Virus record (IMG/VR): IMGVR_UViG_3300029788_000344
DNA length: 64,000 nucleotides
DNA from: a virus
Strand: one strand, 5' to 3'
Part shown: in pieces, positions 1 to 64,000 of the stretch
Numbering within the stretch: the first letter of the stretch is position 1
How the letters are laid out: each line of letters begins with the position of its first letter
Notes under the pieces: generated by a model
Seen by the model: the letters and a program-made list of their open reading frames with translations, nothing else
The model's database searches: none
What the model was told of the DNA's origin: nothing
Made by a program: the position numbers and the translations under genes

Positions 1-156
1 TTACTTCATCAGCCGGATCAGCAGCTCGTTCACGTCCTCTGTAGGCTTGCCGCCGGCCAGCAGCTTGTTCCGGAAGGCCAACATCGCCGCTGTCAGCAGT
101 CGGCGCTCATCGGCGCATAGTTCCAAAACCCGATCTCTTTTACACCGCCCGAACAT
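1..156 (-). CDS. Small hypothetical protein (51 aa); complete ORF with GAGGTG RBS
   Basis: The reverse complement of 1-156 gives MFGRCKRDRVLELCADERRLLTAAMLAFRNKLLAGGKPTEDVNELLIRLMK with the stop codon at positions 1-3. GAGGTG lies 6 nt upstream of the ATG. No family recognised. Confidence 0.3.
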   Translation of the reverse strand: MFGRCKRDRVLELCADERRLLTAAMLAFRNKLLAGGKPTEDVNELLIRLMK

Positions 157-165
157 GACCGCACC

Positions 166-444
166 TCAGCAGTAGACCAGCTCAGAGAAGACGATCTCCT
201 CCGCGCGGCTGCGGATGGAGTTCATCCGTCCGACCCATTCCATCTGATCGGCGGCCTTGAGTTGTTCGGTGACGCCTTCAACTTTCTTCATTTGCTCCAC
301 GAGCCGGTCAAACATGGCCTGCGCCGACTCGCCGATCTCTGCGAGATGCCCATCCAGGGTCCCCGTCAGCAGCATCCCCGTGTAGATCCCGTCCATGTGT
401 ATGCGCAGATACCGTCTCCGCGCCGCTGCAAATCTGTTTTCCAT
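166..444 (-). CDS. tnpV: TnpV-like protein, short paralogue covering only the C-terminal part of the family
   Basis: The 92-aa ORF has an AAGGAGA RBS and an in-frame upstream stop. Its motif GVTEQLKAADQMEWVGRMNSIRSRAEEIVFSELVYC aligns to the TnpV-like gene at 12744-13091 (GVTEQLKVEDPME*VRRMNGIRARVTETVVERIID). The N-terminal TYTQ/GDYLLP-type region found in full-length TnpV is absent. Confidence 0.5.
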   Translation of the reverse strand: MENRFAAARRRYLRIHMDGIYTGMLLTGTLDGHLAEIGESAQAMFDRLVEQMKKVEGVTEQLKAADQMEWVGRMNSIRSRAEEIVFSELVYC

Positions 445-698
445 ATCGCGTCTCCTTTAAGCGCATTGTTCTTGTTTTCTTTCGCGTATATGATAGCCCG
501 TCGCCGCCCTAGAGTCCAATATGCAATAATCAGATTTGCAGACTTGACAGCAGAGAGACTCTTCAGGAGTACGGTTTGATGCTTGCCAAATCAAAGGTTT
601 TCTTGATCTCATAGAGATAGCCTCTTCTTTTTTCACTATTACGCCTTAAAGCAGCCATTTAAATAACTATCGAGCGGACAGATCCTCGAAATATTCGC

Positions 699-725
699 TT
701 TATTCGCTCTCAACGAGCGAATAAA
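699..725. promoter_or_regulatory. Perfect 11-bp inverted repeat TTTATTCGCTC-N5-GAGCGAATAAA; candidate operator upstream of the defence island
   Basis: The palindrome is read directly from the sequence. An ATTCGCT direct repeat lies just upstream. It sits in a 600-bp intergenic region preceding the XRE regulator gene. Confidence 0.35.
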
Positions 726-993
726 GTGAATTATCGGTGAATATTCAGTGAATTTTCAGGCACAAGGGCAGCGGTGCACACTTTTCAATAGAAAAGCAAG
801 TCTGAAAAATACACTTTTCAAATTTTCCCGGTGTTTCTAACAATCCAGAAAGCTCTCGAGCGGAGCACCGTTGCCTGGAAAAGTGCCCATCATCGGTACG
901 ACCATGAAAAAGCCACGCACCGGTTAAGCACGTGGCTCAAACTGCTGGATTGACAAAAGCCGGATATTATATCCGAAAATCATCAAATCTGAT

Positions 994-1021
994 TGATAAT
1001 TGGCGATTATTCTGCTATAAT
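994..1021 (+). promoter_or_regulatory. Sigma-A type promoter, TTGATA-16 nt-TATAAT, driving the XRE gene
   Basis: The -35 element TTGATA is at 994-999 and the -10 element TATAAT at 1016-1021. GGAGGG then ATG follows at 1063. Confidence 0.5.
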
Positions 1022-1062
1022 ATCATTGTGATTTTGTAAATTCCGACCAAGGAGGGTGAAAC

Positions 1063-1275
1063 ATGGCCGTTAGCTATAAAAAGCTCTGGAAGCTGCTCAT
1101 CGACAAAGATATGAAAAAGAGCGACCTTGAGCGTGAAGCCAAGATCACTCATTATGCATTAAGCAAGCTGTCTCAGGGGAAGGACGTCTCCACCGAGGTC
1201 TTAGGCAAGATCTGCAAGACGCTAAACTGCACGATAGACGACATCATGGAATTCGTGCCGGAGGAAGAGAAATAA
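1063..1275 (+). CDS. XRE-family helix-turn-helix transcriptional regulator (70 aa)
   Basis: The sequence is a Cro/C1-type HTH (KKSDLEREAKITHYALSKLSQGKDVSTEVLGKICKTLNC). There is a strong RBS and the gene sits immediately upstream of the restriction gene. Confidence 0.8.
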   Translation: MAVSYKKLWKLLIDKDMKKSDLEREAKITHYALSKLSQGKDVSTEVLGKICKTLNCTIDDIMEFVPEEEK

Positions 1276-1312
1276 CAATATCAAACTATCTGAGATAAAA
1301 GAGGAATAGTGT

Positions 1313-3100
1313 ATGGATCAGATTTTTAGCAATACCACGCTGACAGTCAATCAGCTCATAGAGAAAATTGACACGGGAGAACTCGGACTCCCGGAGCTTC
1401 AGCGTCCCTTCATTTGGAAGGATTCAAAGGTCAGAGACCTTTTTGATTCGCTCATGCGTGGTTATCCCATAGGTTATCTTATGCTGTGGGAATGTCCTTC
1501 CCTTGAAAAGAAAAAGTCCATCGGTGTTGATTTACATAGCTATGATTCTCCTAAAGAGGTCATCATCGACGGTCAGCAGCGTCTGACGTCCCTTTACGCC
1601 GTAATGAAGGGCAAGAAAGTTATCAACTCCAAATTCGATGAGAAATCCATCATTATCTCCTATAATCCCTTGCAGGACAAGTTTGAGGTCGGTTATCAGG
1701 CAACGAAGAAAGATCCCGAGTGGATTTATAATATCAGCGATGTGTACACCACTTCCAGCTCTTTCAAGTTTATCAATAGTTTTATTAAGCGCTTGTCTGA
1801 GTACCGAGAGTGCAAAGGCGGAGTGTTAACCGAGGCAGAGCAGGATACGATCTCCGAAAACATCAACGCTATTGTGAATCTGAAGAATCACACACTTCCC
1901 GTATTTGATATCAAGGCGAACGCAGAGGAAGAAGATGTGTCTGAAATCTTCGTTCGTGTAAACTCCGGCGGCGTTTCCCTGAAGCAAAACGACTTTATTT
2001 TGACACTTCTTTCCCTTTACTGGGATGAAGGCCGCAAGGAAATTGAAGAATTCAGCAAAGAATCCACCTTCCCCACAAAGGGTAAGACAACCTCCTATAA
2101 TCAGATTACCACGGTTGCTGCACAGGATCTGATCCGTGTTGTTATGGCATATGCCTTTGACAGGGCGAGGCTGAAATACGGCTACAAACTCTTGCGTGGT
2201 GCAGATTTTGATAAACGTGGTGCCGTGGATGGAGAGCTCCGCATCCAACGTTTTGATACGCTGAAAGATAAACTGCCCGATGTTCTGGATGTTCATAGCT
2301 GGCATGAATTCCTGAAGGCAATCATGAACGCCGGATACTTATCCGGAGATCTGATCCTGTCTGGCAATGCTATTTTCTACTCCTATGCGTTTTATCTTAT
2401 AGCTAAGCACAGGTTTCATGCCTCTTACAATGAGAATATGCATCTCACCTCGCTGTGGTTTTTCTATGCTTCATTGGTTTCTCTCTATACCGGTTCCTTC
2501 GAATCAACGGTAGAAAGCCATTTGAACAGTATAAAAGATCTATCAACACTTAAGGAGTACAAAGACTTCATTCTTTCAAGGGTGAATGAGCGTCTTACGA
2601 ATGACTATTTCGATATTACGCTTGTCGGCTCCGAGGGGTTGGCTGTTTCCGGTAAGGGCAATAACGCATGGAATGCCTATGTTGCGGCTTTGAACATCAT
2701 GGACGCCAAGATCCTCTTTTCTAAGAGCAATTTGTTGGTTTCGAAGTTGTTTGAACCCGGAACAGATGGTAATAGAAAATCACTGGAGAAGCACCATCTC
2801 TTCCCGAAAGCTCATATGAAAGCACAGGGCTATACTGACGCAAAAATCAATCAGATGGCCAACTACGCTTTCATCGACTGGAAAGACAACATGGATATTC
2901 TTGATGATGCACCTTCTGTCTACTATCCGATTGTGTGCGAGGGCAGAAGTGACGAAGAAATCCTTCGTATGGAAGAGGAGAATGCTCTTCCGCACGGATG
3001 GGAGAATATGCCCTACGAGGATTTCCTTGTGGAGCGCAGGAAGCTGATGGCAGCAAAAATCAAGCAGGCATTTGACCTGTTAAAGAAAAACGTAGAATAA
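1313..3100 (+). CDS. GmrSD-like type IV (modification-dependent) restriction endonuclease; DUF262 (ParB-like, DGQQR) plus DUF1524 (HNH-like)
   Basis: The N-terminal region has LPELQRPFIW and IIDGQQRLTSL, which are DUF262 motifs. The C-terminal region has EKHHLFPKAH, a DUF1524 His-Me finger motif. The length is 595 aa. Confidence 0.8.
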   Translation: MDQIFSNTTLTVNQLIEKIDTGELGLPELQRPFIWKDSKVRDLFDSLMRGYPIGYLMLWECPSLEKKKSIGVDLHSYDSPKEVIIDGQQRLTSLYAVMKGKKVINSKFDEKSIIISYNPLQDKFEVGYQATKKDPEWIYNISDVYTTSSSFKFINSFIKRLSEYRECKGGVLTEAEQDTISENINAIVNLKNHTLPVFDIKANAEEEDVSEIFVRVNSGGVSLKQNDFILTLLSLYWDEGRKEIEEFSKESTFPTKGKTTSYNQITTVAAQDLIRVVMAYAFDRARLKYGYKLLRGADFDKRGAVDGELRIQRFDTLKDKLPDVLDVHSWHEFLKAIMNAGYLSGDLILSGNAIFYSYAFYLIAKHRFHASYNENMHLTSLWFFYASLVSLYTGSFESTVESHLNSIKDLSTLKEYKDFILSRVNERLTNDYFDITLVGSEGLAVSGKGNNAWNAYVAALNIMDAKILFSKSNLLVSKLFEPGTDGNRKSLEKHHLFPKAHMKAQGYTDAKINQMANYAFIDWKDNMDILDDAPSVYYPIVCEGRSDEEILRMEEENALPHGWENMPYEDFLVERRKLMAAKIKQAFDLLKKNVE

Positions 3101-3257
3101 AAAACCCTCGTCCAATATAGGACGAAGGTGTACGACTGAAATCGAACTCATAACGTTTGCTTAGGAGACGTGCGCTGCGTCCATCTTGCATGGGCGGCAC
3201 GAAAACGCTGAATCGCCCTTTCAAACGTGTGAGTTTGGAAAGGGGGATTCTCGTTTT

Positions 3258-5795
3258 ATGAGCGCAAAGGAAGCAAAGGCCCGAATAAAGATCAATAAGC
3301 TGCTCGAGGCCGCTGGCTGGCGGTTCTTTGATGATGAGAATGGCTCGGCTAATATTCAAGTGGAAGCCAATGTCAAAATCACGAAGAAGCAATTTGATGA
3401 CTTTGGCGAGAATTTTGAAAAAGTGAAGAATGGGTTTATCGATTTCCTGCTTCTTGATGAGCATGGAAAGCCCTTTATTGTCCTCGAAGCAAAATCAGAG
3501 GATAAAGATCCCCTTGTTGGCAAAGAACAGGCACGAGCATATGCCAAGAGCAATTTCGTGAAGTATGTAATTCTGTCGAACGGAAACATTCATTACTTCT
3601 GGAATATCTACAAAGGGAATCCTCAGATTATTCTTTCTTTTCCGACATATGAAAGCGTTCGGGAAAGCAAGGCTTTGAATGCTGACCCTTCCAGACTTTA
3701 CAACGAAGAGATTACGTCGGATTATATTGCTGTAGTTCGTGAACCACGTTATGTAGAGGCACCAGAATATAAAAACCCAGATACACGGGCGCAGTATCTA
3801 AAAGACCGTGGTTTACGGATGATGCGCAAATACCAGGTCAACGCCATCAAAGCCCTCCAGCAATCTGTGAGAGAAGGAAATCAACGCTTTCTCTTTGAAA
3901 TGGCAACAGGAACAGGGAAAACGCTTACTTCCGCAGCGGTCATTCGCTTATTCTTGCGAAGCGGTAACGCCAATCGTGTTCTCTTTTTGGTGGATAGAAT
4001 TGAACTTGAAAACCAAGCAAAGAAAAACTTTATCAATTACCTGAAGCCCGATTACGAAACCGTCGTTTTCAAAGAACATACCGAGGATTGGCGCAAAGCT
4101 GATATTGTTGTCTCCACAGTTCAGACACTTGCATATAACAACAAATACAAAACCGTGTTCAAGCCTACGGATTTTTCACTGATTATTGCAGACGAAAGTC
4201 ATCGTTCAATCAGCGGAAACAGCCGTGCTGTATTTGAGTACTTTATTGGATATAAGCTTGGCTTGACTGCTACGCCGAAGGACTATCTAAAAAACGTGGA
4301 TACTGATGACCTTGCGGCAAACGATCCTCGTGCTTGGGAGCGGAGGCAACTGCTCGATACATATCGCATATTCGGCTGCGAGAGTGGAGAACCTACTTTC
4401 CGGTATTCATTGATTGACGGAGTAAATGATCCCGACGGCCCTTACCTTGTGAATCCCACTGTTGTCGACGCCAGGACGGATATTACAACACAACTCCTTG
4501 CCGATGAAGGATACGCCGTTTTGCGCTCCGGAGATGAACAGGACGAAGACGAAGAGGAACCCTTCTTCGCACGTGACTTTGAGAAGAAGTTCTTCTCTGA
4601 CGAGACGAACAAGGTATTTGTCAAAACCTTTATGGACAATGCTCTGCGTGATCCGTTGACCGGCGAAATCGGTAAAGGCATCGTGTTCTGTGTCAGCCGG
4701 AAACATGCTGCGAAGATCACACAACTTCTCAACATCTATGCCGATAAGATGTTCCCGGATATGTACTACTCTGATTTTGCCATGCAAATCACATCCGACG
4801 TTCAGAACGCTCAGGAATATACGATAAACTTCCAGAACAATAATCTGAGTGGAACAACCAAGTTCCTCGAAGGATACCGATCTTCCAAAACTCGTATCTG
4901 TGTGACCGTTGGCATGATGACCACAGGATATGACTGTGAAGATCTGCTGAATATCGGACTGTTTCGTCCCATATTCTCTCCGACGGACTTCATTCAGATC
5001 AAAGGCCGTGGAACCCGAACCTACACCTTCAACTATTCAGAAAGCAAAGGCGGTGCAGTAGAAAACCATACAGCGCCAAAGGATACCTTTAAGCTGTTTG
5101 ACTTCTTTGGAAACTGTGAGTATTTTGAGGAGAAATACGACTACGATGAAGTCATAAAGCTGCCTCGTCTGGGAAGCGAGAGTACCGGAGCCGGTGGGGG
5201 CCCGGTAAGCGTTTCTGCGTTTGAGAATTTCGATCCGGATCCGCTGAAGACGATGACCGAAACAAAGGTCGGACTCCAAGGCATGAAGATTGACCGTATG
5301 TTCTTTGAAAAATTCGAAGACGAGGTCAAAAAGGATGAAACGGCAAAAGAGCAGTACGAGCAAGGCAATTATGCTGCTGCCCAGCGATATATTGAAGACA
5401 CCTATCTTCATAAGCCTGCCGAGTTCTACACTTGGGACAAGCTTCGCCGTGCAACGGGTGTGGATCGCCGTGTCACTGTGCGAGAAATGCTGGATAAGAT
5501 ATTCGACGCAATTCCGTCCTTCAAGAGTAAGAAAGAGCTGGTCAATGACGAGTTTGACGGCTACCTTCTGACCTGCGACGTTCCTGCGGGAGATTATCAC
5601 GAAATACGCCGCTTCTTTGAGACGTACCTGACTGACAAGGATGTGCGTCGAGCCATTGAGGATAAGAAGTTCCAGCTTCTCGGAACGCAGATCCCGAGCT
5701 ATACATTCTCCGACTTAAAGCGGTTGGGAGTCGCCAATATGAACAGCGTCATCGGCTACGTCAATGACAATGTCAATCTATCCAGATTTATGTGA
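3258..5795 (+). CDS. hsdR: Type I restriction enzyme R subunit (HsdR-like, short form) with an N-terminal PD-(D/E)xK nuclease and an SF2 helicase
   Basis: The HSDR_N-like N-terminus KINKLLEAAGWRF carries D-x-n-EAK (DFLLLDEHGKPFIVLEAKS). Helicase motif I is FEMATGTGKTLT and motif II is IIADESHRS. The start is set at ATG 3258 behind AAGGGGGA; the track ORF begins at 3186. Confidence 0.8.
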   Translation: MSAKEAKARIKINKLLEAAGWRFFDDENGSANIQVEANVKITKKQFDDFGENFEKVKNGFIDFLLLDEHGKPFIVLEAKSEDKDPLVGKEQARAYAKSNFVKYVILSNGNIHYFWNIYKGNPQIILSFPTYESVRESKALNADPSRLYNEEITSDYIAVVREPRYVEAPEYKNPDTRAQYLKDRGLRMMRKYQVNAIKALQQSVREGNQRFLFEMATGTGKTLTSAAVIRLFLRSGNANRVLFLVDRIELENQAKKNFINYLKPDYETVVFKEHTEDWRKADIVVSTVQTLAYNNKYKTVFKPTDFSLIIADESHRSISGNSRAVFEYFIGYKLGLTATPKDYLKNVDTDDLAANDPRAWERRQLLDTYRIFGCESGEPTFRYSLIDGVNDPDGPYLVNPTVVDARTDITTQLLADEGYAVLRSGDEQDEDEEEPFFARDFEKKFFSDETNKVFVKTFMDNALRDPLTGEIGKGIVFCVSRKHAAKITQLLNIYADKMFPDMYYSDFAMQITSDVQNAQEYTINFQNNNLSGTTKFLEGYRSSKTRICVTVGMMTTGYDCEDLLNIGLFRPIFSPTDFIQIKGRGTRTYTFNYSESKGGAVENHTAPKDTFKLFDFFGNCEYFEEKYDYDEVIKLPRLGSESTGAGGGPVSVSAFENFDPDPLKTMTETKVGLQGMKIDRMFFEKFEDEVKKDETAKEQYEQGNYAAAQRYIEDTYLHKPAEFYTWDKLRRATGVDRRVTVREMLDKIFDAIPSFKSKKELVNDEFDGYLLTCDVPAGDYHEIRRFFETYLTDKDVRRAIEDKKFQLLGTQIPSYTFSDLKRLGVANMNSVIGYVNDNVNLSRFM

Positions 5796-5804
5796 GGAAT
5801 CGCT

Positions 5805-8282
5805 ATGCTGAACTTTGATGTAAAAAAGAAAATCAATACCCTGCGGGATATCCTTGTCGGTAAGGTTCCCGATCCGAAGGCGCAGGTGGAGCAGATCACC
5901 ATTGCTCTGATATATAAGTTCATGGATGACATGGATCTGCAAGGAGCAGAATTCGGCGGGGCACGTGTTTTCTTCTCCAGTGATTATAAAGATTACGCTT
6001 TTTCTCAAATCATGCTGCCGGAGCACAGCGCCCAAGATAGGCTGAATTTGTACGCAGAAGGCATCGATAAAATGACCAACAATCCCGATCTGCCCAAACT
6101 GTTCCGGGATATTCTGCGCAACGCCTATATCCCATATCGTGATCCGGAAACGCTTAACCGCTTCTTAAAGGAAATTGCGGAATTCTCCTACGAGGACAGC
6201 GAAGAGCTAGGTAATGCCTTTGAATACCTGCTTTCCATTATGGGCAGTCAGGGCGACGCAGGCCAGTTCCGTACGCCCCGCCATATCATCGACATGATGG
6301 TGGAGATCACGGCTCCCGCAAAAAATGAATCCATCCTTGATCCTGCCTGCGGAACGGCAGGGTTCTTGATCAGCGCCTATAATTACATCAAAAAGAGCAA
6401 TCTGGACGAACATGGTAAATCCACGCTGGTGGCGGATGACATGACCCGGATGACTAAAAACTTTGCTGGCTATGATATTTCACCGGACATGGTGCGGCTT
6501 TCCCGTGTCAACATGTATCTGCACGGCTTTACATCGCCGAACATCAGCGAATACGACACGCTGACCAGCTTGGAGAAATGGGATGATAATTTCGATGTCA
6601 TTTTCTCCAATCCTCCGTTTATGACGCCAAAGGGCGGCATCACCCCGCATAACCGTTATCAGGTTTCTGCGAAGCGTGCGGAAGTCTTGTTTGTGGACTA
6701 TATTGCTGAGCATTTGAATCCCACCGGGCGAGCTGCCATTATCGTACCGGAGGGTATCGTGTTCCAGTCACAGACTGCGTATAAGAACCTCCGCAAGATG
6801 CTTGTGGAAGGAAATTACCTGTACGGCGTCATTTCCCTTCCTGCGGGTGTATTCAATCCCTACAGCGGCGTCAAGACCAGTATCTTGTTGATTGATAAGA
6901 CGCTGGCAAAAGAGCGGGACAGTATTCTCTTTGTAAAGCTGAATAACGATGGCTTTGACCTTGGTGCCCAACGCCGGGAGATCAAAGGCAGCGAGATTCC
7001 AGATGTGGTCAACATCTTCAAGGATTATCAAAAGGGTGTTGATGTTACCGGGCGGGAGAATGCTATTCTTGCGAAAAAGAGTGAAATTGCAGAACAGGAC
7101 TTTATTCTTGTTGGAGAAAGATATAAAACCGCTTTAGCAACTTTAGCAGCATGGCCTATCGTTAAACTGGGAGATGTTTGCGAGATAAACCCGAAAAAGT
7201 CTGAAATCAGCAATCTACCACCCGAAACAATAGTTTCATTTGTCCCAATGGCAACAGTTAATGAACATCGAAAGAGCTTTGTACCTACTGAAGAGCGAAC
7301 TCTATCAGAAGTTTACTCGGGATATACTTATTTCCAAAATGGTGATGTTCTTCTGGCGAAAGTAACCCCTTGTTTCGAAAATGGAAAGTCGGGGATTGCA
7401 ACAGGATTAACAAATAATATAGGATTTGGATCAAGTGAGTTTTTTGTGCTCCGTCCAAATCCTGATCGTGTGCTGTCAGACTATATTTACCGCCTTATAA
7501 GTACAGATGCATTTATTGAACAAGGAAAAACAAAAATGACCGGGACGGGTGGGTTGCAAAGAATCCCGAGAGATTTCATTAGCAGCTATTCAATCCCGCT
7601 CCCTCCGCTTGCTGTACAGGAAGAAATCGTTTCCGAGATCGAAAGCTATCAGAGAATCATAGACGGCGCCCGCCAGGTCGTGGAGAACTATAAGCCGACA
7701 ATCAAGATTGATCCGGCGTGGGAAACTGTGCCTTTGGGCGAAGTGTGCGTTACATCCTCAGGAGGGACACCAAAAAGTTCAAACAGAGAATACTATGAGA
7801 ACGGTACTATCAATTGGTTGAAGAGTGGCGAAGTGGCAAATGGCTATATCTATGCCACGGAGCAAAAGATTACTGAAAAGGCACTGCAGGAATCTTCTGC
7901 AAAAGTGTTTCCGCCAGAGACTGTCGTGGTAGCAATGTATGGCGCAACAGCAGGACAAGTAGGAATCTTGAAAATTGAGAGTTCTACCAATCAAGCGGTT
8001 TGTGGGATATTGCCTAATAAGATGTTTGAACCCGATTTCTTATATCTTTACTTGCTTTCTAAACATGACTATTTCGTGTCTCAGTCAACAGGAGGAGCTC
8101 AACCTAACATATCTCAAATGTTGATAAGGAAAACGCTTGTACCCATTGTCCCAATTGACGAGCAAAAAAGGATTGTTAGTGAAATCAGTATTGAAATGTC
8201 TATTGTCGAACAGAATAAGCGCCTGATTGAAATCTTCCAGCAGAAGATCAAAGACAAGATTGCCGAGGTCTGGGGAGCGTAG
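5805..8282 (+). CDS. hsdM: Fused type I methyltransferase and specificity subunit (HsdM-HsdS fusion with two target-recognition domains)
   Basis: It has an HsdM_N-type N-terminus, the FRTPRHIIDMM motif, the SAM site DPACGTAGFL and the catalytic NPPF motif. Two HsdS-like target-recognition domains follow (WPIVKLGDVCEINPKK... and WETVPLGEVCVTSSGGTPK...) with conserved spacer repeats. Confidence 0.8.
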   Translation: MLNFDVKKKINTLRDILVGKVPDPKAQVEQITIALIYKFMDDMDLQGAEFGGARVFFSSDYKDYAFSQIMLPEHSAQDRLNLYAEGIDKMTNNPDLPKLFRDILRNAYIPYRDPETLNRFLKEIAEFSYEDSEELGNAFEYLLSIMGSQGDAGQFRTPRHIIDMMVEITAPAKNESILDPACGTAGFLISAYNYIKKSNLDEHGKSTLVADDMTRMTKNFAGYDISPDMVRLSRVNMYLHGFTSPNISEYDTLTSLEKWDDNFDVIFSNPPFMTPKGGITPHNRYQVSAKRAEVLFVDYIAEHLNPTGRAAIIVPEGIVFQSQTAYKNLRKMLVEGNYLYGVISLPAGVFNPYSGVKTSILLIDKTLAKERDSILFVKLNNDGFDLGAQRREIKGSEIPDVVNIFKDYQKGVDVTGRENAILAKKSEIAEQDFILVGERYKTALATLAAWPIVKLGDVCEINPKKSEISNLPPETIVSFVPMATVNEHRKSFVPTEERTLSEVYSGYTYFQNGDVLLAKVTPCFENGKSGIATGLTNNIGFGSSEFFVLRPNPDRVLSDYIYRLISTDAFIEQGKTKMTGTGGLQRIPRDFISSYSIPLPPLAVQEEIVSEIESYQRIIDGARQVVENYKPTIKIDPAWETVPLGEVCVTSSGGTPKSSNREYYENGTINWLKSGEVANGYIYATEQKITEKALQESSAKVFPPETVVVAMYGATAGQVGILKIESSTNQAVCGILPNKMFEPDFLYLYLLSKHDYFVSQSTGGAQPNISQMLIRKTLVPIVPIDEQKRIVSEISIEMSIVEQNKRLIEIFQQKIKDKIAEVWGA

Positions 8283-8284
8283 TA

Positions 8285-9591
8285 TGGACAAGTTGGAAAA
8301 AGGGAAAAGGGCAACCGAGAAGACTCTTGAGAAAATTGGCGATGTGCCGATTAGTGAAATACCTGCTGAAATGATAGAACGAGGACGAGCAGCAACTGAG
8401 TCCCTGATTGCAAAATATGGTCATTTAACTGTGAGAGCAATTAATGCTGTCACTTTTAAAGATGAGCTTCGTGACGCATTTCCGGTATTCAACGATGAAC
8501 TTGATACTGATTTTCTTCTGGAATTGCTATATTTTTTCCCAATTGACAAGACATATATATCTACCGGAAGCTATGATCAATACCTCTATGATCTTGAAAA
8601 AACGGTAATAGATAATTATGATTCCGGGAATTATCAGGTTTCGTTTTTCTACGCTCATCTTATCTTCATGAGCTATGTATATTACTGTGTCGAAAAGGCA
8701 TACGACATTGAACCGGATAGAATGAAGGATGTCTTTTATCCGATCAATTCATATCATGGAAAGGATGACAAGCCTGATCTTGAGGACTATGGAAATGTCT
8801 ATGAATTCAGCAAGATACCCGAGAAAGATATTTTCAAAGTTTTTCATATCATGGGCATGGATGATGCTACGATAAAGGAGTTTTCTCGCTACATAAGCAG
8901 CCGGGATGACTATGCTCACGCAACCGGAAAGGGAAATATCTCCGAACAAGAATTCCGTCAAAATATCAAAACAGTTATCGGCAATATGAACACTTTAAGA
9001 GGCTTGTTCTTACCATATCTGAAATCTCGTTACGTCGAGTTTATGCTGGAACGTTTGGATGTCGACTATGATGTGGTTACAGACAATTTCAATGATTTTG
9101 TATTTGATAACTCTCTCTCGATTTGCGATCTTGATTATTTGTGTCATTTAGGGGTGAAGAACCTACAGGAAAGTAACGAGACACTAAGAACGAATTATCA
9201 GTCTACTCGGAATGTTCATTGTGCATTTATCGAGTATTGCAATGACAATGACGGTATTGCACTACCGGATGGGTATCCGTCGCTGAGGAATGAGAAGTAC
9301 TTGTTCTATCGATATAAGCATCATGCAAAAGACTATATTGAGAACGAGCTTGGAATCAACGAATATCGCTGTGTAAAAGATGGTGGAGAGTTTCCGGTAT
9401 ATGAATGCCCGGAATGCGGTGTGGAACAGCTTGCCTATGATGCGGATACCCATCGCTATCATTGCTTCGCCTGTGATGAGAATTTTACAGATGGAGATTT
9501 GGAATTCTGTGAGAGGTGCGGAAGTCTCATGCGTCGGAATGGAGAGCCGTCGATTTGCGATAATTGCATTGAAGACATGATGAGGGACTAA
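8285..9591 (+). CDS. Hypothetical protein (435 aa) with a C-terminal double zinc ribbon, embedded between the restriction-modification and pAgo genes
   Basis: Its ATG lies immediately after the hsdMS stop codon. The C-terminus reads CPECG...CFACD...CERCG...CDNC. No family was recognised. Start chosen at the ATG at 8285; the track ORF begins at 8227. Confidence 0.5.
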
Positions 9592-9629
9592 TTACTGCGT
9601 CGAACACCATGGAAACTATGGGAGGACCT

Positions 9630-12600
9630 ATGCTTACACAAGAACAATTCATTCGAAATTTTAGCGTGATGGCAAACGGAGAAGTTGACTTCTTTCTCGG
9701 CGCAGGTGCCTCCATAGCTTCGGGCATTCCTACTGGCGGCGACTTGATCTGGGAATTTAAGCGTACCCTGTACTGTTCTGAATGCGGAATATCTACGGAG
9801 AAATATAAAGATTTGGCTCTGCCATCCACTCGAAAGATGCTGCAAGAATACTTTGACCGAAAAGGAGGCTATCCAGAGCAATACGCACCAGAGGAATACT
9901 CATTTTATTTTGAGCAGTGTTATAACGATCCTTTAGCCAGAAAGAGGTTTATTGAGAGTATCGTTTCTGCCCGGAAGCCGTCGATTGGCTATCTATGCTT
10001 GGCAGAAGCCGTGGCGAAGGGAAAGGTGAAGAATGTTTGGACGACCAATTTTGATCCTTTGCTCGAAAATGCACTTAATCAGCTTTATCCAATAAACAAT
10101 GTTCTCGTTTGCAGCGAAGCAAACCGGGACAGTATACGCTCTCTGAATCCTCAGTATCCGGTAATCGGAAAACTACATGGTGATTATCGCTATGATTGGC
10201 TGAGGAACACAGAAAGTGAATTACAGCAGCTGGAAGAAAAGCTCAAGGAGTATGCGGCAAGCCAGATGGCGGACAAGCAGTTGGTGGTAATTGGATATTC
10301 CGGGAATGACGAGTCTATCATGTCTTTTCTGGAAAGTTGTGTAGACAATCCAGCAACATTATCTAAGGGCCTTTTATGGGCGATACGGAAAGGAAGCCGG
10401 GTAAATCCGAGAGTAAACGGTTTGCTTGAAAGAACAAAGAAAAACGGCAAGAACGCTGAAATACTTGAGATCGACGGTTTTGACCAACTGTTGTTTTCGG
10501 TCTATCAGATGCAGAACTATCATAACGAGGATATTGATGGGCAAGGTCGCGTGTTGCATGAAAAGAGCAATGTTCGCCTTTCTGGTCAGCCGGTTGATTC
10601 TTTTGTAAAACTGAATGCATATCGGGCTGAAGGTTGTCCGCTCTGCAATGTGTTTGAGACCGATATTACAAGCTGGAAAGAATTACGTACAATTATCGCA
10701 GACAGTGGTGTACTGGCGGCCCTGTATAGCAAACACATCTATGCCTTTTCTTCGCAAGAAAAGCTTGAGACCGTATTCCAGACGCACATTTTATCTCAGA
10801 TAACGATGGAAGAGGTTCCAGATAGAATCATATACAAATACGACTCTATCTATATCGGACTGATTTATCAATTAATTAAGCAAACGCTCATCTCTAAGGG
10901 CATGCATTCCTTTGCAAAGAACAAAGTTTACAATCCCAATTCTCGCAGAGACGACAAAGGTTATCAAGTCTTTGATGCTGTGGAGATTGCTGTTAGCTTC
11001 ATAAATGGAACGTTACACTTGAATCTTTTGCCGACAGTTCATGTGCGCAACGGCAGGGGTGATCGTTTAGATAGAGAAACATACCAGAGCCAAGTTAATC
11101 GCATTGTTTCAAGCATATATAATCAGCAATACAATGAAAAACTCCATTTTTGGGAATCTCTCTGCCTTACTTCTGGAAAAATGTTCTTTGAAAACGATGG
11201 CTTTTCGATCTCCTTCGTCGTTCCAGCCGTCAGTCTTGGCGGCAATAATAGACGCGCTAAATGGCTATCTATGCCATCTTGCAAATATGAAGAGCCGTTG
11301 ATGTGTTTTTCTGATACAGACAAGTCAAAGCAGACGGTGAATCAACTCAAAGGGCTATGCCAATATGGACCAATCGATTGCTCATACATGAGAAGTGGTG
11401 CTACTCGCCCATCTGTACGGCTCGCAGTTCTTTCACCAGATCGTGACATGGATAAAATTCTGGCACACCTGAACAGGCTCAATACCCATGTACAAAACAG
11501 TGGAAGAGACAACTTCCTGCCTCATTATGAAGGGTTTGAACGTGTTTATCGGCGTTCCCTTTCTGTTCCAACGAAGGAGCAAAGAGACATCTGCATCAGC
11601 TATAATGTAAACACAATTCTAAAGAAGACGCCAGCAGAGTTTCTCGCTTTTATGAAACGCGGGATTGATTATTATTCTCTCCATGCTGCTGACTTCGATA
11701 TTCTCGTTATTTTTATTCCAAAAGATTTTGCGCCTTTTCGCACCGCTTCAGTGATTTCTCCTGATTTTAATCTGCACGACGCACTAAAGCTCTATGCAAC
11801 AGAAAAAGGGATTAAACTTCAACTGATAGAAGAGAAATCAGTAAACAGCTATGACCCCTGCAAGGTGATGTGGGGATTATCCACAAGCTTGTATGCCAAA
11901 GCCACCGGCGTTCTATGGCACCCGGAAGCAATTCAGAACGATACAGCCTACATAGGCATCAGCTATGCTTTTTCAGAGGAAAAAAGAATCTGTATCGGCT
12001 GCAGCCAGCTTTTTGATTCGACTGGGACCGGAATCAGGATGGTGCTTAGGAAAATTAATAATCCGATTCTTCTTGGCAGAAGCAATCCCTACATGCGAGA
12101 AGATGATGCACGCTCTATGATGACAGAGTTGCGTGAACAATACTATCATTCAGCACCTGTAAATACACTAAGGAGAGTTGTTATCCACAAAACTACACCA
12201 TTTATACGAGAAGAAATCACTGGCATAATGCAAGCCTTTAGTGGCATTGAAGTTGAGCTTGTGCAGATACAAGATTACTGCTCATGGCGAGGAATTCGTT
12301 TTGGAGCAGACCCGGGAAAAACTGCATACGGTTTTCCTGTAAAACGAGGAATGGCTGTAAAGCTGGATCGAGACAGTTTCCTTTTATGGACACACGGTTG
12401 CGTGATTCATCCTGAACTATCTGGGCCTCACAATTACTATAAGAGCTCACGTGGTATCCCTGCCCCTTTGCTGGTAAGACGCTTTGCTGGGAATGCGAGT
12501 GGTGATACTCTGGCTAAAGAAATTCTTATGCTCACAAAAATGAACTGGAACAGCGGCGATAGCCTATATAAAACACTTCCTGTTACATTGGACTTCGCTA

Positions 12601-12674
12601 AAGTATTAGCGCGGATGTCAAAACAGGAAGAAGCAATTTTTGATAAAGCATATGATTTTAGGTTTTTTATGTAA
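9630..12674 (+). CDS. SIR2-APAZ-Argonaute fusion (short prokaryotic Argonaute, SPARSA-like, single chain)
   Basis: The N-terminus has the SIR2 motif FFLGAGASIASGIPT. The middle region has a MID-like H/K/Q motif (LHDALKLYATEKGIKLQ). The C-terminus has PIWI-like strands (AYIGISYAF, RVVIHKTTPF, GMAVKLDRDSFLLWTHG, LPVTLDFAKVLA) with no intact DEDX catalytic tetrad, as expected for short pAgos. GGAGG precedes the ATG at 9630. Confidence 0.75.
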   Translation: MLTQEQFIRNFSVMANGEVDFFLGAGASIASGIPTGGDLIWEFKRTLYCSECGISTEKYKDLALPSTRKMLQEYFDRKGGYPEQYAPEEYSFYFEQCYNDPLARKRFIESIVSARKPSIGYLCLAEAVAKGKVKNVWTTNFDPLLENALNQLYPINNVLVCSEANRDSIRSLNPQYPVIGKLHGDYRYDWLRNTESELQQLEEKLKEYAASQMADKQLVVIGYSGNDESIMSFLESCVDNPATLSKGLLWAIRKGSRVNPRVNGLLERTKKNGKNAEILEIDGFDQLLFSVYQMQNYHNEDIDGQGRVLHEKSNVRLSGQPVDSFVKLNAYRAEGCPLCNVFETDITSWKELRTIIADSGVLAALYSKHIYAFSSQEKLETVFQTHILSQITMEEVPDRIIYKYDSIYIGLIYQLIKQTLISKGMHSFAKNKVYNPNSRRDDKGYQVFDAVEIAVSFINGTLHLNLLPTVHVRNGRGDRLDRETYQSQVNRIVSSIYNQQYNEKLHFWESLCLTSGKMFFENDGFSISFVVPAVSLGGNNRRAKWLSMPSCKYEEPLMCFSDTDKSKQTVNQLKGLCQYGPIDCSYMRSGATRPSVRLAVLSPDRDMDKILAHLNRLNTHVQNSGRDNFLPHYEGFERVYRRSLSVPTKEQRDICISYNVNTILKKTPAEFLAFMKRGIDYYSLHAADFDILVIFIPKDFAPFRTASVISPDFNLHDALKLYATEKGIKLQLIEEKSVNSYDPCKVMWGLSTSLYAKATGVLWHPEAIQNDTAYIGISYAFSEEKRICIGCSQLFDSTGTGIRMVLRKINNPILLGRSNPYMREDDARSMMTELREQYYHSAPVNTLRRVVIHKTTPFIREEITGIMQAFSGIEVELVQIQDYCSWRGIRFGADPGKTAYGFPVKRGMAVKLDRDSFLLWTHGCVIHPELSGPHNYYKSSRGIPAPLLVRRFAGNASGDTLAKEILMLTKMNWNSGDSLYKTLPVTLDFAKVLARMSKQEEAIFDKAYDFRFFM

Positions 12675-12743
12675 TGAAAGCATTTGTACCAACAAAAGGC
12701 GCAGACTAAACAGATAATCCATTTTTGTCTGCGCTATTGCAAA

Positions 12744-13091
12744 TCAGTCTATTATTCTCTCAACCACCGTCTCCGTTACTCTCGCCCTGATCCCATTCAT
12801 CCTCCGCACCTACTCCATGGGATCCTCCACCTTGAGCTGCTCGGTGACGCCTTCGGAGGCGGCATAGTCTTTAACTAACCGAAGGAAAAGAGCGTTGGCT
12901 TGTTCTTCGACGTCGGCAAGGTGGGAGCGGAGCTGACCCGTGGTTTTCAGGTTGGTATAGAGAATGGGACGATGTTCCCGTAGATAGCGCAGCCTGCGCT
13001 GGCCCCATACGTCAACGGGACGCTCTTCTTCGGGTGGTAATTGAAGATCCAGCAGGAAATAATCGCCCTGCTGCGTGTAGGTGCCGCCCAT
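12744..13091 (-). pseudogene. tnpV: tnpV-like gene interrupted by a single in-frame amber codon (TGG to TAG at the conserved MEW position)
   Basis: The ORF 12810-13091 ends EDPME*. Reading through the TAG gives VRRMNGIRARVTETVVERIID*, which is collinear with the C-terminus of the 166-444 paralogue (MEWVGRMNSIRSRAEEIVFSELVYC). Confidence 0.55.
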
Positions 13092-13241
13092 CTACTCAAA
13101 CATTTTTTCATAGTAAAACTCCCTTTGCACGCTCATCTTACAAAGGAGAGTTGGGTCGACCAATGTGCGATTTGTCATAGCGAACTAACACATAAGAAAG
13201 AGCGAGAGGCTTTTGCCTCCCGCTCAGACTGGTAGAGCTAT

Positions 13242-13409
13242 TTACTTTTTCTGCCAACCGTTTCCGGGCTTCTGCGTAGGCGGCAATCTGTCGCCGGGAT
13301 CAATGTGGACAATTCTCGGATCATCTACTTTCCCGCCACGAGGGCCTACTTCTACATAAGTTCCTGGCTGCTGGTTGTCAGTGCCGGGTTTAATAGGTTT
13401 TGCCATTCG
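13242..13409 (-). CDS. YjzC-like small protein (55 aa)
   Basis: The protein reads MAKPIKPGTDNQQPGTYVEVGPRGGKVDDPRIVHIDPGDRLPPTQKPGNGWQKK. AAAGGAGG precedes the ATG at 13409. The Gly/Pro-rich YjzC-type composition was recalled from memory. Confidence 0.45.
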   Translation of the reverse strand, partial: RMAKPIKPGTDNQQPGTYVEVGPRGGKVDDPRIVHIDPGDRLPPTQKPGNGWQKK

Positions 13410-13500
13410 GTGTACCTCCTTTCTTTGAAGATACACGTGTTATACCATATATATGGTCAAATGTCAAACACTAACGCAATATATTGTGTTCTTTGGGTAG

Positions 13501-13803
13501 TTATTCCTCCAACAAGCTCTCAAACGGCGCGTCGTCGCTCAGAAAGGTATCCATCATGAACCGTGCGCCGAGGCGGAAGCCGGTGATGAAAGTATCCACC
13601 TCGGATTCGCCCATGAACTCGGCGTAGGCGTTGCAGAAGCGGAGAAACAGAGCTTTGTTTTCGCCAGCGAGCTGCTCGGTGAGCTTTTCCTCCAGGTCGT
13701 TCAGTGAGTCGGACGCCTTCTTCACAGGGCTCTTAGGGCGATAGCCGCGATCCTGCGGGTCGATGTTGCCGTAGTACAGCTCCTCAATGATATTTCCCCT
13801 CAT
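13501..13803 (-). CDS. Hypothetical protein (100 aa)
   Basis: The ORF is tightly packed with the downstream HTH gene and is co-directional. No motif was recognised. Confidence 0.4.
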   Translation of the reverse strand: MRGNIIEELYYGNIDPQDRGYRPKSPVKKASDSLNDLEEKLTEQLAGENKALFLRFCNAYAEFMGESEVDTFITGFRLGARFMMDTFLSDDAPFESLLEE

Positions 13804-14384
13804 TGCCCGTCACTCCATTTCTGCAGCTCCCAGAGCCGGTCAATATGGCGGCGGGATTTGCGGGTGGTTGCGTTATGCTCATCCGTGGAGAGCCAGTCGA
13901 TCAGACAGCACTTCGGGATCATATACTTGTGCTGCAGCGCCAAGGCGCGGAGCTTGCCGAAGCGAATCCACTCGCAGACCGTGTGGCGGTTGTAGCCGGT
14001 AAACTCCACGATGGCGGACACGTCGATCACGTCCGGATAGTCGGCCAGCTTGCTTTCATAGTAGCGCCGCGTCTTCTGCGGATCGTTGGGGAGGGGCGGC
14101 TGAATGCGGATCCTGTAGGGCTTCACGTCTTCGTTTCCATATTTGTACCAGCTGGTGGGTACGATGTATCGGCTGGGGTTGATCTCCCGGTTGATCATAA
14201 AGTCGATGACGTCGCGTTTCTTGATGGCGTAGCAGCGGGTTTTCTTCCCGGTGCAGACGTGGGGGATCAGATTGAACTGCAGCAGATAGTGCGCCGTCCG
14301 TTTGCTGATATGGCAGACCTTGCGCAGCTGCTCCTTGTTCATGATCTCTGGGTATTGTTTGAGTTCCTCTGCATCGTATGTCAT
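13800..14384 (-). CDS. DNA-binding protein with two excisionase/MerR-type HTH modules (putative Xis or regulator)
   Basis: Start set at the MTYDAEEL ATG (14384) behind AAGGAG. Two HTH-like segments are present (KEQLRKVCHISKRTAHYLL and AIVEFTGYNRHTVCEWIRFGKL). Confidence 0.5.
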   Translation of the reverse strand: MTYDAEELKQYPEIMNKEQLRKVCHISKRTAHYLLQFNLIPHVCTGKKTRCYAIKKRDVIDFMINREINPSRYIVPTSWYKYGNEDVKPYRIRIQPPLPNDPQKTRRYYESKLADYPDVIDVSAIVEFTGYNRHTVCEWIRFGKLRALALQHKYMIPKCCLIDWLSTDEHNATTRKSRRHIDRLWELQKWSDGQ

Positions 14385-14830
14385 GACGAAGCTCCTTTCC
14401 GTTTTTTGCGGTCCGAAAGGGTGCTTCATCGGTGCTGTCGGGGTCTCTGTTTTCTTGCCTGACTTCTTGCAAACGCGCAAGAACGGCGGCTTTTTACGCA
14501 AGAACGCAGTTTTATTTGAACTCTGGGGCACTTTAAATCGCCTCTGGCAGATACGGGTCGGAATGTCCGAAACTCCTTGCGGTGCCTGGGTTTCCGGCTC
14601 TTGACAATGCGACCTGGAACGACCTGCTCCAACCGTGAATCTGCCAAAGTCTTACAACACTCGAAATCCTCCGCAGCTCAGGCTTTTTCGTCCACCCGTT
14701 TCTCTTTGTTTTCAAGGGTTTTCGCGGGTTCTAAAAACTAAATATTTCGCTGTTCTAACACGCCGTTCTAACATTTTGGTTTTCCCTCTTTTTTGAGGTT
14801 CAAGGTGTTCTGACCGTGTTTGACATACAC

Positions 14831-14919
14831 GGAGAGGTATCGAAGTGGTCATAACGGGGCTGACTCGAAATCAGTTTGACGGCAACGTCACATGGGTTCG
14901 AATCCCATCCTCTCCGCCA
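14831..14919 (+). tRNA. tRNA-Ser (anticodon CGA), class II with a long variable arm
   Basis: The 7-bp acceptor stem is GGAGAGG/CCTCTCC. The anticodon stem GCTGA/TCAGT carries the loop CTCGAAA. The variable arm is TGACG-GCAA-CGTCA, the T arm is ATGGG-TTCGAAT-CCCAT, and the 3' end is GCCA. Confidence 0.85.
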
Positions 14920-15048
14920 AAAAAGTCCAGTAAACTCAAGGGTTTGCTGGACTTTCCTTTTTTGTCCGACTCCTTGAATTTTCCGATTTTCGCGTTGGAA
15001 CGGCGTTAGAATTGGCCGTTTTTGCGTTAGAACAGCGTGTTTTTTTAG

Positions 15049-16326
15049 TCAAAAACCCGGGTTCAAATCCGGTTCTGTTATTTTGCCCTGCTCGGTTACA
15101 TTTTTCCAGCGGCTCCCGAAATCATCTGACCTCGGAAGGAGCATTCCCTGCTCCATGGCCTGCGCCGAGGATATTTTGGATCTGTAGTCGAGATGGGCAT
15201 AAATATTAGCGGTCGTGCTAAAATCCGAGTGGCCGAGCCATTCCTGGATTTGCTTCAGCGGTACGCCGTTGGCCAGCAGCAAGCTGGCGCAGCTATGGCG
15301 AAGATCATGAAACCGCATCTTCGGCATCCCGTGTTTTGCTATGTACTTAGGAAAGTACTCCGTCAAATAGTTCGGGCGCATGCGCTCTCCCAGCTCGTTC
15401 ACAAAGACATAACCGTCGTAATCGTAGTTATAGCAATTGCCGCAAACCTTCTTGTTTAGCTCCTGGGCCTCTTTTACCTTTTGAAAGTAGTCGCGAAAGC
15501 TCCCCACCAGGGGAAGCGTTCTCAGGCTCGATTTGGTCTTAGCAGAATCCTGCTCGATGATTTTCATGGTGCCGTCGATCGTTGCTTCAGTGACTGTTCG
15601 TTTGATGGTCAGCGTTCCGCGATTGAAATCGATCGCATCCCACTTTAGCCCAAGCACCTCACCACGGCGTAGTCCATAAAACGCAGCAACCAAAACCGGA
15701 AGTTCCAGCCGCGTTCCCTTGACAATCTCGAACAACTTCTGCATTTGCTCCGCATCAAGGAATGTCGGCTGAAACGAGTTCTTCCTCGGCCTATCCACCT
15801 TCATAGCAACATTCTGCGGTACCATGTCGGTTTTCATCGCATACTTCAAAGCCTGGTAAATCACCGCATGATAGTGGATAACGGAATTCGGCGTAACGGT
15901 TTTCAGCTTCTCCGTATAAAACTGTTGGATGTGCCGAGCCTCCAGCTCTTTTAAGGTTAGCTCTTTTTTGCGGAAATACGGGCCAATCGTGCTTTTGACC
16001 ATCCCTTGATACGAGCCGAATGTTGCGGGCTTGATTCTCGCTCTGACAACCTCAAGCCATTGATCCAAATAGTCTGCAAAGAGCATATTGGAGTTTAATT
16101 CTCCAGCAGCCGGAGGAATCTCAAATTCGCTGCGAATACGAATAAGTTCCTGTTCTGCCCGGCGCTTATTACCTTTTTGGGGCAATCCTGTCGATACCCA
16201 TTTTTGATGGCGTTTTCCTGCTGCGTCCCGATAGCTGAGAACGGCATAATAGTAGCCGTTCTTCAGCGCAAGAGTTCCTGATACCATTTTTGTTACCTCC
16301 GGAATCATTGAATTGTATACAGGCAT
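15049..16326 (-). CDS. int: Tyrosine site-specific integrase (phage integrase family)
   Basis: The C-terminal catalytic region reads HDLRHSCASLLLANGVPLKQIQEWLGHSDFSTTANIYAHL. It lies 130 bp from the 3' end of tRNA-Ser. An alternative start at 16287 has a better GGAGGT RBS. Confidence 0.9.
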   Translation of the reverse strand: MPVYNSMIPEVTKMVSGTLALKNGYYYAVLSYRDAAGKRHQKWVSTGLPQKGNKRRAEQELIRIRSEFEIPPAAGELNSNMLFADYLDQWLEVVRARIKPATFGSYQGMVKSTIGPYFRKKELTLKELEARHIQQFYTEKLKTVTPNSVIHYHAVIYQALKYAMKTDMVPQNVAMKVDRPRKNSFQPTFLDAEQMQKLFEIVKGTRLELPVLVAAFYGLRRGEVLGLKWDAIDFNRGTLTIKRTVTEATIDGTMKIIEQDSAKTKSSLRTLPLVGSFRDYFQKVKEAQELNKKVCGNCYNYDYDGYVFVNELGERMRPNYLTEYFPKYIAKHGMPKMRFHDLRHSCASLLLANGVPLKQIQEWLGHSDFSTTANIYAHLDYRSKISSAQAMEQGMLLPRSDDFGSRWKNVTEQGKITEPDLNPGF

Positions 16327-16395
16327 CTCCCACCGACATCTATATTTTACTCGGTCGGTGGGAGATACTCAAATATGCGATCATCAAATCAGAGT

Positions 16396-16626
16396 TCAAA
16401 TCGCACTTTTTCCCTGATCCATGACATACTCAATGACATTGACCTTGGGTATCCGGAAAGCATTTCCGATTTTCAGGCCTCTGATATACCCGTCATTGAT
16501 CAAGTCATAGGCAAGATGGCGGCTGATACCAAGCATCGATTGGAGCTGAGTGATGTTCACGATGTCCGGATACTCCGGAAACATCATCAAGTACAGTTCT
16601 CTCAGCTCAGACTTTTTCATTGCCAT
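16396..16626 (-). CDS. xis: Excisionase-type HTH DNA-binding protein (Xis-like)
   Basis: The 76-aa protein has the HTH ITQLQSMLGISRHLAYDLINDGYIRGLKIG and a GAGGTGG RBS. It is immediately upstream of int, as in Tn916-like elements. Confidence 0.65.
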   Translation of the reverse strand: MAMKKSELRELYLMMFPEYPDIVNITQLQSMLGISRHLAYDLINDGYIRGLKIGNAFRIPKVNVIEYVMDQGKSAI

Positions 16627-16844
16627 TCGTCTGCCACCTCATCTTTCTTTTCCGCTTTGGAGTAGATGATGAAATCGTACCCGTTGCGATAATTACAGAA
16701 ATCACAGCGCTCTTTTGCTTGTCCGTGATTTTCCCGCACGATCTTATAGATTCCTGTGTCAAGGAACTGACCAAGGCAAACCGGGCAAAGGCACAAATAC
16801 ATCGGTCTATTCAAAACGGAGTTCTTCTCGCTCAAATGGTTCAT
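16617..16844 (-). CDS. Small cysteine-rich protein (75 aa; CxC...CxxC...CxxC)
   Basis: An AAAGGAGC RBS is present. The cysteine pattern is LCLCPVCLG ... CDFCNY. The gene overlaps the xis start. Confidence 0.4.
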   Translation of the reverse strand: MNHLSEKNSVLNRPMYLCLCPVCLGQFLDTGIYKIVRENHGQAKERCDFCNYRNGYDFIIYSKAEKKDEVADEWQ

Positions 16845-16909
16845 ATTCTGCTGCTCCTTTGTTTTCGAAATAATCCCTTCACTTGGTAGGCAACGAAAAC
16901 AGGCAAAAA

Positions 16910-17395
16910 TTAACCCCCATACAGAAGTTTTTTGAGTTTTGCGATCTTTTTGCAGATCGCGGCGGGGGCAATGCCGCGAATTTCTGCAACCTCCCGCTGT
17001 GAATAGCCTTCAAATGCGATCAGCGTCAGCAGGTCTATATCTCTTTCGGGCAGAGAAATAATCTTCCGATATAATTCGTCATTCTCCATTTCATCAACCC
17101 ACGCAAAGCGGGGGTCACTTTGGAAAGAATACTCGTCGCACACAGAAAGCGCGCTGGAGAACTTTTTTAATAGGGCAGACATAGATTCACCCTGTTCGGT
17201 TCCGTCGTCACAGGAGCTTTCTGAGAGGGGCTGTGTGCGCTGGCATTCCGTCCTGTTTTTCCTGAACACATTCAGGTCGAACGCATAGATATCCTGAATA
17301 TCCTCTTCGCTCATGCCGGCAGCTTTATATTCGCGGTAGAGCTTCTTCCACTCCTCGGTGAACTTTCTCTTTTCGAGTCCATAATTAAATCCCAT
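16910..17395 (-). CDS. Sigma-70 region 4-like (ECF/Tn916 Orf7-like) transcriptional regulator
   Basis: The C-terminal HTH reads DLLTLIAFEGYSQREVAEIRGIAPAAICKKIAKLKKLL. An AAAGGAGA RBS is present. Confidence 0.55.
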   Translation of the reverse strand: MGFNYGLEKRKFTEEWKKLYREYKAAGMSEEDIQDIYAFDLNVFRKNRTECQRTQPLSESSCDDGTEQGESMSALLKKFSSALSVCDEYSFQSDPRFAWVDEMENDELYRKIISLPERDIDLLTLIAFEGYSQREVAEIRGIAPAAICKKIAKLKKLLYGG

Positions 17396-17693
17396 TTGTC
17401 GTAATCTCCTTTGAATTTTTGAATTTGGGTGAAAGTCAAAAAATCGGAGATCACGGGTATTCAGCGATATAGCAGAGCCACTGGTCGCACATAAAAAGTC
17501 CTTTCCGCCTGCTGCGGTCCAAAGGACACAACTACGCTGGCGAAAAGGACTCCCGATGCTGCCTGCCTGAAAAAGGGCGCAGAAATCTAAGGGTACCCAT
17601 ACTGCTTTTTCAAAAGAGTTTGAAATCAGCGTATTTGTATCCTTGGCCCTTGTACTTCAGGCTGCAAATATGTATTTGTAATGTCGGTGAAAA

Positions 17694-17759
17694 CAAAAAA
17701 AGGCCACCGACAAGGCAGACCTATAGATAGAACTATAGTGTCTTACCTTGCCGGTGGCC
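17694..17759 (-). terminator. Rho-independent terminator for minus-strand transcription
   Basis: The stem GGCCACCGACAAGG ... CCTTGCCGGTGGCC has 14 bp with 1 mismatch. An A8 run sits on the plus side, giving a T-run after the stem on the minus strand. It lies downstream of the 17938-19254 minus-strand gene block. Confidence 0.55.
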
Positions 17760-17937
17760 TCTCACGTATGTCTGGAATAACTACCGGTTCATGTTCGGGC
17801 GGTTGCCCACGATCAAGTGACCTGGAAGCGGATTTAGCACGGCCCTGTTTCAGCCCGACCGTTCCGTCGTGATGTCGTTGATTCAGTTGTTATAGGAACT
17901 CGCTTCGATGTTCTTCAAACAAATCAGGGGGCAAAAT

Positions 17938-18180
17938 CTATCCCGCCAGATAAGGGCTCATGCCGTGCTCATGCAGCCATGCCTTTGCCTTGCTTACAAT
18001 GGCCTCCGGTGCATCCTTGATGCCGCAGATGGCCTTGTACACGGATGCCCAGAAAACAACATCGGGTGTCTGCGCAATTTCCGTTTCTCCATATTTGATC
18101 ATGTAGGCCTCGATCTTCTTTCGGTCAAGGCTGAACAGCGCCTCATTGCGCTCTTTTACAAAAGCCTCTAACATCGTCAT
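17938..18180 (-). CDS. Hypothetical protein (80 aa)
   Basis: The ORF is co-directional and tightly packed with the LexA-like block. Confidence 0.35.
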   Translation of the reverse strand: MTMLEAFVKERNEALFSLDRKKIEAYMIKYGETEIAQTPDVVFWASVYKAICGIKDAPEAIVSKAKAWLHEHGMSPYLAG

Positions 18181-18181
18181 A

Positions 18182-18400
18182 TCAATGCTCCCTCAATTCC
18201 AAGTCACTATGCTCCATTCCAATCGGTGCATATATGTCAATCACATCGTGCCTTCTGCCCACTACCGTGCGGACCATTTCGGCACTGCATTTCGTGCAAA
18301 TAACTCTGATTTGATTTTTCTTGTTTTTTAGCCCCGCTACCTGCGTCTTACAGTTTGGGCAATACCAAGAGTAAATCGTCCAATCCTCCAGCATCGCCAT
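18182..18400 (-). CDS. Small zinc-ribbon protein (72 aa)
   Basis: The cysteine motifs are CPNC...CTKC. Confidence 0.4.
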   Translation of the reverse strand: MAMLEDWTIYSWYCPNCKTQVAGLKNKKNQIRVICTKCSAEMVRTVVGRRHDVIDIYAPIGMEHSDLELREH

Positions 18401-18407
18401 TCTCCTT

Positions 18408-18605
18408 CTATCTTTTCTTATTCAACGGAACAAGGAGATTGCAATCTGCCATCTGATATACTGGAACACGCCTGCTTTTAGCGTACTTCAATATTTGAAC
18501 AGCGTTATGGCAACTCTCGCATTCCATCCATCCGTCGGTCTCATCTAAATCGAGACTCCTGTTGACTGTGCCGCAAATAGGGCATTTCACATCTTTTGCA
18601 TTCAA
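18408..18605 (-). CDS. Small zinc-ribbon protein (65 aa)
   Basis: The cysteine motifs are CPICG...CESCH. Confidence 0.4.
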   Translation of the reverse strand: MNAKDVKCPICGTVNRSLDLDETDGWMECESCHNAVQILKYAKSRRVPVYQMADCNLLVPLNKKR

Positions 18606-18639
18606 AACAACACATCTCCCATCGAATCAAGATTATTGT

Positions 18640-19254
18640 TTAGAGTGATTTGATTACGTGCCGAGCAACACCTTGTACCTGAAAGCTCCGCACCTTTATT
18701 GTTTTGCCAGGGTATCGAGCCTCGTTTTCGTATTCGAAGATGTAATACCCGCTGTCCTCGTCGTAGCCGGCATATCGCTTCAGCGTATTCTGGTTGTCCT
18801 CGTCCAGCGCAACGACTATATCCCCTTCGAGAGCAGGGCAATTGCGTTCGATAACAAGCAGATCGTCCTCGTCGATTCCGGCATCCACCATAGAATCGCC
18901 TTTGGCACGGAGAATGTAGAAATCTCCTTTGCCAAACATAGAGACCGGGAGGCTGACATACTCCTCAATCGACTCTTCCTCATCCTCCGGATTGCCGCAG
19001 CGAATAGAGCCTACTAACGGGGCGGATACATAGGCCGTTTTCATTTTGGCGCTCTGGGGAGCAGACAAGATACCTCTGCTGTAGTCAATCAGGTTGCGAT
19101 CACTCAGCTCCTGAAGGTAGCGATGCGTAGTGGATCTGGCAACGCCAACGCCTTCAGCAACATCGTTGATCGTAGGAGAACTGTGATGCTCCTGATAATA
19201 CTTGTTTACGAACTTCAATATCCTATCCAGAGTTTCTTGATTCTTTGTTCTCAT
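18640..19254 (-). CDS. LexA-like repressor with an S24 peptidase domain (SOS or phage-type autocleaving repressor)
   Basis: It has an N-terminal winged HTH, the serine motif GDSM and the lysine motif TLKRY of the S24 family. Start set at the MRTKNQ ATG behind AGAGG; the track ORF begins at 19293. Confidence 0.8.
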   Translation of the reverse strand: MRTKNQETLDRILKFVNKYYQEHHSSPTINDVAEGVGVARSTTHRYLQELSDRNLIDYSRGILSAPQSAKMKTAYVSAPLVGSIRCGNPEDEEESIEEYVSLPVSMFGKGDFYILRAKGDSMVDAGIDEDDLLVIERNCPALEGDIVVALDEDNQNTLKRYAGYDEDSGYYIFEYENEARYPGKTIKVRSFQVQGVARHVIKSL

Positions 19255-19273
19255 ATCAGCACCTCTGTTTCTA

Positions 19274-19292
19274 TATGGGATTTCAAATCCCA
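19274..19292. promoter_or_regulatory. 19-bp palindrome ATGGGATTTCAAATCCCAT immediately upstream of the LexA-like gene; candidate operator
   Basis: The perfect 9-bp arms are read from the sequence. It lies 20 bp upstream of the repressor start codon. Confidence 0.4.
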
Positions 19293-19468
19293 TAACGCTA
19301 TTATACTCAACTCAGGAAAAAATGCAAGAGGGTAACAGGAAGCCAAAAAGGAGGTGCAGCCAATCGGCTGCACCTCATATCTCTTCTTTCCTTTCAACGT
19401 TTTTCAATGTCCAATATCGATCACATAAACCTACTGGCATGGTATTGGACAAATACCGACATTAACTA

Positions 19469-19714
19469 TTAATAGTACTTCCACCCCTCAAATCCAGCGT
19501 TACCGGGATGGCCGTAAGCCTTTGTCATGCGACCGCTGTCATTGAGGTACAGATCATAGGTGTCGTGTCCCTTAGCTGCAGAGGACGGGAACAGCAGTTG
19601 GACATAGTCCCCGTGGTTTTTCATGATGCTGTAGTCATCCCACGTAATGTCGCATCCGTAACGAATCCACTCTTGAAGAGTCGGGAAATAATCCCTGGGA
19701 TTGAAATAAGCCAT
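19469..19714 (-). CDS. Hypothetical protein (81 aa)
   Basis: Coding-like amino-acid composition. No motif was recognised. Confidence 0.35.
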   Translation of the reverse strand: MAYFNPRDYFPTLQEWIRYGCDITWDDYSIMKNHGDYVQLLFPSSAAKGHDTYDLYLNDSGRMTKAYGHPGNAGFEGWKYY

Positions 19715-19810
19715 AGTTTTGAACTCCTTTCATTTTTGCGTTATTGTTTGTCGGTCGATCCGGCATCTCTTATATACGGGAAAGCGTTCTTTTTCTCCAA
19801 CGCTGACGCT

Positions 19811-20221
19811 TTATGCCGCTGTCTTCAGTTCTTCTGTATACGGAGCAAGTAGCTCGGTCTCGGCATAAGGAATGTCCCAAATAGTAAGTTGCCCTGGATA
19901 CTCCTCTGTGTTTGTTTTGCTTTTCTCGCTCTCACGCAGTTCAGCTTCCATTACGGCCAGGCTTTCTTCAGCAATAGCAAGGGCATCCATTATATCGGAT
20001 TCTCTGGAAAAGTATTCGGGCGGAGTGTACGCCACCAGGTTATCTCTGGAGAACCGACAACCCATAAAGCAATGTGCGGTAATTCCGTAGTTCCCTGTGG
20101 AGATATCCTCTAATCTGCTCCGCAGATCTTCAATTCTCCATTTTAGTTGCAATTCTGGTGATGGGTAGCTATGGTCTTCGTGATAGGTGCCTTCTATCGC
20201 CAGATTAGAATAGTAACCCAT
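19811..20221 (-). CDS. Hypothetical protein (136 aa)
   Basis: Coding-like amino-acid composition. No motif was recognised. Confidence 0.35.
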   Translation of the reverse strand: MGYYSNLAIEGTYHEDHSYPSPELQLKWRIEDLRSRLEDISTGNYGITAHCFMGCRFSRDNLVAYTPPEYFSRESDIMDALAIAEESLAVMEAELRESEKSKTNTEEYPGQLTIWDIPYAETELLAPYTEELKTAA

Positions 20222-20254
20222 TGATGTTAACCTCCTCTCGAATATAGTCTTTTG

Positions 20255-21376
20255 TCAGTTGGTCTTTAGATATGAACAAGCCTGCTCGTAGTAATCAACG
20301 ACGGACGCATTACTGTATTTTTCGGCATCGCGCTCAAGCCTCTGCGAGCTGTACATATAGTACGAGATGGCGGAGTCATCATCAGGAGAAATGTAGCTGC
20401 CGAACTCATCTTCGTATATCCCAGCGGTATCAAGAACCAGGAGATTGGCGTACTTTGTGGTATCGTCGTTGTATCTGATGGCCTGAAGGAGATTCACCTG
20501 ATAGTGTTGGTATCTGTGATAAATCTCATGGCAAAGAACCTGTATCACGGAGTAGCCACCCGCTTCGGAATCAACAACGTAGTTATACGAAAGAGTAACC
20601 ACATCTTTTTCGCTATCGTACTGCCCAAGTAGACCTTCTTCCAAGTAAGCCAGTTCTAAGGCTGGAGCAGAGTCCTGCATTCCCAGGTATCTGCACTCAA
20701 TACGAATTATGGTCTCCAATACCTCGATCTTTTCTTCAAGAGGCAGAGATCCCCATCCTCCATCGGGGTCAATCTTTGCTACTGTTGCAATGTTGGCGGA
20801 AAGAGAGTTCTCGTAGTCTGGAATGTCGTTATATGATTCTGACAGGCTATACGCGATATCGCTGTAGCTGATTGTATAGTGTGAGGCAATCAAGACCTTT
20901 CCGCAAATACAAGTGCCTAACAGCACCACACAACAGATAACTCGAGATGCACGGGCGGCTTTTGTAACGAACACTTCACGTCTGATGCGAATACGCTTAG
21001 CCTGGTTCACCTTCTTTACAGCCCAGATGAGCCCGACGGCAACCGAAACGAAGCACCCGGCAAGAATCATGATTCGGATTGCCAATGAATATCTCCACAT
21101 GCTAATTGCTTCGTATGCCAGCACGGGCATCAAGGTTCCACTTATCAGACTAACCCAGTTTCTTTCAGCCTTCCATGAAAGGACAAGACTGCTTAGGGCG
21201 AGGACGGCAACAATAATCACTAATACCCAAATACGGCTTCCATATACAGAGAATGTTGTAAAACACTTTGCATAGAGAAACGCAAGCACTATTTCTATCA
21301 TGGCGAACAATCGGACAAATTGCTCAAACGGAATCCGATTGTTTACGATTCTATTCTGCCTACTCCTTCCTTCCAT
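20255..21376 (-). CDS. Polytopic membrane protein with an extracytoplasmic HExxH metalloprotease-like domain
   Basis: The N-terminal half is hydrophobic with about 5 TM segments. The C-terminal domain has VLCHEIYH. Confidence 0.5.
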   Translation of the reverse strand: MEGRSRQNRIVNNRIPFEQFVRLFAMIEIVLAFLYAKCFTTFSVYGSRIWVLVIIVAVLALSSLVLSWKAERNWVSLISGTLMPVLAYEAISMWRYSLAIRIMILAGCFVSVAVGLIWAVKKVNQAKRIRIRREVFVTKAARASRVICCVVLLGTCICGKVLIASHYTISYSDIAYSLSESYNDIPDYENSLSANIATVAKIDPDGGWGSLPLEEKIEVLETIIRIECRYLGMQDSAPALELAYLEEGLLGQYDSEKDVVTLSYNYVVDSEAGGYSVIQVLCHEIYHRYQHYQVNLLQAIRYNDDTTKYANLLVLDTAGIYEDEFGSYISPDDDSAISYYMYSSQRLERDAEKYSNASVVDYYEQACSYLKTN

Positions 21377-21408
21377 CTATCTCACACCTTTCTCACGCTT
21401 ATGAATAC

Positions 21409-22377
21409 TCAGAAGATATTGAAGAAGACCGATACAACATCAAGGCCAATAAGCAGCCAAAGAATGACTTTTGAAATCATCGTAACGGAGAAGAAGCAGA
21501 AGCAAGCGTATCCTGGCAAACCGGCGCGAAGGAGCTTTTGGCGGCACTTTTTATTGGTGAGCCATTTTCTTGCCACTTCGCTGATGCTGTCAACTCCACA
21601 CATTGCACTCAACGATGATTCCCCATCAAGCCCCGATGCTGGCAACAGGTTTACACCGGCAAGGATGACGTTGACATTTGCGACGGAGAACATAGTCCGC
21701 GACCACTGATAAGACTGCATCGCTAAAATGAGACAAATCCCGGCCATAAGGAGATTGACTTCAACCCCAGCCAACGCAAACTGTATCTTCTCAGCTTTCG
21801 TTGCATCTTCCTTATCCTCGTGGGCTACATATGCTCCGAACGGAATAATACCGAGGAGAAGGATTCCAGTATCGCTGATTTTATACCCATACGCAACTCC
21901 CGCAACAAGGTGTCCCAACTCATGAAGTGCAAGGGATAAAACTATGAGGGCATAATAAAGCCACCAGCTGAAGCTGTCCCCACTCTCTGCACCTTCCAAT
22001 GCCGTTACATATACGCTAATCGCAAAGGCGAGAATGGATACTGCGGGAAGAGCGGCATTTAGTGCTTTGAAAACCAGCCTTCCGGCTTGCAGTCTATTGC
22101 CAATAGGAAACAGAATAAAGCGGTTAAAGAGGCCGTTATCTTGAACAAATCTGGAAGTCCGAACCAGTCCATGTCGCTTCAGCTTGGGAAGTATCCGGCG
22201 TCCATTGTCCGGCAGATCCAAAGGGCGAGTACCATCTGCCTTCAGGAGGGCATCCCATAGTCTGCGGCTGATTTCAAATTCCTCCCCATCAGCGTTTTCA
22301 ATGAAATAGTGGGTGGCATCGGAACCTTCATACTGGAAGGTTCCGATAGACACGCCCTCTTTAAGGACCGGATACAT
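21409..22377 (-). CDS. M50 (site-2 protease)-like integral membrane zinc metalloprotease
   Basis: The motif LALHELGHLVAG sits inside a TM helix. Further TM segments are present with a downstream conserved Asp region. Confidence 0.5.
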   Translation of the reverse strand: MYPVLKEGVSIGTFQYEGSDATHYFIENADGEEFEISRRLWDALLKADGTRPLDLPDNGRRILPKLKRHGLVRTSRFVQDNGLFNRFILFPIGNRLQAGRLVFKALNAALPAVSILAFAISVYVTALEGAESGDSFSWWLYYALIVLSLALHELGHLVAGVAYGYKISDTGILLLGIIPFGAYVAHEDKEDATKAEKIQFALAGVEVNLLMAGICLILAMQSYQWSRTMFSVANVNVILAGVNLLPASGLDGESSLSAMCGVDSISEVARKWLTNKKCRQKLLRAGLPGYACFCFFSVTMISKVILWLLIGLDVVSVFFNIF

Positions 22378-22391
22378 TGCGGATCACCTCT

Positions 22392-24233
22392 TTACGACGT
22401 TTTAATTGTTGCCTTTCCACCAGCGTTAGTAACATCCTTGGCAAATTTCACAGCTTCGCTTTTGGTGCTAAAAGCGATATCAACCGGGAACTGAGCCAGC
22501 CTTTTCGCTGCCTTTTCGAGGCTTTCTCCTGTTGCAGAGGCGATTACTCGTGCAATTCTCGCTCGATTGCTTTGACCTTCTGTGATAATCACGTGATGCT
22601 TCTTATCTGCTCCCTGCTTCTTCCGCTCTGCCTCTTCCTCAGCTTCGAGTTCAGCGATTTTCGCGTCAATCCTCGAAACCAGGCTGTCGATATCCATTGG
22701 CCCATCAGACCGCGCTTCTTCAAAAAAAGGGAAGCCTGTGGGAACCGCAGAAGTTTTCCGTTCAGCGGAAAAACCCGGAAGAGTGGACTCCATCTGCTTT
22801 TTCTTGATTTCCTTGACCATAGCTTCGAAATCAAGCGATTTGAACGGTCTCCCGCTTGCGGTGGGCTTATACTGAGGGGCTTTCCATTTGGAGTTATCGT
22901 ACATCTCATCGTAGAAAGGAAGATGAGCAATGAACTTATACTGGCTGTCCACCATAACCAGTGCAGTGCCGGTGGGCATTGCAGCCAACTGCGACGCCGT
23001 AATCAACTGTTCCTTGATGATATGACCGCTGTTCTCAATCTGCTTCTCTCCGCAACGCTGAGCCCACTCGGTGAGGGTTTCCCAGCTGTTAGTGGAAAAG
23101 CCGATTGTAATACCGATGCAGGAGTTGATCGTTTCAGCCTTGCTCTTACCGTAGACATCAACGAGCTGAGCGTTACTCTGAAGAACCAGCATCAGCCTCA
23201 TATTCCGGCTACGGCTAGCCACCATCAGATTGGGCAGAGAGGGGATGCTCTTACCAACCGAGCCAAGTTCCTCCAGGATGATGTTCACCCTGATCGGAAG
23301 CCGACCGCCTTTCTCCTGTGCAACACGGATAAGGTGCTGTGAAACCTGAGAGACGAGCAGACCTGAAAGAGCATCATACACGTCGGTTTCATCGGGGGTA
23401 ATGACCGTCAGAATGAAAGGACGGTTTACATCGATGTCCATAATGTTCAGCGTATCGTCGCTGAGCATTTCCATGAGACCTTTGCTGCGGCTGAAGACTT
23501 CGAGACCGGAGGCGGCCACACTGTGAATGGAAGCCCTCGTCTCGTTGGGAGCGGTAACATAGGTTGCGAGGTTGCGTTTGGCCAGAGAATCAAGGGGGAG
23601 ATGCTCGTAAAACTCCTTCAGGATAGTGTTACTGGGACCTCCAAAGCGAATCTCGGATTGTTCCATCATAACCGCAACACTGTCAAGATTGATGGTTTCC
23701 TTTCCTGCGGTCTCAAACAGCCCATAAGTCAATCCTTTCGCGTAATTCACGGAGGAGTCCGTCCAGAACTTGTCGGAATGACCGTCATAGGGATAAACGC
23801 CATTCCAAAGCTCGCTGAGCATGGAGCTTGCAATATCATTATCATCGGGATCTTTGGAGCAAAAGAGACGATACGGAGTACTCAGCGGGTTCCACTTGGT
23901 AGGGCTCTTGCGAGGGTTGCGGAAGTCAACGCAAAAGACCTGATAGTGTTCAGGAATGTAGCAGGCATTCTTTTTATAGCCCTCGCCTTTGGGGTCGAGC
24001 ATGATGAGGCTTTCCCCCTTTTTGAGGATCTCTCGCATATACGGAAGGCTGCAACACTGGCTTTTGCCCTTGCCGGTACGACCAATCACCGCAATGTGCG
24101 ACTCACTGTCATCAGAGTACTTCCTGCCGTTTTCGACATACACCACCGGACCGGCACCGTTCACTGGGTCCGTGGTTTCGTGAAACCTGCGTTTGATTTC
24201 GTTTACGGTATTCCAACGCTCACTTCTGCTCAT
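22392..24233 (-). CDS. VirD4/TraG-family ATPase (T4 coupling protein-like, soluble) with a ribosomal L7/L12 C-terminal-like domain
   Basis: Walker A reads AVIGRTGKGKSQCCSLPYM. The TraG-type Walker B region reads ILEELGSVGKSIPSLPNLMVASRSRNMRLMLVLQSNAQL..YG. No N-terminal TM segment is present. The C-terminus RIARVIASATGESLEKAAKRLAQFPVDIAFSTKSEAVKFAKDVTNAGGKATIK resembles the L7/L12 C-terminal domain. Confidence 0.7.
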   Translation of the reverse strand: MSRSERWNTVNEIKRRFHETTDPVNGAGPVVYVENGRKYSDDSESHIAVIGRTGKGKSQCCSLPYMREILKKGESLIMLDPKGEGYKKNACYIPEHYQVFCVDFRNPRKSPTKWNPLSTPYRLFCSKDPDDNDIASSMLSELWNGVYPYDGHSDKFWTDSSVNYAKGLTYGLFETAGKETINLDSVAVMMEQSEIRFGGPSNTILKEFYEHLPLDSLAKRNLATYVTAPNETRASIHSVAASGLEVFSRSKGLMEMLSDDTLNIMDIDVNRPFILTVITPDETDVYDALSGLLVSQVSQHLIRVAQEKGGRLPIRVNIILEELGSVGKSIPSLPNLMVASRSRNMRLMLVLQSNAQLVDVYGKSKAETINSCIGITIGFSTNSWETLTEWAQRCGEKQIENSGHIIKEQLITASQLAAMPTGTALVMVDSQYKFIAHLPFYDEMYDNSKWKAPQYKPTASGRPFKSLDFEAMVKEIKKKQMESTLPGFSAERKTSAVPTGFPFFEEARSDGPMDIDSLVSRIDAKIAELEAEEEAERKKQGADKKHHVIITEGQSNRARIARVIASATGESLEKAAKRLAQFPVDIAFSTKSEAVKFAKDVTNAGGKATIKTS

Positions 24234-25021
24234 TTCACTTCGCTCCTCTCTGCATTATTGTGCCAACTGGTAATCATAGATTTTAGGCTACTTTCGTCAA
24301 CAGTAGGGATGAAACCCGAGAAGTCGGCGAAATGGACAAGCGCATCAGCAGTGGTAATTGCGTCCTTAACGCTTGCAATACAGAACTCCGAAACCATATC
24401 TGTAAGCACGGCGCGGAATACATTTTCATGCTTGATCTCAATGCCATGCTCCTCAACCGTCTTGATAATCAAAGCGCAGATATCTTCCTTGGTATAAGGT
24501 TCGACTACGAGACGCTTGATGTTATCAACGGTTTCGCACAGCTTTTCCAGGAGCTTTTCTTCGTTCCTGTTGGGAGTCGTATGGACAAAGAAGATAACGC
24601 ATGCGTGCTCGCATACCCTCTTGCAGTTCTTCATGAACTCGGAAAGCTGAGTCTCACCGAGGTGAGCAGAGACACCGCTGATATCCATGCCGATAATATT
24701 GCAGTATTCGTTGGTATACACAGCGGCGGAGTCGATTGCGGCGAATGCCTGCTTGAGCTGCTGAAGAGAGCCATCAAAGGCGATTTCGATATAGTCATCG
24801 AGACCGCTGGTGAAGCTCAGGGCGCCTGCTTCCTTGTACTTGTCGGTCATGTATTCGACCAGAGTCGTCCTACCGGAACCGGGGTCGAGAGGAATGATAT
24901 AGTGCTTCGGGCGAAGGCCACACCTCTTATACATATGGGCATTGTTGCATGTACTCTCGATCTCTTTACAGGGGGTGGCAAGCCCAATGGGCTTAGTGAT
25001 GTCATAGTGTTTCATATCGTG
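24230..25021 (-). CDS. P-loop NTPase-like hypothetical protein
   Basis: The motif IIPLDPGSGRTTLVEYM is present. The stop overlaps the VirD4-like start (ATGA). Start set at the MKHYDITKP ATG behind GGAGGC; the track ORF begins at 25066. Confidence 0.45.
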   Translation of the reverse strand, partial: HDMKHYDITKPIGLATPCKEIESTCNNAHMYKRCGLRPKHYIIPLDPGSGRTTLVEYMTDKYKEAGALSFTSGLDDYIEIAFDGSLQQLKQAFAAIDSAAVYTNEYCNIIGMDISGVSAHLGETQLSEFMKNCKRVCEHACVIFFVHTTPNRNEEKLLEKLCETVDNIKRLVVEPYTKEDICALIIKTVEEHGIEIKHENVFRAVLTDMVSEFCIASVKDAITTADALVHFADFSGFIPTVDESSLKSMITSWHNNAERSEVK

Positions 25022-25028
25022 CCTCCAT

Positions 25029-25619
25029 TCACCATTCGGAAATAGGATCGCCAACCTTGTCCACAAGGCCGTATTTGAGAGCTTCTTCTGCGTTCATGAT
25101 GTTGTCGCGCTCGGTATCATTTTCGATCTTCTCGGAAGACTGTCCGGTACAATCAGAGAAAATCTTGTTGAGTTTCGCTCTCGTTTTGAGGATATGTTCG
25201 GCATGAATGCGAATGTCTGTGGCCTGACCGCTTGTTCCGCCAAGCGGCTGATGGATAAGAACCTCAGCATTCGGCTGGCACCAACGCTTACCCTTTGTTC
25301 CGGCGGCGGCCAGAAGAAAGGCTCCCATACTTGCCGCCATGCCGCAAGCGACAGTAACAACATCGCATCTCAATGTCTTCACGGTATCGTAGATGCTGAA
25401 ACCGGCGGAGACCGACCCTCCCGGACTCTGAATGTAGATTGTGATATCATCTTCCGAGTCTCTGGCAAGACACCTGAGGGCGGAGTTCATTACCGTGGCT
25501 ACGTCTTCATCGATTTCACCTGTGAGAGAAATCGTGCGATGGGCGAAGTCGATGTCCAAAGGCGCCAGCATCATGTCCTGACCATTGAGATTAACGGCCT
25601 TCTTCATCAGATAGTTCAT
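25029..25619 (-). CDS. clpP: ClpP-family serine protease (ATP-dependent Clp protease proteolytic subunit homologue)
   Basis: The catalytic Ser motif is [31 protein letters not shown], the His motif is LIHQPLGG, and the Asp region is [23 protein letters not shown]. The length is 196 aa. Confidence 0.85.
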
Positions 25620-25822
25620 ACAATCAAACCCCCCTTATTCTTGCTCACACCCGTTAAGAACCGAGATTCCTGTTCGGACATCTGGTCCATGAGGATAATC
25701 TTCTTTTCAGGGACATAGATTTTCTTCTTTGCCGTAACGATCAGAAAGTTGGGCGATTCTTCAATGACCAAGTCCTTCAGCTCCATGTTCCCGATGCTCA
25801 TGATTCCTTCATAATTCTTCAT
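25616..25822 (-). CDS. Small hypothetical protein (68 aa), translationally coupled to clpP
   Basis: Start set at the MKNYEG ATG behind AAAGGATGA. The stop overlaps the clpP start. The track ORF begins at 26062. Confidence 0.35.
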
Positions 25823-25937
25823 TGTTCTCATCCTTTCTATCTTGTTGTCTCTGAATACGGAGACATCAAGCAAATCTCCACAAGAAGACATTGTTTGTTT
25901 TTGCTTACATCCATCAATACGGAAGATTACGAAAAAT

Positions 25938-25975
25938 CTCCAAAAGAAAAGAAGAGAGCGGGGTTGCTCTCTTCT
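25938..25975 (-). terminator. Rho-independent terminator (minus strand) separating two operons
   Basis: The stem GAAGAGAGC/GCTCTCTTC is 9 bp with a 6-nt loop. A T-rich tract (TTTTCTTTTGG) follows on the minus strand. It lies after the 26050-26754 gene. Confidence 0.5.
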
Positions 25976-26049
25976 CAGTTTCAGACAAAGCGGATGAGGA
26001 ACACAAAGAAATTCTGGAATGGATCGAAATCTAATTAAGTAGCATCCTC

Positions 26050-26754
26050 CTAGTTTCCCCACAGGGCGTTCCCGCCTGTGTGCCCGACAGAATGATCATC
26101 TTGTGATACTAGGTCAAAACTACCTGTTTCAGGATTGTGCTGCCATGTGAAACCCTCAGGCGTATATCCCTGCGGGTAATCCATTCTTTCCATTGCTCCA
26201 AAAGTTATGCCCTGCAGTTTTTCGGGACTATCATACATATGATCCTGAAAATCCTCTCTGCAGGCGCTGAACTGCTGGTGAAGGCTCATATCGTTCGCAG
26301 CACTTCCAAGTTCAACGTGGTGCTTGCTATCAAATTCGGGGAAAACCCCCTCGACAGATAGCCCATCGGTAAGCTCCGCTGTTCGTCTTTCAAACGAGAC
26401 GCCGTTTTCAGATTCAAGGCCATCGAGAGCCATGTTGCGGGTGGTTATTGGAATGGAGTTGCCTGGTACGAATTCACCTCCATCATAATGCCGCTCAATA
26501 TAATCGGCGGCTTTGTCAAAGCCATAAGAGCGAGCATAATCTGCTGCTTTTTCTGCTTCGGATTGAATATCACTGTCACCGAATGCTGACGTCAACGAAA
26601 GGTCTGGAGTAGCTCCAGCGCCGATGCTTTCAGCCGTGCCAATGTTGATATCATCTGTTTCTGCGGGATCAAAATCAGTCCAATCACTCGTCTCTGGCAC
26701 ATCGATCCCATCAGTTTCAGAAAATTCTGTTGATGTGTCATTGAATTCATTCAT
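26050..26754 (-). CDS. Acidic hypothetical protein (234 aa)
   Basis: The protein is D/E/T/S-rich (pI clearly acidic). It is the last gene of the long operon. No motif was recognised. Confidence 0.4.
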   Translation of the reverse strand: MNEFNDTSTEFSETDGIDVPETSDWTDFDPAETDDINIGTAESIGAGATPDLSLTSAFGDSDIQSEAEKAADYARSYGFDKAADYIERHYDGGEFVPGNSIPITTRNMALDGLESENGVSFERRTAELTDGLSVEGVFPEFDSKHHVELGSAANDMSLHQQFSACREDFQDHMYDSPEKLQGITFGAMERMDYPQGYTPEGFTWQHNPETGSFDLVSQDDHSVGHTGGNALWGN

Positions 26755-29290
26755 TGCCGTTTCCTTCCTTTCCGTGATTATTCATATCTGTCAAGAGCTT
26801 TTTGACGGTCTGCTCCCCAAACGAGATACCATTTTCCATAGAGCATTTTCTTAAGAGATGAACAGCAATGCAGCTACATTTCTTTCTGAACATAGCCGCA
26901 TTCTCAGTATTAATACGAAATGATAAAGCAGACGGGATGCGGATAATGTGTGCGGCAACCTCTTCCGGAGTGCTCAGTTTGAGCTGCCGCTCGGCAAATA
27001 TCTGTTCTGCAAACATATTTGCTTCTTCTCGAACAGCAGCTGAGCAATGGTTACACCCTGCTTTTTCACAGAAAGCGAACGGACAATAGTCCTTGGCATG
27101 GGCGGTCAAATACTTTGAGTGTGTTTTGACTATATGTTCATCCGAAACATGCTTCATACGTTCATTTTCTGGCAAATAATCCATTCTGGTGGGCAGAGCC
27201 GATCTAAGAAAACGGTTTTTAAGCACGAGCTCTCCAGCGGACATCAGCGGGAGAACGTCACGGAGGTTGGTATCCGCTCCAATGTGTTCTCTCAGCATTT
27301 CCGCCTCCTCGCCACTTAGCCTAAAGGAGATAATATTGTCAACATTATCGAGCATTCGTCCGCCGACACGCGAGGGGGATTGATCCGAAAAGATAACACC
27401 GACTCCGTATGCCCTGATTTCAGTAATAATGTTGATCATTAACTGTGTCATAGTGCTGTTCAGAGCTTTTTCCTCCTGCGTTGCACCCTCTCCTTGATCC
27501 AGCAAAGCGTGAGCTTCATCGATCAAAACGATATTTTTAAGCCGGTGATCGCTCTGTCTTGTGGATTTCAAATAGGCCAGTATGCTAATGAGAGTCAAAG
27601 CTGAAACTAACGATTTTTGCTCTGGCTCAAGACTTCCCATTTCGAGAACTACGCATCCGTTCAAAAGATCCTCCACAGATGTAGAATGTATCGTATCAAA
27701 CGTGCGAGGACACCTCTCAATCAGACTTTGAAGCCTGAAAGCGCCTCCGGACATCATATTTCCTTTTACTTCATTGCTGTAACTGGATCTGGAAATAACG
27801 CGCTTAAAGACTCGGACAAAGTCAGCCATATCAAAAATGGAGACATTACCGTCCTCACTCGTACTTATGTCTGTCCAGCCGTTCAGCGTATATGCCTCTG
27901 AAATCGCCTTTTCAAAAAGCGCCGGCAACGGATCGGGCAAGGAAAAAGCGGCCTTAAACGCGGACAGCAAACTGCTTCTGTATTCACCGAGAGGCACATC
28001 CTTTGGGACATAAAACGGGTTGATAAGCAATGGAACTACTGGACGTTCCACCGTAAAGACCCTGCTGTCTTTCATGCCGGCGACCAGATCGCGATATTCA
28101 CGTTTGACCGGTTCCAATATCAAAACAGGAATACCGCGACTCTGGAACTGCGTTATCAGCTTCTTCAAGAGAGTGGTTTTTCCAACACCCGATTTCCCCA
28201 TTACAGCGGTGTGGAGTAACAGTTGCTCAAGAGGAACAAATAACCTTTTCGACGAATATACGGATTGTCCCAGATACAGACCCTCTCTATCGTTGTTAGT
28301 CAGCTGTTCGGGTAAGAGATCCACTTCTGGCATCAAAGAGAATGCGTTCCTATCGGTACCGATGAAGTAGTTGCCTTGCGTCGGCAACTGAAAGATTTGT
28401 GAAATCTCATCCGATGTCCATTTGCGCAGACTTGCCGCATCTGATTTCTTAAGCTCGTGAGAGACTTTCCAAGGCTGGTTATAAATGCTGTACTTCTGAT
28501 ACGCTGAAACAGCAATAGTCCGAAAGGCTGTCCCGTGTACGGACTGCTTTATTCTGGCGGTAACCAGTGCAGCACTGGTTACCGTCCCTGCAACGACAAG
28601 GTTTACTTTGGCGAAAGGATTTGCGACTTTCTGTGCATAATATTTCCATCGATCTGCCGACGCCACAGCGAGGCTGTCACGCATATTTGGTACTATGCCA
28701 TCCACTGCTTGTGAACAATGAGCAGCGTTTTTTGCAATCAGTCGTCGTTCGTCATCAGACAACAGCGCAGGAATAATCTGAATACATAAGCCACAGCCGG
28801 AGCCATCCAAAACGGAGTAAATCCGCTTCCAGTCGACACTTTCGACCACAGACGGCGATTTATACGTTTCCTGTACGCCGTATTCCTGAATATCCTGTTT
28901 CATTAATGCCCAGACCGAGCCTGCATCCATTTCGGAAATATGCTCTCTGTAGCCTTCAAAGGACACTTCCTCAGCCGTGAAGCCGGACTGATGAAGAAGC
29001 GAAAGGATACCTTTTTCGAGAGCCTCCTGACGGACAACACAATCATGTTCAGAACTGTCATGGGTTCTGAGCGTAAGCAAATGATGAATACGGCTGCCTG
29101 CGTTTCTTCCCGCGATTCGGAGAATCTCAATTGCCGTTTGCCCATTTCCCGCAGAGGATAGATAGCAAGCATCTTCACAAATTGTTTTTGCAAGCGTTAA
29201 GCCGACTTCATTGTCGTCTGAGATAGGAACTGCCTTAATGCGATATGAAGTCAGGACAAAGTATTCTCCTCCATCAAAAAACTTCTTCAT
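26747..29290 (-). CDS. HerA/FtsK/VirB4-superfamily ATPase (847 aa) with an unrecognised approximately 380-aa N-terminal domain and a Cys-rich C-terminus
   Basis: Walker A reads LLHTAVMGKSGVGKTTLLKKL. Walker B reads NIVLIDEAHALL about 210 aa downstream. An arginine-finger-like segment reads RAYGVGVIFSDQSPSRV..NIISFRL. The C-terminus has CPFAFCEKAGCNHC. Confidence 0.65.
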   Translation of the reverse strand: MKKFFDGGEYFVLTSYRIKAVPISDDNEVGLTLAKTICEDACYLSSAGNGQTAIEILRIAGRNAGSRIHHLLTLRTHDSSEHDCVVRQEALEKGILSLLHQSGFTAEEVSFEGYREHISEMDAGSVWALMKQDIQEYGVQETYKSPSVVESVDWKRIYSVLDGSGCGLCIQIIPALLSDDERRLIAKNAAHCSQAVDGIVPNMRDSLAVASADRWKYYAQKVANPFAKVNLVVAGTVTSAALVTARIKQSVHGTAFRTIAVSAYQKYSIYNQPWKVSHELKKSDAASLRKWTSDEISQIFQLPTQGNYFIGTDRNAFSLMPEVDLLPEQLTNNDREGLYLGQSVYSSKRLFVPLEQLLLHTAVMGKSGVGKTTLLKKLITQFQSRGIPVLILEPVKREYRDLVAGMKDSRVFTVERPVVPLLINPFYVPKDVPLGEYRSSLLSAFKAAFSLPDPLPALFEKAISEAYTLNGWTDISTSEDGNVSIFDMADFVRVFKRVISRSSYSNEVKGNMMSGGAFRLQSLIERCPRTFDTIHSTSVEDLLNGCVVLEMGSLEPEQKSLVSALTLISILAYLKSTRQSDHRLKNIVLIDEAHALLDQGEGATQEEKALNSTMTQLMINIITEIRAYGVGVIFSDQSPSRVGGRMLDNVDNIISFRLSGEEAEMLREHIGADTNLRDVLPLMSAGELVLKNRFLRSALPTRMDYLPENERMKHVSDEHIVKTHSKYLTAHAKDYCPFAFCEKAGCNHCSAAVREEANMFAEQIFAERQLKLSTPEEVAAHIIRIPSALSFRINTENAAMFRKKCSCIAVHLLRKCSMENGISFGEQTVKKLLTDMNNHGKEGNGNE

Positions 29291-29300
29291 TTAAGTCCTC

Positions 29301-29930
29301 CTATATGAACGGGTTATGTTGGTAGCTCGGCACAGCACTCATAAGTTGCTTAATCACCTTAACAGGACGTGAACTGAACACCTTGTACAGGCAGCCAACT
29401 AGACCACCTATACAAAGTACCGCAACAAAATAGCTCTCTGCGCCCAAAAGTATCCCGGCAATGATAGCACAGAACGCGGTGGCAAAGATCCATGCGAGGA
29501 TTCTTGTCCTTTGTTTGTTGAGTTCTCCTCTGTGTTTCTCACAGCGCCGGCTGCCGTATCTGATCATTTCACTGGTTACTCCGTTGAGCCTCACCAGTTT
29601 ATCCCACGCTTCAGAGGCGATGGCTCTATTGGCGGTATTATCCATGTCTATGTCCCCGAAGTCCTGAGTTGCTGCCCGTAGGACAGCGAGATACAGTTTC
29701 TTCTCTGTGGGGTACTGGCTCATTAACGGTCTCAGAAGGGCGATAGTCTGTTCCCAGTTGCCGGCAGCAAAGTGACTCATGGCTTGAGAATATGTCCTGT
29801 CATACTGCATGAGTTGTTGATCTTGCTGCGGATCATAAACTGGGTGTCCACACGAGTCGCACTCCACTCTCATTCTGCTTCGACTGTAGTGAAAACTGGA
29901 GCAGCCACAGCGACTGCAGACGCGATCCAT
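29301..29930 (-). CDS. Protein with an N-terminal zinc ribbon and a C-terminal two-TM anchor
   Basis: The N-terminus has CSRCGC...CDSCGH. The C-terminus has the hydrophobic segments ILAWIFATAFCAIIAGILLGA and FVAVLCIGGLVGCLY. Confidence 0.45.
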   Translation of the reverse strand: MDRVCSRCGCSSFHYSRSRMRVECDSCGHPVYDPQQDQQLMQYDRTYSQAMSHFAAGNWEQTIALLRPLMSQYPTEKKLYLAVLRAATQDFGDIDMDNTANRAIASEAWDKLVRLNGVTSEMIRYGSRRCEKHRGELNKQRTRILAWIFATAFCAIIAGILLGAESYFVAVLCIGGLVGCLYKVFSSRPVKVIKQLMSAVPSYQHNPFI

Positions 29931-29962
29931 AGAATCACCACCTTTCTAAGGATATGATACGA

Positions 29963-30514
29963 TTATCGATTTCTGGGAGGCAAAGGCTTGCTGGCTGTAG
30001 CCTGGTGCGGCATACGCGCGGAAATGGGATTATGAGGCTGAAGACCAGTTGCACGATCGCTGTGATTCTGAACTTCACGAACAGACTGGCTGCTCGGTTC
30101 CGCAGGAATGGAAGCAGAATAGACGCCCTGTCTCTGTTGCTTCAGCGCGGCATTGATCAAAGGGATCAAAGCAATCAGGCAAACTAGAGTTGTGATTATG
30201 AAAGCGAAGACCGCCGACCTTACAGATACGTCAATTCCCAAAAGCAAGACGGAAAGAGCAATCACAGCGGTTTCAAGGATACAACAAACGACGGAGAGTC
30301 CAGCTGCTTTGCGAAGGTTGCTGTTCCAGTACGTTACGAGGTATGCAACAGGGATTCCAACAGTGAGAAGTGTGCCGCCAATGTACACTGCGAGACGAGC
30401 TGTTGCCTCTGCAGGGGCGAGCCACCAGAAAAGAAACTGGGGGATCAAAACGATGGCTGCAAGGACGGGGATCAAAGAGTAGTTTTTGCGTGTCATTTTC
30501 ATCATTCCTTTCAC
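29963..30514 (-). CDS. Integral membrane protein (about 5 TM, 183 aa)
   Basis: The protein is strongly hydrophobic throughout. It abuts the next gene with zero spacing. Confidence 0.45.
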   Translation of the reverse strand: MKGMMKMTRKNYSLIPVLAAIVLIPQFLFWWLAPAEATARLAVYIGGTLLTVGIPVAYLVTYWNSNLRKAAGLSVVCCILETAVIALSVLLLGIDVSVRSAVFAFIITTLVCLIALIPLINAALKQQRQGVYSASIPAEPSSQSVREVQNHSDRATGLQPHNPISARMPHQATASKPLPPRNR

Positions 30515-31612
30515 TTAAAATCTATAACCGCAGATGGGGCAAACGCTATTGCCACGCATCACGTTTCCGTTACACGACGGGCAACGCTTGTACCGATCAG
30601 GCATGGGCGGAGGCGATTCCGCAGACGAGGTGTTTCCCTGGGCGTCAGACGATGCACCGCCAAACATATCCGTGTGCCGAGTCATTTCGGTCAGCGGTTC
30701 CCGCAGCGCCGGAAGCATCTGTGAGAGCATCATCATCTGCATCATCATGGGAGCCATTCCGCCAGAGTTCCCGTTGGAATTACATGCAGCGCCACCAGTA
30801 GGAGCCTGCCCTCGAGAAGGAATTCCCGTCATCATTTCACCAAGAGTGCGGTTATTGACGTTACCGTTCCATACTCTTTGTAGGTTATCCAGTTCGAGGT
30901 CGGTTCTGGTTTTCCCGCCGGCATACTCCTGCTCCAGGCTATAAAGTCTCTGCATCTCTGAATTGGGAACATTGATGGCCACAAGGTCAAATCGCTCCAG
31001 CTTGATACCGTACTCAGACATGCCAGACCGAATTGCAGTCGTTGCCATGTTTCCAATATGGGAAAGCTGGCTGTTAAACTCCGGGATTTCCAGCTTACTG
31101 ATCTCCCTGGAGATGGCTTCCCTAATGGGGGCAAGGACCATCTGTTCCACACACGGATCAATATCCTCATCCGAAAACGCAGAGCTGTAACTTCCGACCA
31201 GCTTTGTGAGAACCTTCAGAGGATCGGAGATTGAGAAGGAAAGCTTGCAAGATGCAAGCGCTTTCATTGTGAGACGGAAGCGATGCTCCCGGAAAGGAAA
31301 CTCTCCAGTGCCGAGCTTGACAAACTTCGTTTTCTCCGTCGACACAAAGAACACAGACACCGTGGTTCCGGTGTCTCCGTGGGTCAGAATGTTGCGAAGC
31401 CTTACAAAGAAGGGATCAACGCCTGTGAAGATTTCGTATCTGCCGGGGCCATAGGGGCGCGAAAGCGTACCGTTGATAGCAACGAACGCAGTGGTTCCCG
31501 GAGGGACAACCAGAATACTCCCGTTGACAATCACGGAGTATTGTCCGCATACATCCGGCTGAATTCGGATTAAACCGTTCCCGCCCGGATCTCTGATGAT
31601 TGATTGGTACAT
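30515..31612 (-). CDS. SPFH/band-7-like domain protein with a C-terminal zinc ribbon and a Met/Gln-rich linker
   Basis: Sequences of this YQSIIRDPGGNG...GIKLERFDLVAINVP type are usually annotated as SPFH-domain proteins; this is recalled from memory rather than searched. The C-terminus has CPSCNG...CPICGY. Confidence 0.45.
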   Translation of the reverse strand: MYQSIIRDPGGNGLIRIQPDVCGQYSVIVNGSILVVPPGTTAFVAINGTLSRPYGPGRYEIFTGVDPFFVRLRNILTHGDTGTTVSVFFVSTEKTKFVKLGTGEFPFREHRFRLTMKALASCKLSFSISDPLKVLTKLVGSYSSAFSDEDIDPCVEQMVLAPIREAISREISKLEIPEFNSQLSHIGNMATTAIRSGMSEYGIKLERFDLVAINVPNSEMQRLYSLEQEYAGGKTRTDLELDNLQRVWNGNVNNRTLGEMMTGIPSRGQAPTGGAACNSNGNSGGMAPMMMQMMMLSQMLPALREPLTEMTRHTDMFGGASSDAQGNTSSAESPPPMPDRYKRCPSCNGNVMRGNSVCPICGYRF

Positions 31613-31639
31613 AGTCTCATCTCCTTGTACTTATGATGT

Positions 31640-32614
31640 TTATTTTACGGCCAGGTTTTTCAGAGTGGGATGATAATAGAGCCGGTGATTTCCGCTTATC
31701 CGTTCTTCTGAGAAGGCCCTTTGCGCTTCTTTCAGGCAATCTCCAGACGAGGGACGGTAACTAAAGTGAATCAGTATCGGCGATATGCCTCTCTGCGAAT
31801 CCTTTTTAAGCCGCGCCTTAAGATCGCTATAGGAATGAACACACAGACCATGATGGCTATAGTAGCTCAGTGCTTCCGATGTGCATTCGGGAACGCGGGC
31901 ACATTTGAAGTCGTAATGATCGCTTGAAATCTGATCATCCGACAGGTTCAAGTAATCGAAGCGTACGATCCCGTTCTCAGTTCCATCCCAAGTGACATCA
32001 CAATGGACGGGAGTCCCATTGATCCATGCAATCGTCCAACAATGCCAGCCGCCCGTTTTGGTTCTGCCATAAACCTTGATACAGGGGATGCCGATTCGCC
32101 TGAAGCACAGGAGCAGCAGTGCGTTTTGACCGTCACACACCCCCGCTGAGAGCAGGATCGGCCCCACAATGCTGTGGTCTCTCACATCTCCATTGTTTGT
32201 ATATACGATGCTTTTGGCGATACGTTCGTAAACAAGCGCTTCTCGTTCAAGCATGGAAAGATCGGCCGTTCCACGAACGATCTGGAAAATTTTTTTCCGG
32301 AGCTGCTGCCTGATTCTATCAATAATCTCAGGGGCATACAGGATTGGGTACTCCAGAGTGCCGGTCCGACCTCTACGGGTGAATTCACTCTGAAACCCTA
32401 GAAAGAAGAATTCCGGGCGATCGTCCCTGATCGCTTTGTAGGCTGCAAAGCAATCAGATGCAGATGTTTCTGGATTACTTATGGAGAATGTCGTCTTACC
32501 TGAGTAATCCCCCCGGAGAAGCTGGGCATTGATGCGGTCATAGAACGCCTGCCCCTGACGAGTGAGGAATCCCCTATAGTATTCAGAACCCAGCTTCTCC
32601 GGTATCTTCACCAT
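31640..32614 (-). CDS. Transglutaminase-like cysteine peptidase superfamily protein
   Basis: The Cys-His-Asp triad context reads GVCDGQNALLLLCFRRIGIPC ... GGWHCWTIAWING ... HCDVTWD. Confidence 0.65.
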   Translation of the reverse strand: MVKIPEKLGSEYYRGFLTRQGQAFYDRINAQLLRGDYSGKTTFSISNPETSASDCFAAYKAIRDDRPEFFFLGFQSEFTRRGRTGTLEYPILYAPEIIDRIRQQLRKKIFQIVRGTADLSMLEREALVYERIAKSIVYTNNGDVRDHSIVGPILLSAGVCDGQNALLLLCFRRIGIPCIKVYGRTKTGGWHCWTIAWINGTPVHCDVTWDGTENGIVRFDYLNLSDDQISSDHYDFKCARVPECTSEALSYYSHHGLCVHSYSDLKARLKKDSQRGISPILIHFSYRPSSGDCLKEAQRAFSEERISGNHRLYYHPTLKNLAVK

Positions 32615-32620
32615 TATGAT

Positions 32621-33484
32621 TCACTCCCTTCTGCCCTTGGGAATCACCAGCTTGATCTTCAAGCACCCCTTACCATCAATACGGGTGTGCAGTCTGATAT
32701 CTCCAGCATAACCGCGTGTGCGAAGGCACTGACTGGTAAGGCGAACGATTTCATCGGTAGGAGGAATCAGGCGCTTGTCTTCGCTGAGATTCTCCTGAGG
32801 AGCTACGCCACGCGAAAAAACAATGATTTCCGCCTCGGCAAAGTCTTTGCCAATGCTGCCAAGCATCTTCTTCCGAATGGGGTCGCATACGAAGATACAG
32901 ACGGGAGACGATGCTGCGCGTGCAGCACCACTCACTTTGTCGGTTCCACTGTAGAACACGCCGAGGTCAGGGTGAGTGTGTCCTTCCAAAACGAACTCCG
33001 AAGGTCCACAGAGCTTAAGAAAAGGGTCAACCTGGTAACCGAAGGCATCCGTATTGAATTTGGATTCGTTTCTCAGGAACTCCTCACGATGATATTCGAG
33101 AAAATCGAGTCCCGGATTGTATTCTCCATTGGGACCAAGGTTTGATGCTCCGACCGGATTACGATTCATGGTCTGGATCTCGATGATGTGGCTGATAATC
33201 GTAATCACGTTACCGTCATCATCGACCAGAAAATGGCCCATCCCATAGAGTTTCTGCTCATAGACATTCATCGGGGATCGTCTTCCATATGAAATGATCG
33301 AGTTAAGCTCCTGTTCGGGTTCGGGAAGGATGATAACCTTGTTGCGTCCTTTGCCATGCCTTTCCTTGACATACACATCACCGCACTTGCTTTTGATGAT
33401 GTCCAGAGCTTTTTTAAGGCTGCATACCGGATAAGTTTTGGGCTCCGAAGGACGCCTGGTAGGCATAGGGGTATAATTGGTCAC
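32621..33484 (-). CDS. JAB/JAMM (MPN+) metallopeptidase with a roughly 130-aa N-terminal extension
   Basis: The JAMM motif reads EGHTHPDLGVFYSGTD (H-x-H-x7-S-x2-D). An upstream glutamate is present. Confidence 0.7.
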   Translation of the reverse strand: MTNYTPMPTRRPSEPKTYPVCSLKKALDIIKSKCGDVYVKERHGKGRNKVIILPEPEQELNSIISYGRRSPMNVYEQKLYGMGHFLVDDDGNVITIISHIIEIQTMNRNPVGASNLGPNGEYNPGLDFLEYHREEFLRNESKFNTDAFGYQVDPFLKLCGPSEFVLEGHTHPDLGVFYSGTDKVSGAARAASSPVCIFVCDPIRKKMLGSIGKDFAEAEIIVFSRGVAPQENLSEDKRLIPPTDEIVRLTSQCLRTRGYAGDIRLHTRIDGKGCLKIKLVIPKGRRE

Positions 33485-33500
33485 AATACTTCATCTCCTC

Positions 33501-34133
33501 TCAGTGGTGTCTGCCGGGAAGGGGCGGAGGTGCGGTCACAGGCTTGGCTGTCACCTTGCGAGGCGGAAGGGCTGTCAGTTCAGAGGCATAAAGCAGTTTG
33601 GGATGAATCATGGGGAAACGTTTGGCAGCAACACCATCCTTATGCCACTGTGCCACGCTGCTATTTGCCATGCTTTCATATCGAGTCACACCGGGATCGT
33701 GAATCATATCGCGCACGAGCTTGTCCACGACTGTAGTCAGGGAACTCGTGAAGGGAATCCAGGTGTCAATGCAGGCGCTCCCGGAGCGAAAAACATTAGG
33801 ACTCGCAAGATAATGATCCGAGGCATACGAGGCCGATACGGATTTCAGCGGATAACCGGGATAGCAAATGATATCCGCCGTCATAGATTCACAAGCTTTA
33901 GGCGTAGAGTCCTCGTTTGTGGTGAGGTAATGCGAAGGGGCCTTAACCGTCACCTTGAGGTGCATCGCCTCGCCGGTTTTCGCCTGAACCCTCTGAATCG
34001 TTACATACTTGGGGTTGTATTTCCGGACGATTTCCTGGTAATCATTCTTCAAAGCCTCGGCAGAGTCTCCTTCGGTGATGGAGACTTCTCTCGTGTGACC
34101 GTATTCATCGGTATAGTTGGTTGAGTAACTCAT
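33501..34133 (-). CDS. UBC-like E2 ubiquitin-conjugating enzyme homologue
   Basis: HYLASPNVFRSGSACIDTW aligns to the eukaryotic E2 active-site block HPNI..NGSICLDIL, with the catalytic Cys in GSACID. It sits between the E1 and JAB genes. Confidence 0.55.
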   Translation of the reverse strand: MSYSTNYTDEYGHTREVSITEGDSAEALKNDYQEIVRKYNPKYVTIQRVQAKTGEAMHLKVTVKAPSHYLTTNEDSTPKACESMTADIICYPGYPLKSVSASYASDHYLASPNVFRSGSACIDTWIPFTSSLTTVVDKLVRDMIHDPGVTRYESMANSSVAQWHKDGVAAKRFPMIHPKLLYASELTALPPRKVTAKPVTAPPPLPGRHH

Positions 34134-34146
34134 GTTGAACCTCCTT

Positions 34147-35418
34147 TTAGAATTTATGGATTTCGTGCATTTTCAGGTGATCCTTATCGAGCGCAAAGAC
34201 TGTCCTAGTGATCTTCTCGGTATCCAAAAAGTCAAGAGCTCCGTTACGCTGAATCACCTCGATATGGGCGCCAAGCGGATACCCCAGGTCGTACAGTGTC
34301 ATCTTCTGGATTTCTTCACTGCAGCCGAGGTCAAAAGCATGCAGGATCTCGCCACGAGAGAAGGTTGCACTGTTATGAGCGCGTTTCCCCTGGGTGCTAC
34401 ACTTATCGCACAGAAGATCGTTAAGAAAGACACGCCCCTCATGCTTCATCACCTTGATGGCGGTCCCACACGAATGGCACACATCATCCACGATAAAGCC
34501 GGCATGGACAATCTTCCTGTAATTCAGGCGATGAACAGACATCTCAAAATCCGCCGTGCCGAGGATAGCAGCAATCTGATCCATTGCCTCCTTCAGAGTG
34601 ACATCTGTAACGTTACCATGAAGCCATTCGATTCTTGCGGGCGGATGGATTGCACATCCGGGGCAATTACGCTTCCGCAAGGGGTGAGCAACGCTCAACT
34701 CCAGGTGAGGGTAGGCTGTATAGGTCAGTCTACGATTCATCACGCCGTCATGCCCGATGATGTTGGCTCTGAGCTGTTCAGCACTGAGATGCGCGGCCAT
34801 GGAGCTGGCAAGGTTGGATGTACGGACGATTTCATTGACACCGTCAATTTGTCTAACCTGCGGCCCGACACAGGATGTCCGAATGCTGCTGTCCTTCATC
34901 CACCCCTCATCAATCAAGCACCGAAGGCAGAATTCGGTATTGTCCAGAATCACGCTCTGTGCCATTTCATCATGGGTTCCATCCATGATGACAATCGGTC
35001 GCCGATCTTCAGGAAGCTGTCGGATCAACTCGTTCAGAAGCACTTTGGCGTCGAAATTATCCACTGCCGCGACGACATAACTGTAATCAGCAAATGCCTC
35101 TGGACCGAGCTTACAAAGGTCGCCGTCGATACCGTTGGAAGTGCAGTCATCGTCTAGCAGTGGCTGGACTCGATCAGACGCACATTCCGCCTTGTTTCGT
35201 CCGGCATCTTCCGGCGTGCGGATCAGGCAGCCGTGTTTGGCTGCATTTTCAAGCGTGAAGCAATCGAAATCCATTGCGTCAGGAGAAAGCCCCATTTTAG
35301 CGAATTTCTCCATGAGATGTGTTCCTACCGCTCCGGTGCCGATAACCAGCACATGCAGATTATGGAACAGTGGGCGATACTCCGAGAGCTTCAAGGCATT
35401 ATAAACAACTTTGTTCAT
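34147..35418 (-). CDS. ThiF/MoeB/E1-like Ubl-activating enzyme
   Basis: The Rossmann fold reads HVLVIGTGAVGTHLMEKFAKMGL. The downstream E1-type D-x-D/N-R-like segment is present. The C-terminal CxxC pairs are NCPGC, HSCG and CDKC. Confidence 0.75.
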   Translation of the reverse strand: MNKVVYNALKLSEYRPLFHNLHVLVIGTGAVGTHLMEKFAKMGLSPDAMDFDCFTLENAAKHGCLIRTPEDAGRNKAECASDRVQPLLDDDCTSNGIDGDLCKLGPEAFADYSYVVAAVDNFDAKVLLNELIRQLPEDRRPIVIMDGTHDEMAQSVILDNTEFCLRCLIDEGWMKDSSIRTSCVGPQVRQIDGVNEIVRTSNLASSMAAHLSAEQLRANIIGHDGVMNRRLTYTAYPHLELSVAHPLRKRNCPGCAIHPPARIEWLHGNVTDVTLKEAMDQIAAILGTADFEMSVHRLNYRKIVHAGFIVDDVCHSCGTAIKVMKHEGRVFLNDLLCDKCSTQGKRAHNSATFSRGEILHAFDLGCSEEIQKMTLYDLGYPLGAHIEVIQRNGALDFLDTEKITRTVFALDKDHLKMHEIHKF

Positions 35419-35445
35419 GTTTGATTATCTTTCTTTTCCAGGCTG

Positions 35446-35874
35446 TCAAAGCAACTTCCCGTTGCTCTTAAATCGGTGCCCCCTGGAACAGCGGTAACAG
35501 TTCTCTCCGCTGTCCCAGAAGATCACCTGCCCCTCGCCCGGGACATTCCGGAGCTTATCAATAGGGCAGCACGGAAACTGAGTGGGTTTGATTCCACGGG
35601 GTCCATAGCCAGCCCCAGCCGTCCTTCGGGCTGCATTGGCGATTGCCGACGCGGAAGAACGGCGGGGCGGCAGTGCTCTTGCAGCAGAAGAACTGCGTGT
35701 TCTGGTTTGAGCATGGCTGACTGTTGGTGAGGGTATGCCTACATTGACCCGAGGCGGGAGCGGAGGAGGTACATTGGCAGTTTTTTCTTTGCGTCCCTTT
35801 TTCGTAATGCATGCGATGATGACTCCACAGGCAATCAATCCCAAACCGACAAGGATGCATATTGTCACCATCAT
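35446..35874 (-). CDS. Single-pass membrane protein with a Pro-rich linker and a C-terminal zinc ribbon
   Basis: The N-terminal TM segment reads MMVTICILVGLGLIACGVIIACI. The linker PPPLPPRVNVGIPSP follows. The C-terminus has CCPIDK...CYRCSRGH. Confidence 0.45.
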   Translation of the reverse strand: MMVTICILVGLGLIACGVIIACITKKGRKEKTANVPPPLPPRVNVGIPSPTVSHAQTRTRSSSAARALPPRRSSASAIANAARRTAGAGYGPRGIKPTQFPCCPIDKLRNVPGEGQVIFWDSGENCYRCSRGHRFKSNGKLL

Positions 35875-35891
35875 GTCAGCCCCCCTTGTAT

Positions 35892-36191
35892 TTACGCTAC
35901 GCCGGCATTGTCGCTGATTGCCAGGACATCACCCTCCTGCAGATCAAGTCCTCCTACCGTTTCATTGGTGTCGCTGGTAGATGCTCCGGTGCGCTTGTTT
36001 TCGAAGAGAATCTTGCTGTCGTGCGGATTAACCCCGATATCAACGGCATATTCCTGGAGAACCTGTCCGAGAGTGTTCGTGCCGTACACAGCGGCCTGAG
36101 GATAAGTCGTGCCGGTTACCTTGTTGAGCAGGTCGATCTCAAAGGCACTTTCGGCGGCGGCGAGGGCGCCGTCAATGGGATAGTTCGTCAT
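35892..36191 (-). CDS. Ubiquitin-like beta-grasp protein with a 2-residue C-terminal extension (...SDNAG-VA)
   Basis: The residues 20-99 align collinearly to ubiquitin (ours/Ub): [14 protein letters not shown] / [41 protein letters not shown] / [44 protein letters not shown] / [21 protein letters not shown]. Confidence 0.55.
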   Translation of the reverse strand: [99 protein letters not shown]

Positions 36192-36312
36192 AACTTTTAT
36201 CTCCTTTTGTTAAGTATTTTGTGGCTTCCCACGACTACAGCAGCGGTCACAGCTGCTGTAGTTTCGGCCGGTTGCCGTCCAGCTCTCGTTCAGATGGGAG
36301 GAGATCACGAAC

Positions 36313-36948
36313 TCAACAAGCGATGTCGTCAGAAGAATCCACCAACTCGAGATCTTCAAGATCCAGTTCGACATCATCGGGTCCACCATCGGGCTCCTCA
36401 TCATCGGAAGCACCAGTGGCATTCATCTGGGCTTCCATCATCTTGCGGAGTTCCTGAAGCCGCTGCATCAGCTCAGCAGGAATGCTATGCCCCTGGATAT
36501 CAAGCTCCTCCTCAGAGTAGAGTGCCTTCATGAAGATGCTGTACTCGGATTTGAGGATATGCATCATGCGAGCGAAAATCTCGAAAGCCATCTCGCCAAT
36601 GCCGTTATCGGGGCTATGCATGGGGAAGTCATACTCAACATTGATGTCACCATCCGTATCAAGATAGAACTTCATGTAGCGGATCTTGTGGTTGAGCACA
36701 TTGCAGGCTTCCATAACACGGGTTCTCTTCTCCGTGGGAGTGTTGGTGATCAGACCGAAGATGCCTGCCGTAACGTCGTTGTCATTATCGCGGCTGATGA
36801 ACCTCATGATCACGTTGGGCCCGCAGTCGACGGAAAAACCTGCCAGCAGCTGTTCGATGCCATGATGACTGACAACGTCGAACTTGACGCCGCGCTCCTC
36901 AAAGGTCTCTGCAATAAGGTTGGTTGCGTTGAATTCGTACTTGTTCAT
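36313..36948 (-). CDS. Hypothetical protein with a strongly acidic C-terminal tail (possibly a YbjN/T3SS-chaperone-like fold)
   Basis: Start set at the MNKYEF ATG behind AAAGGATG; the track ORF starts at 37101. The C-terminus reads DDEEPDGGPDDVELDLEDLELVDSSDD. The fold assignment is tentative. Confidence 0.4.
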   Translation of the reverse strand: MNKYEFNATNLIAETFEERGVKFDVVSHHGIEQLLAGFSVDCGPNVIMRFISRDNDNDVTAGIFGLITNTPTEKRTRVMEACNVLNHKIRYMKFYLDTDGDINVEYDFPMHSPDNGIGEMAFEIFARMMHILKSEYSIFMKALYSEEELDIQGHSIPAELMQRLQELRKMMEAQMNATGASDDEEPDGGPDDVELDLEDLELVDSSDDIAC

Positions 36949-37110
36949 TTTCGTACATCCTTTCGCTTTTAGTATTTTGGTGGGTTTGTGTTTGCTTTCT
37001 GTCCCTGTATACGGGAGCGTTTGGGGAATCTCCACTTTTTCAATTCTTTTTTGATTTCTGTGGTCGAGATATGAGAATATATCTCGTCTTTTCTCGACCA
37101 CAGAGTCTGT

Positions 37111-37845
37111 TCACCGACGCTTCGTCTTATAAGGGATAGCCACCCCGTCGACGATTTTGCAGATGTCATTAGCGTCAAACACACCATCGCTCTTGTCCTC
37201 GAAGCGGACATAGATTTTCTGCGTCCAGTAATCGTGGGGGATGGCATCCTCAACGATTCCGAATCCTCTCTTGGGATGGAGGATCTCATCGCCGATTTCA
37301 TAGTAGGCATAAGGGTTGCGTTCTTTGATACGGGTGAGAGTCTTGGAGGCAGTCTCAGAATCGACCGGCGCCTGATGCCACTTATTCAGATAGGCAAGCA
37401 CGTCGAATTCGACCACATCATCAGCGTTATATGCGGCAATCGCGTCAGTAAGGGACCACTTTTTGCTGATGGAGTCCGAATTGTTGTGGCAGCGGGTGGG
37501 ATCGGCACCGACCATCTTGCAAGCCCACTTCCAGTCATCCCCATGGGATGTCTCTCGACGGGAGTGGCCAATGTATCTTTCAAGATGAGCGACATCAACA
37601 TAGTAGTGGGCGTACTCATGCCGGATAACATCGATCACCTCGGCTTCCCCGGTGGTCGAGTCGTTGAAAAACTTACGGTTGAACCCGAACGCTTTAGGCT
37701 CAACATAACGGTAGTGCCCGAGGAACCACCCATAACTGTTGAAAGCGATGGGCAACGCAGCTCCGTTGAGTCCGGTTTTCTCATCCAGCTTGCGGATGAT
37801 GGAGCGAATCTTGTCCTCAGTCCAGGTTTTGGTGATAGTAGACAT
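37111..37845 (-). CDS. SprT-like (WLM/DUF45) zinc metalloprotease domain protein; first gene of the long operon
   Basis: The HExxH motif sits in the SprT context EVIDVIRHEYAHYYV with downstream His residues. Confidence 0.6.
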   Translation of the reverse strand: MSTITKTWTEDKIRSIIRKLDEKTGLNGAALPIAFNSYGWFLGHYRYVEPKAFGFNRKFFNDSTTGEAEVIDVIRHEYAHYYVDVAHLERYIGHSRRETSHGDDWKWACKMVGADPTRCHNNSDSISKKWSLTDAIAAYNADDVVEFDVLAYLNKWHQAPVDSETASKTLTRIKERNPYAYYEIGDEILHPKRGFGIVEDAIPHDYWTQKIYVRFEDKSDGVFDANDICKIVDGVAIPYKTKRR

Positions 37846-38200
37846 TGAAGCGACTCCTTTCGTGCTGTTCTGTCTCTTATTACGCAGCCTGAGTTGTTTT
37901 CTCCAAAAAAAGAGGACCTCAGAGTTAAGTCTGAAGTCCTAATAAAGTTGGATTGATATTGAATTGTTTAATTATAAGCTCAATTTCGGTTCCGAGTATT
38001 TCACTTCTCCTTTTTGCCGGTGTGCCTTGTCATCGAGACTAGTAGTATGAAAGCGGCAATTTAAACGATGTAAAAAGCTTTGGTGCTGAGAGTTTGTCTC
38101 GAAACCAGAGTATATTATTTAGCCCGGCTGTCCATGACGGCAGGTTTAAGTTTCATTTTGTGCTTTTGGGAACCCAGTGTCTCATAAATGTGGAAAAGAA

Positions 38201-38706
38201 TTATTCAGTACACTCACATTCTTCCAGAGCTCGATACAGTGCTGAAAGAAATATGCCTCGTTGCTGTAGCTTTTCACCCATTTGATATGTTGGATGCTGC
38301 CCTGCCAAATCACCCATTAACAAAATGGCAAGATCATCGCACCACTTGCGTCCGTATGATGCCAGTTCTTGTATTGTTACATCCGAACGTCCAAGAGCCG
38401 CATCATGGAATCTCACCAACCTTATCACATAATCGCTCTCACTAATTTTTCTGCAATTTGGGCAGACACCTCAGGATGGTTTTTAAAATGATCACACTTT
38501 CCGTCAAAACTTTTTGTTTTCATTTTGCCCGCATCGTGAAGCCATGCAGCTTTAATTAATTCAGTGCTTGCTCCGTGGTCAATACAATATCGCACGACAA
38601 CTTCTGTGTGTTTTCCCACAGAATAAACATGGTGCGGGGATCTTTGTTCACAGTTCCAAGCACCTGCGTCATGCATATACTTTTCTTCTCTTGTCATAAA
38701 GCCCAT
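38201..38706 (-). pseudogene. HD-domain phosphohydrolase gene disrupted by a frameshift (two overlapping ORFs)
   Basis: ORF 38425-38706 carries H..HH...AAWLHDAGK (His and HD motifs). ORF 38201-38428 continues HD-like helices in a different frame with a 4-nt overlap. Confidence 0.4.
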
Positions 38707-38741
38707 CCTCCCTATACAAGTGGAAAAGTGGATTATACCCG

Positions 38742-39050
38742 TTAGCGTATCTTTGCAGACGCACCACCCTTACGCAATATTTCACACAACAACATGGCAT
38801 CTTTTTGCGTCATCTCTTTGTTAATAACACAGGGGCAATTCTCAGCCATTCTTTTCGCCTCAGTCAGAGACAAATTCTTATCAAATCTTCGAATTGCTAA
38901 TGCTGTAAAGCCTATGCGTCTACCACTATTAATGAGATAAACCTCATGTGCAATGGAGGGAATACGAGGATACTCTTTGCCACAATAAGGGCAGACAGAA
39001 TCTGCGGTAAAAATCTTACGGCACGCACTGTTAGTACACCGCTTTTTCAT
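38742..39050 (-). CDS. Small protein with an N-terminal zinc ribbon and a ribosomal L7/L12 C-terminal-like domain
   Basis: Start set at the MKKRCTN ATG behind GGAGGTG; the track ORF begins at 39089. The zinc ribbon reads CTNSACRK...CPYCGK. The C-terminus LTEAKRMAENCPCVINKEMTQKDAMLLCEILRKGGASAKI resembles the L7/L12 C-terminal domain. Confidence 0.5.
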   Translation of the reverse strand: MKKRCTNSACRKIFTADSVCPYCGKEYPRIPSIAHEVYLINSGRRIGFTALAIRRFDKNLSLTEAKRMAENCPCVINKEMTQKDAMLLCEILRKGGASAKIR

Positions 39051-40038
39051 TTGATTGCACCTCCATTGACAGTAATACCTTCTATTCAATTAAATACTTG
39101 AATAATCCCTATGGCCCGGCCTTCGCCGTACATTGCTGTCCTCCATTGATATTCGGTCAACAGGGAGACAAGTCTGAGCCTACAACCCGTCGATCATAGA
39201 CTTCTTGCCCCAGCTTTCGCCAAACCCTGTACAGGAATGGTTACCTGCAAATTCACCAGCCATTCAGAATTTGATTGTAGAATTGCCATTCGGCTACTCT
39301 TTCTGGACGCTTCCGTTATACTCAGATTTCTCTGATTCAAGGCAAGATGCATTAGAGGCAATCCCTCTGTCGTACCAGCGGCCAAGCTGGCATCCCTTAG
39401 GGTTATTCTCGCACAGCGAGCGTCTATTGTTGCACCCGGAAGATCCAAACCTTTCAATGCAGACAGTTCTGCGACACATGTTCCCGTTGGCGGTTCCGCC
39501 TTTCACTAAACATCACTGTTTTCGTGTGACCTTATCTTACAGGTATCCTTGTATTAAAGGCCAGAGGTACCATGCGCCTCGAAGCACTGGCATGCTTTGT
39601 TCATCGAGTTGGTCATAAGCATGATTCAGATATTATTTTTTCAAAGATCACATTGGATGTTAGCTTTGTTCATCGCCCTACACCTAGTTTTTACAGAATC
39701 TGAGTTTAACTGCATCGGATTTCACAGGGCTTTATTCCAGTGCCATATATAATTATAGATAAAACATATTGCCTTGTCAACTATGCTATATCGTTGGAAA
39801 CCATATTCTTAATGGGCATTAACACTTTGCGCCTTGCTTTTATATACGAAATACATATTGAATCTCCAAATAGAGGGGTTACACCTTAATCCTTTGAATT
39901 TCCACAAGTATTCTTGTTTCTGAATACGAAGATAGTTTGTAATTCTCCAAGAACTTTTTATTTAATCGCGTCCACAATGAAATGGAGATTTTTTGTAGTC
40001 AGCTTTCAGTTTTGCAATTCGCTATTTAAAGGTTTTTA

Positions 40039-40581
40039 TTAGCAGATTTCATCGATCAACGAGCCATAGAGCTTTTCGTAGTACGAATAACTTCTGCACA
40101 TATCCTCATCGAGAGCTTGACGGCGAATCCAACGATTCGTGATTTTTGCGGCATTCTTATCCTTCGGCCCGAGAGCGTAACTGCCGCGAATAGGAAATGC
40201 TGCCCCGTGATACTTTCGAAGATCTCCTCGGAGTGAAAGAAACACTCGGGTATAAGGGTTAAAGGAATAGGTCATCTTCGGATCATAAAAATCTCCGTCA
40301 TTATAAGAGGGAAAACAAAGATAAATAGTGGGACTGCAACGCGTACCATGCCGCTTAGAATAATCCATGTCAGGATTAATGCTAAGAAATCGGCGAACCA
40401 ATTTCTTTTTGTACTCACGCTTTTTGACCCACGAGCAATCAATTTGGCGGAATGCCTGCTTATTGGCAGGCATCACATTCCTGACCGGATCGATAATGAC
40501 ATCAATTGCCAGTTTTTCATGATAGGCAGGACTGCGCTCAAAGTTGTCCAATGCACCAGGCATTTCATACCAGTTAATCAT
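40039..40581 (-). CDS. Hypothetical protein (180 aa)
   Basis: Coding-like amino-acid composition. No motif was recognised. Confidence 0.35.
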   Translation of the reverse strand: MINWYEMPGALDNFERSPAYHEKLAIDVIIDPVRNVMPANKQAFRQIDCSWVKKREYKKKLVRRFLSINPDMDYSKRHGTRCSPTIYLCFPSYNDGDFYDPKMTYSFNPYTRVFLSLRGDLRKYHGAAFPIRGSYALGPKDKNAAKITNRWIRRQALDEDMCRSYSYYEKLYGSLIDEIC

Positions 40582-40812
40582 ACCAAGATTCTCCCCGTAT
40601 CTGTTCTAACTCTAGATACGAAGAGAATTTTGATTTCTCCACACGATTGTTATTTAAGCGCTCATATCTTTCAGATATTTGACGAGAATGCTTTCTGTGA
40701 AAGCCACATTTTCAATCTGCTGTGGTGTAGATGTTCGCAAAATATTTGTGTCCGCGTAGAAATCCATATGCTATCAAGCTTTAGCCCTCTGTTCTATTGC
40801 AACAGTAAGATG

Positions 40813-42459
40813 TTAACAACACATTTGCCAATTCCCGTGATACTGTTCCGATTTCAGCGGTTTCATTCGACATATATCTGCATAAAGCAACTCGTCATCA
40901 ATATCCGTTACGTAGTTTCTGGAATCGGGTCCACGAACGCTCTTCGTTAAGCCATTCCAGGCAAAAAAATCGGAGAGCGGATTATAAGAAGAAGCACGTC
41001 TCAAGAGCCGACAAAAAGCCGCCATTTCATCATTGGTTGAATAGTGTACTATCAGTTGCTCAATTCTTCCACTTAATTCAGCAATCCACCGAAAATGTCT
41101 AATAGCCTGCAATTCTTCTTTTCTAAAACAATTGTACCTTTTTTCACGCTCATCATCTGTATAAGCTTCCACATCGCATTCAAACCAGCTACGATGCTCA
41201 AGCCAACCATCACAAAAGTAATCATCTGGATATCCAATATGTATTACTTCAATACTAGGCTCATCAATGGCGCAAAAAGAATATTCATCCATCCAAATAT
41301 CCGAAACATGGGCGCGCATGTTCCCGAGTCCTTCCCCAAAAAAAGAGAGTTGAATAATGCTTGATAAGCGAGAACAATTATAGAAAACACATGATCCAAA
41401 ACTAATATCGCGGCAATAATCGATTACAATATATTCAACATTCATGCATGATTCAAATGCCATATCTGGTATTTCCGGATTCACATTATACCTGTTGCCA
41501 TTAATAGTAATTGATGTTGGAATAAACAAAATCCTTGTATCGCCGCAAAAATCAAGCAATGTTATAGTTCCGTCACTTTCAATACGGCAAATAAGCGTTC
41601 CGCCACAAAATGGAATTTCAAGCCTTCGCCCTTCTTCATCGTCATCATTACAGGTAAAATTGATAACCACGTAATTATCGAGATCATCATATACAGAATA
41701 ATCAACCGGATCGCCCAAGCCATTTATCTCGTCATCAATGGTTTCGATAGCATAATCTTTTGTAAGCCATTCGGGGAATCCGTCAATGCTCTTTGTCAAA
41801 AGTGTGACTATGCTTTTTATGGAACCCAAACTGCTCTGCTCGATTTTCTCATGTCGAAGTAGGAAAAAATGAACTAAGTAGCCTTCGACTTCATCTTTGC
41901 TCCCGAGATTCTCCCACCAGGAATCAGCTCCGCTCAGTCTATCCGGTAACAAAGAAAACAAAGCATCTGCTGTTTTCCAATCATTCGGAGCAGATAAATT
42001 CAAGGCGAAAAGCAACCCCATATTGATCATGCAGAAAGGCTCCTGTTCCTTGACACCGGGAAGAAGCAACGTGATTACCTCTGCATTGTTGATTGAATCC
42101 CCCCGCTTCCTCCGAAGTACATAAGCCAAATTGTTATTAAGGGTATTGTCGTCAACCAAATCACACGCATTACGGAACAGGTATTCTGCGAAGTCAATAT
42201 CTCCGGTTTCACATTCTTCAAATGCAATGGAATGAAGAATATGTGCATAGGTTGATATATCGGTTTCTGCAGAACGACGAATCATACCAAGAAGCTGCTC
42301 CAATTTCTTGCGCCTTAAGAAGTCCTCCTCGTAACAGAACGCCTTAAGCAATTCCTTTAAAAGGGCCTGTGCCTCCTCAAGAACCAGAGAGCTTGGGCTA
42401 CTACAGAACTGTTCGACTCGTCTATTTAGTTTGGCAATATCAACACTCATGAAACTCAC
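40813..42459 (-). CDS. Leucine-rich-repeat protein (BspA/Treponema-type LRR) hypothetical
   Basis: The central region has repeated F.xC..L..I.IP-like units (AFESCMNVEYIVI, ISFGSCVFYNCSRLSSI). Confidence 0.45.
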   Translation of the reverse strand: MSFMSVDIAKLNRRVEQFCSSPSSLVLEEAQALLKELLKAFCYEEDFLRRKKLEQLLGMIRRSAETDISTYAHILHSIAFEECETGDIDFAEYLFRNACDLVDDNTLNNNLAYVLRRKRGDSINNAEVITLLLPGVKEQEPFCMINMGLLFALNLSAPNDWKTADALFSLLPDRLSGADSWWENLGSKDEVEGYLVHFFLLRHEKIEQSSLGSIKSIVTLLTKSIDGFPEWLTKDYAIETIDDEINGLGDPVDYSVYDDLDNYVVINFTCNDDDEEGRRLEIPFCGGTLICRIESDGTITLLDFCGDTRILFIPTSITINGNRYNVNPEIPDMAFESCMNVEYIVIDYCRDISFGSCVFYNCSRLSSIIQLSFFGEGLGNMRAHVSDIWMDEYSFCAIDEPSIEVIHIGYPDDYFCDGWLEHRSWFECDVEAYTDDEREKRYNCFRKEELQAIRHFRWIAELSGRIEQLIVHYSTNDEMAAFCRLLRRASSYNPLSDFFAWNGLTKSVRGPDSRNYVTDIDDELLYADICRMKPLKSEQYHGNWQMCC

Positions 42460-42482
42460 CTTCTTCCGAGTTGTTCACATTC

Positions 42483-43508
42483 TTATTGAACCAAGTAATT
42501 AAGCTCCTCGTACTTTTCGGGGATGGGAACTCCAGATTTGTTCACAAGGACGATGGCCTTGGCTTTCATCGTATTAACATATGCTGCTCTGTGTTCCTGC
42601 CGCAGAGAGATATCAAAATCAGCATAGATATCACACGCTGTTTCCTCAGAGATGGCGGTTCCAATCTGTTCTGCCTGTTGGGCAAGAGCCATCTTGGTAA
42701 GACCCATAAGGTAGTATAAATACCCCTCGTTAACAGATCTCTGCGTTTGCATGGCATCACGAAGCCCTCGCTGGATTAGCGTCAACGCCTCTTCATAGTC
42801 GCCACGGTCAAACAATAAATCCGAAAGGCGAAGCGCACATTTCGGAGCAATCTTAAGATTGCTCAAAGCCAAGCGCAGAACTTCCTCTTCTTCTTTCTTT
42901 TTGTGCAGTAATTTGTAGATATCTGCCTCGCAACGATAGCTTTCCTCATCAAAGGGAAGATTCTTTCTGAAGGCCGCCGCTAAACTCAGCATCTCTTCCT
43001 GAAGCTTTTCCAATTCCTTTTCCGAATCGCTCCGCTCCCAAAGGTATGTCAGATAACTAACCGAGAAACTGTATCCACGCCAGCCCCAACGTATTTTAGG
43101 TATCTTAGAGAGCACCTTGTAGAACAATTTACACTTCTCTATCCTTCCGCAAGAGGTGCCATACTGGAGATAATCTGCCAGCAAATCGATGTTCTTGGGG
43201 TATATCGACAATCCGCACTCCAGGAGATCGCATGCAAGGTCATACAAGTCCTTCCTTGCAATATCGACGGCAAAATTGTGCCAATCATCAGCATCACCGG
43301 CTTTAACTGTTTGCTGAATGACTCTTTGGACAAGAGCATTGAGATCTTTAAGAGCCGCCTCCGCCTCATACAAGTCATCGCTGGAAATATTCTCCAGGTA
43401 CGTCTGTGCGATGGTGTTTGCTGTCTTTATAGGAATATTAATTACCTCTCCGTTTTCTAACACAGCATCATTTTCTTCAGTAGAAGCTATAATAACTTCT
43501 CGTTCCAT
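42483..43508 (-). CDS. TPR-like helical repeat protein
   Basis: The protein is helical-repeat rich (YLYYLMGLTKMALAQQAEQ.., EALTLIQRGL..). It is co-operonic with the LRR and VirD4-like genes. Confidence 0.45.
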   Translation of the reverse strand: MEREVIIASTEENDAVLENGEVINIPIKTANTIAQTYLENISSDDLYEAEAALKDLNALVQRVIQQTVKAGDADDWHNFAVDIARKDLYDLACDLLECGLSIYPKNIDLLADYLQYGTSCGRIEKCKLFYKVLSKIPKIRWGWRGYSFSVSYLTYLWERSDSEKELEKLQEEMLSLAAAFRKNLPFDEESYRCEADIYKLLHKKKEEEEVLRLALSNLKIAPKCALRLSDLLFDRGDYEEALTLIQRGLRDAMQTQRSVNEGYLYYLMGLTKMALAQQAEQIGTAISEETACDIYADFDISLRQEHRAAYVNTMKAKAIVLVNKSGVPIPEKYEELNYLVQ

Positions 43509-43522
43509 ATTATTTATCCTCC

Positions 43523-45286
43523 TTATTCTTCGGTCGAACCAGTCGCGCTGGCTTGATATAGTTCATCACGGCGGCCCTTTATTGTATCAATCACTTGACC
43601 AAGTTTGGACGCGTCTGATTGTTCTGCTTCTCTCCGCTCTTCTTCTTCCAACTCGGCAATCCGTTTATCTATCCTCGCAACCAGATCATCAACATTCAGC
43701 TGTGGCTCTGATGAGCTTGTTCCTGTTCCGGGCGGAGTAATTGTTGAAGGAGGAGTACTTGAACCCGAAGTGTTAAACGGGTTGAAACCAGGATTCAAAG
43801 AAGCGGACATTCTTGCCCGTTCTTCCTCGACAATTGCTTTGGCTTCTGCAGGAAGTTTCGAAAAATCAATATTAAATCTCGAAAGCCTTTCCGGTGTATA
43901 GAAATCGATTACTTTGTAACTCCGTTCCCCAAATCGATCAATATCTAGCAAATTCACAAGACACGGTTTTGATTTTCCCGCCAGCAAAAGTGCTTCGTCC
44001 TTATCCTTTGACAAATGTTGTAAATCATAAATTGAGACGTTCGGCGTCCGATCTTTCTTTTGACCACATAACTCAGACACTTCTCGAAGAAGCTCAAGCT
44101 CTCGTGTAAACAGAACAACCCAGTTCGTGCAATTCGATATGATAGTTGCCGCCTCTTCTTTGTATCGCTTCACTAATTGTGATTTCGACTGTATGCAGAT
44201 GAGATAGCGTATATTCCTTGATCTGGCAGCAGAAATCATGCTTGGGAAATCGCTGCCAATGGCGGGAAGACTGCTAAACTCATCTAGAATATAGTTAACA
44301 CGAATCCCCAAACGCCCGCCACTTTGTGTCGCAGAATAAATCAGATGCTGGTAGCTCTGCGAAATAAACATCGCAACAATCGAGGAATAGGTCGTCTTTT
44401 CGTCCGGAGTAATAAGATAAACAGCTGTTTTGCTCTGCCCGATTTCCTCAATATCAAAGTTGGAGTTCGCCAGCATTTCCAGTAAAGACGGTTGTATTGC
44501 CAATGCCCTTAGCTTTTGGTCAAGGGTTGCTAGAATTCCGCGCATAGTATCTTGGGCGGTCATAACACTCCCCGTCAAGCTTGCCGCAATCAACTCATCC
44601 TTGCTTGCCCATTTCCAAAGCGGAGAGTTTTTTGCGTTTACTCCGTTCTCAAACAGTTTCCGCCTTAACCGCAAGAGATTTGAGATGTTCACAGCATTGT
44701 CGGGATAATCCATTTCCTTACACAGCTTAAAAAGGAGCATTATGAGGCCTAAGCAGCAGTCATATGCCGAGTAACCCCAGAACGGATCGTCAGATGCAAT
44801 TTCACCAAGTATAAGTGTATTTGCTATATCGTTGGCGAACTCCGCAGCCTTATCCATATCGCCAGCCTTATAGTAGCTATAAGGTATCTGAAGCGGATTC
44901 CACGCATGGCCCACCGATGGATCACGCAGATTGACAGTAATAATGCTGTACCCCAAATCGCGGAGTTCACCAGCTGTACGGTTATATAGCTCGCCTTTGG
45001 GATCATTGATAATCATGCTCTCGCCGGCATAGCCCAAAACCTTGATGGCAGGCAAAACAAGAGCGCGAGTTTTTTTGCTGCCGGATGCACCAACGACAAG
45101 TGTATGACTGTCAGTGGCATCTACAGCCAGCTGCTGTTTCTCCTTGTTGTACAAGAGTGGGAATCCACCGGTTTGACCATCAAAAGATTTCTTGCCAGAA
45201 AACTGGTGAGTGTTTATATCAAGATGGGCAAATTCTTGAAACAGCACTTCTGGGCGTGAAAGATTTGGGTTGTTAGAACTTATCAT
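43523..45286 (-). CDS. Second VirD4/TraG-family ATPase paralogue (soluble, no N-terminal TM)
   Basis: Walker A reads LVVGASGSKKTRALVLPAIKVL. The TraG-type Walker B region reads VNYILDEFSSLPAIGSDFPSMISAARSRNIRYLICIQSKSQLVKRY. The C-terminal coiled-coil motif DLVARIDKRIAELEEEERREAEQ is shared with the 22392-24233 paralogue. Confidence 0.7.
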   Translation of the reverse strand: MISSNNPNLSRPEVLFQEFAHLDINTHQFSGKKSFDGQTGGFPLLYNKEKQQLAVDATDSHTLVVGASGSKKTRALVLPAIKVLGYAGESMIINDPKGELYNRTAGELRDLGYSIITVNLRDPSVGHAWNPLQIPYSYYKAGDMDKAAEFANDIANTLILGEIASDDPFWGYSAYDCCLGLIMLLFKLCKEMDYPDNAVNISNLLRLRRKLFENGVNAKNSPLWKWASKDELIAASLTGSVMTAQDTMRGILATLDQKLRALAIQPSLLEMLANSNFDIEEIGQSKTAVYLITPDEKTTYSSIVAMFISQSYQHLIYSATQSGGRLGIRVNYILDEFSSLPAIGSDFPSMISAARSRNIRYLICIQSKSQLVKRYKEEAATIISNCTNWVVLFTRELELLREVSELCGQKKDRTPNVSIYDLQHLSKDKDEALLLAGKSKPCLVNLLDIDRFGERSYKVIDFYTPERLSRFNIDFSKLPAEAKAIVEEERARMSASLNPGFNPFNTSGSSTPPSTITPPGTGTSSSEPQLNVDDLVARIDKRIAELEEEERREAEQSDASKLGQVIDTIKGRRDELYQASATGSTEE

Positions 45287-45296
45287 ATACTACTCC

Positions 45297-46796
45297 TTAT
45301 AACTCCCTGCCCATTGAAGGAGGAAGCAAACTATTGGAATCATTATATCCCAAGAGATTAAGCAAGTCGTTGATTTTGGTAATCTTCGAAACAGATGAGT
45401 CCAAACCAGCATCTCTTGTTTCTGACTGAATCTCGACTAATAGCCTCTGAATCTCTTCAATAATGCTATCTTTACCATCTCCAGGAGGAGAATAGTTAAA
45501 CCGCTTATGAATCAGCTCTCTTAGCGCGTTTTGATAGCGAGTTTTTATTATGGAGGTTTTTTCATCATCTTTCTCTGATTGACAATAGCTAAAACAAATC
45601 AGGATTAGTGCAACAATATAGTCAACTACTGAGCTCGGCTTGACTGTGATATCGCAGTATCCAAAATAATCCGTGCCAACACAGGAGGAAGTGATGATAT
45701 CCTTTATGGAAGGACAAATGCGTTGCAAAGATTTTTCAAGGCGTTCAGTTGTAACCGCATAACCCTTTAGATCTGCTAGCCGAGCCGGAATCTCTTCTGT
45801 TTCATAACGGTATGTTGAAGCATTTAAACTCAGCGAAAGGTTCTCGCTTATATTGTCTCGCAGAACTTTCCACACGGCTTCAAGGGAAGCACTATATCTA
45901 CTAAGGAGTTTGTTTAACACTGCTACTGGGCAATAGTTTTCAGAAACGAATCTTTCGATATCAATTTCTATCATCGATAAGTCCATCAAGGTGTTGTCTA
46001 CGCCTAGAAACACTAATGATTCCTCTGGCGTAACGTCTCCAACACGACAAGCTCTTAACTTCCGCTCAATCTTATCAAAAACAGCAACGATATCTCCATA
46101 CCCTACTATGTCAAAGATTCTCCCTAAGGTAAGTTCATTTTCTGCATTTTCTTCTCCAATTACCCATATCTGAGGGACACCACGATAAAAAAACATTCCA
46201 TTGTTTCTATCGAATGTCGCATCAATAGAAGAGTCGTGTCTCTTAAATTCATGCCAAGTTGAAGTTACGCTTCCAGCACCATGTAGCCCCGACCAATCCT
46301 CAACATCTTCCATTGAAAACTGCGCATTTGGTGTGCGCGTTAACAATTCAATGAAAGCTCTTTCGCTCTTCTTGAGCTTACAAGGTTCTCCATTTATCAG
46401 AGCGGTATTCTCACGGTTTCCATCTCGTTTTCCTTTCTTCTCTTTATACCCATTAGCTCCATACAAAGTCTGCGAAGCAAAATCATAGTAGCATTTAGAA
46501 TCTGGAAGAAACCTAATAAAGTGTCGAATTCCTGCCTCCTGAAGCAACGATGGGATAAGGTACTCCACCCATGAATGAACCATTTCAATCTCATCATCAT
46601 CCAAGCTGCCTGTTGAATATGTATCCTGAACAATGTACTCTTGCTCCATAGCACAGGAAACCAATTTACACTGAATCATAGATCCGCGCCCAAACAGCGT
46701 AATAATCGGTTCGTTCTCAGAGCCCGGAATGACAATCCCTGGTTGCGAAGGCTCAACTCTGTATTTTATTCCTCGTGGTAATTTGATTTTCATCAT
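45297..46796 (-). CDS. Hypothetical protein (499 aa), translationally adjacent to VirD4-like paralogue 2
   Basis: There is a 10-nt gap to the downstream gene. No motif was recognised. Confidence 0.4.
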   Translation of the reverse strand: MMKIKLPRGIKYRVEPSQPGIVIPGSENEPIITLFGRGSMIQCKLVSCAMEQEYIVQDTYSTGSLDDDEIEMVHSWVEYLIPSLLQEAGIRHFIRFLPDSKCYYDFASQTLYGANGYKEKKGKRDGNRENTALINGEPCKLKKSERAFIELLTRTPNAQFSMEDVEDWSGLHGAGSVTSTWHEFKRHDSSIDATFDRNNGMFFYRGVPQIWVIGEENAENELTLGRIFDIVGYGDIVAVFDKIERKLRACRVGDVTPEESLVFLGVDNTLMDLSMIEIDIERFVSENYCPVAVLNKLLSRYSASLEAVWKVLRDNISENLSLSLNASTYRYETEEIPARLADLKGYAVTTERLEKSLQRICPSIKDIITSSCVGTDYFGYCDITVKPSSVVDYIVALILICFSYCQSEKDDEKTSIIKTRYQNALRELIHKRFNYSPPGDGKDSIIEEIQRLLVEIQSETRDAGLDSSVSKITKINDLLNLLGYNDSNSLLPPSMGREL

Positions 46797-47037
46797 AGGC
46801 TTTCCAGTCCTTCTTAGACAATCCGTCTATCATATTCTAATCTATCCATATCAAGAAGCTATCAAGAAACTGCTGATATCTTCTTGATTTTTTCTTTTTT
46901 TTTCATTTTTCGCGGCTTGATCCCATATATAAAGGTGCTTGATGGCGTGGGCTTATCCTTTCACCAGAGGGACGGGCAAGCCAGTAAATCATGTTTGAGG
47001 CTCCTCCCTCAATAAAAACTGAGAGGAGAGCCCAATC

Positions 47038-47934
47038 ATGAAAAAGGCTACTTGCACCACTTTCGTTAACATCCTGAACACCATCCACAAGGAAGGTATC
47101 ACCACCAAGGTCGCGCTGATGGCTGATCAGCTTCTCTACACTAATTTCTGGTTCGCGTTGAAAGACTTTTGCCATTTCGCCCTTCTTTCCAAGACTAGCG
47201 GCAAGAACGCTGGAGGCGAAATCCTCATCGGCAACTCCGGGAAGATCGACGTGCTCGAAACCCGTGGTGCAACCACCAGGGATGAGATTGAAACCGACTG
47301 TGTTATCAAGATCATCGAGAAACTCAACCTTGTTCTGCGTCAGCCGATTGAGAAGCAGAAGAACTACTGTTATGCGATCTGCAACAACATGGTGAACGAC
47401 TGCTTCAGGATGCTTCCCCCCGATGATTTCAAAATCGTCTCGCTCAACAGCACGATTGAGGGAACCAGCGTTGCGGCGGAAGACGCATACACCTACGAGG
47501 ATGTCATCGCTGATGATACATACAATCCCGAACGCATGCATGTCGAGCGCGAAACCATCAGGGAACTCAAGAAGGAGCTCAAGACTAAGCAGACAAGGGA
47601 GCAGGCCGAGAAGAAGGAAGCCATTCTTCACGAGGTCGCCCTTCTCAGCAAGCGCCCTGCTGAAGTCATGGTGAGGCTTGCTTGCACTCATCTCAGCATG
47701 AAGCCCCGTGAGTTGGCTGGCCTGATCATCGATAAGGGCTGCGAACTTGCTTATGCCGAGATTATCTTCGAGGTGGCCAAGCAGAACAGAATTGAACTTT
47801 CGGAGATCCGCAGCATCATCGCTGGTCACGAGTTGACTGCTGAATCCGTCAAGGCGGATACCAATTCTGCGGAACAGGTCGCAGGTCAGATCAGCCGTCT
47901 CGTGTACAGAGCAGACAAGCGTCTCAGTAAGTAA
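47038..47934 (+). CDS. Hypothetical protein (298 aa), plus strand
   Basis: A strong RBS GAGGAGAG precedes the ATG. The amino-acid composition is diverse. It was chosen over the antisense ORF 46903-48000. Confidence 0.5.
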   Translation: MKKATCTTFVNILNTIHKEGITTKVALMADQLLYTNFWFALKDFCHFALLSKTSGKNAGGEILIGNSGKIDVLETRGATTRDEIETDCVIKIIEKLNLVLRQPIEKQKNYCYAICNNMVNDCFRMLPPDDFKIVSLNSTIEGTSVAAEDAYTYEDVIADDTYNPERMHVERETIRELKKELKTKQTREQAEKKEAILHEVALLSKRPAEVMVRLACTHLSMKPRELAGLIIDKGCELAYAEIIFEVAKQNRIELSEIRSIIAGHELTAESVKADTNSAEQVAGQISRLVYRADKRLSK

Positions 47935-48083
47935 GATAAATCTCAGGGCGGTCATATTGTGATGTGATCGCCCAATTATATTATTAATTACAAACTCCAT
48001 CGTTGCTTAGCCTCATCAGTATCTTACATGATATCATAACCCGATGCATGCAAATCTTATTGCTCAATGATTACGTCAACCCT

Positions 48084-49112
48084 TTATACGTTTTGTTTTT
48101 CAGATTCTCCGCATTCTAATAATCCTAACGCCTTCTCAGCACTGAGAACCATTCTAGAATACTCATCCTTAACATCTTCGGGAGACTTAATTGCAACTCT
48201 TCCTCCAAACCCAAATATCCAGCTATAAAAGACGCTGCCAACAGATGTTTCGATTACGGCTCGGAAGGATTTCATGTCATTGGCCAGCACATGAACATCT
48301 TTTCCGAACTTATCTATGATCGCATCCATGACATCGTTGCTACACACCAATTCGATCTGCTTCCTCTGGCCGTTGTACATCCGGAACATTGAGTTCAGGT
48401 AGACATTCAGGTCAAAGTTCTTCGGAGGCTGCACAGCATTTTCTTCGAGGATCTTAGGGCATCTGACAATACGATCTACACGGAAGCTGCCGATCCCTTT
48501 GTGCTTTTCAGAGTAACCCACCACATAATAGTAATCGTCATTCCAGATCAGCTTATATGGGCTGAACACATAGGTGTAGCCATCGTATTTCAACTTCTGT
48601 TCCTTCCGGACATTGTAGGTGAAATACTGGAACGACACTTTCTTGTTGGCATTGATTGCGTCGTTCAACGCTTCCATGATGTAGTAGATTTTCTCGTTGT
48701 CGGCTTTGATGCGATTCTCCACATCAACATTGCGAACGAGCTTTTCCGTATTATGCTGGCTTGTAAGAGAGCCAAGCTTCTCAACTAGGGCTGCGCTCTT
48801 CTTCTTGGGTATGAATCTTGCAGACTCTACAGCATCAATCAACATCTTGAGCTCCGGCAAATCGAATCTCCGGCCAATGAGCGAGAAACGCTTTTGCGTC
48901 GAAGGGATAACCTCAATTTCAATTCCGAGTTTCTGGAGAGCTTTTATGTCATCACCCACAGTTCCGCGAGAGGTTGAGATACCGTATTCTTTTTCGAGCT
49001 GCTCCATTATCTGAGCTATCGTCAGATAATGATCCTCGTCTGTCTGCTCATAGAGCATTTTAGCCACATAGAAAGGGCGAAGTTTTGCTTTTAGGTCCAT
49101 ATCAATTACCAC
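48084..49112 (-). CDS. WYL-domain transcriptional regulator (BrxR/CapW-like; wHTH plus WYL)
   Basis: It has an N-terminal wHTH (HYLTIAQIMEQLEKEYGISTSRGTVGDDIKAL) and the WYL motif FSPYKLIWNDDYYYVVGY. Confidence 0.7.
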   Translation of the reverse strand: MVIDMDLKAKLRPFYVAKMLYEQTDEDHYLTIAQIMEQLEKEYGISTSRGTVGDDIKALQKLGIEIEVIPSTQKRFSLIGRRFDLPELKMLIDAVESARFIPKKKSAALVEKLGSLTSQHNTEKLVRNVDVENRIKADNEKIYYIMEALNDAINANKKVSFQYFTYNVRKEQKLKYDGYTYVFSPYKLIWNDDYYYVVGYSEKHKGIGSFRVDRIVRCPKILEENAVQPPKNFDLNVYLNSMFRMYNGQRKQIELVCSNDVMDAIIDKFGKDVHVLANDMKSFRAVIETSVGSVFYSWIFGFGGRVAIKSPEDVKDEYSRMVLSAEKALGLLECGESEKQNV

Positions 49113-49177
49113 TCACCACATGAGATTCTTCAAAAAACAAGGCACATCTTATGTACATTGGCAGGAGCTTCATTCAC

Positions 49178-50311
49178 TTATTTTTGCTCCATCAATACGG
49201 AAACAAGTGTTTCTCCTATTATTTTTGCTTCTTCAATCGTATTGTCTTTTCCCAACGATATTCTGATTGTTCCTTTTGCATATGAGTCGGGCACATTTAT
49301 TGCTTTGATTACATGAGAAACCTGAACTGAGTTACTGTCACAAGCAGAACCAGTAGAAACTAAAATTCCTCTAAGATCTAGTCGATGAAGAATAGCTTCG
49401 CCATCCTTGCCACGGAATGATAGATTAAGTGTTCCTTTTAATCCGTTGCTATAGCCATTTCGGATGTAATCCACTTCAGCGTCATTTAGAATTGAACAAA
49501 TAAGCTCAACCATCTTTGCAGAATGGTTTTGAGATTTTTGTATCTGAGAACAATTCATACTTAATGCAGTTGCCATTCCAACAATCGAAGCAACATTCTC
49601 CGTTCCCGCTCTAAGAGAGTTTTCTTGTGCTCCACCGTTCAGCAGCGGCAAGATCGGAGTTCCCTCTCTGACATAAAGAAACCCTATGCCTTTAGGGCCG
49701 TTAAACTTATGCGCTGAAGCAGACAGGAGATCAACATTTAATTCATTCACATCAATGGGAATATGTCCAATCGCTTGAACTGCATCTGTATGAAAGAAAG
49801 CGCCATTTCTATGGGCAATTTCAGCAAGCTTTTTGATTGGTTGGATAGTACCTATTTCGTTATTGGCGGTTGCAACAGAGACAAGATTGGTAGTCCCTGC
49901 AATAACCTGTTCCAGCATCTCAACGGTAATTAGCCCGTTTGAGTTAGGGGTGATATAGGCCACAGGATAGCCAAGTCTTTCAATAAACTGACATGACCGC
50001 AAAACGGCATGATGCTCAATAGTCGAAGTAATTGTCGTGCGTTTACTTTCATCTGCGAATGCACAGCCCTTTATTGCCCAGTTGTCGCTTTCTGTTCCGC
50101 CGGAGGTGAAGAAAATTTCACTTGGTTTAGCATTAATACATTTTGCTATTTCTTCCCTAGCGTTTTTAATTGCAGCTTTTGCTTTACGAGAAAAGGAGTA
50201 TGGTTGAGACGCATTTGCATACTCTTCTTTCGTAAATGGCGCCATTGCCTCCAACACAGTTGGATCAATTCTTGTTGTAGCTGCATTATCAGCGTAGATA
50301 ATCCGTTTCAT
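49178..50311 (-). CDS. Class V aminotransferase-fold cysteine desulfurase (IscS/NifS/DndA-like)
   Basis: The PLP-lysine motif reads SASAHKFNGPKG. The catalytic Cys loop reads STGSACDS. Start set at the MKRIIYADNAATT ATG behind GTGAGGT; the track ORF begins at 50335. Confidence 0.8.
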   Translation of the reverse strand: MKRIIYADNAATTRIDPTVLEAMAPFTKEEYANASQPYSFSRKAKAAIKNAREEIAKCINAKPSEIFFTSGGTESDNWAIKGCAFADESKRTTITSTIEHHAVLRSCQFIERLGYPVAYITPNSNGLITVEMLEQVIAGTTNLVSVATANNEIGTIQPIKKLAEIAHRNGAFFHTDAVQAIGHIPIDVNELNVDLLSASAHKFNGPKGIGFLYVREGTPILPLLNGGAQENSLRAGTENVASIVGMATALSMNCSQIQKSQNHSAKMVELICSILNDAEVDYIRNGYSNGLKGTLNLSFRGKDGEAILHRLDLRGILVSTGSACDSNSVQVSHVIKAINVPDSYAKGTIRISLGKDNTIEEAKIIGETLVSVLMEQK

Positions 50312-50318
50312 ATTGACC

Positions 50319-50516
50319 TCACTTAAACAGAACACAGCCCTGCTCTTTGAATTCCTCTATTTTTATCTCAAGGTCTTCAACATCACACCCAAAGGTATCT
50401 GCCAAACACGAAATACACAAAAACTCTTTTGCGTCAATGTCCAAGAGTTTCCTGTGAAGTGCAATCCAGTCTTTCTTTAGTTCTGTCCCGCATAACTTAC
50501 ACTTCTCATTTTTCAC
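50319..50516 (-). CDS. Small CxxC...CxxC zinc-ribbon-like protein (65 aa) bridging brxL and the desulfurase
   Basis: It has a GTG start with AAGGAG 9 nt upstream. The start overlaps the brxL stop by 11 nt, and its own stop overlaps the desulfurase RBS. The cysteine pattern is CKLCG...CISC. Confidence 0.45.
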   Translation of the reverse strand: MKNEKCKLCGTELKKDWIALHRKLLDIDAKEFLCISCLADTFGCDVEDLEIKIEEFKEQGCVLFK

Positions 50517-51999
50517 GGTATTGCTCCTTAATTGTGATTTCAGGGATTGTCATTCCACCAAATTCTCCCTCGTCAATAATACCAAGCTGAGTTTTGATGA
50601 CTCTTCTCATCTCCATAGCTGGGGCAAGACAGTAGGTCTCAAATAAAGAAATATCCACTTTACTAACATCTGTTGCATTTGGGAACAAAAGCTTCAAATA
50701 CCCGGTGCAGATACGCTTAATTGCTTCGGTATCTCTTGTCGCTGAATTCTTCGGGAGTTGCAATAGTTGGTCAACGACAGCGCGATATGCGAGTTCATCA
50801 CGCAAACAATGCATAATTTCGCCAAAGTATTCTGTATTAAGAGCCCACCCATTAGCTTTAAGACTTTCCTTCATTTTAGGTATGTTCCAGCCTTTAATAA
50901 AACCGTGAAATCTGTCAAGTAGAGCTGATTCATGGAATATATCAGGAAGATCCTTAAACATATTCTGATTAACATCCATAAGTTCTGAATCGATATTTCC
51001 CAAAAGAATAAGTCCGGCGTCACCGACACCTCTCGAATCGCCTACGCGGTATTCACCGCTTTCAAGATAGCCTTTCAAGGCTCCTTGCATTTCCATTGCG
51101 TCTGTAAATTTAATGCTCTGGATTTCATCAAACGCAACATAGTCGTAACGGGATACAAGCCCCTGGGTCCTCTTGCTAATGTCATAGAACATCTTTGCCC
51201 TTGAAATACTTCCACCGCTAACAAGCCATCCGTACTTACTTATCTGTGCAAATACATATGACTTACCAGTTTCTTTGGGCGCAAGCTCAATCAAGTTAAT
51301 TCTCTTTTCGACAAATGGGAGCAGTCTGCTGAGCATGGCCATTTTCTGAGTTTTGCTTACATATCCCTTGGGGTTATAATCAATCGCACTTAGAAGGACA
51401 TTTATCCATTCGTCGATAGTAAAATACTGCCTGGCCTCAATATAATAGTCCAAGTCTATCGTGTAAGGGCAGAACGGCTGGAAGTCAACAAGCTTAAAAA
51501 CATTCCCTTTATTGCTTTCTTCAATATCTATCTCGACAATTCCCCAAACTTCTGTCGGAGAAAGAAGGTAGTCTCTGTTGGCTTCGATTACATCCCAATC
51601 AACGATGGCTTCACCCTTTTTCTTGGGAACTTCAAAATCCGGCAATGAAAACAACGCTGTTTTTGTTTTAGCATCAAAGTCAATTTTAACTTTTGCCAAA
51701 AAACGAGCAGTCTGATCGTTATGAAGCAGATCCACAAGATATTCGTTCCATTGCTCTTTCTTGGGAATCACCCGTTTTACATAGTCTGAAACTTCCTGTT
51801 TATTTATAACCCCTTCGCTGTTGGAAAATCGCATTACCAGCCAATCTCGCATAAAAGAAGGCAGGCTCAATGCTGAGAAGAATTTTGAATTGGCTGAAGA
51901 TTTGTATACAAGCATATCACCATAATATTGCTTGAGTTTCTTCTCGTATTCTGCTCCTTCAAGCATACCAGAAGAAGCTGTGGTCTTGTTAGTATCCAT
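50506..51999 (-). CDS. brxL: BrxL-like ATPase (BREX Lon-like or MCM-like component; the short form lacks an obvious Lon catalytic dyad)
   Basis: Walker A reads LAPKETGKSYVFAQIS. Walker B reads YVAFDEIQ. Its position immediately downstream of pglZ in a BrxP-BrxC-PglZ operon is the main support. Confidence 0.55.
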   Translation of the reverse strand: MDTNKTTASSGMLEGAEYEKKLKQYYGDMLVYKSSANSKFFSALSLPSFMRDWLVMRFSNSEGVINKQEVSDYVKRVIPKKEQWNEYLVDLLHNDQTARFLAKVKIDFDAKTKTALFSLPDFEVPKKKGEAIVDWDVIEANRDYLLSPTEVWGIVEIDIEESNKGNVFKLVDFQPFCPYTIDLDYYIEARQYFTIDEWINVLLSAIDYNPKGYVSKTQKMAMLSRLLPFVEKRINLIELAPKETGKSYVFAQISKYGWLVSGGSISRAKMFYDISKRTQGLVSRYDYVAFDEIQSIKFTDAMEMQGALKGYLESGEYRVGDSRGVGDAGLILLGNIDSELMDVNQNMFKDLPDIFHESALLDRFHGFIKGWNIPKMKESLKANGWALNTEYFGEIMHCLRDELAYRAVVDQLLQLPKNSATRDTEAIKRICTGYLKLLFPNATDVSKVDISLFETYCLAPAMEMRRVIKTQLGIIDEGEFGGMTIPEITIKEQYREK

Positions 52000-52012
52000 T
52001 TTCCATCGCTCC

Positions 52013-54331
52013 TTATATGTCGAAGTTGGTATTCTTCTTGATGCCTTGTTCTATTTCAATATCGAACTGACCAAGAATACCTCCGTCAGCAATCTTTACA
52101 GTAAGTTTTCCATCCGCCTTGGACGGAACAAACGTAAAGGAATACAATCCATCAGCCCATTCACATTTATACGAGTTGCCTTTAATTCTCGCGGAGACGT
52201 TTTGCCTCTTTTTACCACTGATAGAAAAGACCACTTTGACTTGCTTTGTTCCGAGAGCGGGTTTGAATTTCGTGGTTTTCGGTTTTACTTCAACAGCCTC
52301 TGGTTTTTCTCCTATGTTACGTTCAACCGTGACAATCGGTACAATCCATTCTTCTAATGAGGCTCCACCATGTATCTCGTCTATGGGAGCTCCACTTTGA
52401 ATAAATCGACTATAGTCAGCAAAAATCAAACGCTCATTATAATTTATCGCAGTTGGATATTTGGGTTCATCTTCTGTTCCTTCACAAAAACGTCCGTATT
52501 TATAAATACCTACATTATCCGGTTTTGGATACGCATTATCGTATTCTGTGTTGCGAACCTTGACTGCCATTCTGCTCGTTCCATGATCTGCTGCAATGAT
52601 GATACGGTGAGTGTTTCCAACCAGCAACCCAAGAACTCGATTCTTCAGATTATCGAGAATATGAATTTGCTTTATGAGACTTTCCGGGTGAGCATTATTA
52701 GCATGCTTAAGCTCATCAAGCTCTCTTACGGGTGGTTCAACAGTATTACGCCCATTCATGAAATCTTTGTTGATTTCTGTGACTGACGGTAATGTGCAAA
52801 AACCAGCATCAAAGAATACTGAATACTGCTGCTCATCAAGGTCGGAGAAGAGATGCGCCAAGTAATCAACATATTCAATACCCATTCCATCCACAAATAG
52901 GATAGATGTATGCTCATCATAGTGTTCTGAAACAAAATGATTCCTTGATTGCATCTGGAAGACCGATGCCCCTTTTTCCAGAGAAATACGTTTGACCTTT
53001 GAAACAAATTCCTCCGTCAAAGTATCTGTCGCTTTCAGCCACTTGTACTCGCTAAAATATTGCTCATGTTCTGTAGACAGCCCCGCGCAATTCGGCTGTT
53101 CATCATTCTGCAAATAGTAGTACAGAGATGGATAAACACGCTTTAGGATAGAGAGAACGCTTTTTCTTTGCTGATAGCTAAACTCAGCGACTATTTCAAA
53201 GATAGTTTTCTGTTCTACGTCTGTTAAACAAGTAAGGCACGAAAGAGCATCAATCCTGTTAAGAGAACTCAGCTCATTCCAATAATGCTCTGTAGGAACC
53301 GCCTGCATTACTGATAGAATCCGTTTTCTGTCCTTGTAGAACTGCTCAAACTTATCGTCTCTGAGATAATCAATAATACAGCAATAGATATTGTCTAAAT
53401 ACTCAGCAGAAGATTTGCACGCTTTTGCTGCTACAATCTCATAGCTTTTTCCAGATTGCTGTCTGGACCACAGCCAAAGAAGCCATTTTTGAAAAGAATT
53501 GTACCTATTCCATCTCTCAAACAGACTTGATGAATATCTATTTATGGAAAGCGTGGATCGGCAGGCGTCTTCAAAAGAGCCCTCTTTGATGATTACTCGA
53601 ACAAGATTGTTCCAATCATTGTCCGTTCCAAGTTCTTCAAATACACTTGCTGGCAATCCATATTGATACCTAATCAGATCGTAGGATGTCACAATTACGT
53701 GAACATCATCAAAGAAGTGGTTCTTTTCAAAGTGGATAGCATTGCCGGTGTGCAAAATCAATGGTTTGTCGGGGTTAGCTTCCCAATACTCAAGATAGCT
53801 TCTAAATCCGTCGATCTCATTACCTGCCAACTTAACATCTAAATCTTTTTGAATAATGGTGAGTTTATAGTCACTCTCTTCATCCGTCTCGAACAAAACA
53901 ATGCAGTCTTTGGCTCTTGGATCGTCAGAAGGTACAGTACGAAGAAGGCTCTTCATTCTATACATCAAGAAATAAATGCGGAGTTTTCCGTTATCATTGT
54001 TTTGATAGTCTGCCTTGATAAACTTCTGAATTACAGGTTCAGCTTGTTCAGGGATTATGCGCAAATATTCTGACAACGGAGATACAAACTGCGACTTTTT
54101 GACTTTTTTCAGAGCAGCACTAACACGTTTGATATTTGGAGTTGTATCTTTCCCTTCACAGAACTTGGAAAGGGGCAGCGTCTCATCGGCCAAAGCAAGC
54201 AGAAACTTTTTAACCTCGATCCACATAGCCATAGAATCGACATTTATAAAGCGCACAGGATTTAGCGAGACGCGTTTCGCGTCTTGCTTCAAGAATAGTT
54301 GTAGGCTTTCCAAATCCTTAAAGGTGGTCAT
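52013..54331 (-). CDS. pglZ: PglZ (BREX alkaline-phosphatase-superfamily protein)
   Basis: The PglZ-domain signatures are ILFVDGMGIEYVDYL and RIIIAADHGTSR. The length is 772 aa. Confidence 0.8.
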   Translation of the reverse strand: MTTFKDLESLQLFLKQDAKRVSLNPVRFINVDSMAMWIEVKKFLLALADETLPLSKFCEGKDTTPNIKRVSAALKKVKKSQFVSPLSEYLRIIPEQAEPVIQKFIKADYQNNDNGKLRIYFLMYRMKSLLRTVPSDDPRAKDCIVLFETDEESDYKLTIIQKDLDVKLAGNEIDGFRSYLEYWEANPDKPLILHTGNAIHFEKNHFFDDVHVIVTSYDLIRYQYGLPASVFEELGTDNDWNNLVRVIIKEGSFEDACRSTLSINRYSSSLFERWNRYNSFQKWLLWLWSRQQSGKSYEIVAAKACKSSAEYLDNIYCCIIDYLRDDKFEQFYKDRKRILSVMQAVPTEHYWNELSSLNRIDALSCLTCLTDVEQKTIFEIVAEFSYQQRKSVLSILKRVYPSLYYYLQNDEQPNCAGLSTEHEQYFSEYKWLKATDTLTEEFVSKVKRISLEKGASVFQMQSRNHFVSEHYDEHTSILFVDGMGIEYVDYLAHLFSDLDEQQYSVFFDAGFCTLPSVTEINKDFMNGRNTVEPPVRELDELKHANNAHPESLIKQIHILDNLKNRVLGLLVGNTHRIIIAADHGTSRMAVKVRNTEYDNAYPKPDNVGIYKYGRFCEGTEDEPKYPTAINYNERLIFADYSRFIQSGAPIDEIHGGASLEEWIVPIVTVERNIGEKPEAVEVKPKTTKFKPALGTKQVKVVFSISGKKRQNVSARIKGNSYKCEWADGLYSFTFVPSKADGKLTVKIADGGILGQFDIEIEQGIKKNTNFDI

Positions 54332-54346
54332 AGTGTCCTCCTTTGA

Positions 54347-57300
54347 TTATCCCTTGAGGATATTGATTCCGAGCAGAGGGTCTTTATCAATAAGCTCATC
54401 AAGGTATTTTTGTGCTTGTTCCGCAGTGAGCTTTCTGACTCGCTCTTTCGCCTGGGAACGATATTTTAACTGATAGCGCTCTGTGGCGAACTGGCGAATC
54501 TTCGATTTACAGCTATTCGCTTTAGCATACCAGTCATAAACTTTTGTCCCAGTTGCAGCGCGAATCTGATCTCTCAACTCATCGGCGGAGGTAATGACAT
54601 ATGCATACTCGCCAGCAAAGAAGTCTATAAATCTCTTAACACAGATGTCAGTGTTTTTCAGTATGCCAAGCTTTCCACTCTGCAGGAAATCAATGGCATC
54701 ATCAATATCCTTTTCTGTCGGCAAATACGATGTTCTATTCAAGGCATCGAAAATCTTCTGCGCGGTAAGAATATCCTCAGTGAACAGGCAGAGTACCGGA
54801 ATACCGTTTTTCTGAGACCAATCTGCCGGACTGGTGCTGTTCGTAGCCTTCTCCCATGCATCGTACATCTTCCGTGTCTTCTTTGACTTACGGAAGTTGG
54901 TTAGTTCATGCTGCATGGTAGTAGTGAACTTATCTGTCGCTTCGTAAAGAGTCCCAGAGGGCACTTTGTTAAACAGATACTCATACTCATCGGCAGAGAT
55001 AGTTGTGTGCAATGCGCGATCAAGAGCTTTACAGAATACTTCGTACTGATTATTAAAGAACTCAACAAAATCATCTGCCAAATTAGCGATTGTTGACGCA
55101 GTTTCGGCTTTGTTAAACTGAGCGTTGTCCTTAATTAAGCTAAACTGATCAACAATTGTTATAAGCTCAGGTCTCAGTTCCTTAAGCAATGCATAAGGAA
55201 CCTTAACAATGTTAAGTTTTTCGATGAGTGCCTTTCTTGCTTCGACATATGTTTTTTGTTTAGTAGTGAGAACTCGGTTGATGTCATAAATAAGCTTCAG
55301 ATCAATGTACAGATTATCAATCTGGCGGTTAGTATCTCCAAGTTCCCAAAGGTAGGAAGAATCATTCGAGAGCTTAGAATTTAACAATTCCAGATATTCC
55401 TTGGCATCAACCTTCAGATTGCTGGCAATTTGAATCAATTCAGGCTTGTACTGAGCAATGTAATAATTCATGCCAGCTCTCATATTCTCGGCGCTAAGAA
55501 TATCTCTAAACACCTCATCAATGGCGTTATACTGCTGATACAGCTTATAAATATCTTCAACAACCTTTGAGCGTTCGCGGTCAATCTTTGATTCAGGCTT
55601 AATGAATTCGCAGAGGAGTGATGTGAGCTGTACCATAGCGTCACAATACTCATGGTCATACAGTTCTTCTTCAATGAAGTAACGTACGGCCCACATCGGG
55701 TACTTGTTATTTGTCAGGTAGATGTTGATATTTTTGGCAATATCATCGACAGAATTGCGTTTCTCCTTCGCAATCTTAAAAATCTCACCCGTGATCTGAC
55801 AGAATTTCATCTGCTCGGAGGTTTGCCTAACAATAAACTGTCCCTGAGCTTTGGGAAGATTCTTTATGACACCGAAGATAAGTTCACTAAGGTCAATGTA
55901 GTTAAGGGACACCGTATTATTGTTCGTGTCTCGTTTGTAATAGGTGCTATCAGCGTACTCTCCAAGAAGGAAGCCAAGAAGAAACACAGAACCGGTATTC
56001 GGAAGGAGGCCAAAAGGAGGTTTTCTGAGTTCTTTCCAAATATCCGTGACACTTACCATTGTGCTCTTTTCAAAGCTCTGCTCAATGATTTCATTAATTG
56101 CAATTTTCATCTTTGAAACAGGATGCGACGGTTTGACTTCCCAATACTTCGAAGTACTCCAAATTCCATCCATTTGCAGTTTTGCTGAGATGTTTCTGAC
56201 ATATGAATAGTTGTTAGGAACATCTATCTTGCCCATTGCCATTTGAGCAACAGTCTCTTTGAAGCCGGTTTCAGCAAAGAGCTTATCATTTTGCGTGATT
56301 TCTTCAAGTCCAGCGCCAAAGAACTCGCCGTTAATCTCTTTGAATTCCTTTCTTAAATTGGCGCCACCAGTTTTCTGAACAGACTTATTAGGTGCAGAGT
56401 AAATGTACAAAGATGTTGTAATCAATTTTCTTGTCCATTCATTAAGGACTTCCTGAGAAGTTTTCTTTGCAAGCTCAAGCTGGGATTTCTGATTGGGGAT
56501 TGTAGAAAAATACTTTTCTTTTGCTTTGCTCTCAATGAATTTTGAAAACAACGCGTCAGTAAACGGCAAAGAGCTAAAGTCAACTACGATACAGCGCTCT
56601 CCAACTTTATCAAAAATCGCTGTAACGGTGTCTTTAATCTTACCTTGGTCGGCTTCATTCTTTGCAAACAAGAAAAATGTCGGAATATGATTTTCGGACT
56701 TATCAACCTTCTCTGCCTCTTGCTTTGCATTTGCAGGTGACACATTGATAATCCGCATTCTCCACTTTAGGTAATCAGTTGGCATGAATTGCTTAGCAAC
56801 ATCATATGTGGAGTCGGCAACAAGTTTTTCAAAAGTGATTGCTTTACGCGTTTCATCAATAATCTGATTCATACGCTCGGTATCAATAGCAGCAGAAGTC
56901 ATGACGAAGAGAACTTCTTTTGCGCTTTCAATCTTACCAACGATACCCTTTGAAGCAAAATAATTCAGATCCTGCTCAACAGTAGATTCCTGCGGCGTCC
57001 CGGCAAAGCAGGCTTTGATGTTCACTAAGGTTGGACGCATCAATGATGTTGCACCAGTTCTTGCCTCTGCGCCGTTCTTTGCTTGCAAGGCAGCAAGTAG
57101 CAAAGTCACCTTCAACACTCTACGTCTGCGATCACCAAGTTGCTTGTTGGTAGGATCGTCGCAAAGCGGTGCAAAGTTGTTGTAGTGACTAATCGTTTGA
57201 ATAAAAGCTGCATCAAGATCGATGTTGCTGGTTTTGAAGAAGTAATCCCACAGGTAATCTGCCGTCAAATAGTTCCATTTACCATACTCAAACGCAAAGT

Positions 57301-58561
57301 GTTCAATAAACCACTTGAAGTTGGTTTTGTCCTCATCTCCGGAGTAGTCTCCACTGAGGAACTGAAAAATGGTTCGCTGATTGGAGCTAATGTCCTTTGC
57401 AATAAACTTCAACAGATATGCTGCATAAGGATGCATCGGCAGGAGGGCTCTAAAGTCATCGTCTTGAATATTATAATCCTTATTCTTGATGACATCCACG
57501 CTGCCACGCTTAACGCCGTCCCATAACTGTTCGCTGGTATGCTTCCACTCATCAGCAAGGTCGACTTCGTGTCTTAATGCTTGTCCAAGAAGTTTGAAGG
57601 CAGTGCTCTCTTCCAATTCTATGGTATCGAGCTTAAAACGCGCCTCAATAATAGACTTGGAGCCCTTGTCCTGGATGAGTTGTCCAGCAGAACTATGAGT
57701 AATCAAGAATAGATAACAACTGATGCGCGAAGATGCCTGCGCAATCTCCTGAAGGCCAGTAATGTTGTTCTGATTATTCTTAAAATACTCTGTGAATTCA
57801 TCCCAAATAAAGACGATTGAAGAAAGATTGTTGCCTTTGCGCACGTCCTCCAACCAGTCAACAATATCCTCAGAAGACATAGACCAATTGAAACCTTCAA
57901 GCGCTGCGACCTCAATGATCGTATCGAGAAGGCTCAGTTTATCTTCAAGATCCAGTTCCTCTAAGTCTTTGATAATGCTATCTACCGAGCTATACTCAGT
58001 GAACTTGCCACGGTATTTGTTAAATACCCCCTGGAAGTTAAAAGCCGATGTCTCTGGATGCTTCAGAATCGTCAGCACCTTATCAGAAAGGCTTTCTGCT
58101 CCAGTGTATGTAAGTCCAGCATCTGACACTGCTCTTCGCACAGATTCTACAATCGCATTAAAGAGCTTATCCTGTGTGTTAATGCCAGCCGACGCACTAC
58201 GCTGAACAACCAGAATTCTCCCCTTTGCTCTAATCCCCTTAACTCGTGCCAGTAAAGTCTCCATACCATTCTGAATGAAATACGGGGTGATAGAGTCGAT
58301 GCTATCTTCAAGGATATGTTTTATGACGAATGAAGCATAGGTTTTACCCGTACCATAGGCACCACTCATCCAAATGCTTCGATCTTTTGTTTCATTGCTC
58401 TTTTCCAGTGTCTCAACAACATCTTTGAGAATGTTCTTGAAGCTGGTGTGGGGATAAAACGACTGCCATTTGTCGGGATAGATTCTATCACTATTCCGGC
58501 TAAATACCGGGATGAAATTAGGGTCAACCTTTATGTATTCGTTATACAATCTTACCGCCAT
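54347..58561 (-). CDS. brxC: BrxC/PglY (BREX P-loop ATPase, 1404 aa)
   Basis: The N-terminal Walker A reads WMSGAYGTGKTYASFV. The large size and its position between brxP and pglZ support the call. Confidence 0.8.
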   Translation of the reverse strand: MAVRLYNEYIKVDPNFIPVFSRNSDRIYPDKWQSFYPHTSFKNILKDVVETLEKSNETKDRSIWMSGAYGTGKTYASFVIKHILEDSIDSITPYFIQNGMETLLARVKGIRAKGRILVVQRSASAGINTQDKLFNAIVESVRRAVSDAGLTYTGAESLSDKVLTILKHPETSAFNFQGVFNKYRGKFTEYSSVDSIIKDLEELDLEDKLSLLDTIIEVAALEGFNWSMSSEDIVDWLEDVRKGNNLSSIVFIWDEFTEYFKNNQNNITGLQEIAQASSRISCYLFLITHSSAGQLIQDKGSKSIIEARFKLDTIELEESTAFKLLGQALRHEVDLADEWKHTSEQLWDGVKRGSVDVIKNKDYNIQDDDFRALLPMHPYAAYLLKFIAKDISSNQRTIFQFLSGDYSGDEDKTNFKWFIEHFAFEYGKWNYLTADYLWDYFFKTSNIDLDAAFIQTISHYNNFAPLCDDPTNKQLGDRRRRVLKVTLLLAALQAKNGAEARTGATSLMRPTLVNIKACFAGTPQESTVEQDLNYFASKGIVGKIESAKEVLFVMTSAAIDTERMNQIIDETRKAITFEKLVADSTYDVAKQFMPTDYLKWRMRIINVSPANAKQEAEKVDKSENHIPTFFLFAKNEADQGKIKDTVTAIFDKVGERCIVVDFSSLPFTDALFSKFIESKAKEKYFSTIPNQKSQLELAKKTSQEVLNEWTRKLITTSLYIYSAPNKSVQKTGGANLRKEFKEINGEFFGAGLEEITQNDKLFAETGFKETVAQMAMGKIDVPNNYSYVRNISAKLQMDGIWSTSKYWEVKPSHPVSKMKIAINEIIEQSFEKSTMVSVTDIWKELRKPPFGLLPNTGSVFLLGFLLGEYADSTYYKRDTNNNTVSLNYIDLSELIFGVIKNLPKAQGQFIVRQTSEQMKFCQITGEIFKIAKEKRNSVDDIAKNINIYLTNNKYPMWAVRYFIEEELYDHEYCDAMVQLTSLLCEFIKPESKIDRERSKVVEDIYKLYQQYNAIDEVFRDILSAENMRAGMNYYIAQYKPELIQIASNLKVDAKEYLELLNSKLSNDSSYLWELGDTNRQIDNLYIDLKLIYDINRVLTTKQKTYVEARKALIEKLNIVKVPYALLKELRPELITIVDQFSLIKDNAQFNKAETASTIANLADDFVEFFNNQYEVFCKALDRALHTTISADEYEYLFNKVPSGTLYEATDKFTTTMQHELTNFRKSKKTRKMYDAWEKATNSTSPADWSQKNGIPVLCLFTEDILTAQKIFDALNRTSYLPTEKDIDDAIDFLQSGKLGILKNTDICVKRFIDFFAGEYAYVITSADELRDQIRAATGTKVYDWYAKANSCKSKIRQFATERYQLKYRSQAKERVRKLTAEQAQKYLDELIDKDPLLGINILKG

Positions 58562-58574
58562 TGTCTTATCCTCC

Positions 58575-60923
58575 TCAAATCAGCGAGAGCACATCAATCG
58601 CCTTTTTACCGTTTTTACCGGCAGGCAAATCAATGTTTTCCATGATGCCTTTATTGAAGTCTACTTGAATAAAGCTGCTGTAGTTATTTGCAAGGCCCTG
58701 AAGAATCGGCTTTAGTGTTTCGCGTTCAATACCGAAAATAGCACGAGGGCTCAATCCTGCTCTCTCTTCGTTATCTTCGAGCAGATCAGAAAGAGTAAAG
58801 CTGTACATACCTTCCATTCTTTCTGCAAATTTATAAAGGGAATAAAGGATCACAATTGGTTCCACATCATACCAACTACCCTTCGTGATTGTTGCTACCG
58901 TTTTACCCTTAACTTCGCATTCTCCCTGCAATAAAAGCCAACCTATAGGGGATAGTCTAAGTGTCTCCTTCAAAGAGCTAAGAGCATTCTTCTTTACAGT
59001 TGCCGAGTATTCTTCACCGAGTAAGATAGGGAGATCATCCGCAAAATACGTCCTTCCCACTTCAATTTTCTTTGCATACCAATTGATAATTGGAGATTCA
59101 TAGCAGAGATTTGTGTAAATCACGCCCCAAGTGATTGGCGAGTCACTTCCTAACAATTGTAATTTTTCACCAAGTGGAGTAAGCGCATTATTCTCAGTAA
59201 TTTCAGCTTCTTTGAGCCATGTTTTGAAGCCAACAATCATATACTTTCCCATTCTCTCATTGGCCCAAAAATCATCCAACAGCTCAAAATATAACTCAAG
59301 CCATTCCTGTCTGAACCCAAAGTTCTGATATCTACTGATATTCTTTATGCTCATGTTATTTCCGCCTCCTGTAATGCCAAGTGATCTCGCTGCAATACAT
59401 CCTTTATTGGAATCTAAACAATGCTCACAATGCCTACAGCCATCAATAACTATATCATCATGGGTGATGTTTAGCGCCCCAAACGCACATTCTGCCATAC
59501 ATTCTCCACAGTTTACACAATAGGCAGCTTTATTAAGGGCATTTTTGAATAGATACATAAATCTGACGGATAACGGCGATCTAATCAGTGCAGGAAGAGT
59601 AAGAATAGTGGCTCTTTTATCGGTTGAAACAGTGAAGTCCATGTTTATATCTTTGTATCTTATGGAATACTTATTATCCCCTATTTGAATGACAGGGCCA
59701 ACCGTTGCCATCCATTTATCCCATTTATAGTTACCCTCAGTAATAATAAGTTTAACCGAGTCTTTTGCCTTAATCTCAGTAATCTTGTTGCCGCCAAACG
59801 AGAGTTCTTTCCCGCCAATTCTGGACTTCCAGCCACCTGACTGAAGATACTTTTTCTTCTCTTCATCCGATGAGAATGATTTTGTGATGCTTGTCGATAC
59901 AATGTCCAGAAGCGGTTTAACCTCTTCAGGAAAAATATGATTTAGTACACATTCATACCATTCGGAAGCCATCGGACAGAGTTTGCAACCAACTCTGTAT
60001 GCACCATAGCGATAGAGCTTATTAAACAAAAGTCCATATTTGAAAATGTAAAGGAACAATTCACAAGAGCTCCATTCTAATATGGGGCTACAATTAAACT
60101 GAACTGCGTGTTTGTTTCCATCAGAAATCATTGTATAAGTGGAACGCGCATCACTTTCCTCTGCACGAACTCCATCAAATACCATGACCTTAAATGGACG
60201 CTGTGCCTCTGGATATTTTGTCTTGTATATTTCTTTAAGTTTTGCAATAGACGGCGCTGTCTTATGCACGCTACAACACCAGCGAAGCTTTCTTGCCGGG
60301 AATCCTATTCTTCTCCATGATTCTTCTGCTTCGAACTCCGCTCTCGCTTCATACCACTCAAGGGAAGGCCAATGAGCCTTGGCCTCAGAAAGCGCCTGAT
60401 AGGTGGTTTTCAATTCCATAGTCGTATCGCCAAAAACCACTACAAAACCGTCATGAGGAAGCGCTCTTTGCACTATGTCTAACATGACAATCGAATCTTT
60501 GCCTCCGCTGTATGCCACATAGAACATACTAACTCTACTCTTATAATCCAAATAGGCTTTGTAAGTTGTTTTTAGTGTTTTTTGAACCAATCCATCCATG
60601 ACACTCTCATTTTTAGAAAGCATCATTTCTATATCTACTGGTGTAATACGCAAATCTTTGATAACATTTTTTAACGTAGGCATTTCATATAAGCCACCGC
60701 CAGATGCCTCGCAAACAAGTTCCCCCTTGTAGAAATATCTACGTGCTTCTGCCCACATCAGAGGTCCTTCACAATCAGGAAAGTCCCAACCATAGTCTCG
60801 ATCAAGCCCAAGAAATCGCAACTCTTCAGAAAAGACAGGTCTGACTTCTTTGGTGACCCCGGTAATTTTAGAAGGCAAAAGAATATATCCACCAGTTTCT
60901 ATATCCCATTCGTAGTTATACAT
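58575..60923 (-). CDS. brxP: BrxP (PAPS-reductase / DndC-like PP-loop ATP pyrophosphatase domain protein; BREX type 4 hallmark)
   Basis: The PP-loop SGGKDS sits in the context YVAYSGGKDSIVMLDIV. The downstream Cys clusters are CVNCGECMAECA and CRHCEHC. The length is 782 aa. Confidence 0.75.
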   Translation of the reverse strand: MYNYEWDIETGGYILLPSKITGVTKEVRPVFSEELRFLGLDRDYGWDFPDCEGPLMWAEARRYFYKGELVCEASGGGLYEMPTLKNVIKDLRITPVDIEMMLSKNESVMDGLVQKTLKTTYKAYLDYKSRVSMFYVAYSGGKDSIVMLDIVQRALPHDGFVVVFGDTTMELKTTYQALSEAKAHWPSLEWYEARAEFEAEESWRRIGFPARKLRWCCSVHKTAPSIAKLKEIYKTKYPEAQRPFKVMVFDGVRAEESDARSTYTMISDGNKHAVQFNCSPILEWSSCELFLYIFKYGLLFNKLYRYGAYRVGCKLCPMASEWYECVLNHIFPEEVKPLLDIVSTSITKSFSSDEEKKKYLQSGGWKSRIGGKELSFGGNKITEIKAKDSVKLIITEGNYKWDKWMATVGPVIQIGDNKYSIRYKDINMDFTVSTDKRATILTLPALIRSPLSVRFMYLFKNALNKAAYCVNCGECMAECAFGALNITHDDIVIDGCRHCEHCLDSNKGCIAARSLGITGGGNNMSIKNISRYQNFGFRQEWLELYFELLDDFWANERMGKYMIVGFKTWLKEAEITENNALTPLGEKLQLLGSDSPITWGVIYTNLCYESPIINWYAKKIEVGRTYFADDLPILLGEEYSATVKKNALSSLKETLRLSPIGWLLLQGECEVKGKTVATITKGSWYDVEPIVILYSLYKFAERMEGMYSFTLSDLLEDNEERAGLSPRAIFGIERETLKPILQGLANNYSSFIQVDFNKGIMENIDLPAGKNGKKAIDVLSLI

Positions 60924-60983
60924 AATTGTTTCCTCACCTTTAGCGGGCGCTATGAGTTGTCAGCACCACGCCGTTTGTTATGG

Positions 60984-63815
60984 TTACTCTCCAGTGCAAT
61001 GAACACCAGTTTCGTTGACATAGAAGTATTTTGCACTTTCGAGGAAATTGGGGAGTTTGGCCTCAATCATTCCTTCTTCGCGCAGCCAATCTCTCATCTC
61101 AACCTTCGATGTGAAAGATCCTTTATGGACTTCTTCTGTCAGTATCTTTATCAGGAATGAGTCAAATGTATCCTTGCCGAATTCCTCTGCAACATAAATA
61201 GCGTTCGGATGCTGCAATGGGTCACCAAACATATATACCACATTGATTTTCTTGCTCTGTACAATAAGGTTCTCAAGGAGGAATTCGGTCCAATCAATAT
61301 CTATCTGCGGATACCACAAAAAATCGTTAACTTTCGAACCAACAATATATCCATTTACTTCGAGAAGATCACGTATAATGCTATTCGCCCGCTCTATCAC
61401 TTCATCTGTAATTCCGGTAAGCTCACGACGCATCAGAGTGGTTCGATTAACTCGGATGAAGTCCGGTGCAATCATCTGACATAAATATGCCGGAGCAACA
61501 TAGTGGATACCATTCTCATCGCAAATGTCAATCAGTTCCTCTATCTCAATGCTGTCATAGTCCTCGATATGCTGCAGAATAACGCTTCGATTCGAAATAT
61601 CGTTGACTCCGAGTTTTGCAATATAGGGGCGAGAAAAACTAAACTCTTCTCTGAACATATAGTTCAAAGCAGCAAAGAGTTTATTGCGATCCTCAAAGTC
61701 ATTGCGATACATGAATTCTGGGAATTGTTCAGCAACAGCGTCATAAACAGATCTGATATTAACCGGAATTTCTTTACACGCCTCGCTTAAATAGCCGCGA
61801 AGCATTTCATAATCTTCCGGCTGAATATCAAACTGCTCTGCGTGGATATAATAGCCATTGTCAATATTGAATACATTTGCGCTCCTGGACACGACTTGGC
61901 CAAGCCCCGCCTCTCCAAGCGATGTAAATTCCGCGAAAATCTCTGACTTATGTACGATGCCACGGTCTGAAACAAATGATTCGAGTTCATCCACAAAAGT
62001 TACCGATTTGGTTTTGCGAACAAAATCTCTGCCCGTACTAAATCTACACCCATACTTCTTCAATGCTCCTTGAAGGAGAAATCTGTTTGTAATCTGTGTG
62101 CCATCAAACTTTTCTTTTAGCGCATCAAAGAGTTCGCCATACGGAATGAGTGAACGCGGGGACGCCTCAATATAATCGTTTATGGTATCGATAACGCTTG
62201 GGTCCACAACCAAATAATCTGGGTGGATATACTTTCCACGGTCGCAAAGTACACCAAGTCTACCGACATCAGCATCTATAGCTCTCGTAGTAATAGATTT
62301 TGCACATGTCCCGAAGAGTTCAACCATGTACTGCCTAAACCGATCTGCTTCAAAGTCATCTGCAATTTTAAAGCCTGCCTGAAAGCGGTTTTTCAGAACA
62401 TACTCACACATAAACACAACCGTAAGACGACCTCTATGCAGGAAATTTTCTGATTGCTGATAAATGCTATCAAAGACGCTATTCAATGCCTCTTTGGGAA
62501 TTGAATTTTTTTCTGCCAGTTCTGCAATAGTGCTTTCCTTCTCTGAAGCTAGCATCACATCAGGTAGTGTTGTAAGAAGGGCATCTATCGTCGAAAGTAG
62601 AGCGGCCTCGCTCATATTTTCAGCATCATCCGTCTTAACTACGATAGCATCCAAAGTCTTAGAGTAGTAATAATACTCATGCTCTTGATTATGCTTTATG
62701 CAAGCCCAAAGAACAGCTGCGAACTCGTCCCCCACCGTGTTCTTCAATTCATCAAAGTGCAGAACATTATCTCCATTCCGCAATGCATAGACGAGCATAA
62801 TGAGATCATATTTCTGCTTCTCATATACATTCCAGAAGGTCCTATGGACTTTGCTCTCTATTTGTCGAATGCGTTCGCGTGTTACGCCATACAGGGAACC
62901 TACTGCTTCAAGTGTTTCGCCTTTAGACCGAAGCGCAAATATCTCTATTGCTCTCTCGTTTCTTCCGGCGAGAATACTACGAATGTTCGCTGAGATAGAA
63001 GAAATAAGCGTGAAAACATCAAAGTTGAGCCATCCGAGAAACTTATTCGTATCAGATGTTAGCACAGCCATATTCTCTTCTTTTCTCAATTTCTCATAGA
63101 GAAGCGGAATATGCTCAACAGTCGTATCATCTGAACATTCAGACAAAAGGTATGACAGCTTTTCACCAGCCGTTGCAGAGTAAGCCCTGATAAACGGCAT
63201 TGCCTTTAGCTGACGCATGGAGTCTGGCAAATTCCCGATTTTTTGGACTGCTTCGTTCATAGCATTTCTATACTGAATATATGGTGTAGCGAACTCCATA
63301 AGGGCATTGCATATAGTGAGTACATATTCTGGGTTTAGATATGCCTCAAAACAAATATCTTCTCCCACAGTTTCTGAAGCATCTTTCAGTTTTTCAAAAT
63401 GCCCCATTTGATTGTCACTGAACCCATCTGTTGAGTACTCATCACCCATTAGCATAGCTTCAAGAGCACTCTTGAATGCAGGGTCAAGTTCTATCCGCTC
63501 ATGTTTTGGGGTGTGATTGGAAACATCTGAGATAGTTGCCACATCAAAATTTGCAGGATCAGACACATAATCCTTAACTTTTTGTACTATCTCGTTGACC
63601 GACTTCACGCCCATGTTTTTAATGGCTTTTAACTCGTCGGTGGTTCTGGCCAACACTTCAGCAATCGTCTTAATCTTTGCACTGTTTAAGCAGTTTGTCG
63701 GGCGAACACCTAAATTTAGCGCAATAATGCCTACATCTTCAAACCACGAAGGATTTACATCAAACAGGTATGCGAGTGTATATTCACTGTCATCAGAAAG
63801 CCCTGTTGAGTTCAA
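60984..63815 (-). CDS. Large hypothetical protein (943 aa) with an N-terminal RNA polymerase alpha-CTD-like HhH and an internal sigma-70 region 4-like HTH
   Basis: The N-terminal segment LNLGVRPTNCLNSAKIKTIAEVLARTTDELKAIKNMGVKSVNEIVQKV resembles the RpoA C-terminal domain. The internal segment RAIEIFALRSKGETLEAVGSLYGVTRERIRQIESKVHR resembles sigma region 4. It is co-directional and 60 bp upstream of brxP. Confidence 0.45.
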   Translation of the reverse strand: MNSTGLSDDSEYTLAYLFDVNPSWFEDVGIIALNLGVRPTNCLNSAKIKTIAEVLARTTDELKAIKNMGVKSVNEIVQKVKDYVSDPANFDVATISDVSNHTPKHERIELDPAFKSALEAMLMGDEYSTDGFSDNQMGHFEKLKDASETVGEDICFEAYLNPEYVLTICNALMEFATPYIQYRNAMNEAVQKIGNLPDSMRQLKAMPFIRAYSATAGEKLSYLLSECSDDTTVEHIPLLYEKLRKEENMAVLTSDTNKFLGWLNFDVFTLISSISANIRSILAGRNERAIEIFALRSKGETLEAVGSLYGVTRERIRQIESKVHRTFWNVYEKQKYDLIMLVYALRNGDNVLHFDELKNTVGDEFAAVLWACIKHNQEHEYYYYSKTLDAIVVKTDDAENMSEAALLSTIDALLTTLPDVMLASEKESTIAELAEKNSIPKEALNSVFDSIYQQSENFLHRGRLTVVFMCEYVLKNRFQAGFKIADDFEADRFRQYMVELFGTCAKSITTRAIDADVGRLGVLCDRGKYIHPDYLVVDPSVIDTINDYIEASPRSLIPYGELFDALKEKFDGTQITNRFLLQGALKKYGCRFSTGRDFVRKTKSVTFVDELESFVSDRGIVHKSEIFAEFTSLGEAGLGQVVSRSANVFNIDNGYYIHAEQFDIQPEDYEMLRGYLSEACKEIPVNIRSVYDAVAEQFPEFMYRNDFEDRNKLFAALNYMFREEFSFSRPYIAKLGVNDISNRSVILQHIEDYDSIEIEELIDICDENGIHYVAPAYLCQMIAPDFIRVNRTTLMRRELTGITDEVIERANSIIRDLLEVNGYIVGSKVNDFLWYPQIDIDWTEFLLENLIVQSKKINVVYMFGDPLQHPNAIYVAEEFGKDTFDSFLIKILTEEVHKGSFTSKVEMRDWLREEGMIEAKLPNFLESAKYFYVNETGVHCTGE

Positions 63816-64000
63816 AGCAGTAGTTTCAGTCCCAGTTGATGTAACTACAATTTCTTCTGTCGTTCTATCAGCCGTTTTATTCTCGGTATCATTTTTCCTG
63901 TCATAACACCTGGTCTCACCAAGAGCCGCTTCTATATTTTTTGGGGGCTGTTCATTCGGCTGTATCCATGAAGGAGATTCTGTTTTAGATGGCGTTGACT

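Follow-up and report, generated by a model that had tools for sequence, protein, structure and literature searches.

An Argonaute-like gene at the end of a run of restriction-modification (RM) genes raises two questions: what its product does, and whether it acts alone or as a part of the RM system beside it. In the window, by which we mean the whole stretch of 64,000 nucleotides that was analysed, an intact open reading frame spans positions 9609-12674 on the plus strand. A Shine-Dalgarno-like GGGAGGA, read from the sequence at 9620..9626 on the same strand, lies 3 nt upstream of an ATG at 9630, and translation from this ATG to the stop codon at 12672-12674 gives a coding sequence (9630..12674, plus strand) for a protein of 1014 aa. 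A 100% identical protein of the same length (P0001, with 453 member sequences) was present in a public protein collection; a previous sequence-only reading of this DNA had counted 1015 aa. The same reading had described the product as a fused SIR2-APAZ-Argonaute, and this description is borne out by the sequence, the individual residues and the predicted fold.

The PADLOC model for fused SIR2-APAZ-pAgo proteins (PDLC02420) matched the protein with 1449.7 bits (E = 0), aligning aa 1-1014 to positions 3-1010 of the 1010 in the model, whereas the next-best PADLOC model scored only 717 bits. Comparison with PDB sequences using phmmer aligned the two chains of the Geobacter sulfurreducens complex to the two ends of the protein, GsSir2 (8in8_B) to aa 2-310 (E 1.4e-45) and GsAgo (8in8_C) to aa 554-1014 (E 9.2e-66), and E values of this order exclude a chance match. 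An AF2 model (pLDDT 87.4, pTM 0.74) was compared with known structures using Foldseek, giving TM scores of 0.86-0.89 to GsAgo at about 30% identity, and 0.68 to GsSir2-APAZ at about 21% identity over 589-600 columns with whole chains. The MID/PIWI fold on which the sequence-only reading had made its assignment depend is therefore present in the predicted structure. The open reading frame, PADLOC, the PDB alignments and the AF2/Foldseek comparison agree on a single polypeptide with the domain order SIR2, APAZ, MID, PIWI. SIR2_2 was the sole Pfam match, with no match to the Pfam Piwi and PAZ models, and NCBIfam held no model for the protein.

Relatives are encoded at 258 loci, and 68 further full-length fused proteins were recovered from genome loci; residue conservation was counted over 69 fused homologues. 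The relatives come from Oscillospiraceae and other Clostridia of the rumen and gut, with Bacteroidota relatives only about 36% identical. Megablast found no match to the gene in complete E. coli genomes, tblastn against plasmids returned only two-gene split relatives of about 30% identity, and tblastn against phages matched only SIR2-domain fragments. On sequence grounds, namely the fused-model score and the fused relatives, the protein is probably a member of clade S1A ("SPARSA-A"), a name given in 2022. Two fused proteins, PgSir2-Ago and JomSIR2-APAZ-Ago, have already been tested in vivo (bioRxiv 10.1101/2021.12.14.472599; PMC9097488), and PDB searches returned no single-chain fused pAgo structure, so that the previous remark that the fused form is less studied was fair. 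By its homology, the gene is an uncharacterised member of an already described anti-phage and anti-plasmid family.

The SIR2 NADase domain, assigned from Pfam SIR2_2 and the alignment to 8in8_B, occupies aa 1-310 (9630..10559, plus strand). The GAGAS motif that had been noticed earlier at the N-terminus is the NAD-binding GxGxS loop, at aa 24-28 (nt 9699-9713). The predicted catalytic residues N140 (codon at 10047-10049), H183 (10176-10178) and D227 (10308-10310) align to N142, H186 and D230 of GsSir2 in the PDB alignment, and each is invariant in the fused homologues (69/69). Mutation of N142 or H186 (PMC11452484), or of D230 (bioRxiv 10.1101/2021.12.14.472599), kills the activity of GsSPARSA.

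The stretch between the SIR2 and MID domains (aa 311-553; 10560..11288, plus strand) is an APAZ region resembling N/L1/L2, as judged from Foldseek and an AF2 pLDDT of about 90. It is only 243 aa long and aligns by Foldseek with the whole PAZ-less GsSir2-APAZ chain, leaving the protein without a PAZ domain. The MID domain follows at aa 554-770 (11289..11939, plus strand), defined by alignment to GsAgo and TtAgo. As the phmmer comparison with PDB sequences gave no match to long active pAgos, TtAgo, taken from plasmid pTT27, was compared by hhalign, at probabilities of 17-47% and E values of 1e-3 to 2e-4. Despite these weak scores, hhalign recovered four residues of the MID pocket and two positions of the PIWI tetrad. 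The pocket for the 5'-phosphate of the guide would consist of H716 (codon at 11775-11777), K720 (11787-11789), Q731 (11820-11822) and K757 (11898-11900), which align to H166, K170, Q181 and K207 of GsAgo and, in the weakly scoring hhalign comparison, to R418, K422, Q433 and K457 of TtAgo. These HK-type residues are kept in 68-69 of the 69 fused homologues, in keeping with the H/K/Q pocket proposed from the sequence.

The PIWI domain (aa 771-1014; 11940..12671, plus strand), delimited by the alignment to 8in8_C and ending in YDFRFFM, is catalytically dead. D546 and D660 of TtAgo correspond to T855 and K991, which are found in 67/69 and 66/69 homologues, respectively. The strand expected to carry the first aspartate reads GISYAFS, with S778 or A780 at the position in question, and E512 falls close to R817 at low confidence; given the weakness of the hhalign match (E 2e-4), the register of these first two tetrad positions is uncertain. 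No acidic residue was found at the tetrad positions in this alignment, so the absence of a DEDX tetrad that had been read from the C-terminus stands. With neither a PAZ domain nor a DEDX tetrad, a long catalytically active pAgo is ruled out.

A dead PIWI domain, in a gene occupying the variable end of this mobile element, could also indicate a decaying or non-functional passenger. However, a dead PIWI defines all short pAgos (PMC9097488), and every catalytic and guide-binding residue is retained. The 1014-aa frame is intact in the window and at five further loci (L007, L008, L009, L014 and L022), with zero indels. The ratio dN/dS was 0.07-0.08 overall, indicating strong purifying selection on all four domains, with the highest values for APAZ (0.10-0.14) and the lowest for PIWI (0.024-0.044), so that the domain that is catalytically dead is the most constrained. 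The dN/dS analysis refutes the passenger reading for practical purposes, and we regard it as exceedingly improbable.

We consider it very probable that the gene product is a SPARSA-A (clade S1A) sensor-effector of abortive infection that works on its own. The types of guide and target and the NADase activity of the 1014-aa protein are assigned here by homology. From the conserved residues and the fold, APAZ, MID and PIWI would together form a PAZ-less, slicing-dead Argonaute cleft, in which the H716/K720/Q731/K757 pocket and the free C-terminus may hold a small guide by its 5'-phosphate; judging from homologues, this guide would be RNA derived from abundant transcripts of the invader. If the protein behaves as its two-chain Geobacter homologue, the PIWI lobe would sense the guide paired with complementary single-stranded invader DNA, and the SIR2 domain would then be released and re-packed, probably through oligomerisation, with H183 brought into line with N140. 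Hydrolysis of NAD+ might follow, again by analogy with the Geobacter system, and its depletion would halt the infected or plasmid-bearing cell. Among fused proteins, JomSIR2-APAZ-Ago lowered NAD (PMC9097488), and PgSir2-Ago on its own gave about 400-500-fold protection against phage in E. coli and blocked none of four test plasmids (0/4) (bioRxiv 10.1101/2021.12.14.472599). The oligomerisation step itself differs between studies of the Gs SIR2-APAZ/Ago complex, with no oligomerisation in one structural study (PMC10474274) and tetramers in another (PMC11452484).

The MID positions N714, E734, S740 and K745 correspond to D164, N184, R190 and N195 of GsAgo, its readers of a 5'-AU guide; of the fused homologues, 69/69 have E734 and 68/69 have K745. 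The preference for a guide may therefore differ from that of GsAgo. Residues of the Gs tetramer interface are also altered, Y168 and R296/Q297 being R166 and Q293/M294 here, and the mode of oligomeric activation is thus not confidently transferable. Such substitutions would suit a SPARSA-like sensor with a nucleic-acid logic other than that of GsSPARSA, for instance one guided by DNA, directed at RNA or favouring a different 5'-nucleotide, and perhaps activated through another assembly. The plasmid specificity of PgSir2-Ago, which is unlike that of Gs and Cc (bioRxiv 10.1101/2021.12.14.472599), points the same way, as does the existence of crystallised short pAgo complexes with guide DNA (8z92, a Foldseek match). 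We nevertheless hold a different logic to be unlikely: GsAgo and the protein described here have in common the pocket for the 5'-phosphate, the motif at the C-terminus and the cleft as a whole, and every characterised SPARSA or SPARTA system uses an RNA guide and a single-stranded DNA target (PMC9097488, PMC11452484).

The second question concerns the neighbours of the gene. Two TnpV genes on the minus strand (166-444 and 12810..13091; Pfam TnpV, E 6e-31 and 5e-31 for the two copies) flank the region. When repeats were sought to delimit the cassette, the sole outcome was a 59-nt direct repeat, 76% identical, within this pair of genes; inverted repeats were absent. Inside these borders, a small HTH gene (1063-1275, from its ORF translation) precedes a gene for a GmrSD_N/DUF262 protein of 595 aa (1313..3100, plus strand; Pfam GmrSD_N E 7.8e-33, PADLOC HEC-05), a candidate type IV restriction enzyme. 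An HsdR-like type I restriction subunit of 845 aa follows (3258..5795, plus strand; Pfam HSDR_N_2, ResIII and SWI2_SNF2, and an EcoAI-like NCBIfam match below the cut-off), and its start at ATG 3258 agrees with homologues of 844-845 aa. The gene after it encodes an HsdM::HsdS fusion of 825 aa with two target-recognition domains (5805..8282, plus strand; Pfam N6_Mtase and Methylase_S, PADLOC MTase_I and Specificity_I).

The pAgo gene had been placed directly after the RM genes, but a further gene intervenes (8284..9591, plus strand), encoding a HEPN-like all-alpha protein of 435 aa with a C-terminal double zinc ribbon. No family could be assigned to this protein at the sequence level, and a literature search combining 'RiboL-PSP' with restriction-modification found nothing. 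We considered it as a possible pAgo accessory and rejected the idea: its homologues always follow the HsdR and HsdM::HsdS pair, whether a pAgo is present or not, and it is absent at 76 of 79 genome loci with fused pAgo homologues. It thus belongs to the RM module, as the conserved third member. HsdR, HsdM::HsdS, the HEPN/Zn-ribbon protein and the pAgo are encoded by four tightly packed plus-strand genes, with gaps of 9, 1 and 38 nt and the pAgo last. No plus-strand terminator-like site was found at the junctions 5795/5805, 8282/8284 and 9591/9630, the weak ones listed being located within the coding parts of hsdR and hsdM::S, and there was no strong promoter in 9346-9629. The common strand, the short gaps and the terminator-free junctions fit the earlier proposal of a single operon, with co-transcription of the RM, HEPN and pAgo genes a plausible outcome.

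This arrangement allows the pAgo to be viewed as coupled to the RM/HEPN module, as a dependent second-line effector and not an autonomous sensor: like PrrC beside EcoprrI, it would fire only once the type I RM system had been inhibited or overrun. Besides the packing of the four genes, the order RM, HEPN, pAgo recurs at four other loci (L009, L012, L022 and L093), where the pAgo is as little as 63% identical, and at 16 of 60 loci the fused pAgo gene comes last in a same-strand series of genes of the type I, type III, LlaJI or BREX kind. Orthogroups of HsdS, methyltransferase and type III REase have also been found in pAgo operons, at >=5% in one or more groups, in the survey of Ryazansky 2018, where 32% of the operons with SIR2-APAZ-pAgo contained nucleases and 33% contained DNA-binding proteins (PMC6299218). 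Yet at 44/60 fused pAgo loci the contiguous upstream run contains neither RM nor BREX genes, and RM linkage characterises this lineage of mobile cassettes and roughly a quarter of the loci with a fused pAgo, not the family. DNA similarity to the homologues at L007 and L014, which lack RM genes, begins at 9621-9630 and ends at the stop codon, so that the recombination breakpoints fall exactly on the borders of the pAgo gene. Elsewhere, the slot 3' of the RM/HEPN module carries unrelated genes, namely Hachiman, DUF3800, a DndB-like gene or Hypoth_Ymh; the position downstream of the HEPN/Zn-ribbon gene is a variable cargo slot. The capacity of PgSir2-Ago to protect E. coli alone likewise speaks against dependence (bioRxiv 10.1101/2021.12.14.472599), as does the statement of Koopal 2022 that, besides APAZ, no protein is specifically associated with short pAgos (PMC9097488). 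We therefore judge such coupling to be very unlikely.

A related idea, which we consider unlikely, is that HsdR, HsdM::HsdS and the HEPN/Zn-ribbon protein constitute a conserved 'carrier' of Tn4451-like mobilisable elements in Clostridia, and that the effectors swapped into the slot, including the pAgo, need the RM operon for their expression or activation. If true, the cassette would be one integrated multi-layer system, not four neighbours. As the last of four packed genes in a TnpV-flanked mobile defence cassette, the pAgo is probably co-expressed with the type I RM system and mechanistically independent of it.

For the pAgo itself the value of these observations is confirmatory, adding a probable member of clade S1A, intact and under strong constraint, from uncultured Clostridia of the rumen and gut. 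The 1014-aa single chain is a handy subject for asking how SIR2 is released in cis and whether tetramerisation is general; it differs from Gs at both the interface residues and the 5'-AU readers. The more useful lead is the context, a clear natural case of a mobile element on which a restriction module has a constant HEPN partner and, downstream, a slot where defence genes are exchanged; the cassette could be used to find new defence genes and to test the co-regulation of stacked systems.

The closest known systems are PgSir2-Ago of Paraburkholderia graminis and JomSIR2-APAZ-Ago of Joostella marina, which, like the protein described here, are single SIR2-APAZ-MID-PIWI polypeptides of about 1000 aa with an HK-type MID and a dead PIWI, and for which the published phenotypes of clade S1A, phage protection (Pg) and lowering of NAD (Jom), were obtained. 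The protein in the window differs from them in that its relatives belong to Oscillospiraceae and other Clostridia, and in that this copy ends an RM-HEPN array within a TnpV-flanked cassette. The GsSir2/Ago system of Geobacter sulfurreducens (SPARSA, clade S1B; PDB 8in8, 8jkz and 8y80) is homologous in its two chains to the N-terminal SIR2 domain and the C-terminal half, and has in common the catalytic N/H/D, the H-K-Q-K pocket for the 5'-phosphate, an aromatic residue (Y359, F902 here) and the C-terminal YD(F/Y)RFFM. It is, however, encoded by two genes as two chains (587 + 473 aa), and its 5'-AU readers and tetramer-interface residues differ.

SPARTA (TIR-APAZ with a short pAgo, clade S2A) has a similar short pAgo fold (TM 0.74-0.83) and presumably a common logic of guide-dependent NADase activation, but its effector is TIR and not SIR2, it consists of two chains, and sequence similarity reaches only E 1e-9 to 1e-11. 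With SIR2_2 at the N-terminus and SPARTA pAgo chains only distant matches, identity with SPARTA is ruled out. The long-B pAgo RsAgo (PDB 5awh) aligns by Foldseek with APAZ, MID and PIWI over 775-817 columns, and PIWI is inactive in both; unlike the fused protein, RsAgo contains PAZ and lacks a SIR2 effector, and it acts by binding and not by depletion of NAD+. PrrC-EcoprrI and other RM-embedded HEPN genes (Anantharaman 2013, PMC3710099) are a model for the neighbouring 435-aa gene and not for the pAgo. Like PrrC-type genes, this neighbour encodes a HEPN-type Rx4H protein locked to a type I RM system, presumed to be a second line of defence, and unlike PrrC it has a double zinc ribbon instead of an ABC ATPase domain.

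The open reading frame containing the pAgo gene spans 9609-12674 (+) in the ORF list, and GGGAGGA, read from the window sequence at 9620-9626, lies upstream of the ATG at 9630. Translation from this ATG to the stop codon at 12672-12674 yields a protein of 1014 aa, and this start is supported by a public protein (P0001; 1014 aa, 453 member sequences) that is 100% identical to the pAgo protein. The coordinates 9630-12674 from the sequence-only reading were therefore retained, while its length of 1015 aa was corrected to 1014.

The pAgo protein matched the PADLOC model for fused SIR2-APAZ-pAgo proteins, PDLC02420 (Aga_SIR2-PNTD1-PNTD2), from end to end (residues 1-1014 against model positions 3-1010 of 1010; 1449.7 bits, E = 0). 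A Pfam scan returned SIR2_2 alone (residues 135-256), and no NCBIfam model was found for the protein. When all PDB sequences were searched, residues 2-310 matched GsSir2-APAZ (8in8_B; E 1.4e-45) and residues 554-1014 matched GsAgo (8in8_C; E 9.2e-66), the two chains of Geobacter sulfurreducens SPARSA (GsSPARSA); SPARTA and SPARDA pAgos came next with far weaker scores, and no single chain spanned both halves of the protein. An AlphaFold2 model generated from 67 homologues (mean pLDDT 87.4, pTM 0.74) was compared with the PDB using Foldseek, and aligned with GsAgo (target-normalised TM 0.86-0.89, E about 1e-37), GsSir2-APAZ (589-600 columns, TM up to 0.68) and the long-B RsAgo (775-817 columns). 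The fused SIR2-APAZ-pAgo architecture proposed earlier was thus borne out by PADLOC, by both Geobacter chains and by the fold, and these matches place a MID/PIWI fold, and not an unrelated family, in the C-terminal half.

Conservation was monitored across the window protein and 68 further full-length fused homologues taken from genome loci (34-87% identity; n = 69). The predicted SIR2 Rossmann motif, GAGAS, was located at residues 24-28. In the PDB-match alignments, N140, H183 and D227 correspond to GsSir2 N142, H186 and D230, and H716, K720, Q731 and K757 to GsAgo H166, K170, Q181 and K207; all were invariant in the 69 proteins except K720, which was kept in 68. GsSir2 N142 and H186 are catalytic, and tetramerisation aligns H186 in GsSPARSA (PMC11452484). 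The D230A mutation of GsSir2 results in loss of both NAD+ binding and defence (bioRxiv 10.1101/2021.12.14.472599), and H166, K170 and Q181 of GsAgo contact the 5'-phosphate (PMC10781750). We also aligned TtAgo from plasmid pTT27 to the fused-family profile with hhalign, which gave a weak score (E 2e-4). TtAgo R418, K422, Q433 and K457 fell exactly on H716, K720, Q731 and K757 in this weak alignment, so that the proposed MID-like H/K/Q pocket agrees with both GsAgo and TtAgo. The same alignment placed TtAgo D546 on T855 (present in 67/69 homologues) and D660 on K991 (66/69); the strand for the first Asp reads GISYAFS (S778 or A780), and TtAgo E512 fell near R817. No acidic tetrad was seen in the PIWI domain at the positions aligned to TtAgo DEDX, as the sequence-only reading had anticipated. 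The C-terminus (YDFRFFM) matches that of GsAgo (YDYRFFM), whose function is destroyed by a C-terminal tag (bioRxiv 10.1101/2021.12.14.472599).

Orthologues at five genome loci (L007, L009, L014, L022 and L008) contain 1014 codons each with zero indels. Nei-Gojobori dN/dS against the window gene was 0.07-0.08 overall for the first four, L008 being left out owing to saturation of synonymous sites; in these four, values were 0.024-0.044 in the dead PIWI domain and 0.10-0.14 in APAZ. The pAgo gene is under strong purifying selection.

A mechanism like that of GsSPARSA (PMC11452484) is the most likely for this protein. The MID pocket would take up a small RNA guide with a 5'-phosphate, and invader ssDNA would pair with the guide inside the APAZ/MID/PIWI cleft. 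A conformational signal would then free the SIR2 domain, whose activation, probably via oligomerisation, would result in NAD+ hydrolysis and abortive infection. The kinds of guide and target, the oligomeric state, the NADase activity and the phenotype are presumed here by analogy.

Upstream of the pAgo gene, all on the plus strand, are genes for a 70-aa HTH protein (1063-1275), a 595-aa GmrSD_N/DUF262 protein (1313-3100; PADLOC HEC-05), HsdR (3258-5795; 845 aa from ATG), an HsdM::HsdS fusion (5805-8282) and a 435-aa protein (8284-9591). A strong promoter-like site (993-1021; 11/12 matches, TG-extended) precedes the HTH gene. The GmrSD_N/DUF262 protein heading the cassette may be a type IV restriction enzyme that depends on modification, and its gene is set off from HsdR by a 157-nt gap and a hairpin (3104-3129). 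No strong promoter was seen in 9346-9629. The gaps separating HsdR, HsdM::HsdS, the 435-aa gene and pAgo are 9, 1 and 38 nt, and no plus-strand terminator-like site was found at these junctions, which fits the single operon proposed earlier; co-transcription from HsdR through pAgo is plausible but unproven. Contrary to what had been suggested, the pAgo gene does not lie directly after the RM genes, since the 435-aa gene intervenes.

The 247 homologues found for the 435-aa protein, none with a Pfam family, were always encoded downstream of an HsdR and HsdM::HsdS pair. Its AlphaFold2 model (pLDDT 86.3) is all-alpha with a double zinc ribbon at the C-terminus. R207-x4-H212, a HEPN Rx4-6H motif, was invariant across 65 homologues, 4 of which weakly matched Pfam HEPN_RiboL-PSP. 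This is in keeping with the 'second line' pattern that Anantharaman et al. (PMC3710099) described for HEPN genes linked to RM systems. The slot following it is occupied by SIR2-APAZ-pAgo in the window and at L009, L012, L022 and L093, and at other loci by HamA and a helicase (Hachiman; L087), DUF3800 (L088), an unknown 443-aa protein (L089), an N6_N4 methyltransferase and a DndB-like gene (L091) or Hypoth_Ymh (L094). Genes upstream of HsdR were also variable when window 3258-12674 was compared with L087, L088, L089, L091, L093 and L094 (GmrSD_N, DUF5655, DUF4238, DUF4357, AAA_14/DUF4143). Window DNA has HsdR, HsdM, the end of the 435-aa gene that encodes the Zn ribbon, and pAgo in common with L009 and L022, with 76-88% similarity in HsdR, HsdM and pAgo. 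The segment not in common (7125-9345) covers the target-recognition domains of HsdS together with the N-terminal portion of the 435-aa gene, where roughly 355 aa show 31-33% protein identity. Judging from these sequences, both regions appear to be diversifying in concert. This RM-HEPN module, with an exchangeable defence slot at its downstream end, is the most useful by-product of the analysis.

DNA similarity to two RM-less loci, L007 and L014, begins at 9621-9630 and ends at 12674, indicating that the pAgo gene travels as a unit of its own. Of the 60 fused-pAgo loci for which 3 kb or more lay upstream, 16 close a contiguous same-strand run with type I, type III, LlaJI-type or BREX genes and 44 do not. 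In other phyla (L074, L015, L019, L063), fused pAgo comes last in runs of genes on one strand, made up of BREX (PglZ-BrxL), LlaJI/AAA_5 or type III-like Mod-Res genes; an AAA_21 ATPase is embedded in one such run. HsdS, methyltransferase and type III REase orthogroups are among those in pAgo operons, and SIR2-APAZ-pAgo operons include nucleases (32%) and DNA-binding proteins (33%) (Ryazansky et al. 2018; PMC6299218). We consider it unlikely that pAgo depends functionally on the RM module.

Two minus-strand TnpV genes (166-444 and 12810-13091) bracket the defence cassette and have a 59-nt stretch in common (76% identity). Related cassettes adjoin DUF6809, HTH_17 and Mob_Pre relaxase genes, and that at L094 adjoins Mob_Pre relaxase, DUF6809 and TnpV; we take such neighbours to suggest a Tn4451-like mobilisable element. 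Metagenome contigs of several samples match window 1-14668 at 99% identity, and similarity stops at 14668. The region 14668-29290 contains a tRNA-Ser (14831-14919) and, on the minus strand, genes for a tyrosine integrase (15049-16326), a VirD4-type coupling protein/ATPase (22392-24233) and a VirB4-like ATPase (26747-29290), along with a sigma-70 region 4 protein and a LexA-like S24 repressor. Taken together, the tRNA-Ser, integrase, repressor and two ATPases point to an integrative conjugative element adjoining tRNA-Ser as the most likely identity of this region. A BREX type 4-like gene set was also observed at 50506-60923 (-), comprising BrxP (58575-60923; PADLOC 769 bits, PAPS-reductase domain), BrxC/PglY (54347-58561), PglZ (52013-54331) and BrxL (50506-51999; 678 bits), all on the minus strand, with a DndA/SspA-like cysteine desulfurase at 49178-50335. 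Large ORFs nearby (60984-63815, 40813-46796) gave no PHROGs or PADLOC match, and 40813-42459, the sole part put to Pfam, gave no Pfam match.

Relatives of the pAgo protein, searched in one genome per GTDB species, were found at 258 loci in Clostridia, Bacteroidota, Melainabacteria, Spirochaetes and others, the nearest being from rumen and gut Oscillospiraceae MAGs and Clostridiales bacterium NK3B98. GsAgo reads the guide 5'-AU through D164, N184, R190 and N195 (PMC10781750), whereas pAgo has N714, E734, S740 and K745 at these positions, with E734 invariant (69/69) and K745 nearly so (68/69) in the fused homologues. Similarly, Y168 and R296/Q297 of the Gs tetramer interface (PMC11452484) are replaced by R166 and Q293/M294. 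Because of these changes, the guide preference and activation assembly of GsSPARSA are not confidently transferable. Fused SIR2-APAZ-pAgo proteins were defined as clade S1A, SPARSA-A, by Koopal et al. (2022), who also found that JomSIR2-APAZ-Ago lowered NAD in E. coli (PMC9097488). The single-chain PgSir2-Ago protects about 400-500-fold against lambda-vir and SECphi27, and left four test plasmids unblocked (Zaremba et al.; bioRxiv 10.1101/2021.12.14.472599). The sequence-only reading was fair in calling the fused form less studied; PDB sequence and Foldseek searches gave no single-chain SIR2-APAZ-pAgo structure. The pAgo protein is an intact, uncharacterised and ordinary addition to an already described family.

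Follow-up and report, generated by a model that had tools for sequence, protein, structure and literature searches.

In this window (the whole 64-kb stretch of DNA that was analysed) the conserved unit is an operon of 11 genes that spans about 10 kb (36191-26050) behind a structured leader; it combines a ubiquitin-like (Ubl) conjugation set with a membrane platform and a HerA-type ATPase/nuclease pair. The conjugation set consists of a Ubl precursor, a non-canonical E1, a UBC-fold E2, a JAMM peptidase and a transglutaminase-fold cysteine enzyme. The platform consists of a TM-anchored zinc-ribbon protein, an SPFH-zinc ribbon scaffold, a four-TM protein and a zinc-ribbon/TM protein. We lean towards reading the operon as a bacterial immune system of the ubiquitination-like kind with a new architecture, in which Ubl conjugation localised at the membrane would control a HerA-nuclease effector. 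No paper describing this gene combination was found and the PADLOC and NCBIfam models all score below threshold on the cluster, so the composition does appear, as first suggested, to be undescribed.

The operon is part of a tightly packed run on the minus strand (37845-20255) in which all genes are co-directional; every feature of the cluster given below with coordinates lies on this strand. The preliminary description had reported this run and its division into two operons by a terminator at about 25.95 kb. Both are seen in the gene calls and sequence: an intrinsic-terminator-like hairpin (25949-25976; 11-bp stem followed by a T-run) falls between the nuclease stop (26050) and a 68-aa gene, and ends the core operon. 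The cluster is real, but its gene count and several of the gene identities were wrong. Rather than 26 genes there are 19 long ones, or 21 if p136 and an 81-aa ORF, up to the next terminator at 19376-19351, are added. The gaps, given as 0-35 bp, are mostly 0-33 bp, with exceptions of 121 bp (YbjN-Ubl) and 227 bp (nuclease-s68).

The leader of the Ubl gene (36192-36300) folds into three hairpins inside a helix, CUCC:GGAG, formed with the Shine-Dalgarno sequence of the gene (MFE -36.3 kcal/mol, z = -3.79). It is kept ahead of Ubl across loci with different upstream genes, and in one locus (L010) precedes each of four Ubl genes. In the alignment 93% of cells are paired, against 18-57% in slid controls, with compensatory changes at five pairs; Rfam gives no match. 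The Ubl itself (35892-36191; 99 aa) is a beta-grasp protein by AF2 and Foldseek (pLDDT 81), its top matches being SUMO, ubiquitin, the Bil Ubl 8tyx, ISG15 and NEDD8. Across loci it occurs as one or two tandem repeats or as four separate genes, and in the two-repeat proteins the head-to-tail junction is GVA/ADEE. The protein ends ...DNAGVA; the final -V-A is conserved, with short extensions beyond it in two loci (L018, L021). The C-terminal residue is thus Ala, where Gly would be usual in an E1 substrate.

The E1-like adenylating enzyme (34147-35418) has a single ThiF domain (Pfam 7.2e-15) and a C-terminal zinc-binding domain. Among its homologues GxGxxG and D120 are invariant and Cys183, in 'RTSC', is nearly so; there are two CxxC pairs and a second Cys4 site. 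The UBC fold of the E2 (33501-34133; catalytic Cys121) is confirmed by structure prediction, and its C-terminal tail carries two P-phi-P-x-R motifs. The JAB/JAMM metallopeptidase (32621-33484) has the motif EGHTHPDLGVFYSGTD, an exact HxHx7SxxD, with H169, H171, S179 and D182 invariant, and is a probable Ubl-processing and deconjugating enzyme. The E1 and JAB assignments are supported by motifs and profiles, the matches to PDB being weak: TcdA and Uba1 for the E1, and only Rpn11/PSMD14 and an archaeal (Caldiarchaeum) Rpn11-like protein for JAB. Pfam matches neither E2, Ubl nor JAB. Invariably next after JAB, also in a sister system, comes a transglutaminase-fold Cys-His-Asp enzyme (31640-32614; Transglut_core 1.6e-6), a peptidase or transamidase with C160, H191 and D206 invariant among homologues and a solved relative, 9crn_A (E = 2.4e-16). 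The complete Ubl/E1/E2/JAB set of the preliminary description is thus present, Ubl and E2 by structure prediction and E1 and JAB by profiles and motifs, and with it a plain MoeB/ThiF cofactor operon is rejected. Pfam likewise bears out the ThiF E1, the transglutaminase core, the SPFH protein (Band_7_1) with its zinc ribbon, ClpP and the M50 protease.

Four proteins make up the membrane platform. The first (35446-35874) has one N-terminal TM helix (residues 5-23), a proline-rich linker with two LPPR motifs and a C-terminal Cys/His zinc ribbon, and is kept in every core locus and in the sister system. The SPFH protein (30515-31612; Band_7_1 3.6e-16) ends in a zinc ribbon (Zn_ribbon_3) and is also kept in every core locus, as is the fourth protein (29301-29930), in which an N-terminal zinc ribbon (CxxC...CxxC) is followed by a helical, TPR/BamD-like domain (weak BamD match) and a C-terminal TM anchor (144-162). 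Between them is a protein with four predicted TM helices and a cytosolic tail ending LPPR (29963-30514), with a homologue in the sister system. A tail motif, P-[LMIV]-P-x-[RK], is common to five core proteins, being present in 32/33 homologues of the TM zinc-ribbon protein, 28/35 of E2, 36/39 of JAB, 46/48 of the SPFH protein and 39/46 of the four-TM protein; distant E2s and the sister system retain it. No homologue of Ubl, the transglutaminase-fold enzyme, the nuclease or the zinc-ribbon/TM protein has it. The sharing of one tail by five proteins therefore suggests docking on a common partner and assembly at the membrane.

The last two genes of the operon encode the HerA-clade ATPase (26747-29290; 847 aa) and a nuclease (26050-26754), translationally coupled through an 8-bp overlap. 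The ATPase has a single P-loop domain (Walker A GKSGVGKTT, Walker B LIDEAH), an N-terminal domain of ~340 aa of no recognised fold, a Cys-rich C-terminus and no predicted TM helix. It had been called HerA/VirB4-like, of which the first half stands: its profile matches in PDB are HerAs of anti-phage complexes (9c1m 4.6e-7, 8xau, 8ziq, 8wiv), Sulfolobus HerA and DptH, and in PADLOC mad8, DndH and HerA. The following gene, taken earlier for an 'acidic protein', encodes a WHH/colicin-DNase (HNH superfamily) nuclease (Pfam Colicin-DNase 3.9e-11, WHH 3.4e-07), the N-terminal third of which is acidic and probably disordered. This nuclease, missed at first, is most likely the effector; the solved HerAs nearest to this one belong to anti-phage HerA-effector complexes (PMC11291478; bioRxiv 10.1101/2024.10.24.620088). 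The nuclease domain retains 80-83% identity across loci in which that of HerA is only 56-66%. The order JAB, E2-like, E1, HerA-like in locus L095 provides a second link of this HerA clade with Ubl machinery.

That the core is a unit is seen from about 75 related loci. The same 11 genes in identical order are found in 42 of the 46 that span the core interval, at HerA identities down to 47%; in the four exceptions tblastn fails to show one of the genes, or the four-TM gene has been replaced. The sister system keeps the genes from Ubl to the transglutaminase-fold enzyme and the four-TM protein, with an HD_4 protein in place of SPFH, HerA and nuclease.

Around the core lie modules that appear, from their distribution, to be separable and often linked, but not required parts. 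The downstream module begins with s68 (25616-25822; 68 aa), which is found only where the ClpP module is present or where a short contig ends before reaching it, and the stop of which overlaps by 4 bp the start of a ClpP paralogue (25029-25619; CLP_protease 1.7e-64). P261 (24230-25015; 261 aa), previously a 'P-loop protein', has a degenerate Walker A (GSGRTT) and no Pfam or PADLOC match; its sole family match, weak and below cut-off, is the clamp-loader delta subunit (holA), and it is possibly AAA+-like. It is followed by the soluble VirD4/TraG-like ATPase (22392-24233; 613 aa; T4SS-DNA_transf 2.1e-32, TraG-D_C 3.8e-19), which does, as first noted, lack a predicted TM helix, but the L7/L12-like C-terminal domain ascribed to it has no statistical support (E = 0.21-0.38). 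The M50 (site-2-protease-like) membrane metalloprotease (21409-22377; 1.1e-15; multi-TM; HELGH, NLLPASGLDG), the multi-TM HExxH protein (20255-21376; HEIYH) and p136 (19811-20221; 136 aa) form another module, p136 travelling with the other two in direct and inverted arrangements alike. Upstream lie a SprT-like HExxH protein (37111-37845), for which the earlier assignment stands on a match at the cut-off (Pfam 9.4e-6; 25.9 bits against 25.6), and the former 'acidic-tail protein', which is YbjN/TY-Chap-like (36313-37101; Pfam YbjN 7.5e-7; 211 aa in public gene calls, with a start at 36948). Each of these two is present in a subset of loci only.

The whole 18 kb had been proposed to be one system, in which Ubl tagging would feed ClpP, the VirD4-like ATPase and the M50/HExxH membrane proteases. 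This is unlikely, since only the 11 genes from Ubl through nuclease are invariant, although there are signs of association. Of 52 informative loci, 31 have the ClpP-P261-VirD4-like genes directly after the nuclease, and in L020 and L067, the deepest branches, divergence of the module parallels that of the core (ClpP 43-44%, VirD4b 36-37%, HerA 47-51% identity). M50- and HExxH-like genes also flank the sister Ubl system (L123), and thus the core may be functionally tied to proteases. SPFH proteins classically pair with membrane or ClpP-class (NfeD) proteases, so the SPFH protein in the core also favours a connection. However, ClpP and the VirD4-like gene are absent in 21/52 loci, ten of which have none of the ClpP, VirD4-like, M50 or HExxH neighbours, and the core is intact in all of these except a deletion variant (L019). 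M50-HExxH-p136 is inverted or alone in five loci (L011, L029, L069; L036, L037) and absent from some others, and in L114 a VirD4-like/ClpP/HExxH set (HExxH E = 2e-25) adjoins TIR genes with no Ubl gene or core. The terminator separates the two operons, and the tail motif is missing from all homologues of ClpP, P261, VirD4b, M50 and HExxH.

The same proteases, with JAB, the transglutaminase-fold and SprT-like enzymes, the SPFH scaffold, the membrane anchoring and the chaperone-like YbjN protein upstream, would also suit a non-immune membrane protein quality-control or stress pathway, in which Ubl tagging at SPFH microdomains sends proteins to proteases, loosely as in pupylation with the proteasome or HflK/C with FtsH. 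Housekeeping systems of this kind are normally widespread and vertically inherited. The cluster, however, is rare and patchy (at least 13 of 185,579 species genomes), with mosaic identities (E2 61% where JAB is 95-96%), and is carried beside BREX on an integrase/tRNA-Ser island of a gut Clostridium. Together with the invariant, highly conserved DNase coupled to HerA, this makes such a pathway distinctly improbable.

A secretion or DNA-translocation apparatus, also suggested earlier, finds no support. Export of the nuclease by HerA/FtsK-type ATPase and membrane proteins, as in Firmicute type VII secretion, with Ubl an accessory like YukD/EsaB, is suggested by the WHH/colicin-DNase domain, a typical polymorphic-toxin head (PMC3482391), and by the presence side by side of a pumping-ATPase-superfamily enzyme, membrane proteins and a beta-grasp protein, which ESX/T7SS operons similarly bring together (PMC1779556). 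There is little to recommend it, since the gene after the nuclease is not a conserved immunity gene, Pfam finds no WXG100 or LXG domains, the single-P-loop ATPase matches HerA/DptH, neither a TM nor a hydrophobic segment is predicted in the nuclease, and there is a true E1/E2/JAB cascade, which T7SS lack. It is most improbable that the cluster is the part of an integrative conjugative or mobilisable element that serves its transfer or mobilisation: a tyrosine integrase adjoins tRNA-Ser and two VirD4/TraG-family ATPases, the proposed coupling proteins, have CD1115-family conjugative proteins as nearest annotated relatives, but neither has a TM anchor, identity to plasmid VirD4 proteins is at most 27%, no relaxase, VirB4, VirB6/8, cell-wall hydrolase or other T4SS gene is found in the window, the core turns up between many unrelated flanks, no E2 homologue is found in 72,556 plasmid or 50,697 phage records, and no plasmid matches the region at the DNA level. 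No capsid, portal or terminase was found in the window either. Of the preliminary interpretation, the conjugation set and the absence of transfer and morphogenesis genes hold, but not the single 18-kb system.

Genomic context suggests a role in defence. Besides the type 4 BREX, the window holds GmrSD, type I R-M and SIR2, and neighbours of related loci include Dnd, TIR, NACHT, kinase-LRR and SNF2 genes; the rare, patchy distribution and mosaic identities point to a conflict system. In the mechanism that we infer, including its trigger and conjugation target, the JAMM peptidase would trim Ubl precursors, whether tandem or extended at the C-terminus, so as to free the -Val-Ala end, and Ubl would be adenylated by E1, carried on Cys183 and handed to Cys121 of E2. 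Docking of E2, JAB, TM zinc-ribbon, four-TM and SPFH proteins on their common partner would place this machinery at the membrane, where infection or incoming foreign DNA would lead to the conjugation of Ubl to a protein of the invader or to one of the system's own components. The mark, perhaps read by the zinc ribbons, would license the HerA-nuclease pair for DNA cutting, as in other HerA-effector immune complexes, and could be reversed by JAB and/or the transglutaminase-fold enzyme.

The best-supported reading of the cluster is a new architecture of bacterial ubiquitination-like immunity, in which a Bil-like enzyme set would be tethered to an SPFH and membrane platform and would control a HerA-nuclease effector. 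The ClpP/VirD4-like, M50/HExxH and SprT/YbjN genes around this core are separable companion modules. The composition had been put forward as undescribed, and full-text literature searches for this gene combination indeed gave no description of it.

The cluster can be described firmly in its gene content, protein folds and motifs, synteny hierarchy and island context. Minus-strand genes run without a break from 37845 to 20255. The ORF listing combined with a greedy gene call gave 19 long genes, and public gene calls for contigs that match the window exactly gave the same 19; since the two agree, the count of 26 in the preliminary description is wrong. The gaps between genes are 0-33 bp, with two exceptions, of 121 bp between the YbjN-like and Ubl genes and of 227 bp between the nuclease gene and the 68-aa gene. 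The terminator proposed at about 25.95 kb is borne out by a hairpin with an 11-bp stem and a T-run (25976-25949) inside the 227-bp gap. Two hairpins of a similar kind frame the run, at 37940-37913, immediately upstream of the SprT-like gene, and at 19376-19351, and because of the position of the latter the second operon takes in the gene for a 136-aa protein (p136; 19811-20221) and an 81-aa ORF. Ubl, E2, JAB and E1 are separate genes in one operon (36191-32621, minus strand).

Pfam finds ThiF in E1 (7e-15), Transglut_core in the transglutaminase-fold protein, Band_7_1 with a zinc ribbon in the SPFH protein, CLP_protease in ClpP (1.7e-64), Peptidase_M50 in the M50 protease, T4SS-DNA_transf/TraG-D_C in the 613-aa ATPase, SprT-like (at the cut-off) in the upstream protease and YbjN/TY-Chap in the upstream acidic-tail protein. 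One N-terminal TM helix is predicted in the 142-aa zinc-ribbon protein, four helices in the 183-aa protein (4-TM), a C-terminal TM anchor in the 209-aa zinc-ribbon protein, multiple helices in the M50 and HExxH proteins, and none in HerA and the two VirD4-like proteins.

E2, JAB and Ubl gave nothing with Pfam, NCBIfam or PADLOC, and each was tested separately. Structure prediction was needed for the E2 fold, because phmmer and profile searches against the PDB gave chance matches only. The AlphaFold2 model of E2 has a pLDDT of 89.4 and its top 50 Foldseek matches in the PDB are all ubiquitin-conjugating enzymes; the family alignment has an invariant Cys121 within 'LASPNVFxxGxACIDxW', which corresponds to the HPN...C core of E2s. 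The Ubl model (pLDDT 81) has a beta-grasp topology and matches SUMO, ubiquitin, the Bil Ubl 8tyx, ISG15 and NEDD8. JAB carries an exact JAMM motif, HTHPDLGVFYSGTD, of which H, H, S and D are invariant in the family, and in the PDB its profile gave weak matches to Rpn11/PSMD14 and an archaeal Rpn11-like protein and to nothing else. E1 is a 423-aa protein in which ThiF covers a single stretch (residues 19-252). Its motifs comprise the nucleotide loop and Mg-binding Asp, two CxxC pairs, a second Cys4 site in the C-terminal domain and a near-invariant Cys183, the candidate catalytic residue, which, like that of ThiF and MoeB, lies in the crossover loop. This set of motifs points to a non-canonical single-domain E1 and not to a plain MoeB, a possibility that the preliminary description had raised. 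The four assignments are thus upheld on different grounds, those of Ubl and E2 by predicted structure and those of E1 and JAB by motifs together with ThiF or weak profile matches. The transglutaminase-fold family (31640-32614, minus strand) has a solved relative over nearly its full length, PDB 9crn_A (2.4e-16); a literature search with the code 9CRN gave no paper, and the structure is apparently unpublished. There are four separate zinc-binding modules, in the TM zinc-ribbon protein, SPFH, the zinc-ribbon/TM protein and the C-terminus of HerA, and these may act as Ubl readers.

The 847-aa ATPase had been called HerA/VirB4-like. Only the first half of that label survives profile comparison with the PDB, in which the protein groups with the HerAs of anti-phage complexes, Sulfolobus HerA and DptH, and not with VirB4. 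It has a single P-loop domain, an N-terminal domain of ~340 aa and unknown fold, and a Cys-rich C-terminus. The next gene, labelled simply an acidic protein, encodes a nuclease that the first reading overlooked (Pfam Colicin-DNase, 3.9e-11, and WHH, 3.4e-7). It overlaps the HerA stop codon by 8 bp, and across related loci the nuclease domain is better conserved than HerA. None of the loci examined has the HerA-nuclease pair by itself. This HerA clade is paired with Ubl machinery a second time, independently, in L095 (L numbers denote related loci from other genomes or metagenomes), where a distant HerA-like ATPase (~29% identity, 931 aa) comes directly after JAB, an E2-like 145-aa protein and a ThiF E1; other HerA-like relatives at ~29% identity have unrelated gene contexts. 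In L095 (5146-10971 of contig SDBV01004095.1, from an environmental metagenome) WD40 and kinase-TPR genes come after the ATPase.

Loci were gathered in four ways, by a HerA-alignment scan of 185,579 species genomes, by scans of metagenomes and of viral contigs and by look-ups of E2 homologues, and all window proteins were mapped onto them. The species-genome scan gave 13 loci in the 185,579 genomes, a lower bound, all in Clostridia except one on a short, probably mis-binned contig. The Clostridia concerned are Ruminococcus, Oscillospiraceae, Lachnospiraceae, Butyricicoccaceae, Anaerovoracaceae, Eubacterium and the cultured isolate DFI.6.37, whose locus (L011) carries the core. An identical E1 sequence occurs in 291 blocks of a public assembly collection, and the contigs read there have gut-type metagenome sample names. 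Of 46 loci that cover the whole interval, 42 have the 11 core genes (36191-26050) in unchanged order, namely Ubl, TM zinc-ribbon protein, E1, E2, JAB, transglutaminase-fold protein, SPFH, 4-TM, zinc-ribbon/TM protein, HerA and nuclease, with HerA identity down to 47%; in the four exceptions one gene was missed by tblastn or the 4-TM gene is replaced. Neighbourhood conservation, which had been proposed as a check on the whole cluster, therefore holds for the 11 core genes, which are kept together, and fails for the remaining genes of the 18 kb, which vary.

This variability is clearest downstream. Among 52 loci with at least 3 kb of sequence past the nuclease, the 68-aa, ClpP, P261 and VirD4-like genes follow the nuclease in 31, usually with M50-HExxH-p136 next, and ClpP and the VirD4-like gene are absent from 21. 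In some of these 21 M50-HExxH comes directly after the nuclease (L036, L037), in others p136-HExxH-M50 is inverted (L011, L029, L069), and ten have no module genes at all and carry kinase-LRR, NACHT, SNF2, PP2C or Lon-like genes instead. Upstream, the SprT-like and YbjN-like genes are found in a subset of loci only. A soluble VirD4-like ATPase, ClpP and a HExxH membrane-protein homologue (E = 2e-25) lie beside two TIR-domain genes in L114 (7184-11357), with no Ubl core near them, and may form an autonomous system; homology is undetectable between P261 and the 258-aa protein beside the L114 VirD4-like gene. The variable flanking genes and L114 together indicate that the 18 kb is a set of nested modules and no single obligate system. 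The most plausible rival remains the original proposal of one 18-kb Ubl, ATPase and protease system. The ClpP-VirD4-like module has diverged in step with the core in the deepest branches (ClpP 43-44%, VirD4-like 36-37% and HerA 47-51% identity), so that the linkage is old, but a single system is hard to reconcile with 21 of 52 loci that lack ClpP and the VirD4-like protein, or with their occurrence with HExxH away from the core in L114.

Identities within the operon are mosaic when L005-L007, L023, L024, L026, L057 and L064 are each compared with the window: E2 is at 61% where JAB is at 95-96%, Ubl at 61-63% where its neighbours are at ~90%, and E1 at 83% where E2 is at 99%. These identities suggest cassette exchange within the operon, a process that is common in conflict systems. 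Some individual loci depart from the usual gene content. L019 is without Ubl, E1, E2 and JAB, and a fragment of the TM zinc-ribbon gene directly precedes the transglutaminase-fold gene. The HerA gene of L004 is split, and a transposase adjoins its SprT-like gene. L012 has no 4-TM gene; between its zinc-ribbon/TM and HerA genes it encodes a 226-aa protein whose N-terminus is Ubl-like. A Lon-like protease of ~1,000-1,100 aa recurs beside the core and also beside the sister system described below. In L011 (inverted), L019, L033 and L036 it has ~1060 aa and follows a small protein of ~80 aa; the L036 protein has two AAA+ domains and Lon_C by Pfam, and L126 has a 1098-aa AAA+/Lon_C protein after a 367-aa gene.

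The E2 profile found only 87 clusters among 1.84 billion representative proteins. Distant members retain the catalytic Cys and a C-terminal PPPLPxR motif, and one distant relative (P0232) is a 640-aa E1-E2 fusion. Another representative protein of the family (P0248) has 3954 aa and 13 E2-like stretches. The contexts of distant E2s reveal a sister system (L123, L126, L127, L128) with seven genes in the order Ubl, TM zinc-ribbon protein, E1, E2, JAB, transglutaminase-fold protein and 4-TM, on which genes for HD_4 (RelA/SpoT-hydrolase-like) and 400-aa proteins converge from the opposite strand. SPFH, the zinc-ribbon/TM protein, HerA and the nuclease are all absent from these contexts. M50-like, HExxH-like and Dnd genes lie nearby in L123. 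In L125 the order is HD_4/TGS, Ubl, TM zinc-ribbon protein, E1, E2, JAB, transglutaminase-fold protein and SPFH, up to the contig end. It follows from the sister system and L125 that the Ubl-to-transglutaminase set with 4-TM is an ancestral conjugation module whose output genes are exchangeable.

The Ubl occurs as a single unit or as two units joined head to tail, and in L010 there are four separate Ubl genes. Its C-terminus is a conserved -x-Val-Ala, the junction of the two-unit form is GVA|ADEE, and the Ubls of L018 and L021 have short extensions beyond -VA. Tandem units and extensions of this kind would imply proteolytic maturation, as for polyubiquitin, to an unusual C-terminal Ala. Ahead of the Ubl gene (36192-36300, minus strand) there is a conserved structured leader RNA of ~100 nt, in which three hairpins are closed by a CUCC:GGAG helix predicted to sequester the Shine-Dalgarno sequence. 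The leader has an MFE z of -3.79 and compensatory changes at 5 pairs, is repeated ahead of each of the four Ubl genes in L010, and has no credible match in Rfam.

A tail motif, P-[LMIV]-P-x-[RK], is common to the TM zinc-ribbon protein (35446-35874), E2 (33501-34133), JAB (32621-33484), SPFH (30515-31612) and 4-TM (29963-30514). It is kept in 80-97% of homologues of these five core proteins and found in 0-2% of homologues of every other protein, all module-2 proteins (ClpP, P261, VirD4-like, M50 and HExxH) included. Since the motif persists in the distant E2s and the sister system, its receptor is probably E1, the transglutaminase-fold protein, Ubl or JAB.

To our knowledge, three families of bacterial Ubl conjugation have been recognised so far: CBASS Cap2/3, Bil and Bub. 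Bil operons (BilA Ubl, BilB E2, BilC JAB, BilD E1; types I and II) lie on defence islands, and the Bil Ubl can hold several beta-grasp units, a DUB being needed to expose its C-terminus (bioRxiv 10.1101/2024.11.21.623966). The present system is like Bil in that Ubl, E2, JAB and E1 are encoded separately within a single operon on a defence island, that its Ubl model matches 8tyx, and that a multi-unit Ubl is combined with a DUB. It differs in size, with eleven genes conserved (42/46 loci), and seven in the sister system, against the four-gene unit of Bil, and in the additional transglutaminase-fold enzyme, membrane and zinc-ribbon proteins, SPFH, HerA and nuclease. The gene order (Ubl, TM zinc-ribbon protein, E1, E2, JAB) and the -Val-Ala end of the Ubl are also different. 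No Bil protein was matched when E1, E2 and JAB were compared with all PDB chains by phmmer and profiles, the Bil entry 8tyx included. In 2024 Chambers et al. reportedly described the Bil E1 as an inactive N-terminal and an active C-terminal adenylation domain with a mobile CYS insertion, whereas the E1 here has a single ThiF domain with Cys183 in the crossover loop. Thus operon size, E1 architecture and sequence relationship all separate the system from Bil, and the resemblance is in enzyme content only.

Bub (6E/DUF6527) is characterised by fused proteins (Ubl-E2, JAB-E1 or E2-E1), a DUF6527 serine protease and oxyester chemistry (bioRxiv 10.1101/2024.11.21.623953). The system has in common with Bub a bacterial E1/E2/Ubl conjugation pathway, Ubl proteins of several domains and a role presumed to lie in immunity or stress; the genes here are separate and the E2 has an invariant Cys. 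DUF6527 (BubE) has no Pfam match in the 19 cluster proteins or p136. With type II CBASS the system shares E1/E2-type conjugation and a JAB peptidase that would, here too, regulate an immune effector, but in contrast to Cap2/Cap3 its E1 and E2 are unfused and its Ubl is a dedicated one; a CD-NTase is absent by Pfam and PADLOC and there is no cyclic-nucleotide effector. The system therefore has the hallmarks of neither Bub nor type II CBASS.

Like HerA-DUF4297, SIR2-HerA and DndFGH/DptH, the core has a gene for a hexameric ATPase of the HerA clade beside that of a nuclease or toxic effector (PMC11291478), and profile comparison with the PDB places the 847-aa ATPase closest, among solved structures, to these HerA-effector anti-phage pairs and the DndFGH/DptH group. 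The core's effector is of the WHH/colicin-DNase family where theirs is DUF4297 (a Cap4-like nuclease) or SIR2, and in place of a two-gene system the pair is set in nine further Ubl and membrane genes. PADLOC gave only weak generic matches for the 19 cluster proteins (E1-E2, mad8, HerA and DndH), those of E1 being to CBASS E1-E2 models, although Bil models may not be in PADLOC 2.0; nothing was returned for p136 or for the neighbours of the second VirD4-like gene, and NCBIfam gave nothing above its cut-offs. The proposed check for a defence model that fires thus ends with none: neither PADLOC 2.0 nor NCBIfam recognises a system whose E1 recurs unchanged in so many assembly blocks.

The cluster is borne on an integrated island, one end of which is marked by a tRNA-Ser (14831-14919) abutting a tyrosine integrase (15049-16326). 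Genes for a LexA/S24-like repressor, a sigma-like protein and an HTH_17 protein are close by; the LexA box GAAC-N4-GTTC is absent from the window. GmrSD, a type I R-M system (R subunit and fused M-S protein) and a 1021-aa SIR2-domain protein (1313-12674, plus strand) are encoded on the left of the island. The right side carries a second soluble VirD4-like module, a WYL regulator and DndA-like cysteine desulfurase (48084-50335) and, beside these, type 4 BREX (50506-60923, minus strand), with BrxP (58575-60923), a 1404-aa BrxC-like ATPase, PglZ (52013-54331) and BrxL (50506-51999). Dnd, TIR and NACHT genes are found near the related loci. From this context, BREX type 4, R-M, GmrSD and SIR2 in the window and Dnd, TIR and NACHT elsewhere, we infer a defence function.

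Several features of the neighbouring DNA may be recorded here. At the far end of the BREX cluster a 943-aa protein (60984-63815, minus strand) combines an RNA polymerase alpha C-terminal domain with sigma-70 region 4. The second VirD4-like module (40039-46796, minus strand) encodes 499-aa, VirD4-like (587 aa), TPR-like (341 aa), 548-aa and 180-aa proteins, none with a PADLOC match; in L001 a divergent version (48% identity) lies beside the core, and L013 has an inverted one. A '...DxLVxRIDxxIAELE' helix is common to the two VirD4-like proteins. A small ORF at 38425-39089 (minus strand) matches the ribosomal L7/L12 C-terminal domain (2.6e-5) and is adjoined by an HD-domain fragment; in L004 the HD gene is longer and has a transposase inserted beside it. 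The L7/L12-like tail ascribed to the VirD4-like protein is not significant against either this ORF (E = 0.38) or E. coli L7/L12 (E = 0.21).

Next in plausibility after a single 18-kb system is a membrane proteostasis pathway. In SPFH-NfeD pairs an SPFH gene lies next to that of an NfeD-type (ClpP-class) serine protease, and the ClpP paralogue here has a sub-threshold match to NfeD1b_N (2.2e-4; 21 bits against a cut-off of 40). Its gene is five genes from SPFH and is absent in 40% of loci. A toxin exporter like the Firmicute T7SS (EssC, YukD/EsaB) is less plausible again. An ATPase of the FtsK-HerA pumping superfamily, a beta-grasp protein and membrane partners are found in both, but the ATPase has a single P-loop domain where EssC is multi-domain, the Ubl has an E1/E2/JAB cascade beside it, and WXG100 and LXG have no Pfam match in the cluster. 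No conserved immunity-like ORF is found downstream of the nuclease in related loci, which argues for a controlled intracellular effector over an exported toxin. The transfer module of an ICE, suggested by VirD4/TraG Pfam domains like those of conjugative coupling proteins, is rejected, since relaxase and VirB4 are not found in the window, the VirD4-like proteins are soluble (0 TM) and the 847-aa ATPase matches HerA/DptH. In agreement with the preliminary description, no relaxase, capsid, portal or terminase was detected in the window, nor was VirB4, and window ORFs of at least 160 aa have no Pfam match to a relaxase or VirB4. A tblastn search with the E2 gave no match among 72,556 plasmid records and 50,697 phage records, and megablast gave no DNA match of the region to plasmids or of the 11-gene core to phages. 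A phage origin was rejected: a single IMG/VR contig carries the system, in the same island layout as the window.

The preferred reading, of a membrane-tethered enzyme set controlling a HerA-nuclease effector, can be extended, with some doubt, to an assembly for bacterial ubiquitin signalling whose members would act as writer, eraser, reader and effector, a previously unknown Ubl-dependent immune class. Such an assembly is rather unlikely on present grounds. Poly-Ubl precursors would be processed as eukaryotic polyubiquitin is, and conjugation would be carried out at the SPFH membrane platform by an E2 whose predicted fold may be nearer to eukaryotic E2s than to any characterised bacterial E2. 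The zinc-ribbon modules would read the mark, which would switch on the HerA-nuclease; the transglutaminase-fold enzyme would be a new kind of E3 or isopeptidase, and the common proline-rich tail motif would wire the subunits together. We infer the order of the biochemical steps, the conjugation target and the reader role of the zinc ribbons. The E2 and the polyubiquitin-like precursors look unusually eukaryote-like and, if the assembly is real, it bears on how ubiquitin signalling arose.

The system would be a fourth bacterial Ubl-conjugation family, with other wiring: it is membrane-tethered, the transglutaminase-fold enzyme is always present, and the outputs are exchangeable, HerA-nuclease here and the HD_4 protein in the sister system. 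Ubl tagging would thereby be connected with HerA-effector complexes, joining two immune principles.

What the first reader, a model, noticed from the sequence alone, without database searches (positions are those of the whole stretch)
32621..36191. Complete bacterial ubiquitination-like module: Ubl with a C-terminal VA pro-sequence, ThiF-like E1, UBC-like E2 and JAB peptidase
The 99-aa protein aligns collinearly with ubiquitin through all beta-grasp elements. It ends ...SDNAG-VA, whereas ubiquitin ends ...LRGG. This suggests a precursor whose Gly terminus is exposed by a peptidase.

The neighbours fit the same pathway. The E1 has a Rossmann GxGxxG and CxxC pairs. The E2 has the block SPNV..SGSACIDTW matching HPN..GSICLDIL. 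A JAMM peptidase (HTHPDLGVFYSGTD) could perform both processing and deconjugation.

A TM zinc-ribbon protein sits between Ubl and E1, and a transglutaminase-like peptidase follows JAB. These are candidate target, adaptor or second peptidase components. Bil-type defence systems have this four-enzyme logic, but here it is embedded in a much larger operon.
Basis: partly seen in the sequence, partly recalled or inferred. Interest (0 to 1): 0.8.

Follow-up and report, generated by a model that had tools for sequence, protein, structure and literature searches.

The report
New bacterial ubiquitin-like conjugation cassette
Five adjacent genes on a mobile island of a gut Clostridia bacterium encode a full ubiquitin-style protein-tagging kit (tag, activating enzyme, conjugating enzyme, trimming peptidase, membrane zinc-finger partner) that fits none of the bacterial ubiquitin-like families compared here.

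Summary
On the minus strand, 32621-36191 encodes five proteins:
- a single-pass membrane protein with a one-zinc finger;
- a single-domain ThiF/MoeB-type E1 (Pfam 7e-15), with an invariant zinc tetrad, an invariant Cys183 and its own zinc-ribbon C-terminal domain;
- a JAMM peptidase with an invariant HxHx7Sx2D motif.

These five genes are the constant core of a small family: 88 clusters among 1.84 billion proteins, in gut and rumen Clostridia.

New here:
- some relatives encode tandem di-Ubl precursors;
- the terminal Val-Ala, not the Gly, is the invariant part of the Ubl tail, so "VA pro-sequence" is plausible but unproven;
- a PP[LM]PxR motif recurs in the E2, JAB and three membrane proteins;
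- the flanking modules (HerA/T4CP-type ATPases, nucleases, membrane proteases) are swapped between loci.

The cassette fails the membership tests for Bil, Bub and CBASS. I read it as a new variant of bacterial Ubl conjugation, probably a membrane-tethered conflict system. Its target and biological role are not shown.

The parts
35892..36191 (-). Ubl: 99-aa beta-grasp ubiquitin-like protein with tail ...SDNAG-VA
35446..35874 (-). Single-pass membrane protein: N-terminal TM helix, two PP[LM]PxR motifs, C-terminal one-zinc finger (QFPCCPxDKxRN...CYxCSxGH). Candidate membrane anchor, adaptor, E3-like factor or target.
   Evidence: Found between Ubl and E1 in every locus with enough sequence. The C-terminal Cys/His pattern is conserved in 28 orthologues. 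No Pfam, NCBIfam or PADLOC hit.
34147..35418 (-). E1: single ThiF/MoeB-type adenylation domain (res 19-252) with a zinc tetrad (C164xxC167, C252xxC255), invariant crossover-region Cys183, and a C-terminal domain with a second zinc ribbon (C314xxC317...C337xxC340)
   Evidence: Pfam ThiF 7.2e-15. Profile against PDB: Cap2 E1 domain 3.9e-8, UBA3, TcdA, Uba1, Uba2, Uba5, ThiF, MoeB. Invariant residues. An E1-E2 fusion relative exists, P0352.
33501..34133 (-). E2: UBC-fold conjugating enzyme with SPN in place of HPN, catalytic Cys121, and a disordered C-terminal tail carrying two PP[LM]PxR motifs
32621..33484 (-). JAMM/MPN+ metallopeptidase (287 aa) with an N-terminal PMPxRR motif and a long N-terminal region before the HxH motif
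   Evidence: Invariant H169xH171x7S179xxD182, plus invariant E55 and E76 as candidates for the catalytic Glu. 37/37 family members hit Pfam Prok-JAB, all below the gathering score (best 4.5e-5).
31640..32614 (-). Transglutaminase-like (papain-fold) protein. Frequent sixth gene; second peptidase or transamidase.
   Evidence: Pfam Transglut_core 1.6e-6, above cut-off. Invariant C160, H191 and D206 in 29 orthologues. Present directly after JAB in most loci.
30515..31612 (-). SPFH/Band_7_1 protein with a low-complexity region, a PPPMPDR motif and a C-terminal zinc ribbon (YdjI-like architecture)
   Evidence: Pfam Band_7_1 3.6e-16 and Zn_ribbon_3. Motif conserved in 20/22 orthologues. YdjI architecture taken from PMC8581546.
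29963..30514 (-). Multi-pass membrane protein ending in ...PLPPRNR
   Evidence: Hydrophobic segments seen in the sequence. C-terminal motif present in 17/17 orthologues.
29301..29930 (-). N-terminal zinc ribbon, TPR-like region and C-terminal TM helix
   Evidence: Weak TPR and zinc-ribbon matches. Conserved CxxCG...CxxCG and NPF end.
26747..29290 (-). 847-aa HerA/FtsK-superfamily P-loop ATPase (defence-type HerA/DndH-like)
   Evidence: Pfam DUF87, P-loop_TraG and HerA_C. PADLOC mad8 1.7e-16, DndH 2.4e-13, HerA 3e-12. Weak PDB hits to DUF87/HerA defence ATPases and DptH.
26050..26754 (-). WHH/colicin-DNase-type HNH nuclease, overlapping the ATPase gene by 8 nt
   Evidence: Pfam Colicin-DNase 3.9e-11 and WHH 3.4e-7. 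Conserved WQHNPE...HTGG.
19811..26062 (-). Distal operon genes: small ORF 25616-26062 (start uncertain), ClpP-like 25029-25619, 278-aa protein, VirD4/TraG-like ATPase 22392-24233, M50 metalloprotease 21409-22377, 373-aa TM protein, 136-aa protein
   Evidence: Pfam CLP_protease 1.7e-64, T4SS-DNA_transf 2.1e-32, Peptidase_M50 1.1e-15. Overlapping or closely spaced genes. Terminator-like hairpin at 19351-19376.
36313..37845 (-). Proximal operon genes: SprT-like metalloprotease 37111-37845 and YbjN-like protein 36313-37101
   Evidence: Pfam SprT-like 9.4e-6 and YbjN 7.5e-7. Conserved only in the closer loci. Terminator-like hairpin just upstream at 37913-37940.

Best explanation
The five genes at 32621-36191 are a complete, self-contained ubiquitin-like protein-conjugation cassette of a family I did not find described in the searched literature. 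They form the constant core of a roughly 18-kb operon carried on an island integrated at tRNA-Ser in a gut Clostridia genome.

Shown here by fold, motif and conservation:
- a beta-grasp Ubl;
- a MoeB/ThiF-type single-domain E1 with a zinc tetrad and an invariant Cys183;
- a canonical UBC-fold E2 with invariant Cys121;
- a JAMM peptidase with a complete metal site;
- a membrane-anchored one-zinc-finger protein always encoded between the Ubl and the E1.

Inferred mechanism:
1. The JAB trims Ubl precursors. These are single Ubls with short tails, or tandem di-Ubls in some relatives. The cut is at or next to the conserved ...x-Val-Ala tail.
2. The E1 adenylates the new C-terminus and takes it as a thioester on Cys183.
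3. The Ubl passes to E2 Cys121 and then to lysines of targets.
4. The JAB also reverses the modification.

The E2 tail, the JAB N-terminus, the TM zinc-finger protein, the SPFH protein and a multi-pass membrane protein share a conserved PP[LM]PxR peptide. I therefore infer that the enzymes are assembled on one docking surface at the membrane. That surface is possibly the E1 C-terminal domain; among the core proteins, only the E1 and the Ubl largely lack the motif.

The flanking genes are swapped between loci: HerA/DndH-like and VirD4/TrwB-like ATPases, WHH or EndoNS nucleases, and ClpP, M50 or M48 proteases. I infer they are sensor and effector parts of a conflict system (defence or exclusion against incoming DNA) that the Ubl cassette switches on or restrains.
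For: Folds and motifs:
-.

Functional linkage of E1 and E2:
- a relative is an E1-E2 fusion, P0352.

Constant five-gene core:
- 32 loci from genome contigs (one representative genome per species), 3 metagenome loci and 1 IMG/VR contig.

Precursor logic:
- tandem di-Ubl genes in L001, L002, L004, L005, L006, L016 and L018, and a second adjacent Ubl gene in L022;
- variable extensions after the conserved VA;
- precedents for JAB pre-processing in Type II Bil (PMC10557695), Bub (PMC11601596) and Caldiarchaeum (PMC5654768).

Shared motif:
- 9 copies in the operon proteins against 1.0 +/- 1.0 in shuffles;
- kept in 29/30 E2, 24/27 TM zinc-finger, 20/22 SPFH, 17/17 TM183 and 21/26 JAB orthologues;
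- found in only 3/33 E1, 1/30 Ubl and 1/28 TGase orthologues.

Membrane setting:
- TM helices in the sequence, and a YdjI-like SPFH protein followed by two membrane proteins (PMC8581546).

Conflict-system reading:
- the ATPase is closest to defence HerA, DndH and mad8;
- non-homologous ATPase + nuclease + metalloprotease modules replace one another next to the same core;
- the island also carries BrxL-like, WYL and PAPS-reductase genes, and there is an S24 repressor and an integrase at tRNA-Ser.
Against: - No biochemical step is shown.
- PADLOC has no model matching the Ubl, E2 or JAB, so the defence role rests on context only.
- The recurrent neighbours include VirD4/TraG-type coupling proteins, hallmark genes of conjugation. 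The cassette may therefore serve the element's own transfer rather than host defence.
- The residue that is activated is unknown, because Gly97 is not conserved.
- The receptor of the PP[LM]PxR motif is a guess. The E1 C-terminal domain has no detectable homologue, and no structure prediction was available for it.
- The JAB matches Pfam Prok-JAB only below the gathering score, and its profile finds no solved JAMM protein by sequence.
Confidence: 0.7

Rival explanations
1. It is a Bil-type (BilABCD) anti-phage system. The Ubl would be conjugated directly by the E2 to a phage structural protein to block assembly, and the remaining genes would be unrelated neighbours.
For: - Same four activities.
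- The Ubl tail ...NAGVA is identical to that of M. brachiatum Type II BilA, and that protein is the best PDB sequence hit.
- JAB pre-processing is known for Bil (PMC10557695).
- Phage tail-fibre tagging is described for Type I Bil (10.1101/2023.09.04.556158).
Against: - The E1 is one adenylation domain starting at residue ~19, not IAD-AAD-CYS.
- Gene order is Ubl-TMZn-E1-E2-JAB, not Ubl-E2-DUB-E1.
- The E2, JAB and E1 profiles do not retrieve BilB, BilC or BilD from the PDB.
- The E2 links to canonical UQ_con, not to CEHH or Prok-E2 families.
- An extra membrane zinc-finger gene is part of the core, and the neighbours co-vary with it.
Confidence: 0.15
2. The cassette belongs to the mobile element's own transfer or establishment machinery. 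It would tag or regulate coupling-protein (VirD4-like) complexes, transferred proteins, or recipient defences during conjugation, rather than defend the host.
For: - Two VirD4/TraG-like genes in the window (22392-24233 and 43523-45286).
- Homologues of both are linked to the core in many loci, often immediately upstream.
- SprT-like and YbjN-like genes, typical of conjugative-element leading regions (own knowledge), sit just upstream.
- The island has an integrase at tRNA-Ser.
Against: - No relaxase, VirB6/VirB8-like channel protein or cell-wall hydrolase was recognised in the window.
- The 847-aa ATPase scores best with defence HerA/DndH/mad8 models, not with VirB4.
- Nuclease partners (WHH, EndoNS_2) look like effectors.
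- No plasmid record carries the E2.
Confidence: 0.2
3. On the Ubl end specifically: Val-Ala is not a pro-sequence. Ala99 is the mature, activated C-terminus. The JAB would then only cut after ...VA in tandem or extended precursors, and remove conjugates.
For: - V98-A99 are the invariant tail residues, whereas position -3 varies (G/V/I/D/N/P/R/S/E/C).
- The sequence after VA is variable or absent: 92 of the tails tabulated from 134 sequences end exactly at VA.
- An internal ...xVA is retained before the second repeat even in diverged tandem genes.
- Cap2, whose E1 domain is the best solved match to this E1, conjugates a cyclase through a C-terminal Ala (10.1101/2023.09.29.560134).
Against: - Nearly all characterised Ubls are activated at Gly.
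- The nearest sequence relative's family (Type II BilA) is cut after the conserved Gly, with up to nine residues beyond it (PMC10557695).
- A Gly97 end gives the same four-residue tail after the last strand as ubiquitin (secondary structure; own comparison).
Confidence: 0.4
4. It is a sulfur-carrier or biosynthetic system of the ThiS/MoaD-ThiF/MoeB type, with a JAB that unmasks the carrier and no protein conjugation.
For: - The E1 is MoeB/ThiF-like in size and zinc tetrad.
- JAB-processed sulfur carriers exist (own knowledge; Iyer 2006, PMC1779556).
Against: - A UBC-fold E2 with an invariant catalytic Cys is always present.
- There is no rhodanese domain on the E1, no C-terminal Gly-Gly, and no biosynthetic genes in the operon.
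Confidence: 0.03

Closest known systems
Type II BilABCD (CEHH/6C) bacterial ubiquitination system (Chambers et al., PMC10557695)
   Same: - Separate Ubl, E1, E2 and JAB genes.
- The Ubl tail ...NAG-VA equals that of M. brachiatum BilA.
- JAB pre-processing of the Ubl is documented.
- Ubls with several beta-grasp domains occur.
- No RING E3.
   Different: - BilD is IAD-AAD-CYS, whereas this E1 is a single adenylation domain with a MoeB-like zinc tetrad plus a novel zinc-ribbon C-terminal domain.
- Gene order differs.
- BilB is the diverged CEHH type, whereas this E2 links to canonical UQ_con.
- Bil has no membrane zinc-finger partner and no PP[LM]PxR motif network.
- Bil occurs mainly in Rhizobiaceae, this family in gut and rumen Clostridia.
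Type I Bil / operon type 6d of Iyer et al. 2006 (PMC1779556; 10.1101/2023.09.04.556158). The equation of Type I Bil with 6d is from my own memory and was not checked.
   Same: - Standalone Ubl, JAB, E1 and E2.
- The E2 lacks the classical His of HPN and has an invariant His downstream of the Cys; here S111-P-N and H145.
- The JAB has an extra N-terminal region.
   Different: - No PADLOC hit for the Ubl, E2 or JAB, and no Pfam Prok-E2 hit for the E2 family.
- No equivalent of the conserved alpha-helical protein of 6d was recognised.
- E1 architecture and gene order differ.
- Direct sequence comparison with Type I proteins could not be done here.
Eukaryote-like E1/E2/RING-E3/Rpn11 operon of Caldiarchaeum and some bacteria (PMC5654768)
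   Same: - Compact operon with a pro-Ubl trimmed by a JAMM peptidase.
- MoeB-sized E1.
- Canonical UBC-type E2: distant relatives of this E2 hit Pfam UQ_con at 3e-15 and carry HPN.
- A small zinc-binding protein is encoded in the operon.
   Different: - The zinc protein here is membrane-anchored and binds only one zinc by its ligand pattern, so it is not a RING.
- The Ubl has no Gly-Gly.
- The E2 has SPN.
- The cassette is coupled to ATPase, nuclease and protease modules on a mobile element.
Type II CBASS Cap2/Cap3
   Same: - The E1 adenylation domain is the best solved sequence match (3.9e-8).
- JAB partner.
- Conjugation through a non-Gly (Ala) C-terminus, and a membrane PspA/YdjI-associated target, are documented (10.1101/2023.09.29.560134).
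   Different: - Cap2 is an E1-E2 fusion of Atg7/Atg3-like type acting on a CD-NTase.
- Here there is a dedicated beta-grasp Ubl, a separate UBC-type E2, and no cyclase.
Bub (6E/DUF6527) pathways (PMC11601596)
   Same: - Ubl (often multi-domain), E1, E2 and JAB processing after a conserved residue.
   Different: - Bub E1 and E2 lack catalytic Cys and work through oxyesters, and Bub carries a DUF6527 serine protease.
- Here both cysteines are invariant and no DUF6527 is present.
B. subtilis PspA-YdjGHI (SamGHI) membrane-stress scaffold (PMC8581546)
   Same: [quoted passage not shown]
   Different: - Only the SPFH domain homology was tested (Band_7_1).
- Homology of the two membrane partners was not tested.
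- There is no PspA gene in the operon, and the gene order is reversed.

Membership tests
Ubiquitin-like beta-grasp modifiers | beta-grasp fold (beta-beta-alpha-beta-beta...) with a flexible C-terminal tail | tested here: met
Ubiquitin-like beta-grasp modifiers | C-terminal Gly (usually Gly-Gly) as the activated residue | tested here: inconclusive
   There is a single Gly at -3 here. That position is not conserved in the family, whereas the terminal Val-Ala is.
E1 / ThiF-MoeB adenylating enzymes | Rossmann-type adenylation domain with GxGxxG, conserved Arg/Lys and Asp; Pfam ThiF above the gathering score | tested here: met
   ThiF 55.2 bits against 28.1. Invariant G27, G29, G32, D50, D52, N58, K61, K76, D120 and N121.
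E1 / ThiF-MoeB adenylating enzymes | Catalytic Cys for the thioester | tested here: inconclusive
   Invariant C183 lies between the two CxxC pairs, where the ThiF/MoeB crossover-loop Cys lies. No structure or assay is available.
UBC / E2 conjugating enzymes | UBC fold | tested here: met
UBC / E2 conjugating enzymes | Active-site Cys about 10 residues after the HPN motif | tested here: met
   C121 is invariant in 40 diverse relatives. His is replaced by Ser in the close family, while HPN is kept in distant members.
JAMM/MPN+ metallopeptidases | E...HxHx7Sx2D metal-binding motif | tested here: met
   H169, H171, S179 and D182 are invariant, with E55 and E76 invariant upstream. 37/37 members match Pfam Prok-JAB, but below the gathering score. 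The fold was not predicted.
BilABCD (Type I/II) | E1 (BilD) with inactive + active adenylation domains and a mobile CYS domain | tested here: not met
   The single ThiF domain begins at residue ~19 of 423. BilD is not retrieved by the E1 profile at E <= 1e-3.
BilABCD (Type I/II) | Gene order Ubl-E2-DUB-E1, four-gene operon | tested here: not met
   The order is Ubl-TMZn-E1-E2-JAB, with a fifth core gene.
BilABCD (Type I/II) | Sequence homology of all four proteins to BilA-D | tested here: not met
   Only the Ubl shows a weak hit (E 0.11) to a BilA. The E2 and JAB profiles find no Bil chain at E <= 10. PADLOC has no hit for the Ubl, E2 or JAB.
BilABCD (Type I/II) | Protects against phage by Ubl conjugation | not testable with these tools
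   This needs infection assays.
Bub (6E/DUF6527) | E1 and E2 without catalytic Cys (oxyester chemistry) and a DUF6527 serine protease | tested here: not met
   Invariant C183 (E1) and C121 (E2). No DUF6527 among the Pfam hits of the operon.
Type II CBASS (Cap2/Cap3) | E1-E2 fusion acting on a CD-NTase, with a JAB Cap3 | tested here: not met
   Separate E1 and E2, and no cyclase in the operon. Only weak PADLOC E1-E2 hits, confined to the adenylation domain.
Caldiarchaeum-type Ub/E1/E2/RING/Rpn11 operon | RING-type E3 (two zinc sites) and a Gly-Gly ubiquitin | tested here: not met
   The TM zinc-finger protein has only about four conserved ligands and no RING hit. The Ubl lacks Gly-Gly.

The most novel reading that the evidence does not exclude
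Gut and rumen Clostridia mobile elements carry a distinct class of ubiquitin-like signalling machine, not found described in the searched literature. A canonical UBC-type E2, a MoeB-like E1 and a JAMM peptidase would be assembled on membrane scaffolds through one shared proline-rich docking peptide. The machine would be fed by polyubiquitin-like tandem precursors. It may activate the tag at a C-terminal Ala rather than Gly. It would control interchangeable DNA-translocase, nuclease and protease effectors against incoming DNA.
Probability: 0.3. Interest if true: 0.8.

Novelty: new variant of a known kind. Interest (0 to 1): 0.65.

Why it matters
Bacterial ubiquitin-like conjugation has only recently been shown experimentally, for CBASS, Bil and Bub, and each family revealed different chemistry. 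This cassette would add a further family.
- Its E2 is the closest to the canonical eukaryotic UBC type; distant members still carry HPN and hit Pfam UQ_con.
- Some relatives have polyubiquitin-like tandem genes.
- A membrane anchor is an obligatory component.
- A short docking motif may explain how separate E1, E2 and DUB proteins are held together without gene fusion.
- It lives in human-gut and rumen Firmicutes, where such systems have not been studied.
- It offers a compact five-gene system in which the Gly-versus-Ala question of Ubl activation, and the link between tagging and nuclease or ATPase effectors, can be tested directly.

Tried and rejected
- Sequence searches of the E2 (single sequence and 41-sequence profile) and of the JAB profile against all PDB sequences gave only chance hits such as dynein, antibody light chains and a glucosidase. 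The fold assignment therefore rests on predicted structure and on transitive profile links.
- Pfam Prok-E2_A-E families: no member of the close E2 family matches them.
- PADLOC and NCBIfam have no model for the Ubl, TM zinc-finger protein, E2 or JAB.
- tblastn of the E2 against 72,556 plasmids and 50,697 phage genomes found nothing. IMG/VR holds one contig with the same operon, so a phage origin was rejected.
- A sulfur-carrier reading was rejected (see rivals).
- I looked for a second copy of the tRNA-Ser 3' end to delimit the island and found none in the window.
- The E1 C-terminal domain (res ~260-423) has no detectable relative in the PDB by profile.
- Literature searches for this gene combination, for DUF2604, and for Lachnospiraceae together with E1/E2/JAB found no description of this family. 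Absence from the searchable library is not proof of absence.

Full report
**1. What is there**

On the minus strand the window carries a tightly packed run of genes from about 37.85 kb to 19.8 kb. Gaps are 0-33 bp or the genes overlap, except for 121 bp before the Ubl gene. Terminator-like hairpins bracket the run at 37913-37940 and 19351-19376.

The finding's coordinates cover exactly five of these genes:
- Ubl, 35892-36191;
- a TM zinc-finger protein, 35446-35874;
- E1, 34147-35418;
- E2, 33501-34133;
- JAB, 32621-33484.

**2. The four enzymatic parts**

*E1.*
- Pfam ThiF scores 7.2e-15 (55 bits, cut-off 28) over residues 19-252.
- In 14-34 orthologues the nucleotide-binding glycines, D50/D52, N58-K61, K76 and D120-N121 are invariant. 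So are the zinc tetrad C164xxC167 and C252xxC255, and C183 lying between the two pairs.
- A C-terminal domain of about 165 residues has a second invariant CxxC...CxxC (314/317, 337/340) and no detectable relative.
- A family profile finds the Cap2 E1 domain (3.9e-8), UBA3, TcdA, Uba1, Uba2, Uba5, ThiF and MoeB in the PDB. It does not find BilD or BubCD.

*E2.*
- There is no Pfam, NCBIfam or PADLOC hit, and no PDB hit by sequence.
- The Foldseek top 50 are all entries containing canonical E2s such as Cdc34, Ube2G, Rad6, Ubc9 and Ubc13.
- A profile search of 1.84 billion cluster representatives finds only 88 relatives.
- The distant relatives carry the classical HPNV..G..C(I/L)G..W block. C121 is invariant in all 40 aligned, and 16 of the 40 hit Pfam UQ_con, best 3.2e-15.
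It aligns S111-P-N113 with H75-P-N77 and C121 with C85.
- One relative, P0352, is an E1-E2 fusion.

*Ubl.*
- The AF2 model has pLDDT 84.6 and a beta-beta-alpha-beta...beta order.
- Family members hit Pfam UN_NPL4, Rad60-SLD and DUF2604.
- The best PDB sequence hit, though weak (E 0.11), is M. brachiatum BilA, whose last residues are also NAGVA.

*JAB.*
- H169xH171x7S179xxD182 is invariant, as are E55 and E76.
- All 37 aligned members match Pfam Prok-JAB, though below its gathering score (best 4.5e-5).
- Its fold was not predicted here.

**3. Family and neighbourhood**

The E2 family occurs in 32 loci of genome contigs (one representative genome per species). All are gut or rumen Clostridia and relatives: Lachnospiraceae, Oscillospiraceae, Ruminococcus, Butyricicoccaceae, Anaerovoracaceae and Erysipelotrichaceae. 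It is absent from the plasmid and phage collections and present on one IMG/VR contig.

A presence table shows three layers:
- Ubl, TM zinc finger, E1, E2 and JAB occur together wherever the contig allows, down to about 50% identity.
- The transglutaminase-like gene (invariant C160/H191/D206), the SPFH protein, a multi-pass membrane protein and a Zn-ribbon/TPR/TM protein follow in most loci.
- HerA-like ATPase + WHH nuclease, and ClpP + 278-aa protein + VirD4-like ATPase (+ M50), follow in many loci.

Other loci replace these accessory genes:
- L009 and L029 carry a non-homologous set: EndoNS_2 nuclease + TrwB-like ATPase + a ~390-aa protein + M48 peptidase, placed on either side of the core.
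- L024 and L027 carry a ~1170-aa Walker-A protein instead.
- A second VirD4-like gene with a 341-aa partner lies at 42483-45286 in the window. In L011, L017, L019 and L022 its homologues sit within about 1-3 kb upstream of the core.

**4.

(a) *Tandem Ubl genes.* In L001, L002, L004, L005, L006, L016 and L018 the Ubl gene encodes two repeats joined as ...[20 protein letters not shown].... L022 has two adjacent Ubl genes.

(b) *The conserved part of the tail is Val-Ala.* Across 134 sequences the tail is x-D-[ND]-[AGC]-x-V-A.
- Val-Ala is invariant.
- Position -3 (Gly97 here) is G in the many close homologues, but V, I, D, N, P, R, S, E or C in divergent ones.
- After VA comes the stop (92 cases), another repeat, or a short variable extension such as GTE, GH, GTDG, AQK, ADAAVV or GTGTSCS.

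(c) *A shared proline-rich motif.* The peptide PP[LM]PxR recurs in the disordered E2 tail (twice), the JAB N-terminus, the TM zinc-finger protein (twice), the SPFH protein just before its zinc ribbon, and the very C-terminus of the multi-pass membrane protein. An ALPTR copy sits in the ATPase.
- There are 9 matches against 1.0 +/- 1.0 in 1000 shuffles.
- It is kept in 29/30, 21/26, 24/27, 20/22 and 17/17 orthologues respectively.
- It is rare in the E1 (3/33), Ubl (1/30) and TGase (1/28).
- It is also seen in the tails of distant E2 relatives.

(d) *The TM zinc-finger domain* (QFPCCPxD[KR]xRN...IFW...CYxCSxGH) is highly conserved. Some distant E2 relatives are fused to a zinc ribbon.

**5. How it most likely works**

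What is shown is the presence of folds, catalytic residues and strict co-occurrence. The chemistry is inferred from established knowledge of E1/E2/JAMM systems and from the bacterial precedents (PMC10557695, PMC11601596, PMC5654768):
1. The JAB trims the precursor.
2. The E1 adenylates the Ubl and forms a Cys183 thioester.
3. The Ubl moves to E2 Cys121 and then to target lysines.
4. The JAB reverses the modification.

Which bond is cut is open.
- Gly97 is supported by the BilA parallel (AG|A in E. aridi; identical NAGVA in M. brachiatum) and by a ubiquitin-length tail.
- Ala99 is supported by the conservation pattern and by Cap2 conjugating a C-terminal Ala (10.1101/2023.09.29.560134).

The shared motif suggests one docking site that brings together the E2, the JAB and the membrane proteins. 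The E1 C-terminal domain is my candidate, because only the E1 and the Ubl largely lack the motif within the constant core. This is inference only.

The SPFH protein and its two membrane partners resemble B. subtilis YdjI/H/G in architecture (PMC8581546). In B. subtilis a CBASS cyclase is conjugated to PspA, whose membrane localisation depends on YdjG/H/I, and YdjI peptides were found in the same preparations (10.1101/2023.09.29.560134). That is a precedent for membrane-scaffold-linked conjugation.

The interchangeable ATPase, nuclease and protease modules look like the sensor and effector parts of a conflict system. So do the ATPase's best matches to defence-type HerA, DndH and mad8 and the defence-rich island (BrxL-like, WYL, PAPS-reductase). 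The recurrent VirD4-like genes keep open a role in the element's own transfer.

**6. Comparison and novelty**

The cassette works like Bil and like the Caldiarchaeum-type systems. It fails the defining features of Bil (IAD-AAD-CYS E1, gene order, sequence), of Bub (no catalytic Cys, DUF6527) and of CBASS (E1-E2 fusion, cyclase). Its zinc protein is not a RING. Full-text searches found no description of this gene set.

I rate it a new variant of a known kind. The enzymology is expected. New are the family itself, its membrane partner, the tandem precursors, the Val-Ala tail, the docking motif and the effector coupling.

**7. Limits**

- There is no experiment.
- The UbcH5B sequence used came from memory.
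- ORF starts in related loci were taken as the first start codon, which lengthens some N-termini.
- Direct comparison with Type I Bil proteins was not possible.

Noticed in passing
window 14831-16326: tRNA-Ser (cga) is followed immediately by a tyrosine integrase (Phage_integrase 9e-29). This marks one end of an integrated island. No second copy of the tRNA 3' end lies in the window, so the island exceeds 49 kb.
   Followed up: partly
window 48084-63815 (minus strand): A probable DNA-modification or BREX/Dnd-like defence cluster: WYL regulator, class-V aminotransferase (cysteine desulfurase-like), BrxL-like Lon ATPase (4e-118), a DUF7863/7864 protein, a 1404-aa protein with no Pfam hit, a 782-aa PAPS-reductase-domain protein, and a 943-aa protein combining an RNA-polymerase alpha-CTD with sigma-70 region 4.
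   Followed up: no
window 42483-45286: A second VirD4/TraG-like ATPase with a 341-aa partner. Homologues of this pair sit within about 1-3 kb upstream of the Ubl core in other genomes (L011, L017, L019, L022), so it probably belongs to the same super-operon.
   Followed up: partly
window 9609-12674 (+ strand): A 1021-aa SIR2_2-domain protein in a four-gene plus-strand cluster outside the island. Possibly another defence system.
   Followed up: no
window 38742-39089: A 115-aa protein with an N-terminal zinc ribbon and a ribosomal L7/L12 C-terminal-like domain (2.6e-5), next to a small HD-domain ORF.
   Followed up: no
window 30000-38000 versus 38000-64000: GC content is 0.50-0.52 over the Ubl operon but 0.40-0.45 in the rest of the island, which suggests a mosaic origin.
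   Followed up: no
proteins P0352, P0406, P0414, P0418, P0430, P0425: Relatives of the E2 occur as an E1-E2 fusion, next to a ClpP fragment, with C-terminal zinc ribbons, and possibly fused to a Ubl. These are domain-fusion hints for functional partners.
   Followed up: partly
L009 11436-15547; L029 3562-7719: A conserved four-gene module (EndoNS_2-like nuclease, TrwB-like ATPase, a ~390-aa protein, M48 peptidase) flanks the Ubl core on either side in two distant genomes. It replaces the HerA/WHH/ClpP/VirD4/M50 set of the window.
   Followed up: partly
window 25616-26062: The ORF after the WHH nuclease is called as 148 aa from a GTG here but as 68 aa in related loci. It may be the nuclease's immunity protein, and its true start is uncertain.
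   Followed up: no
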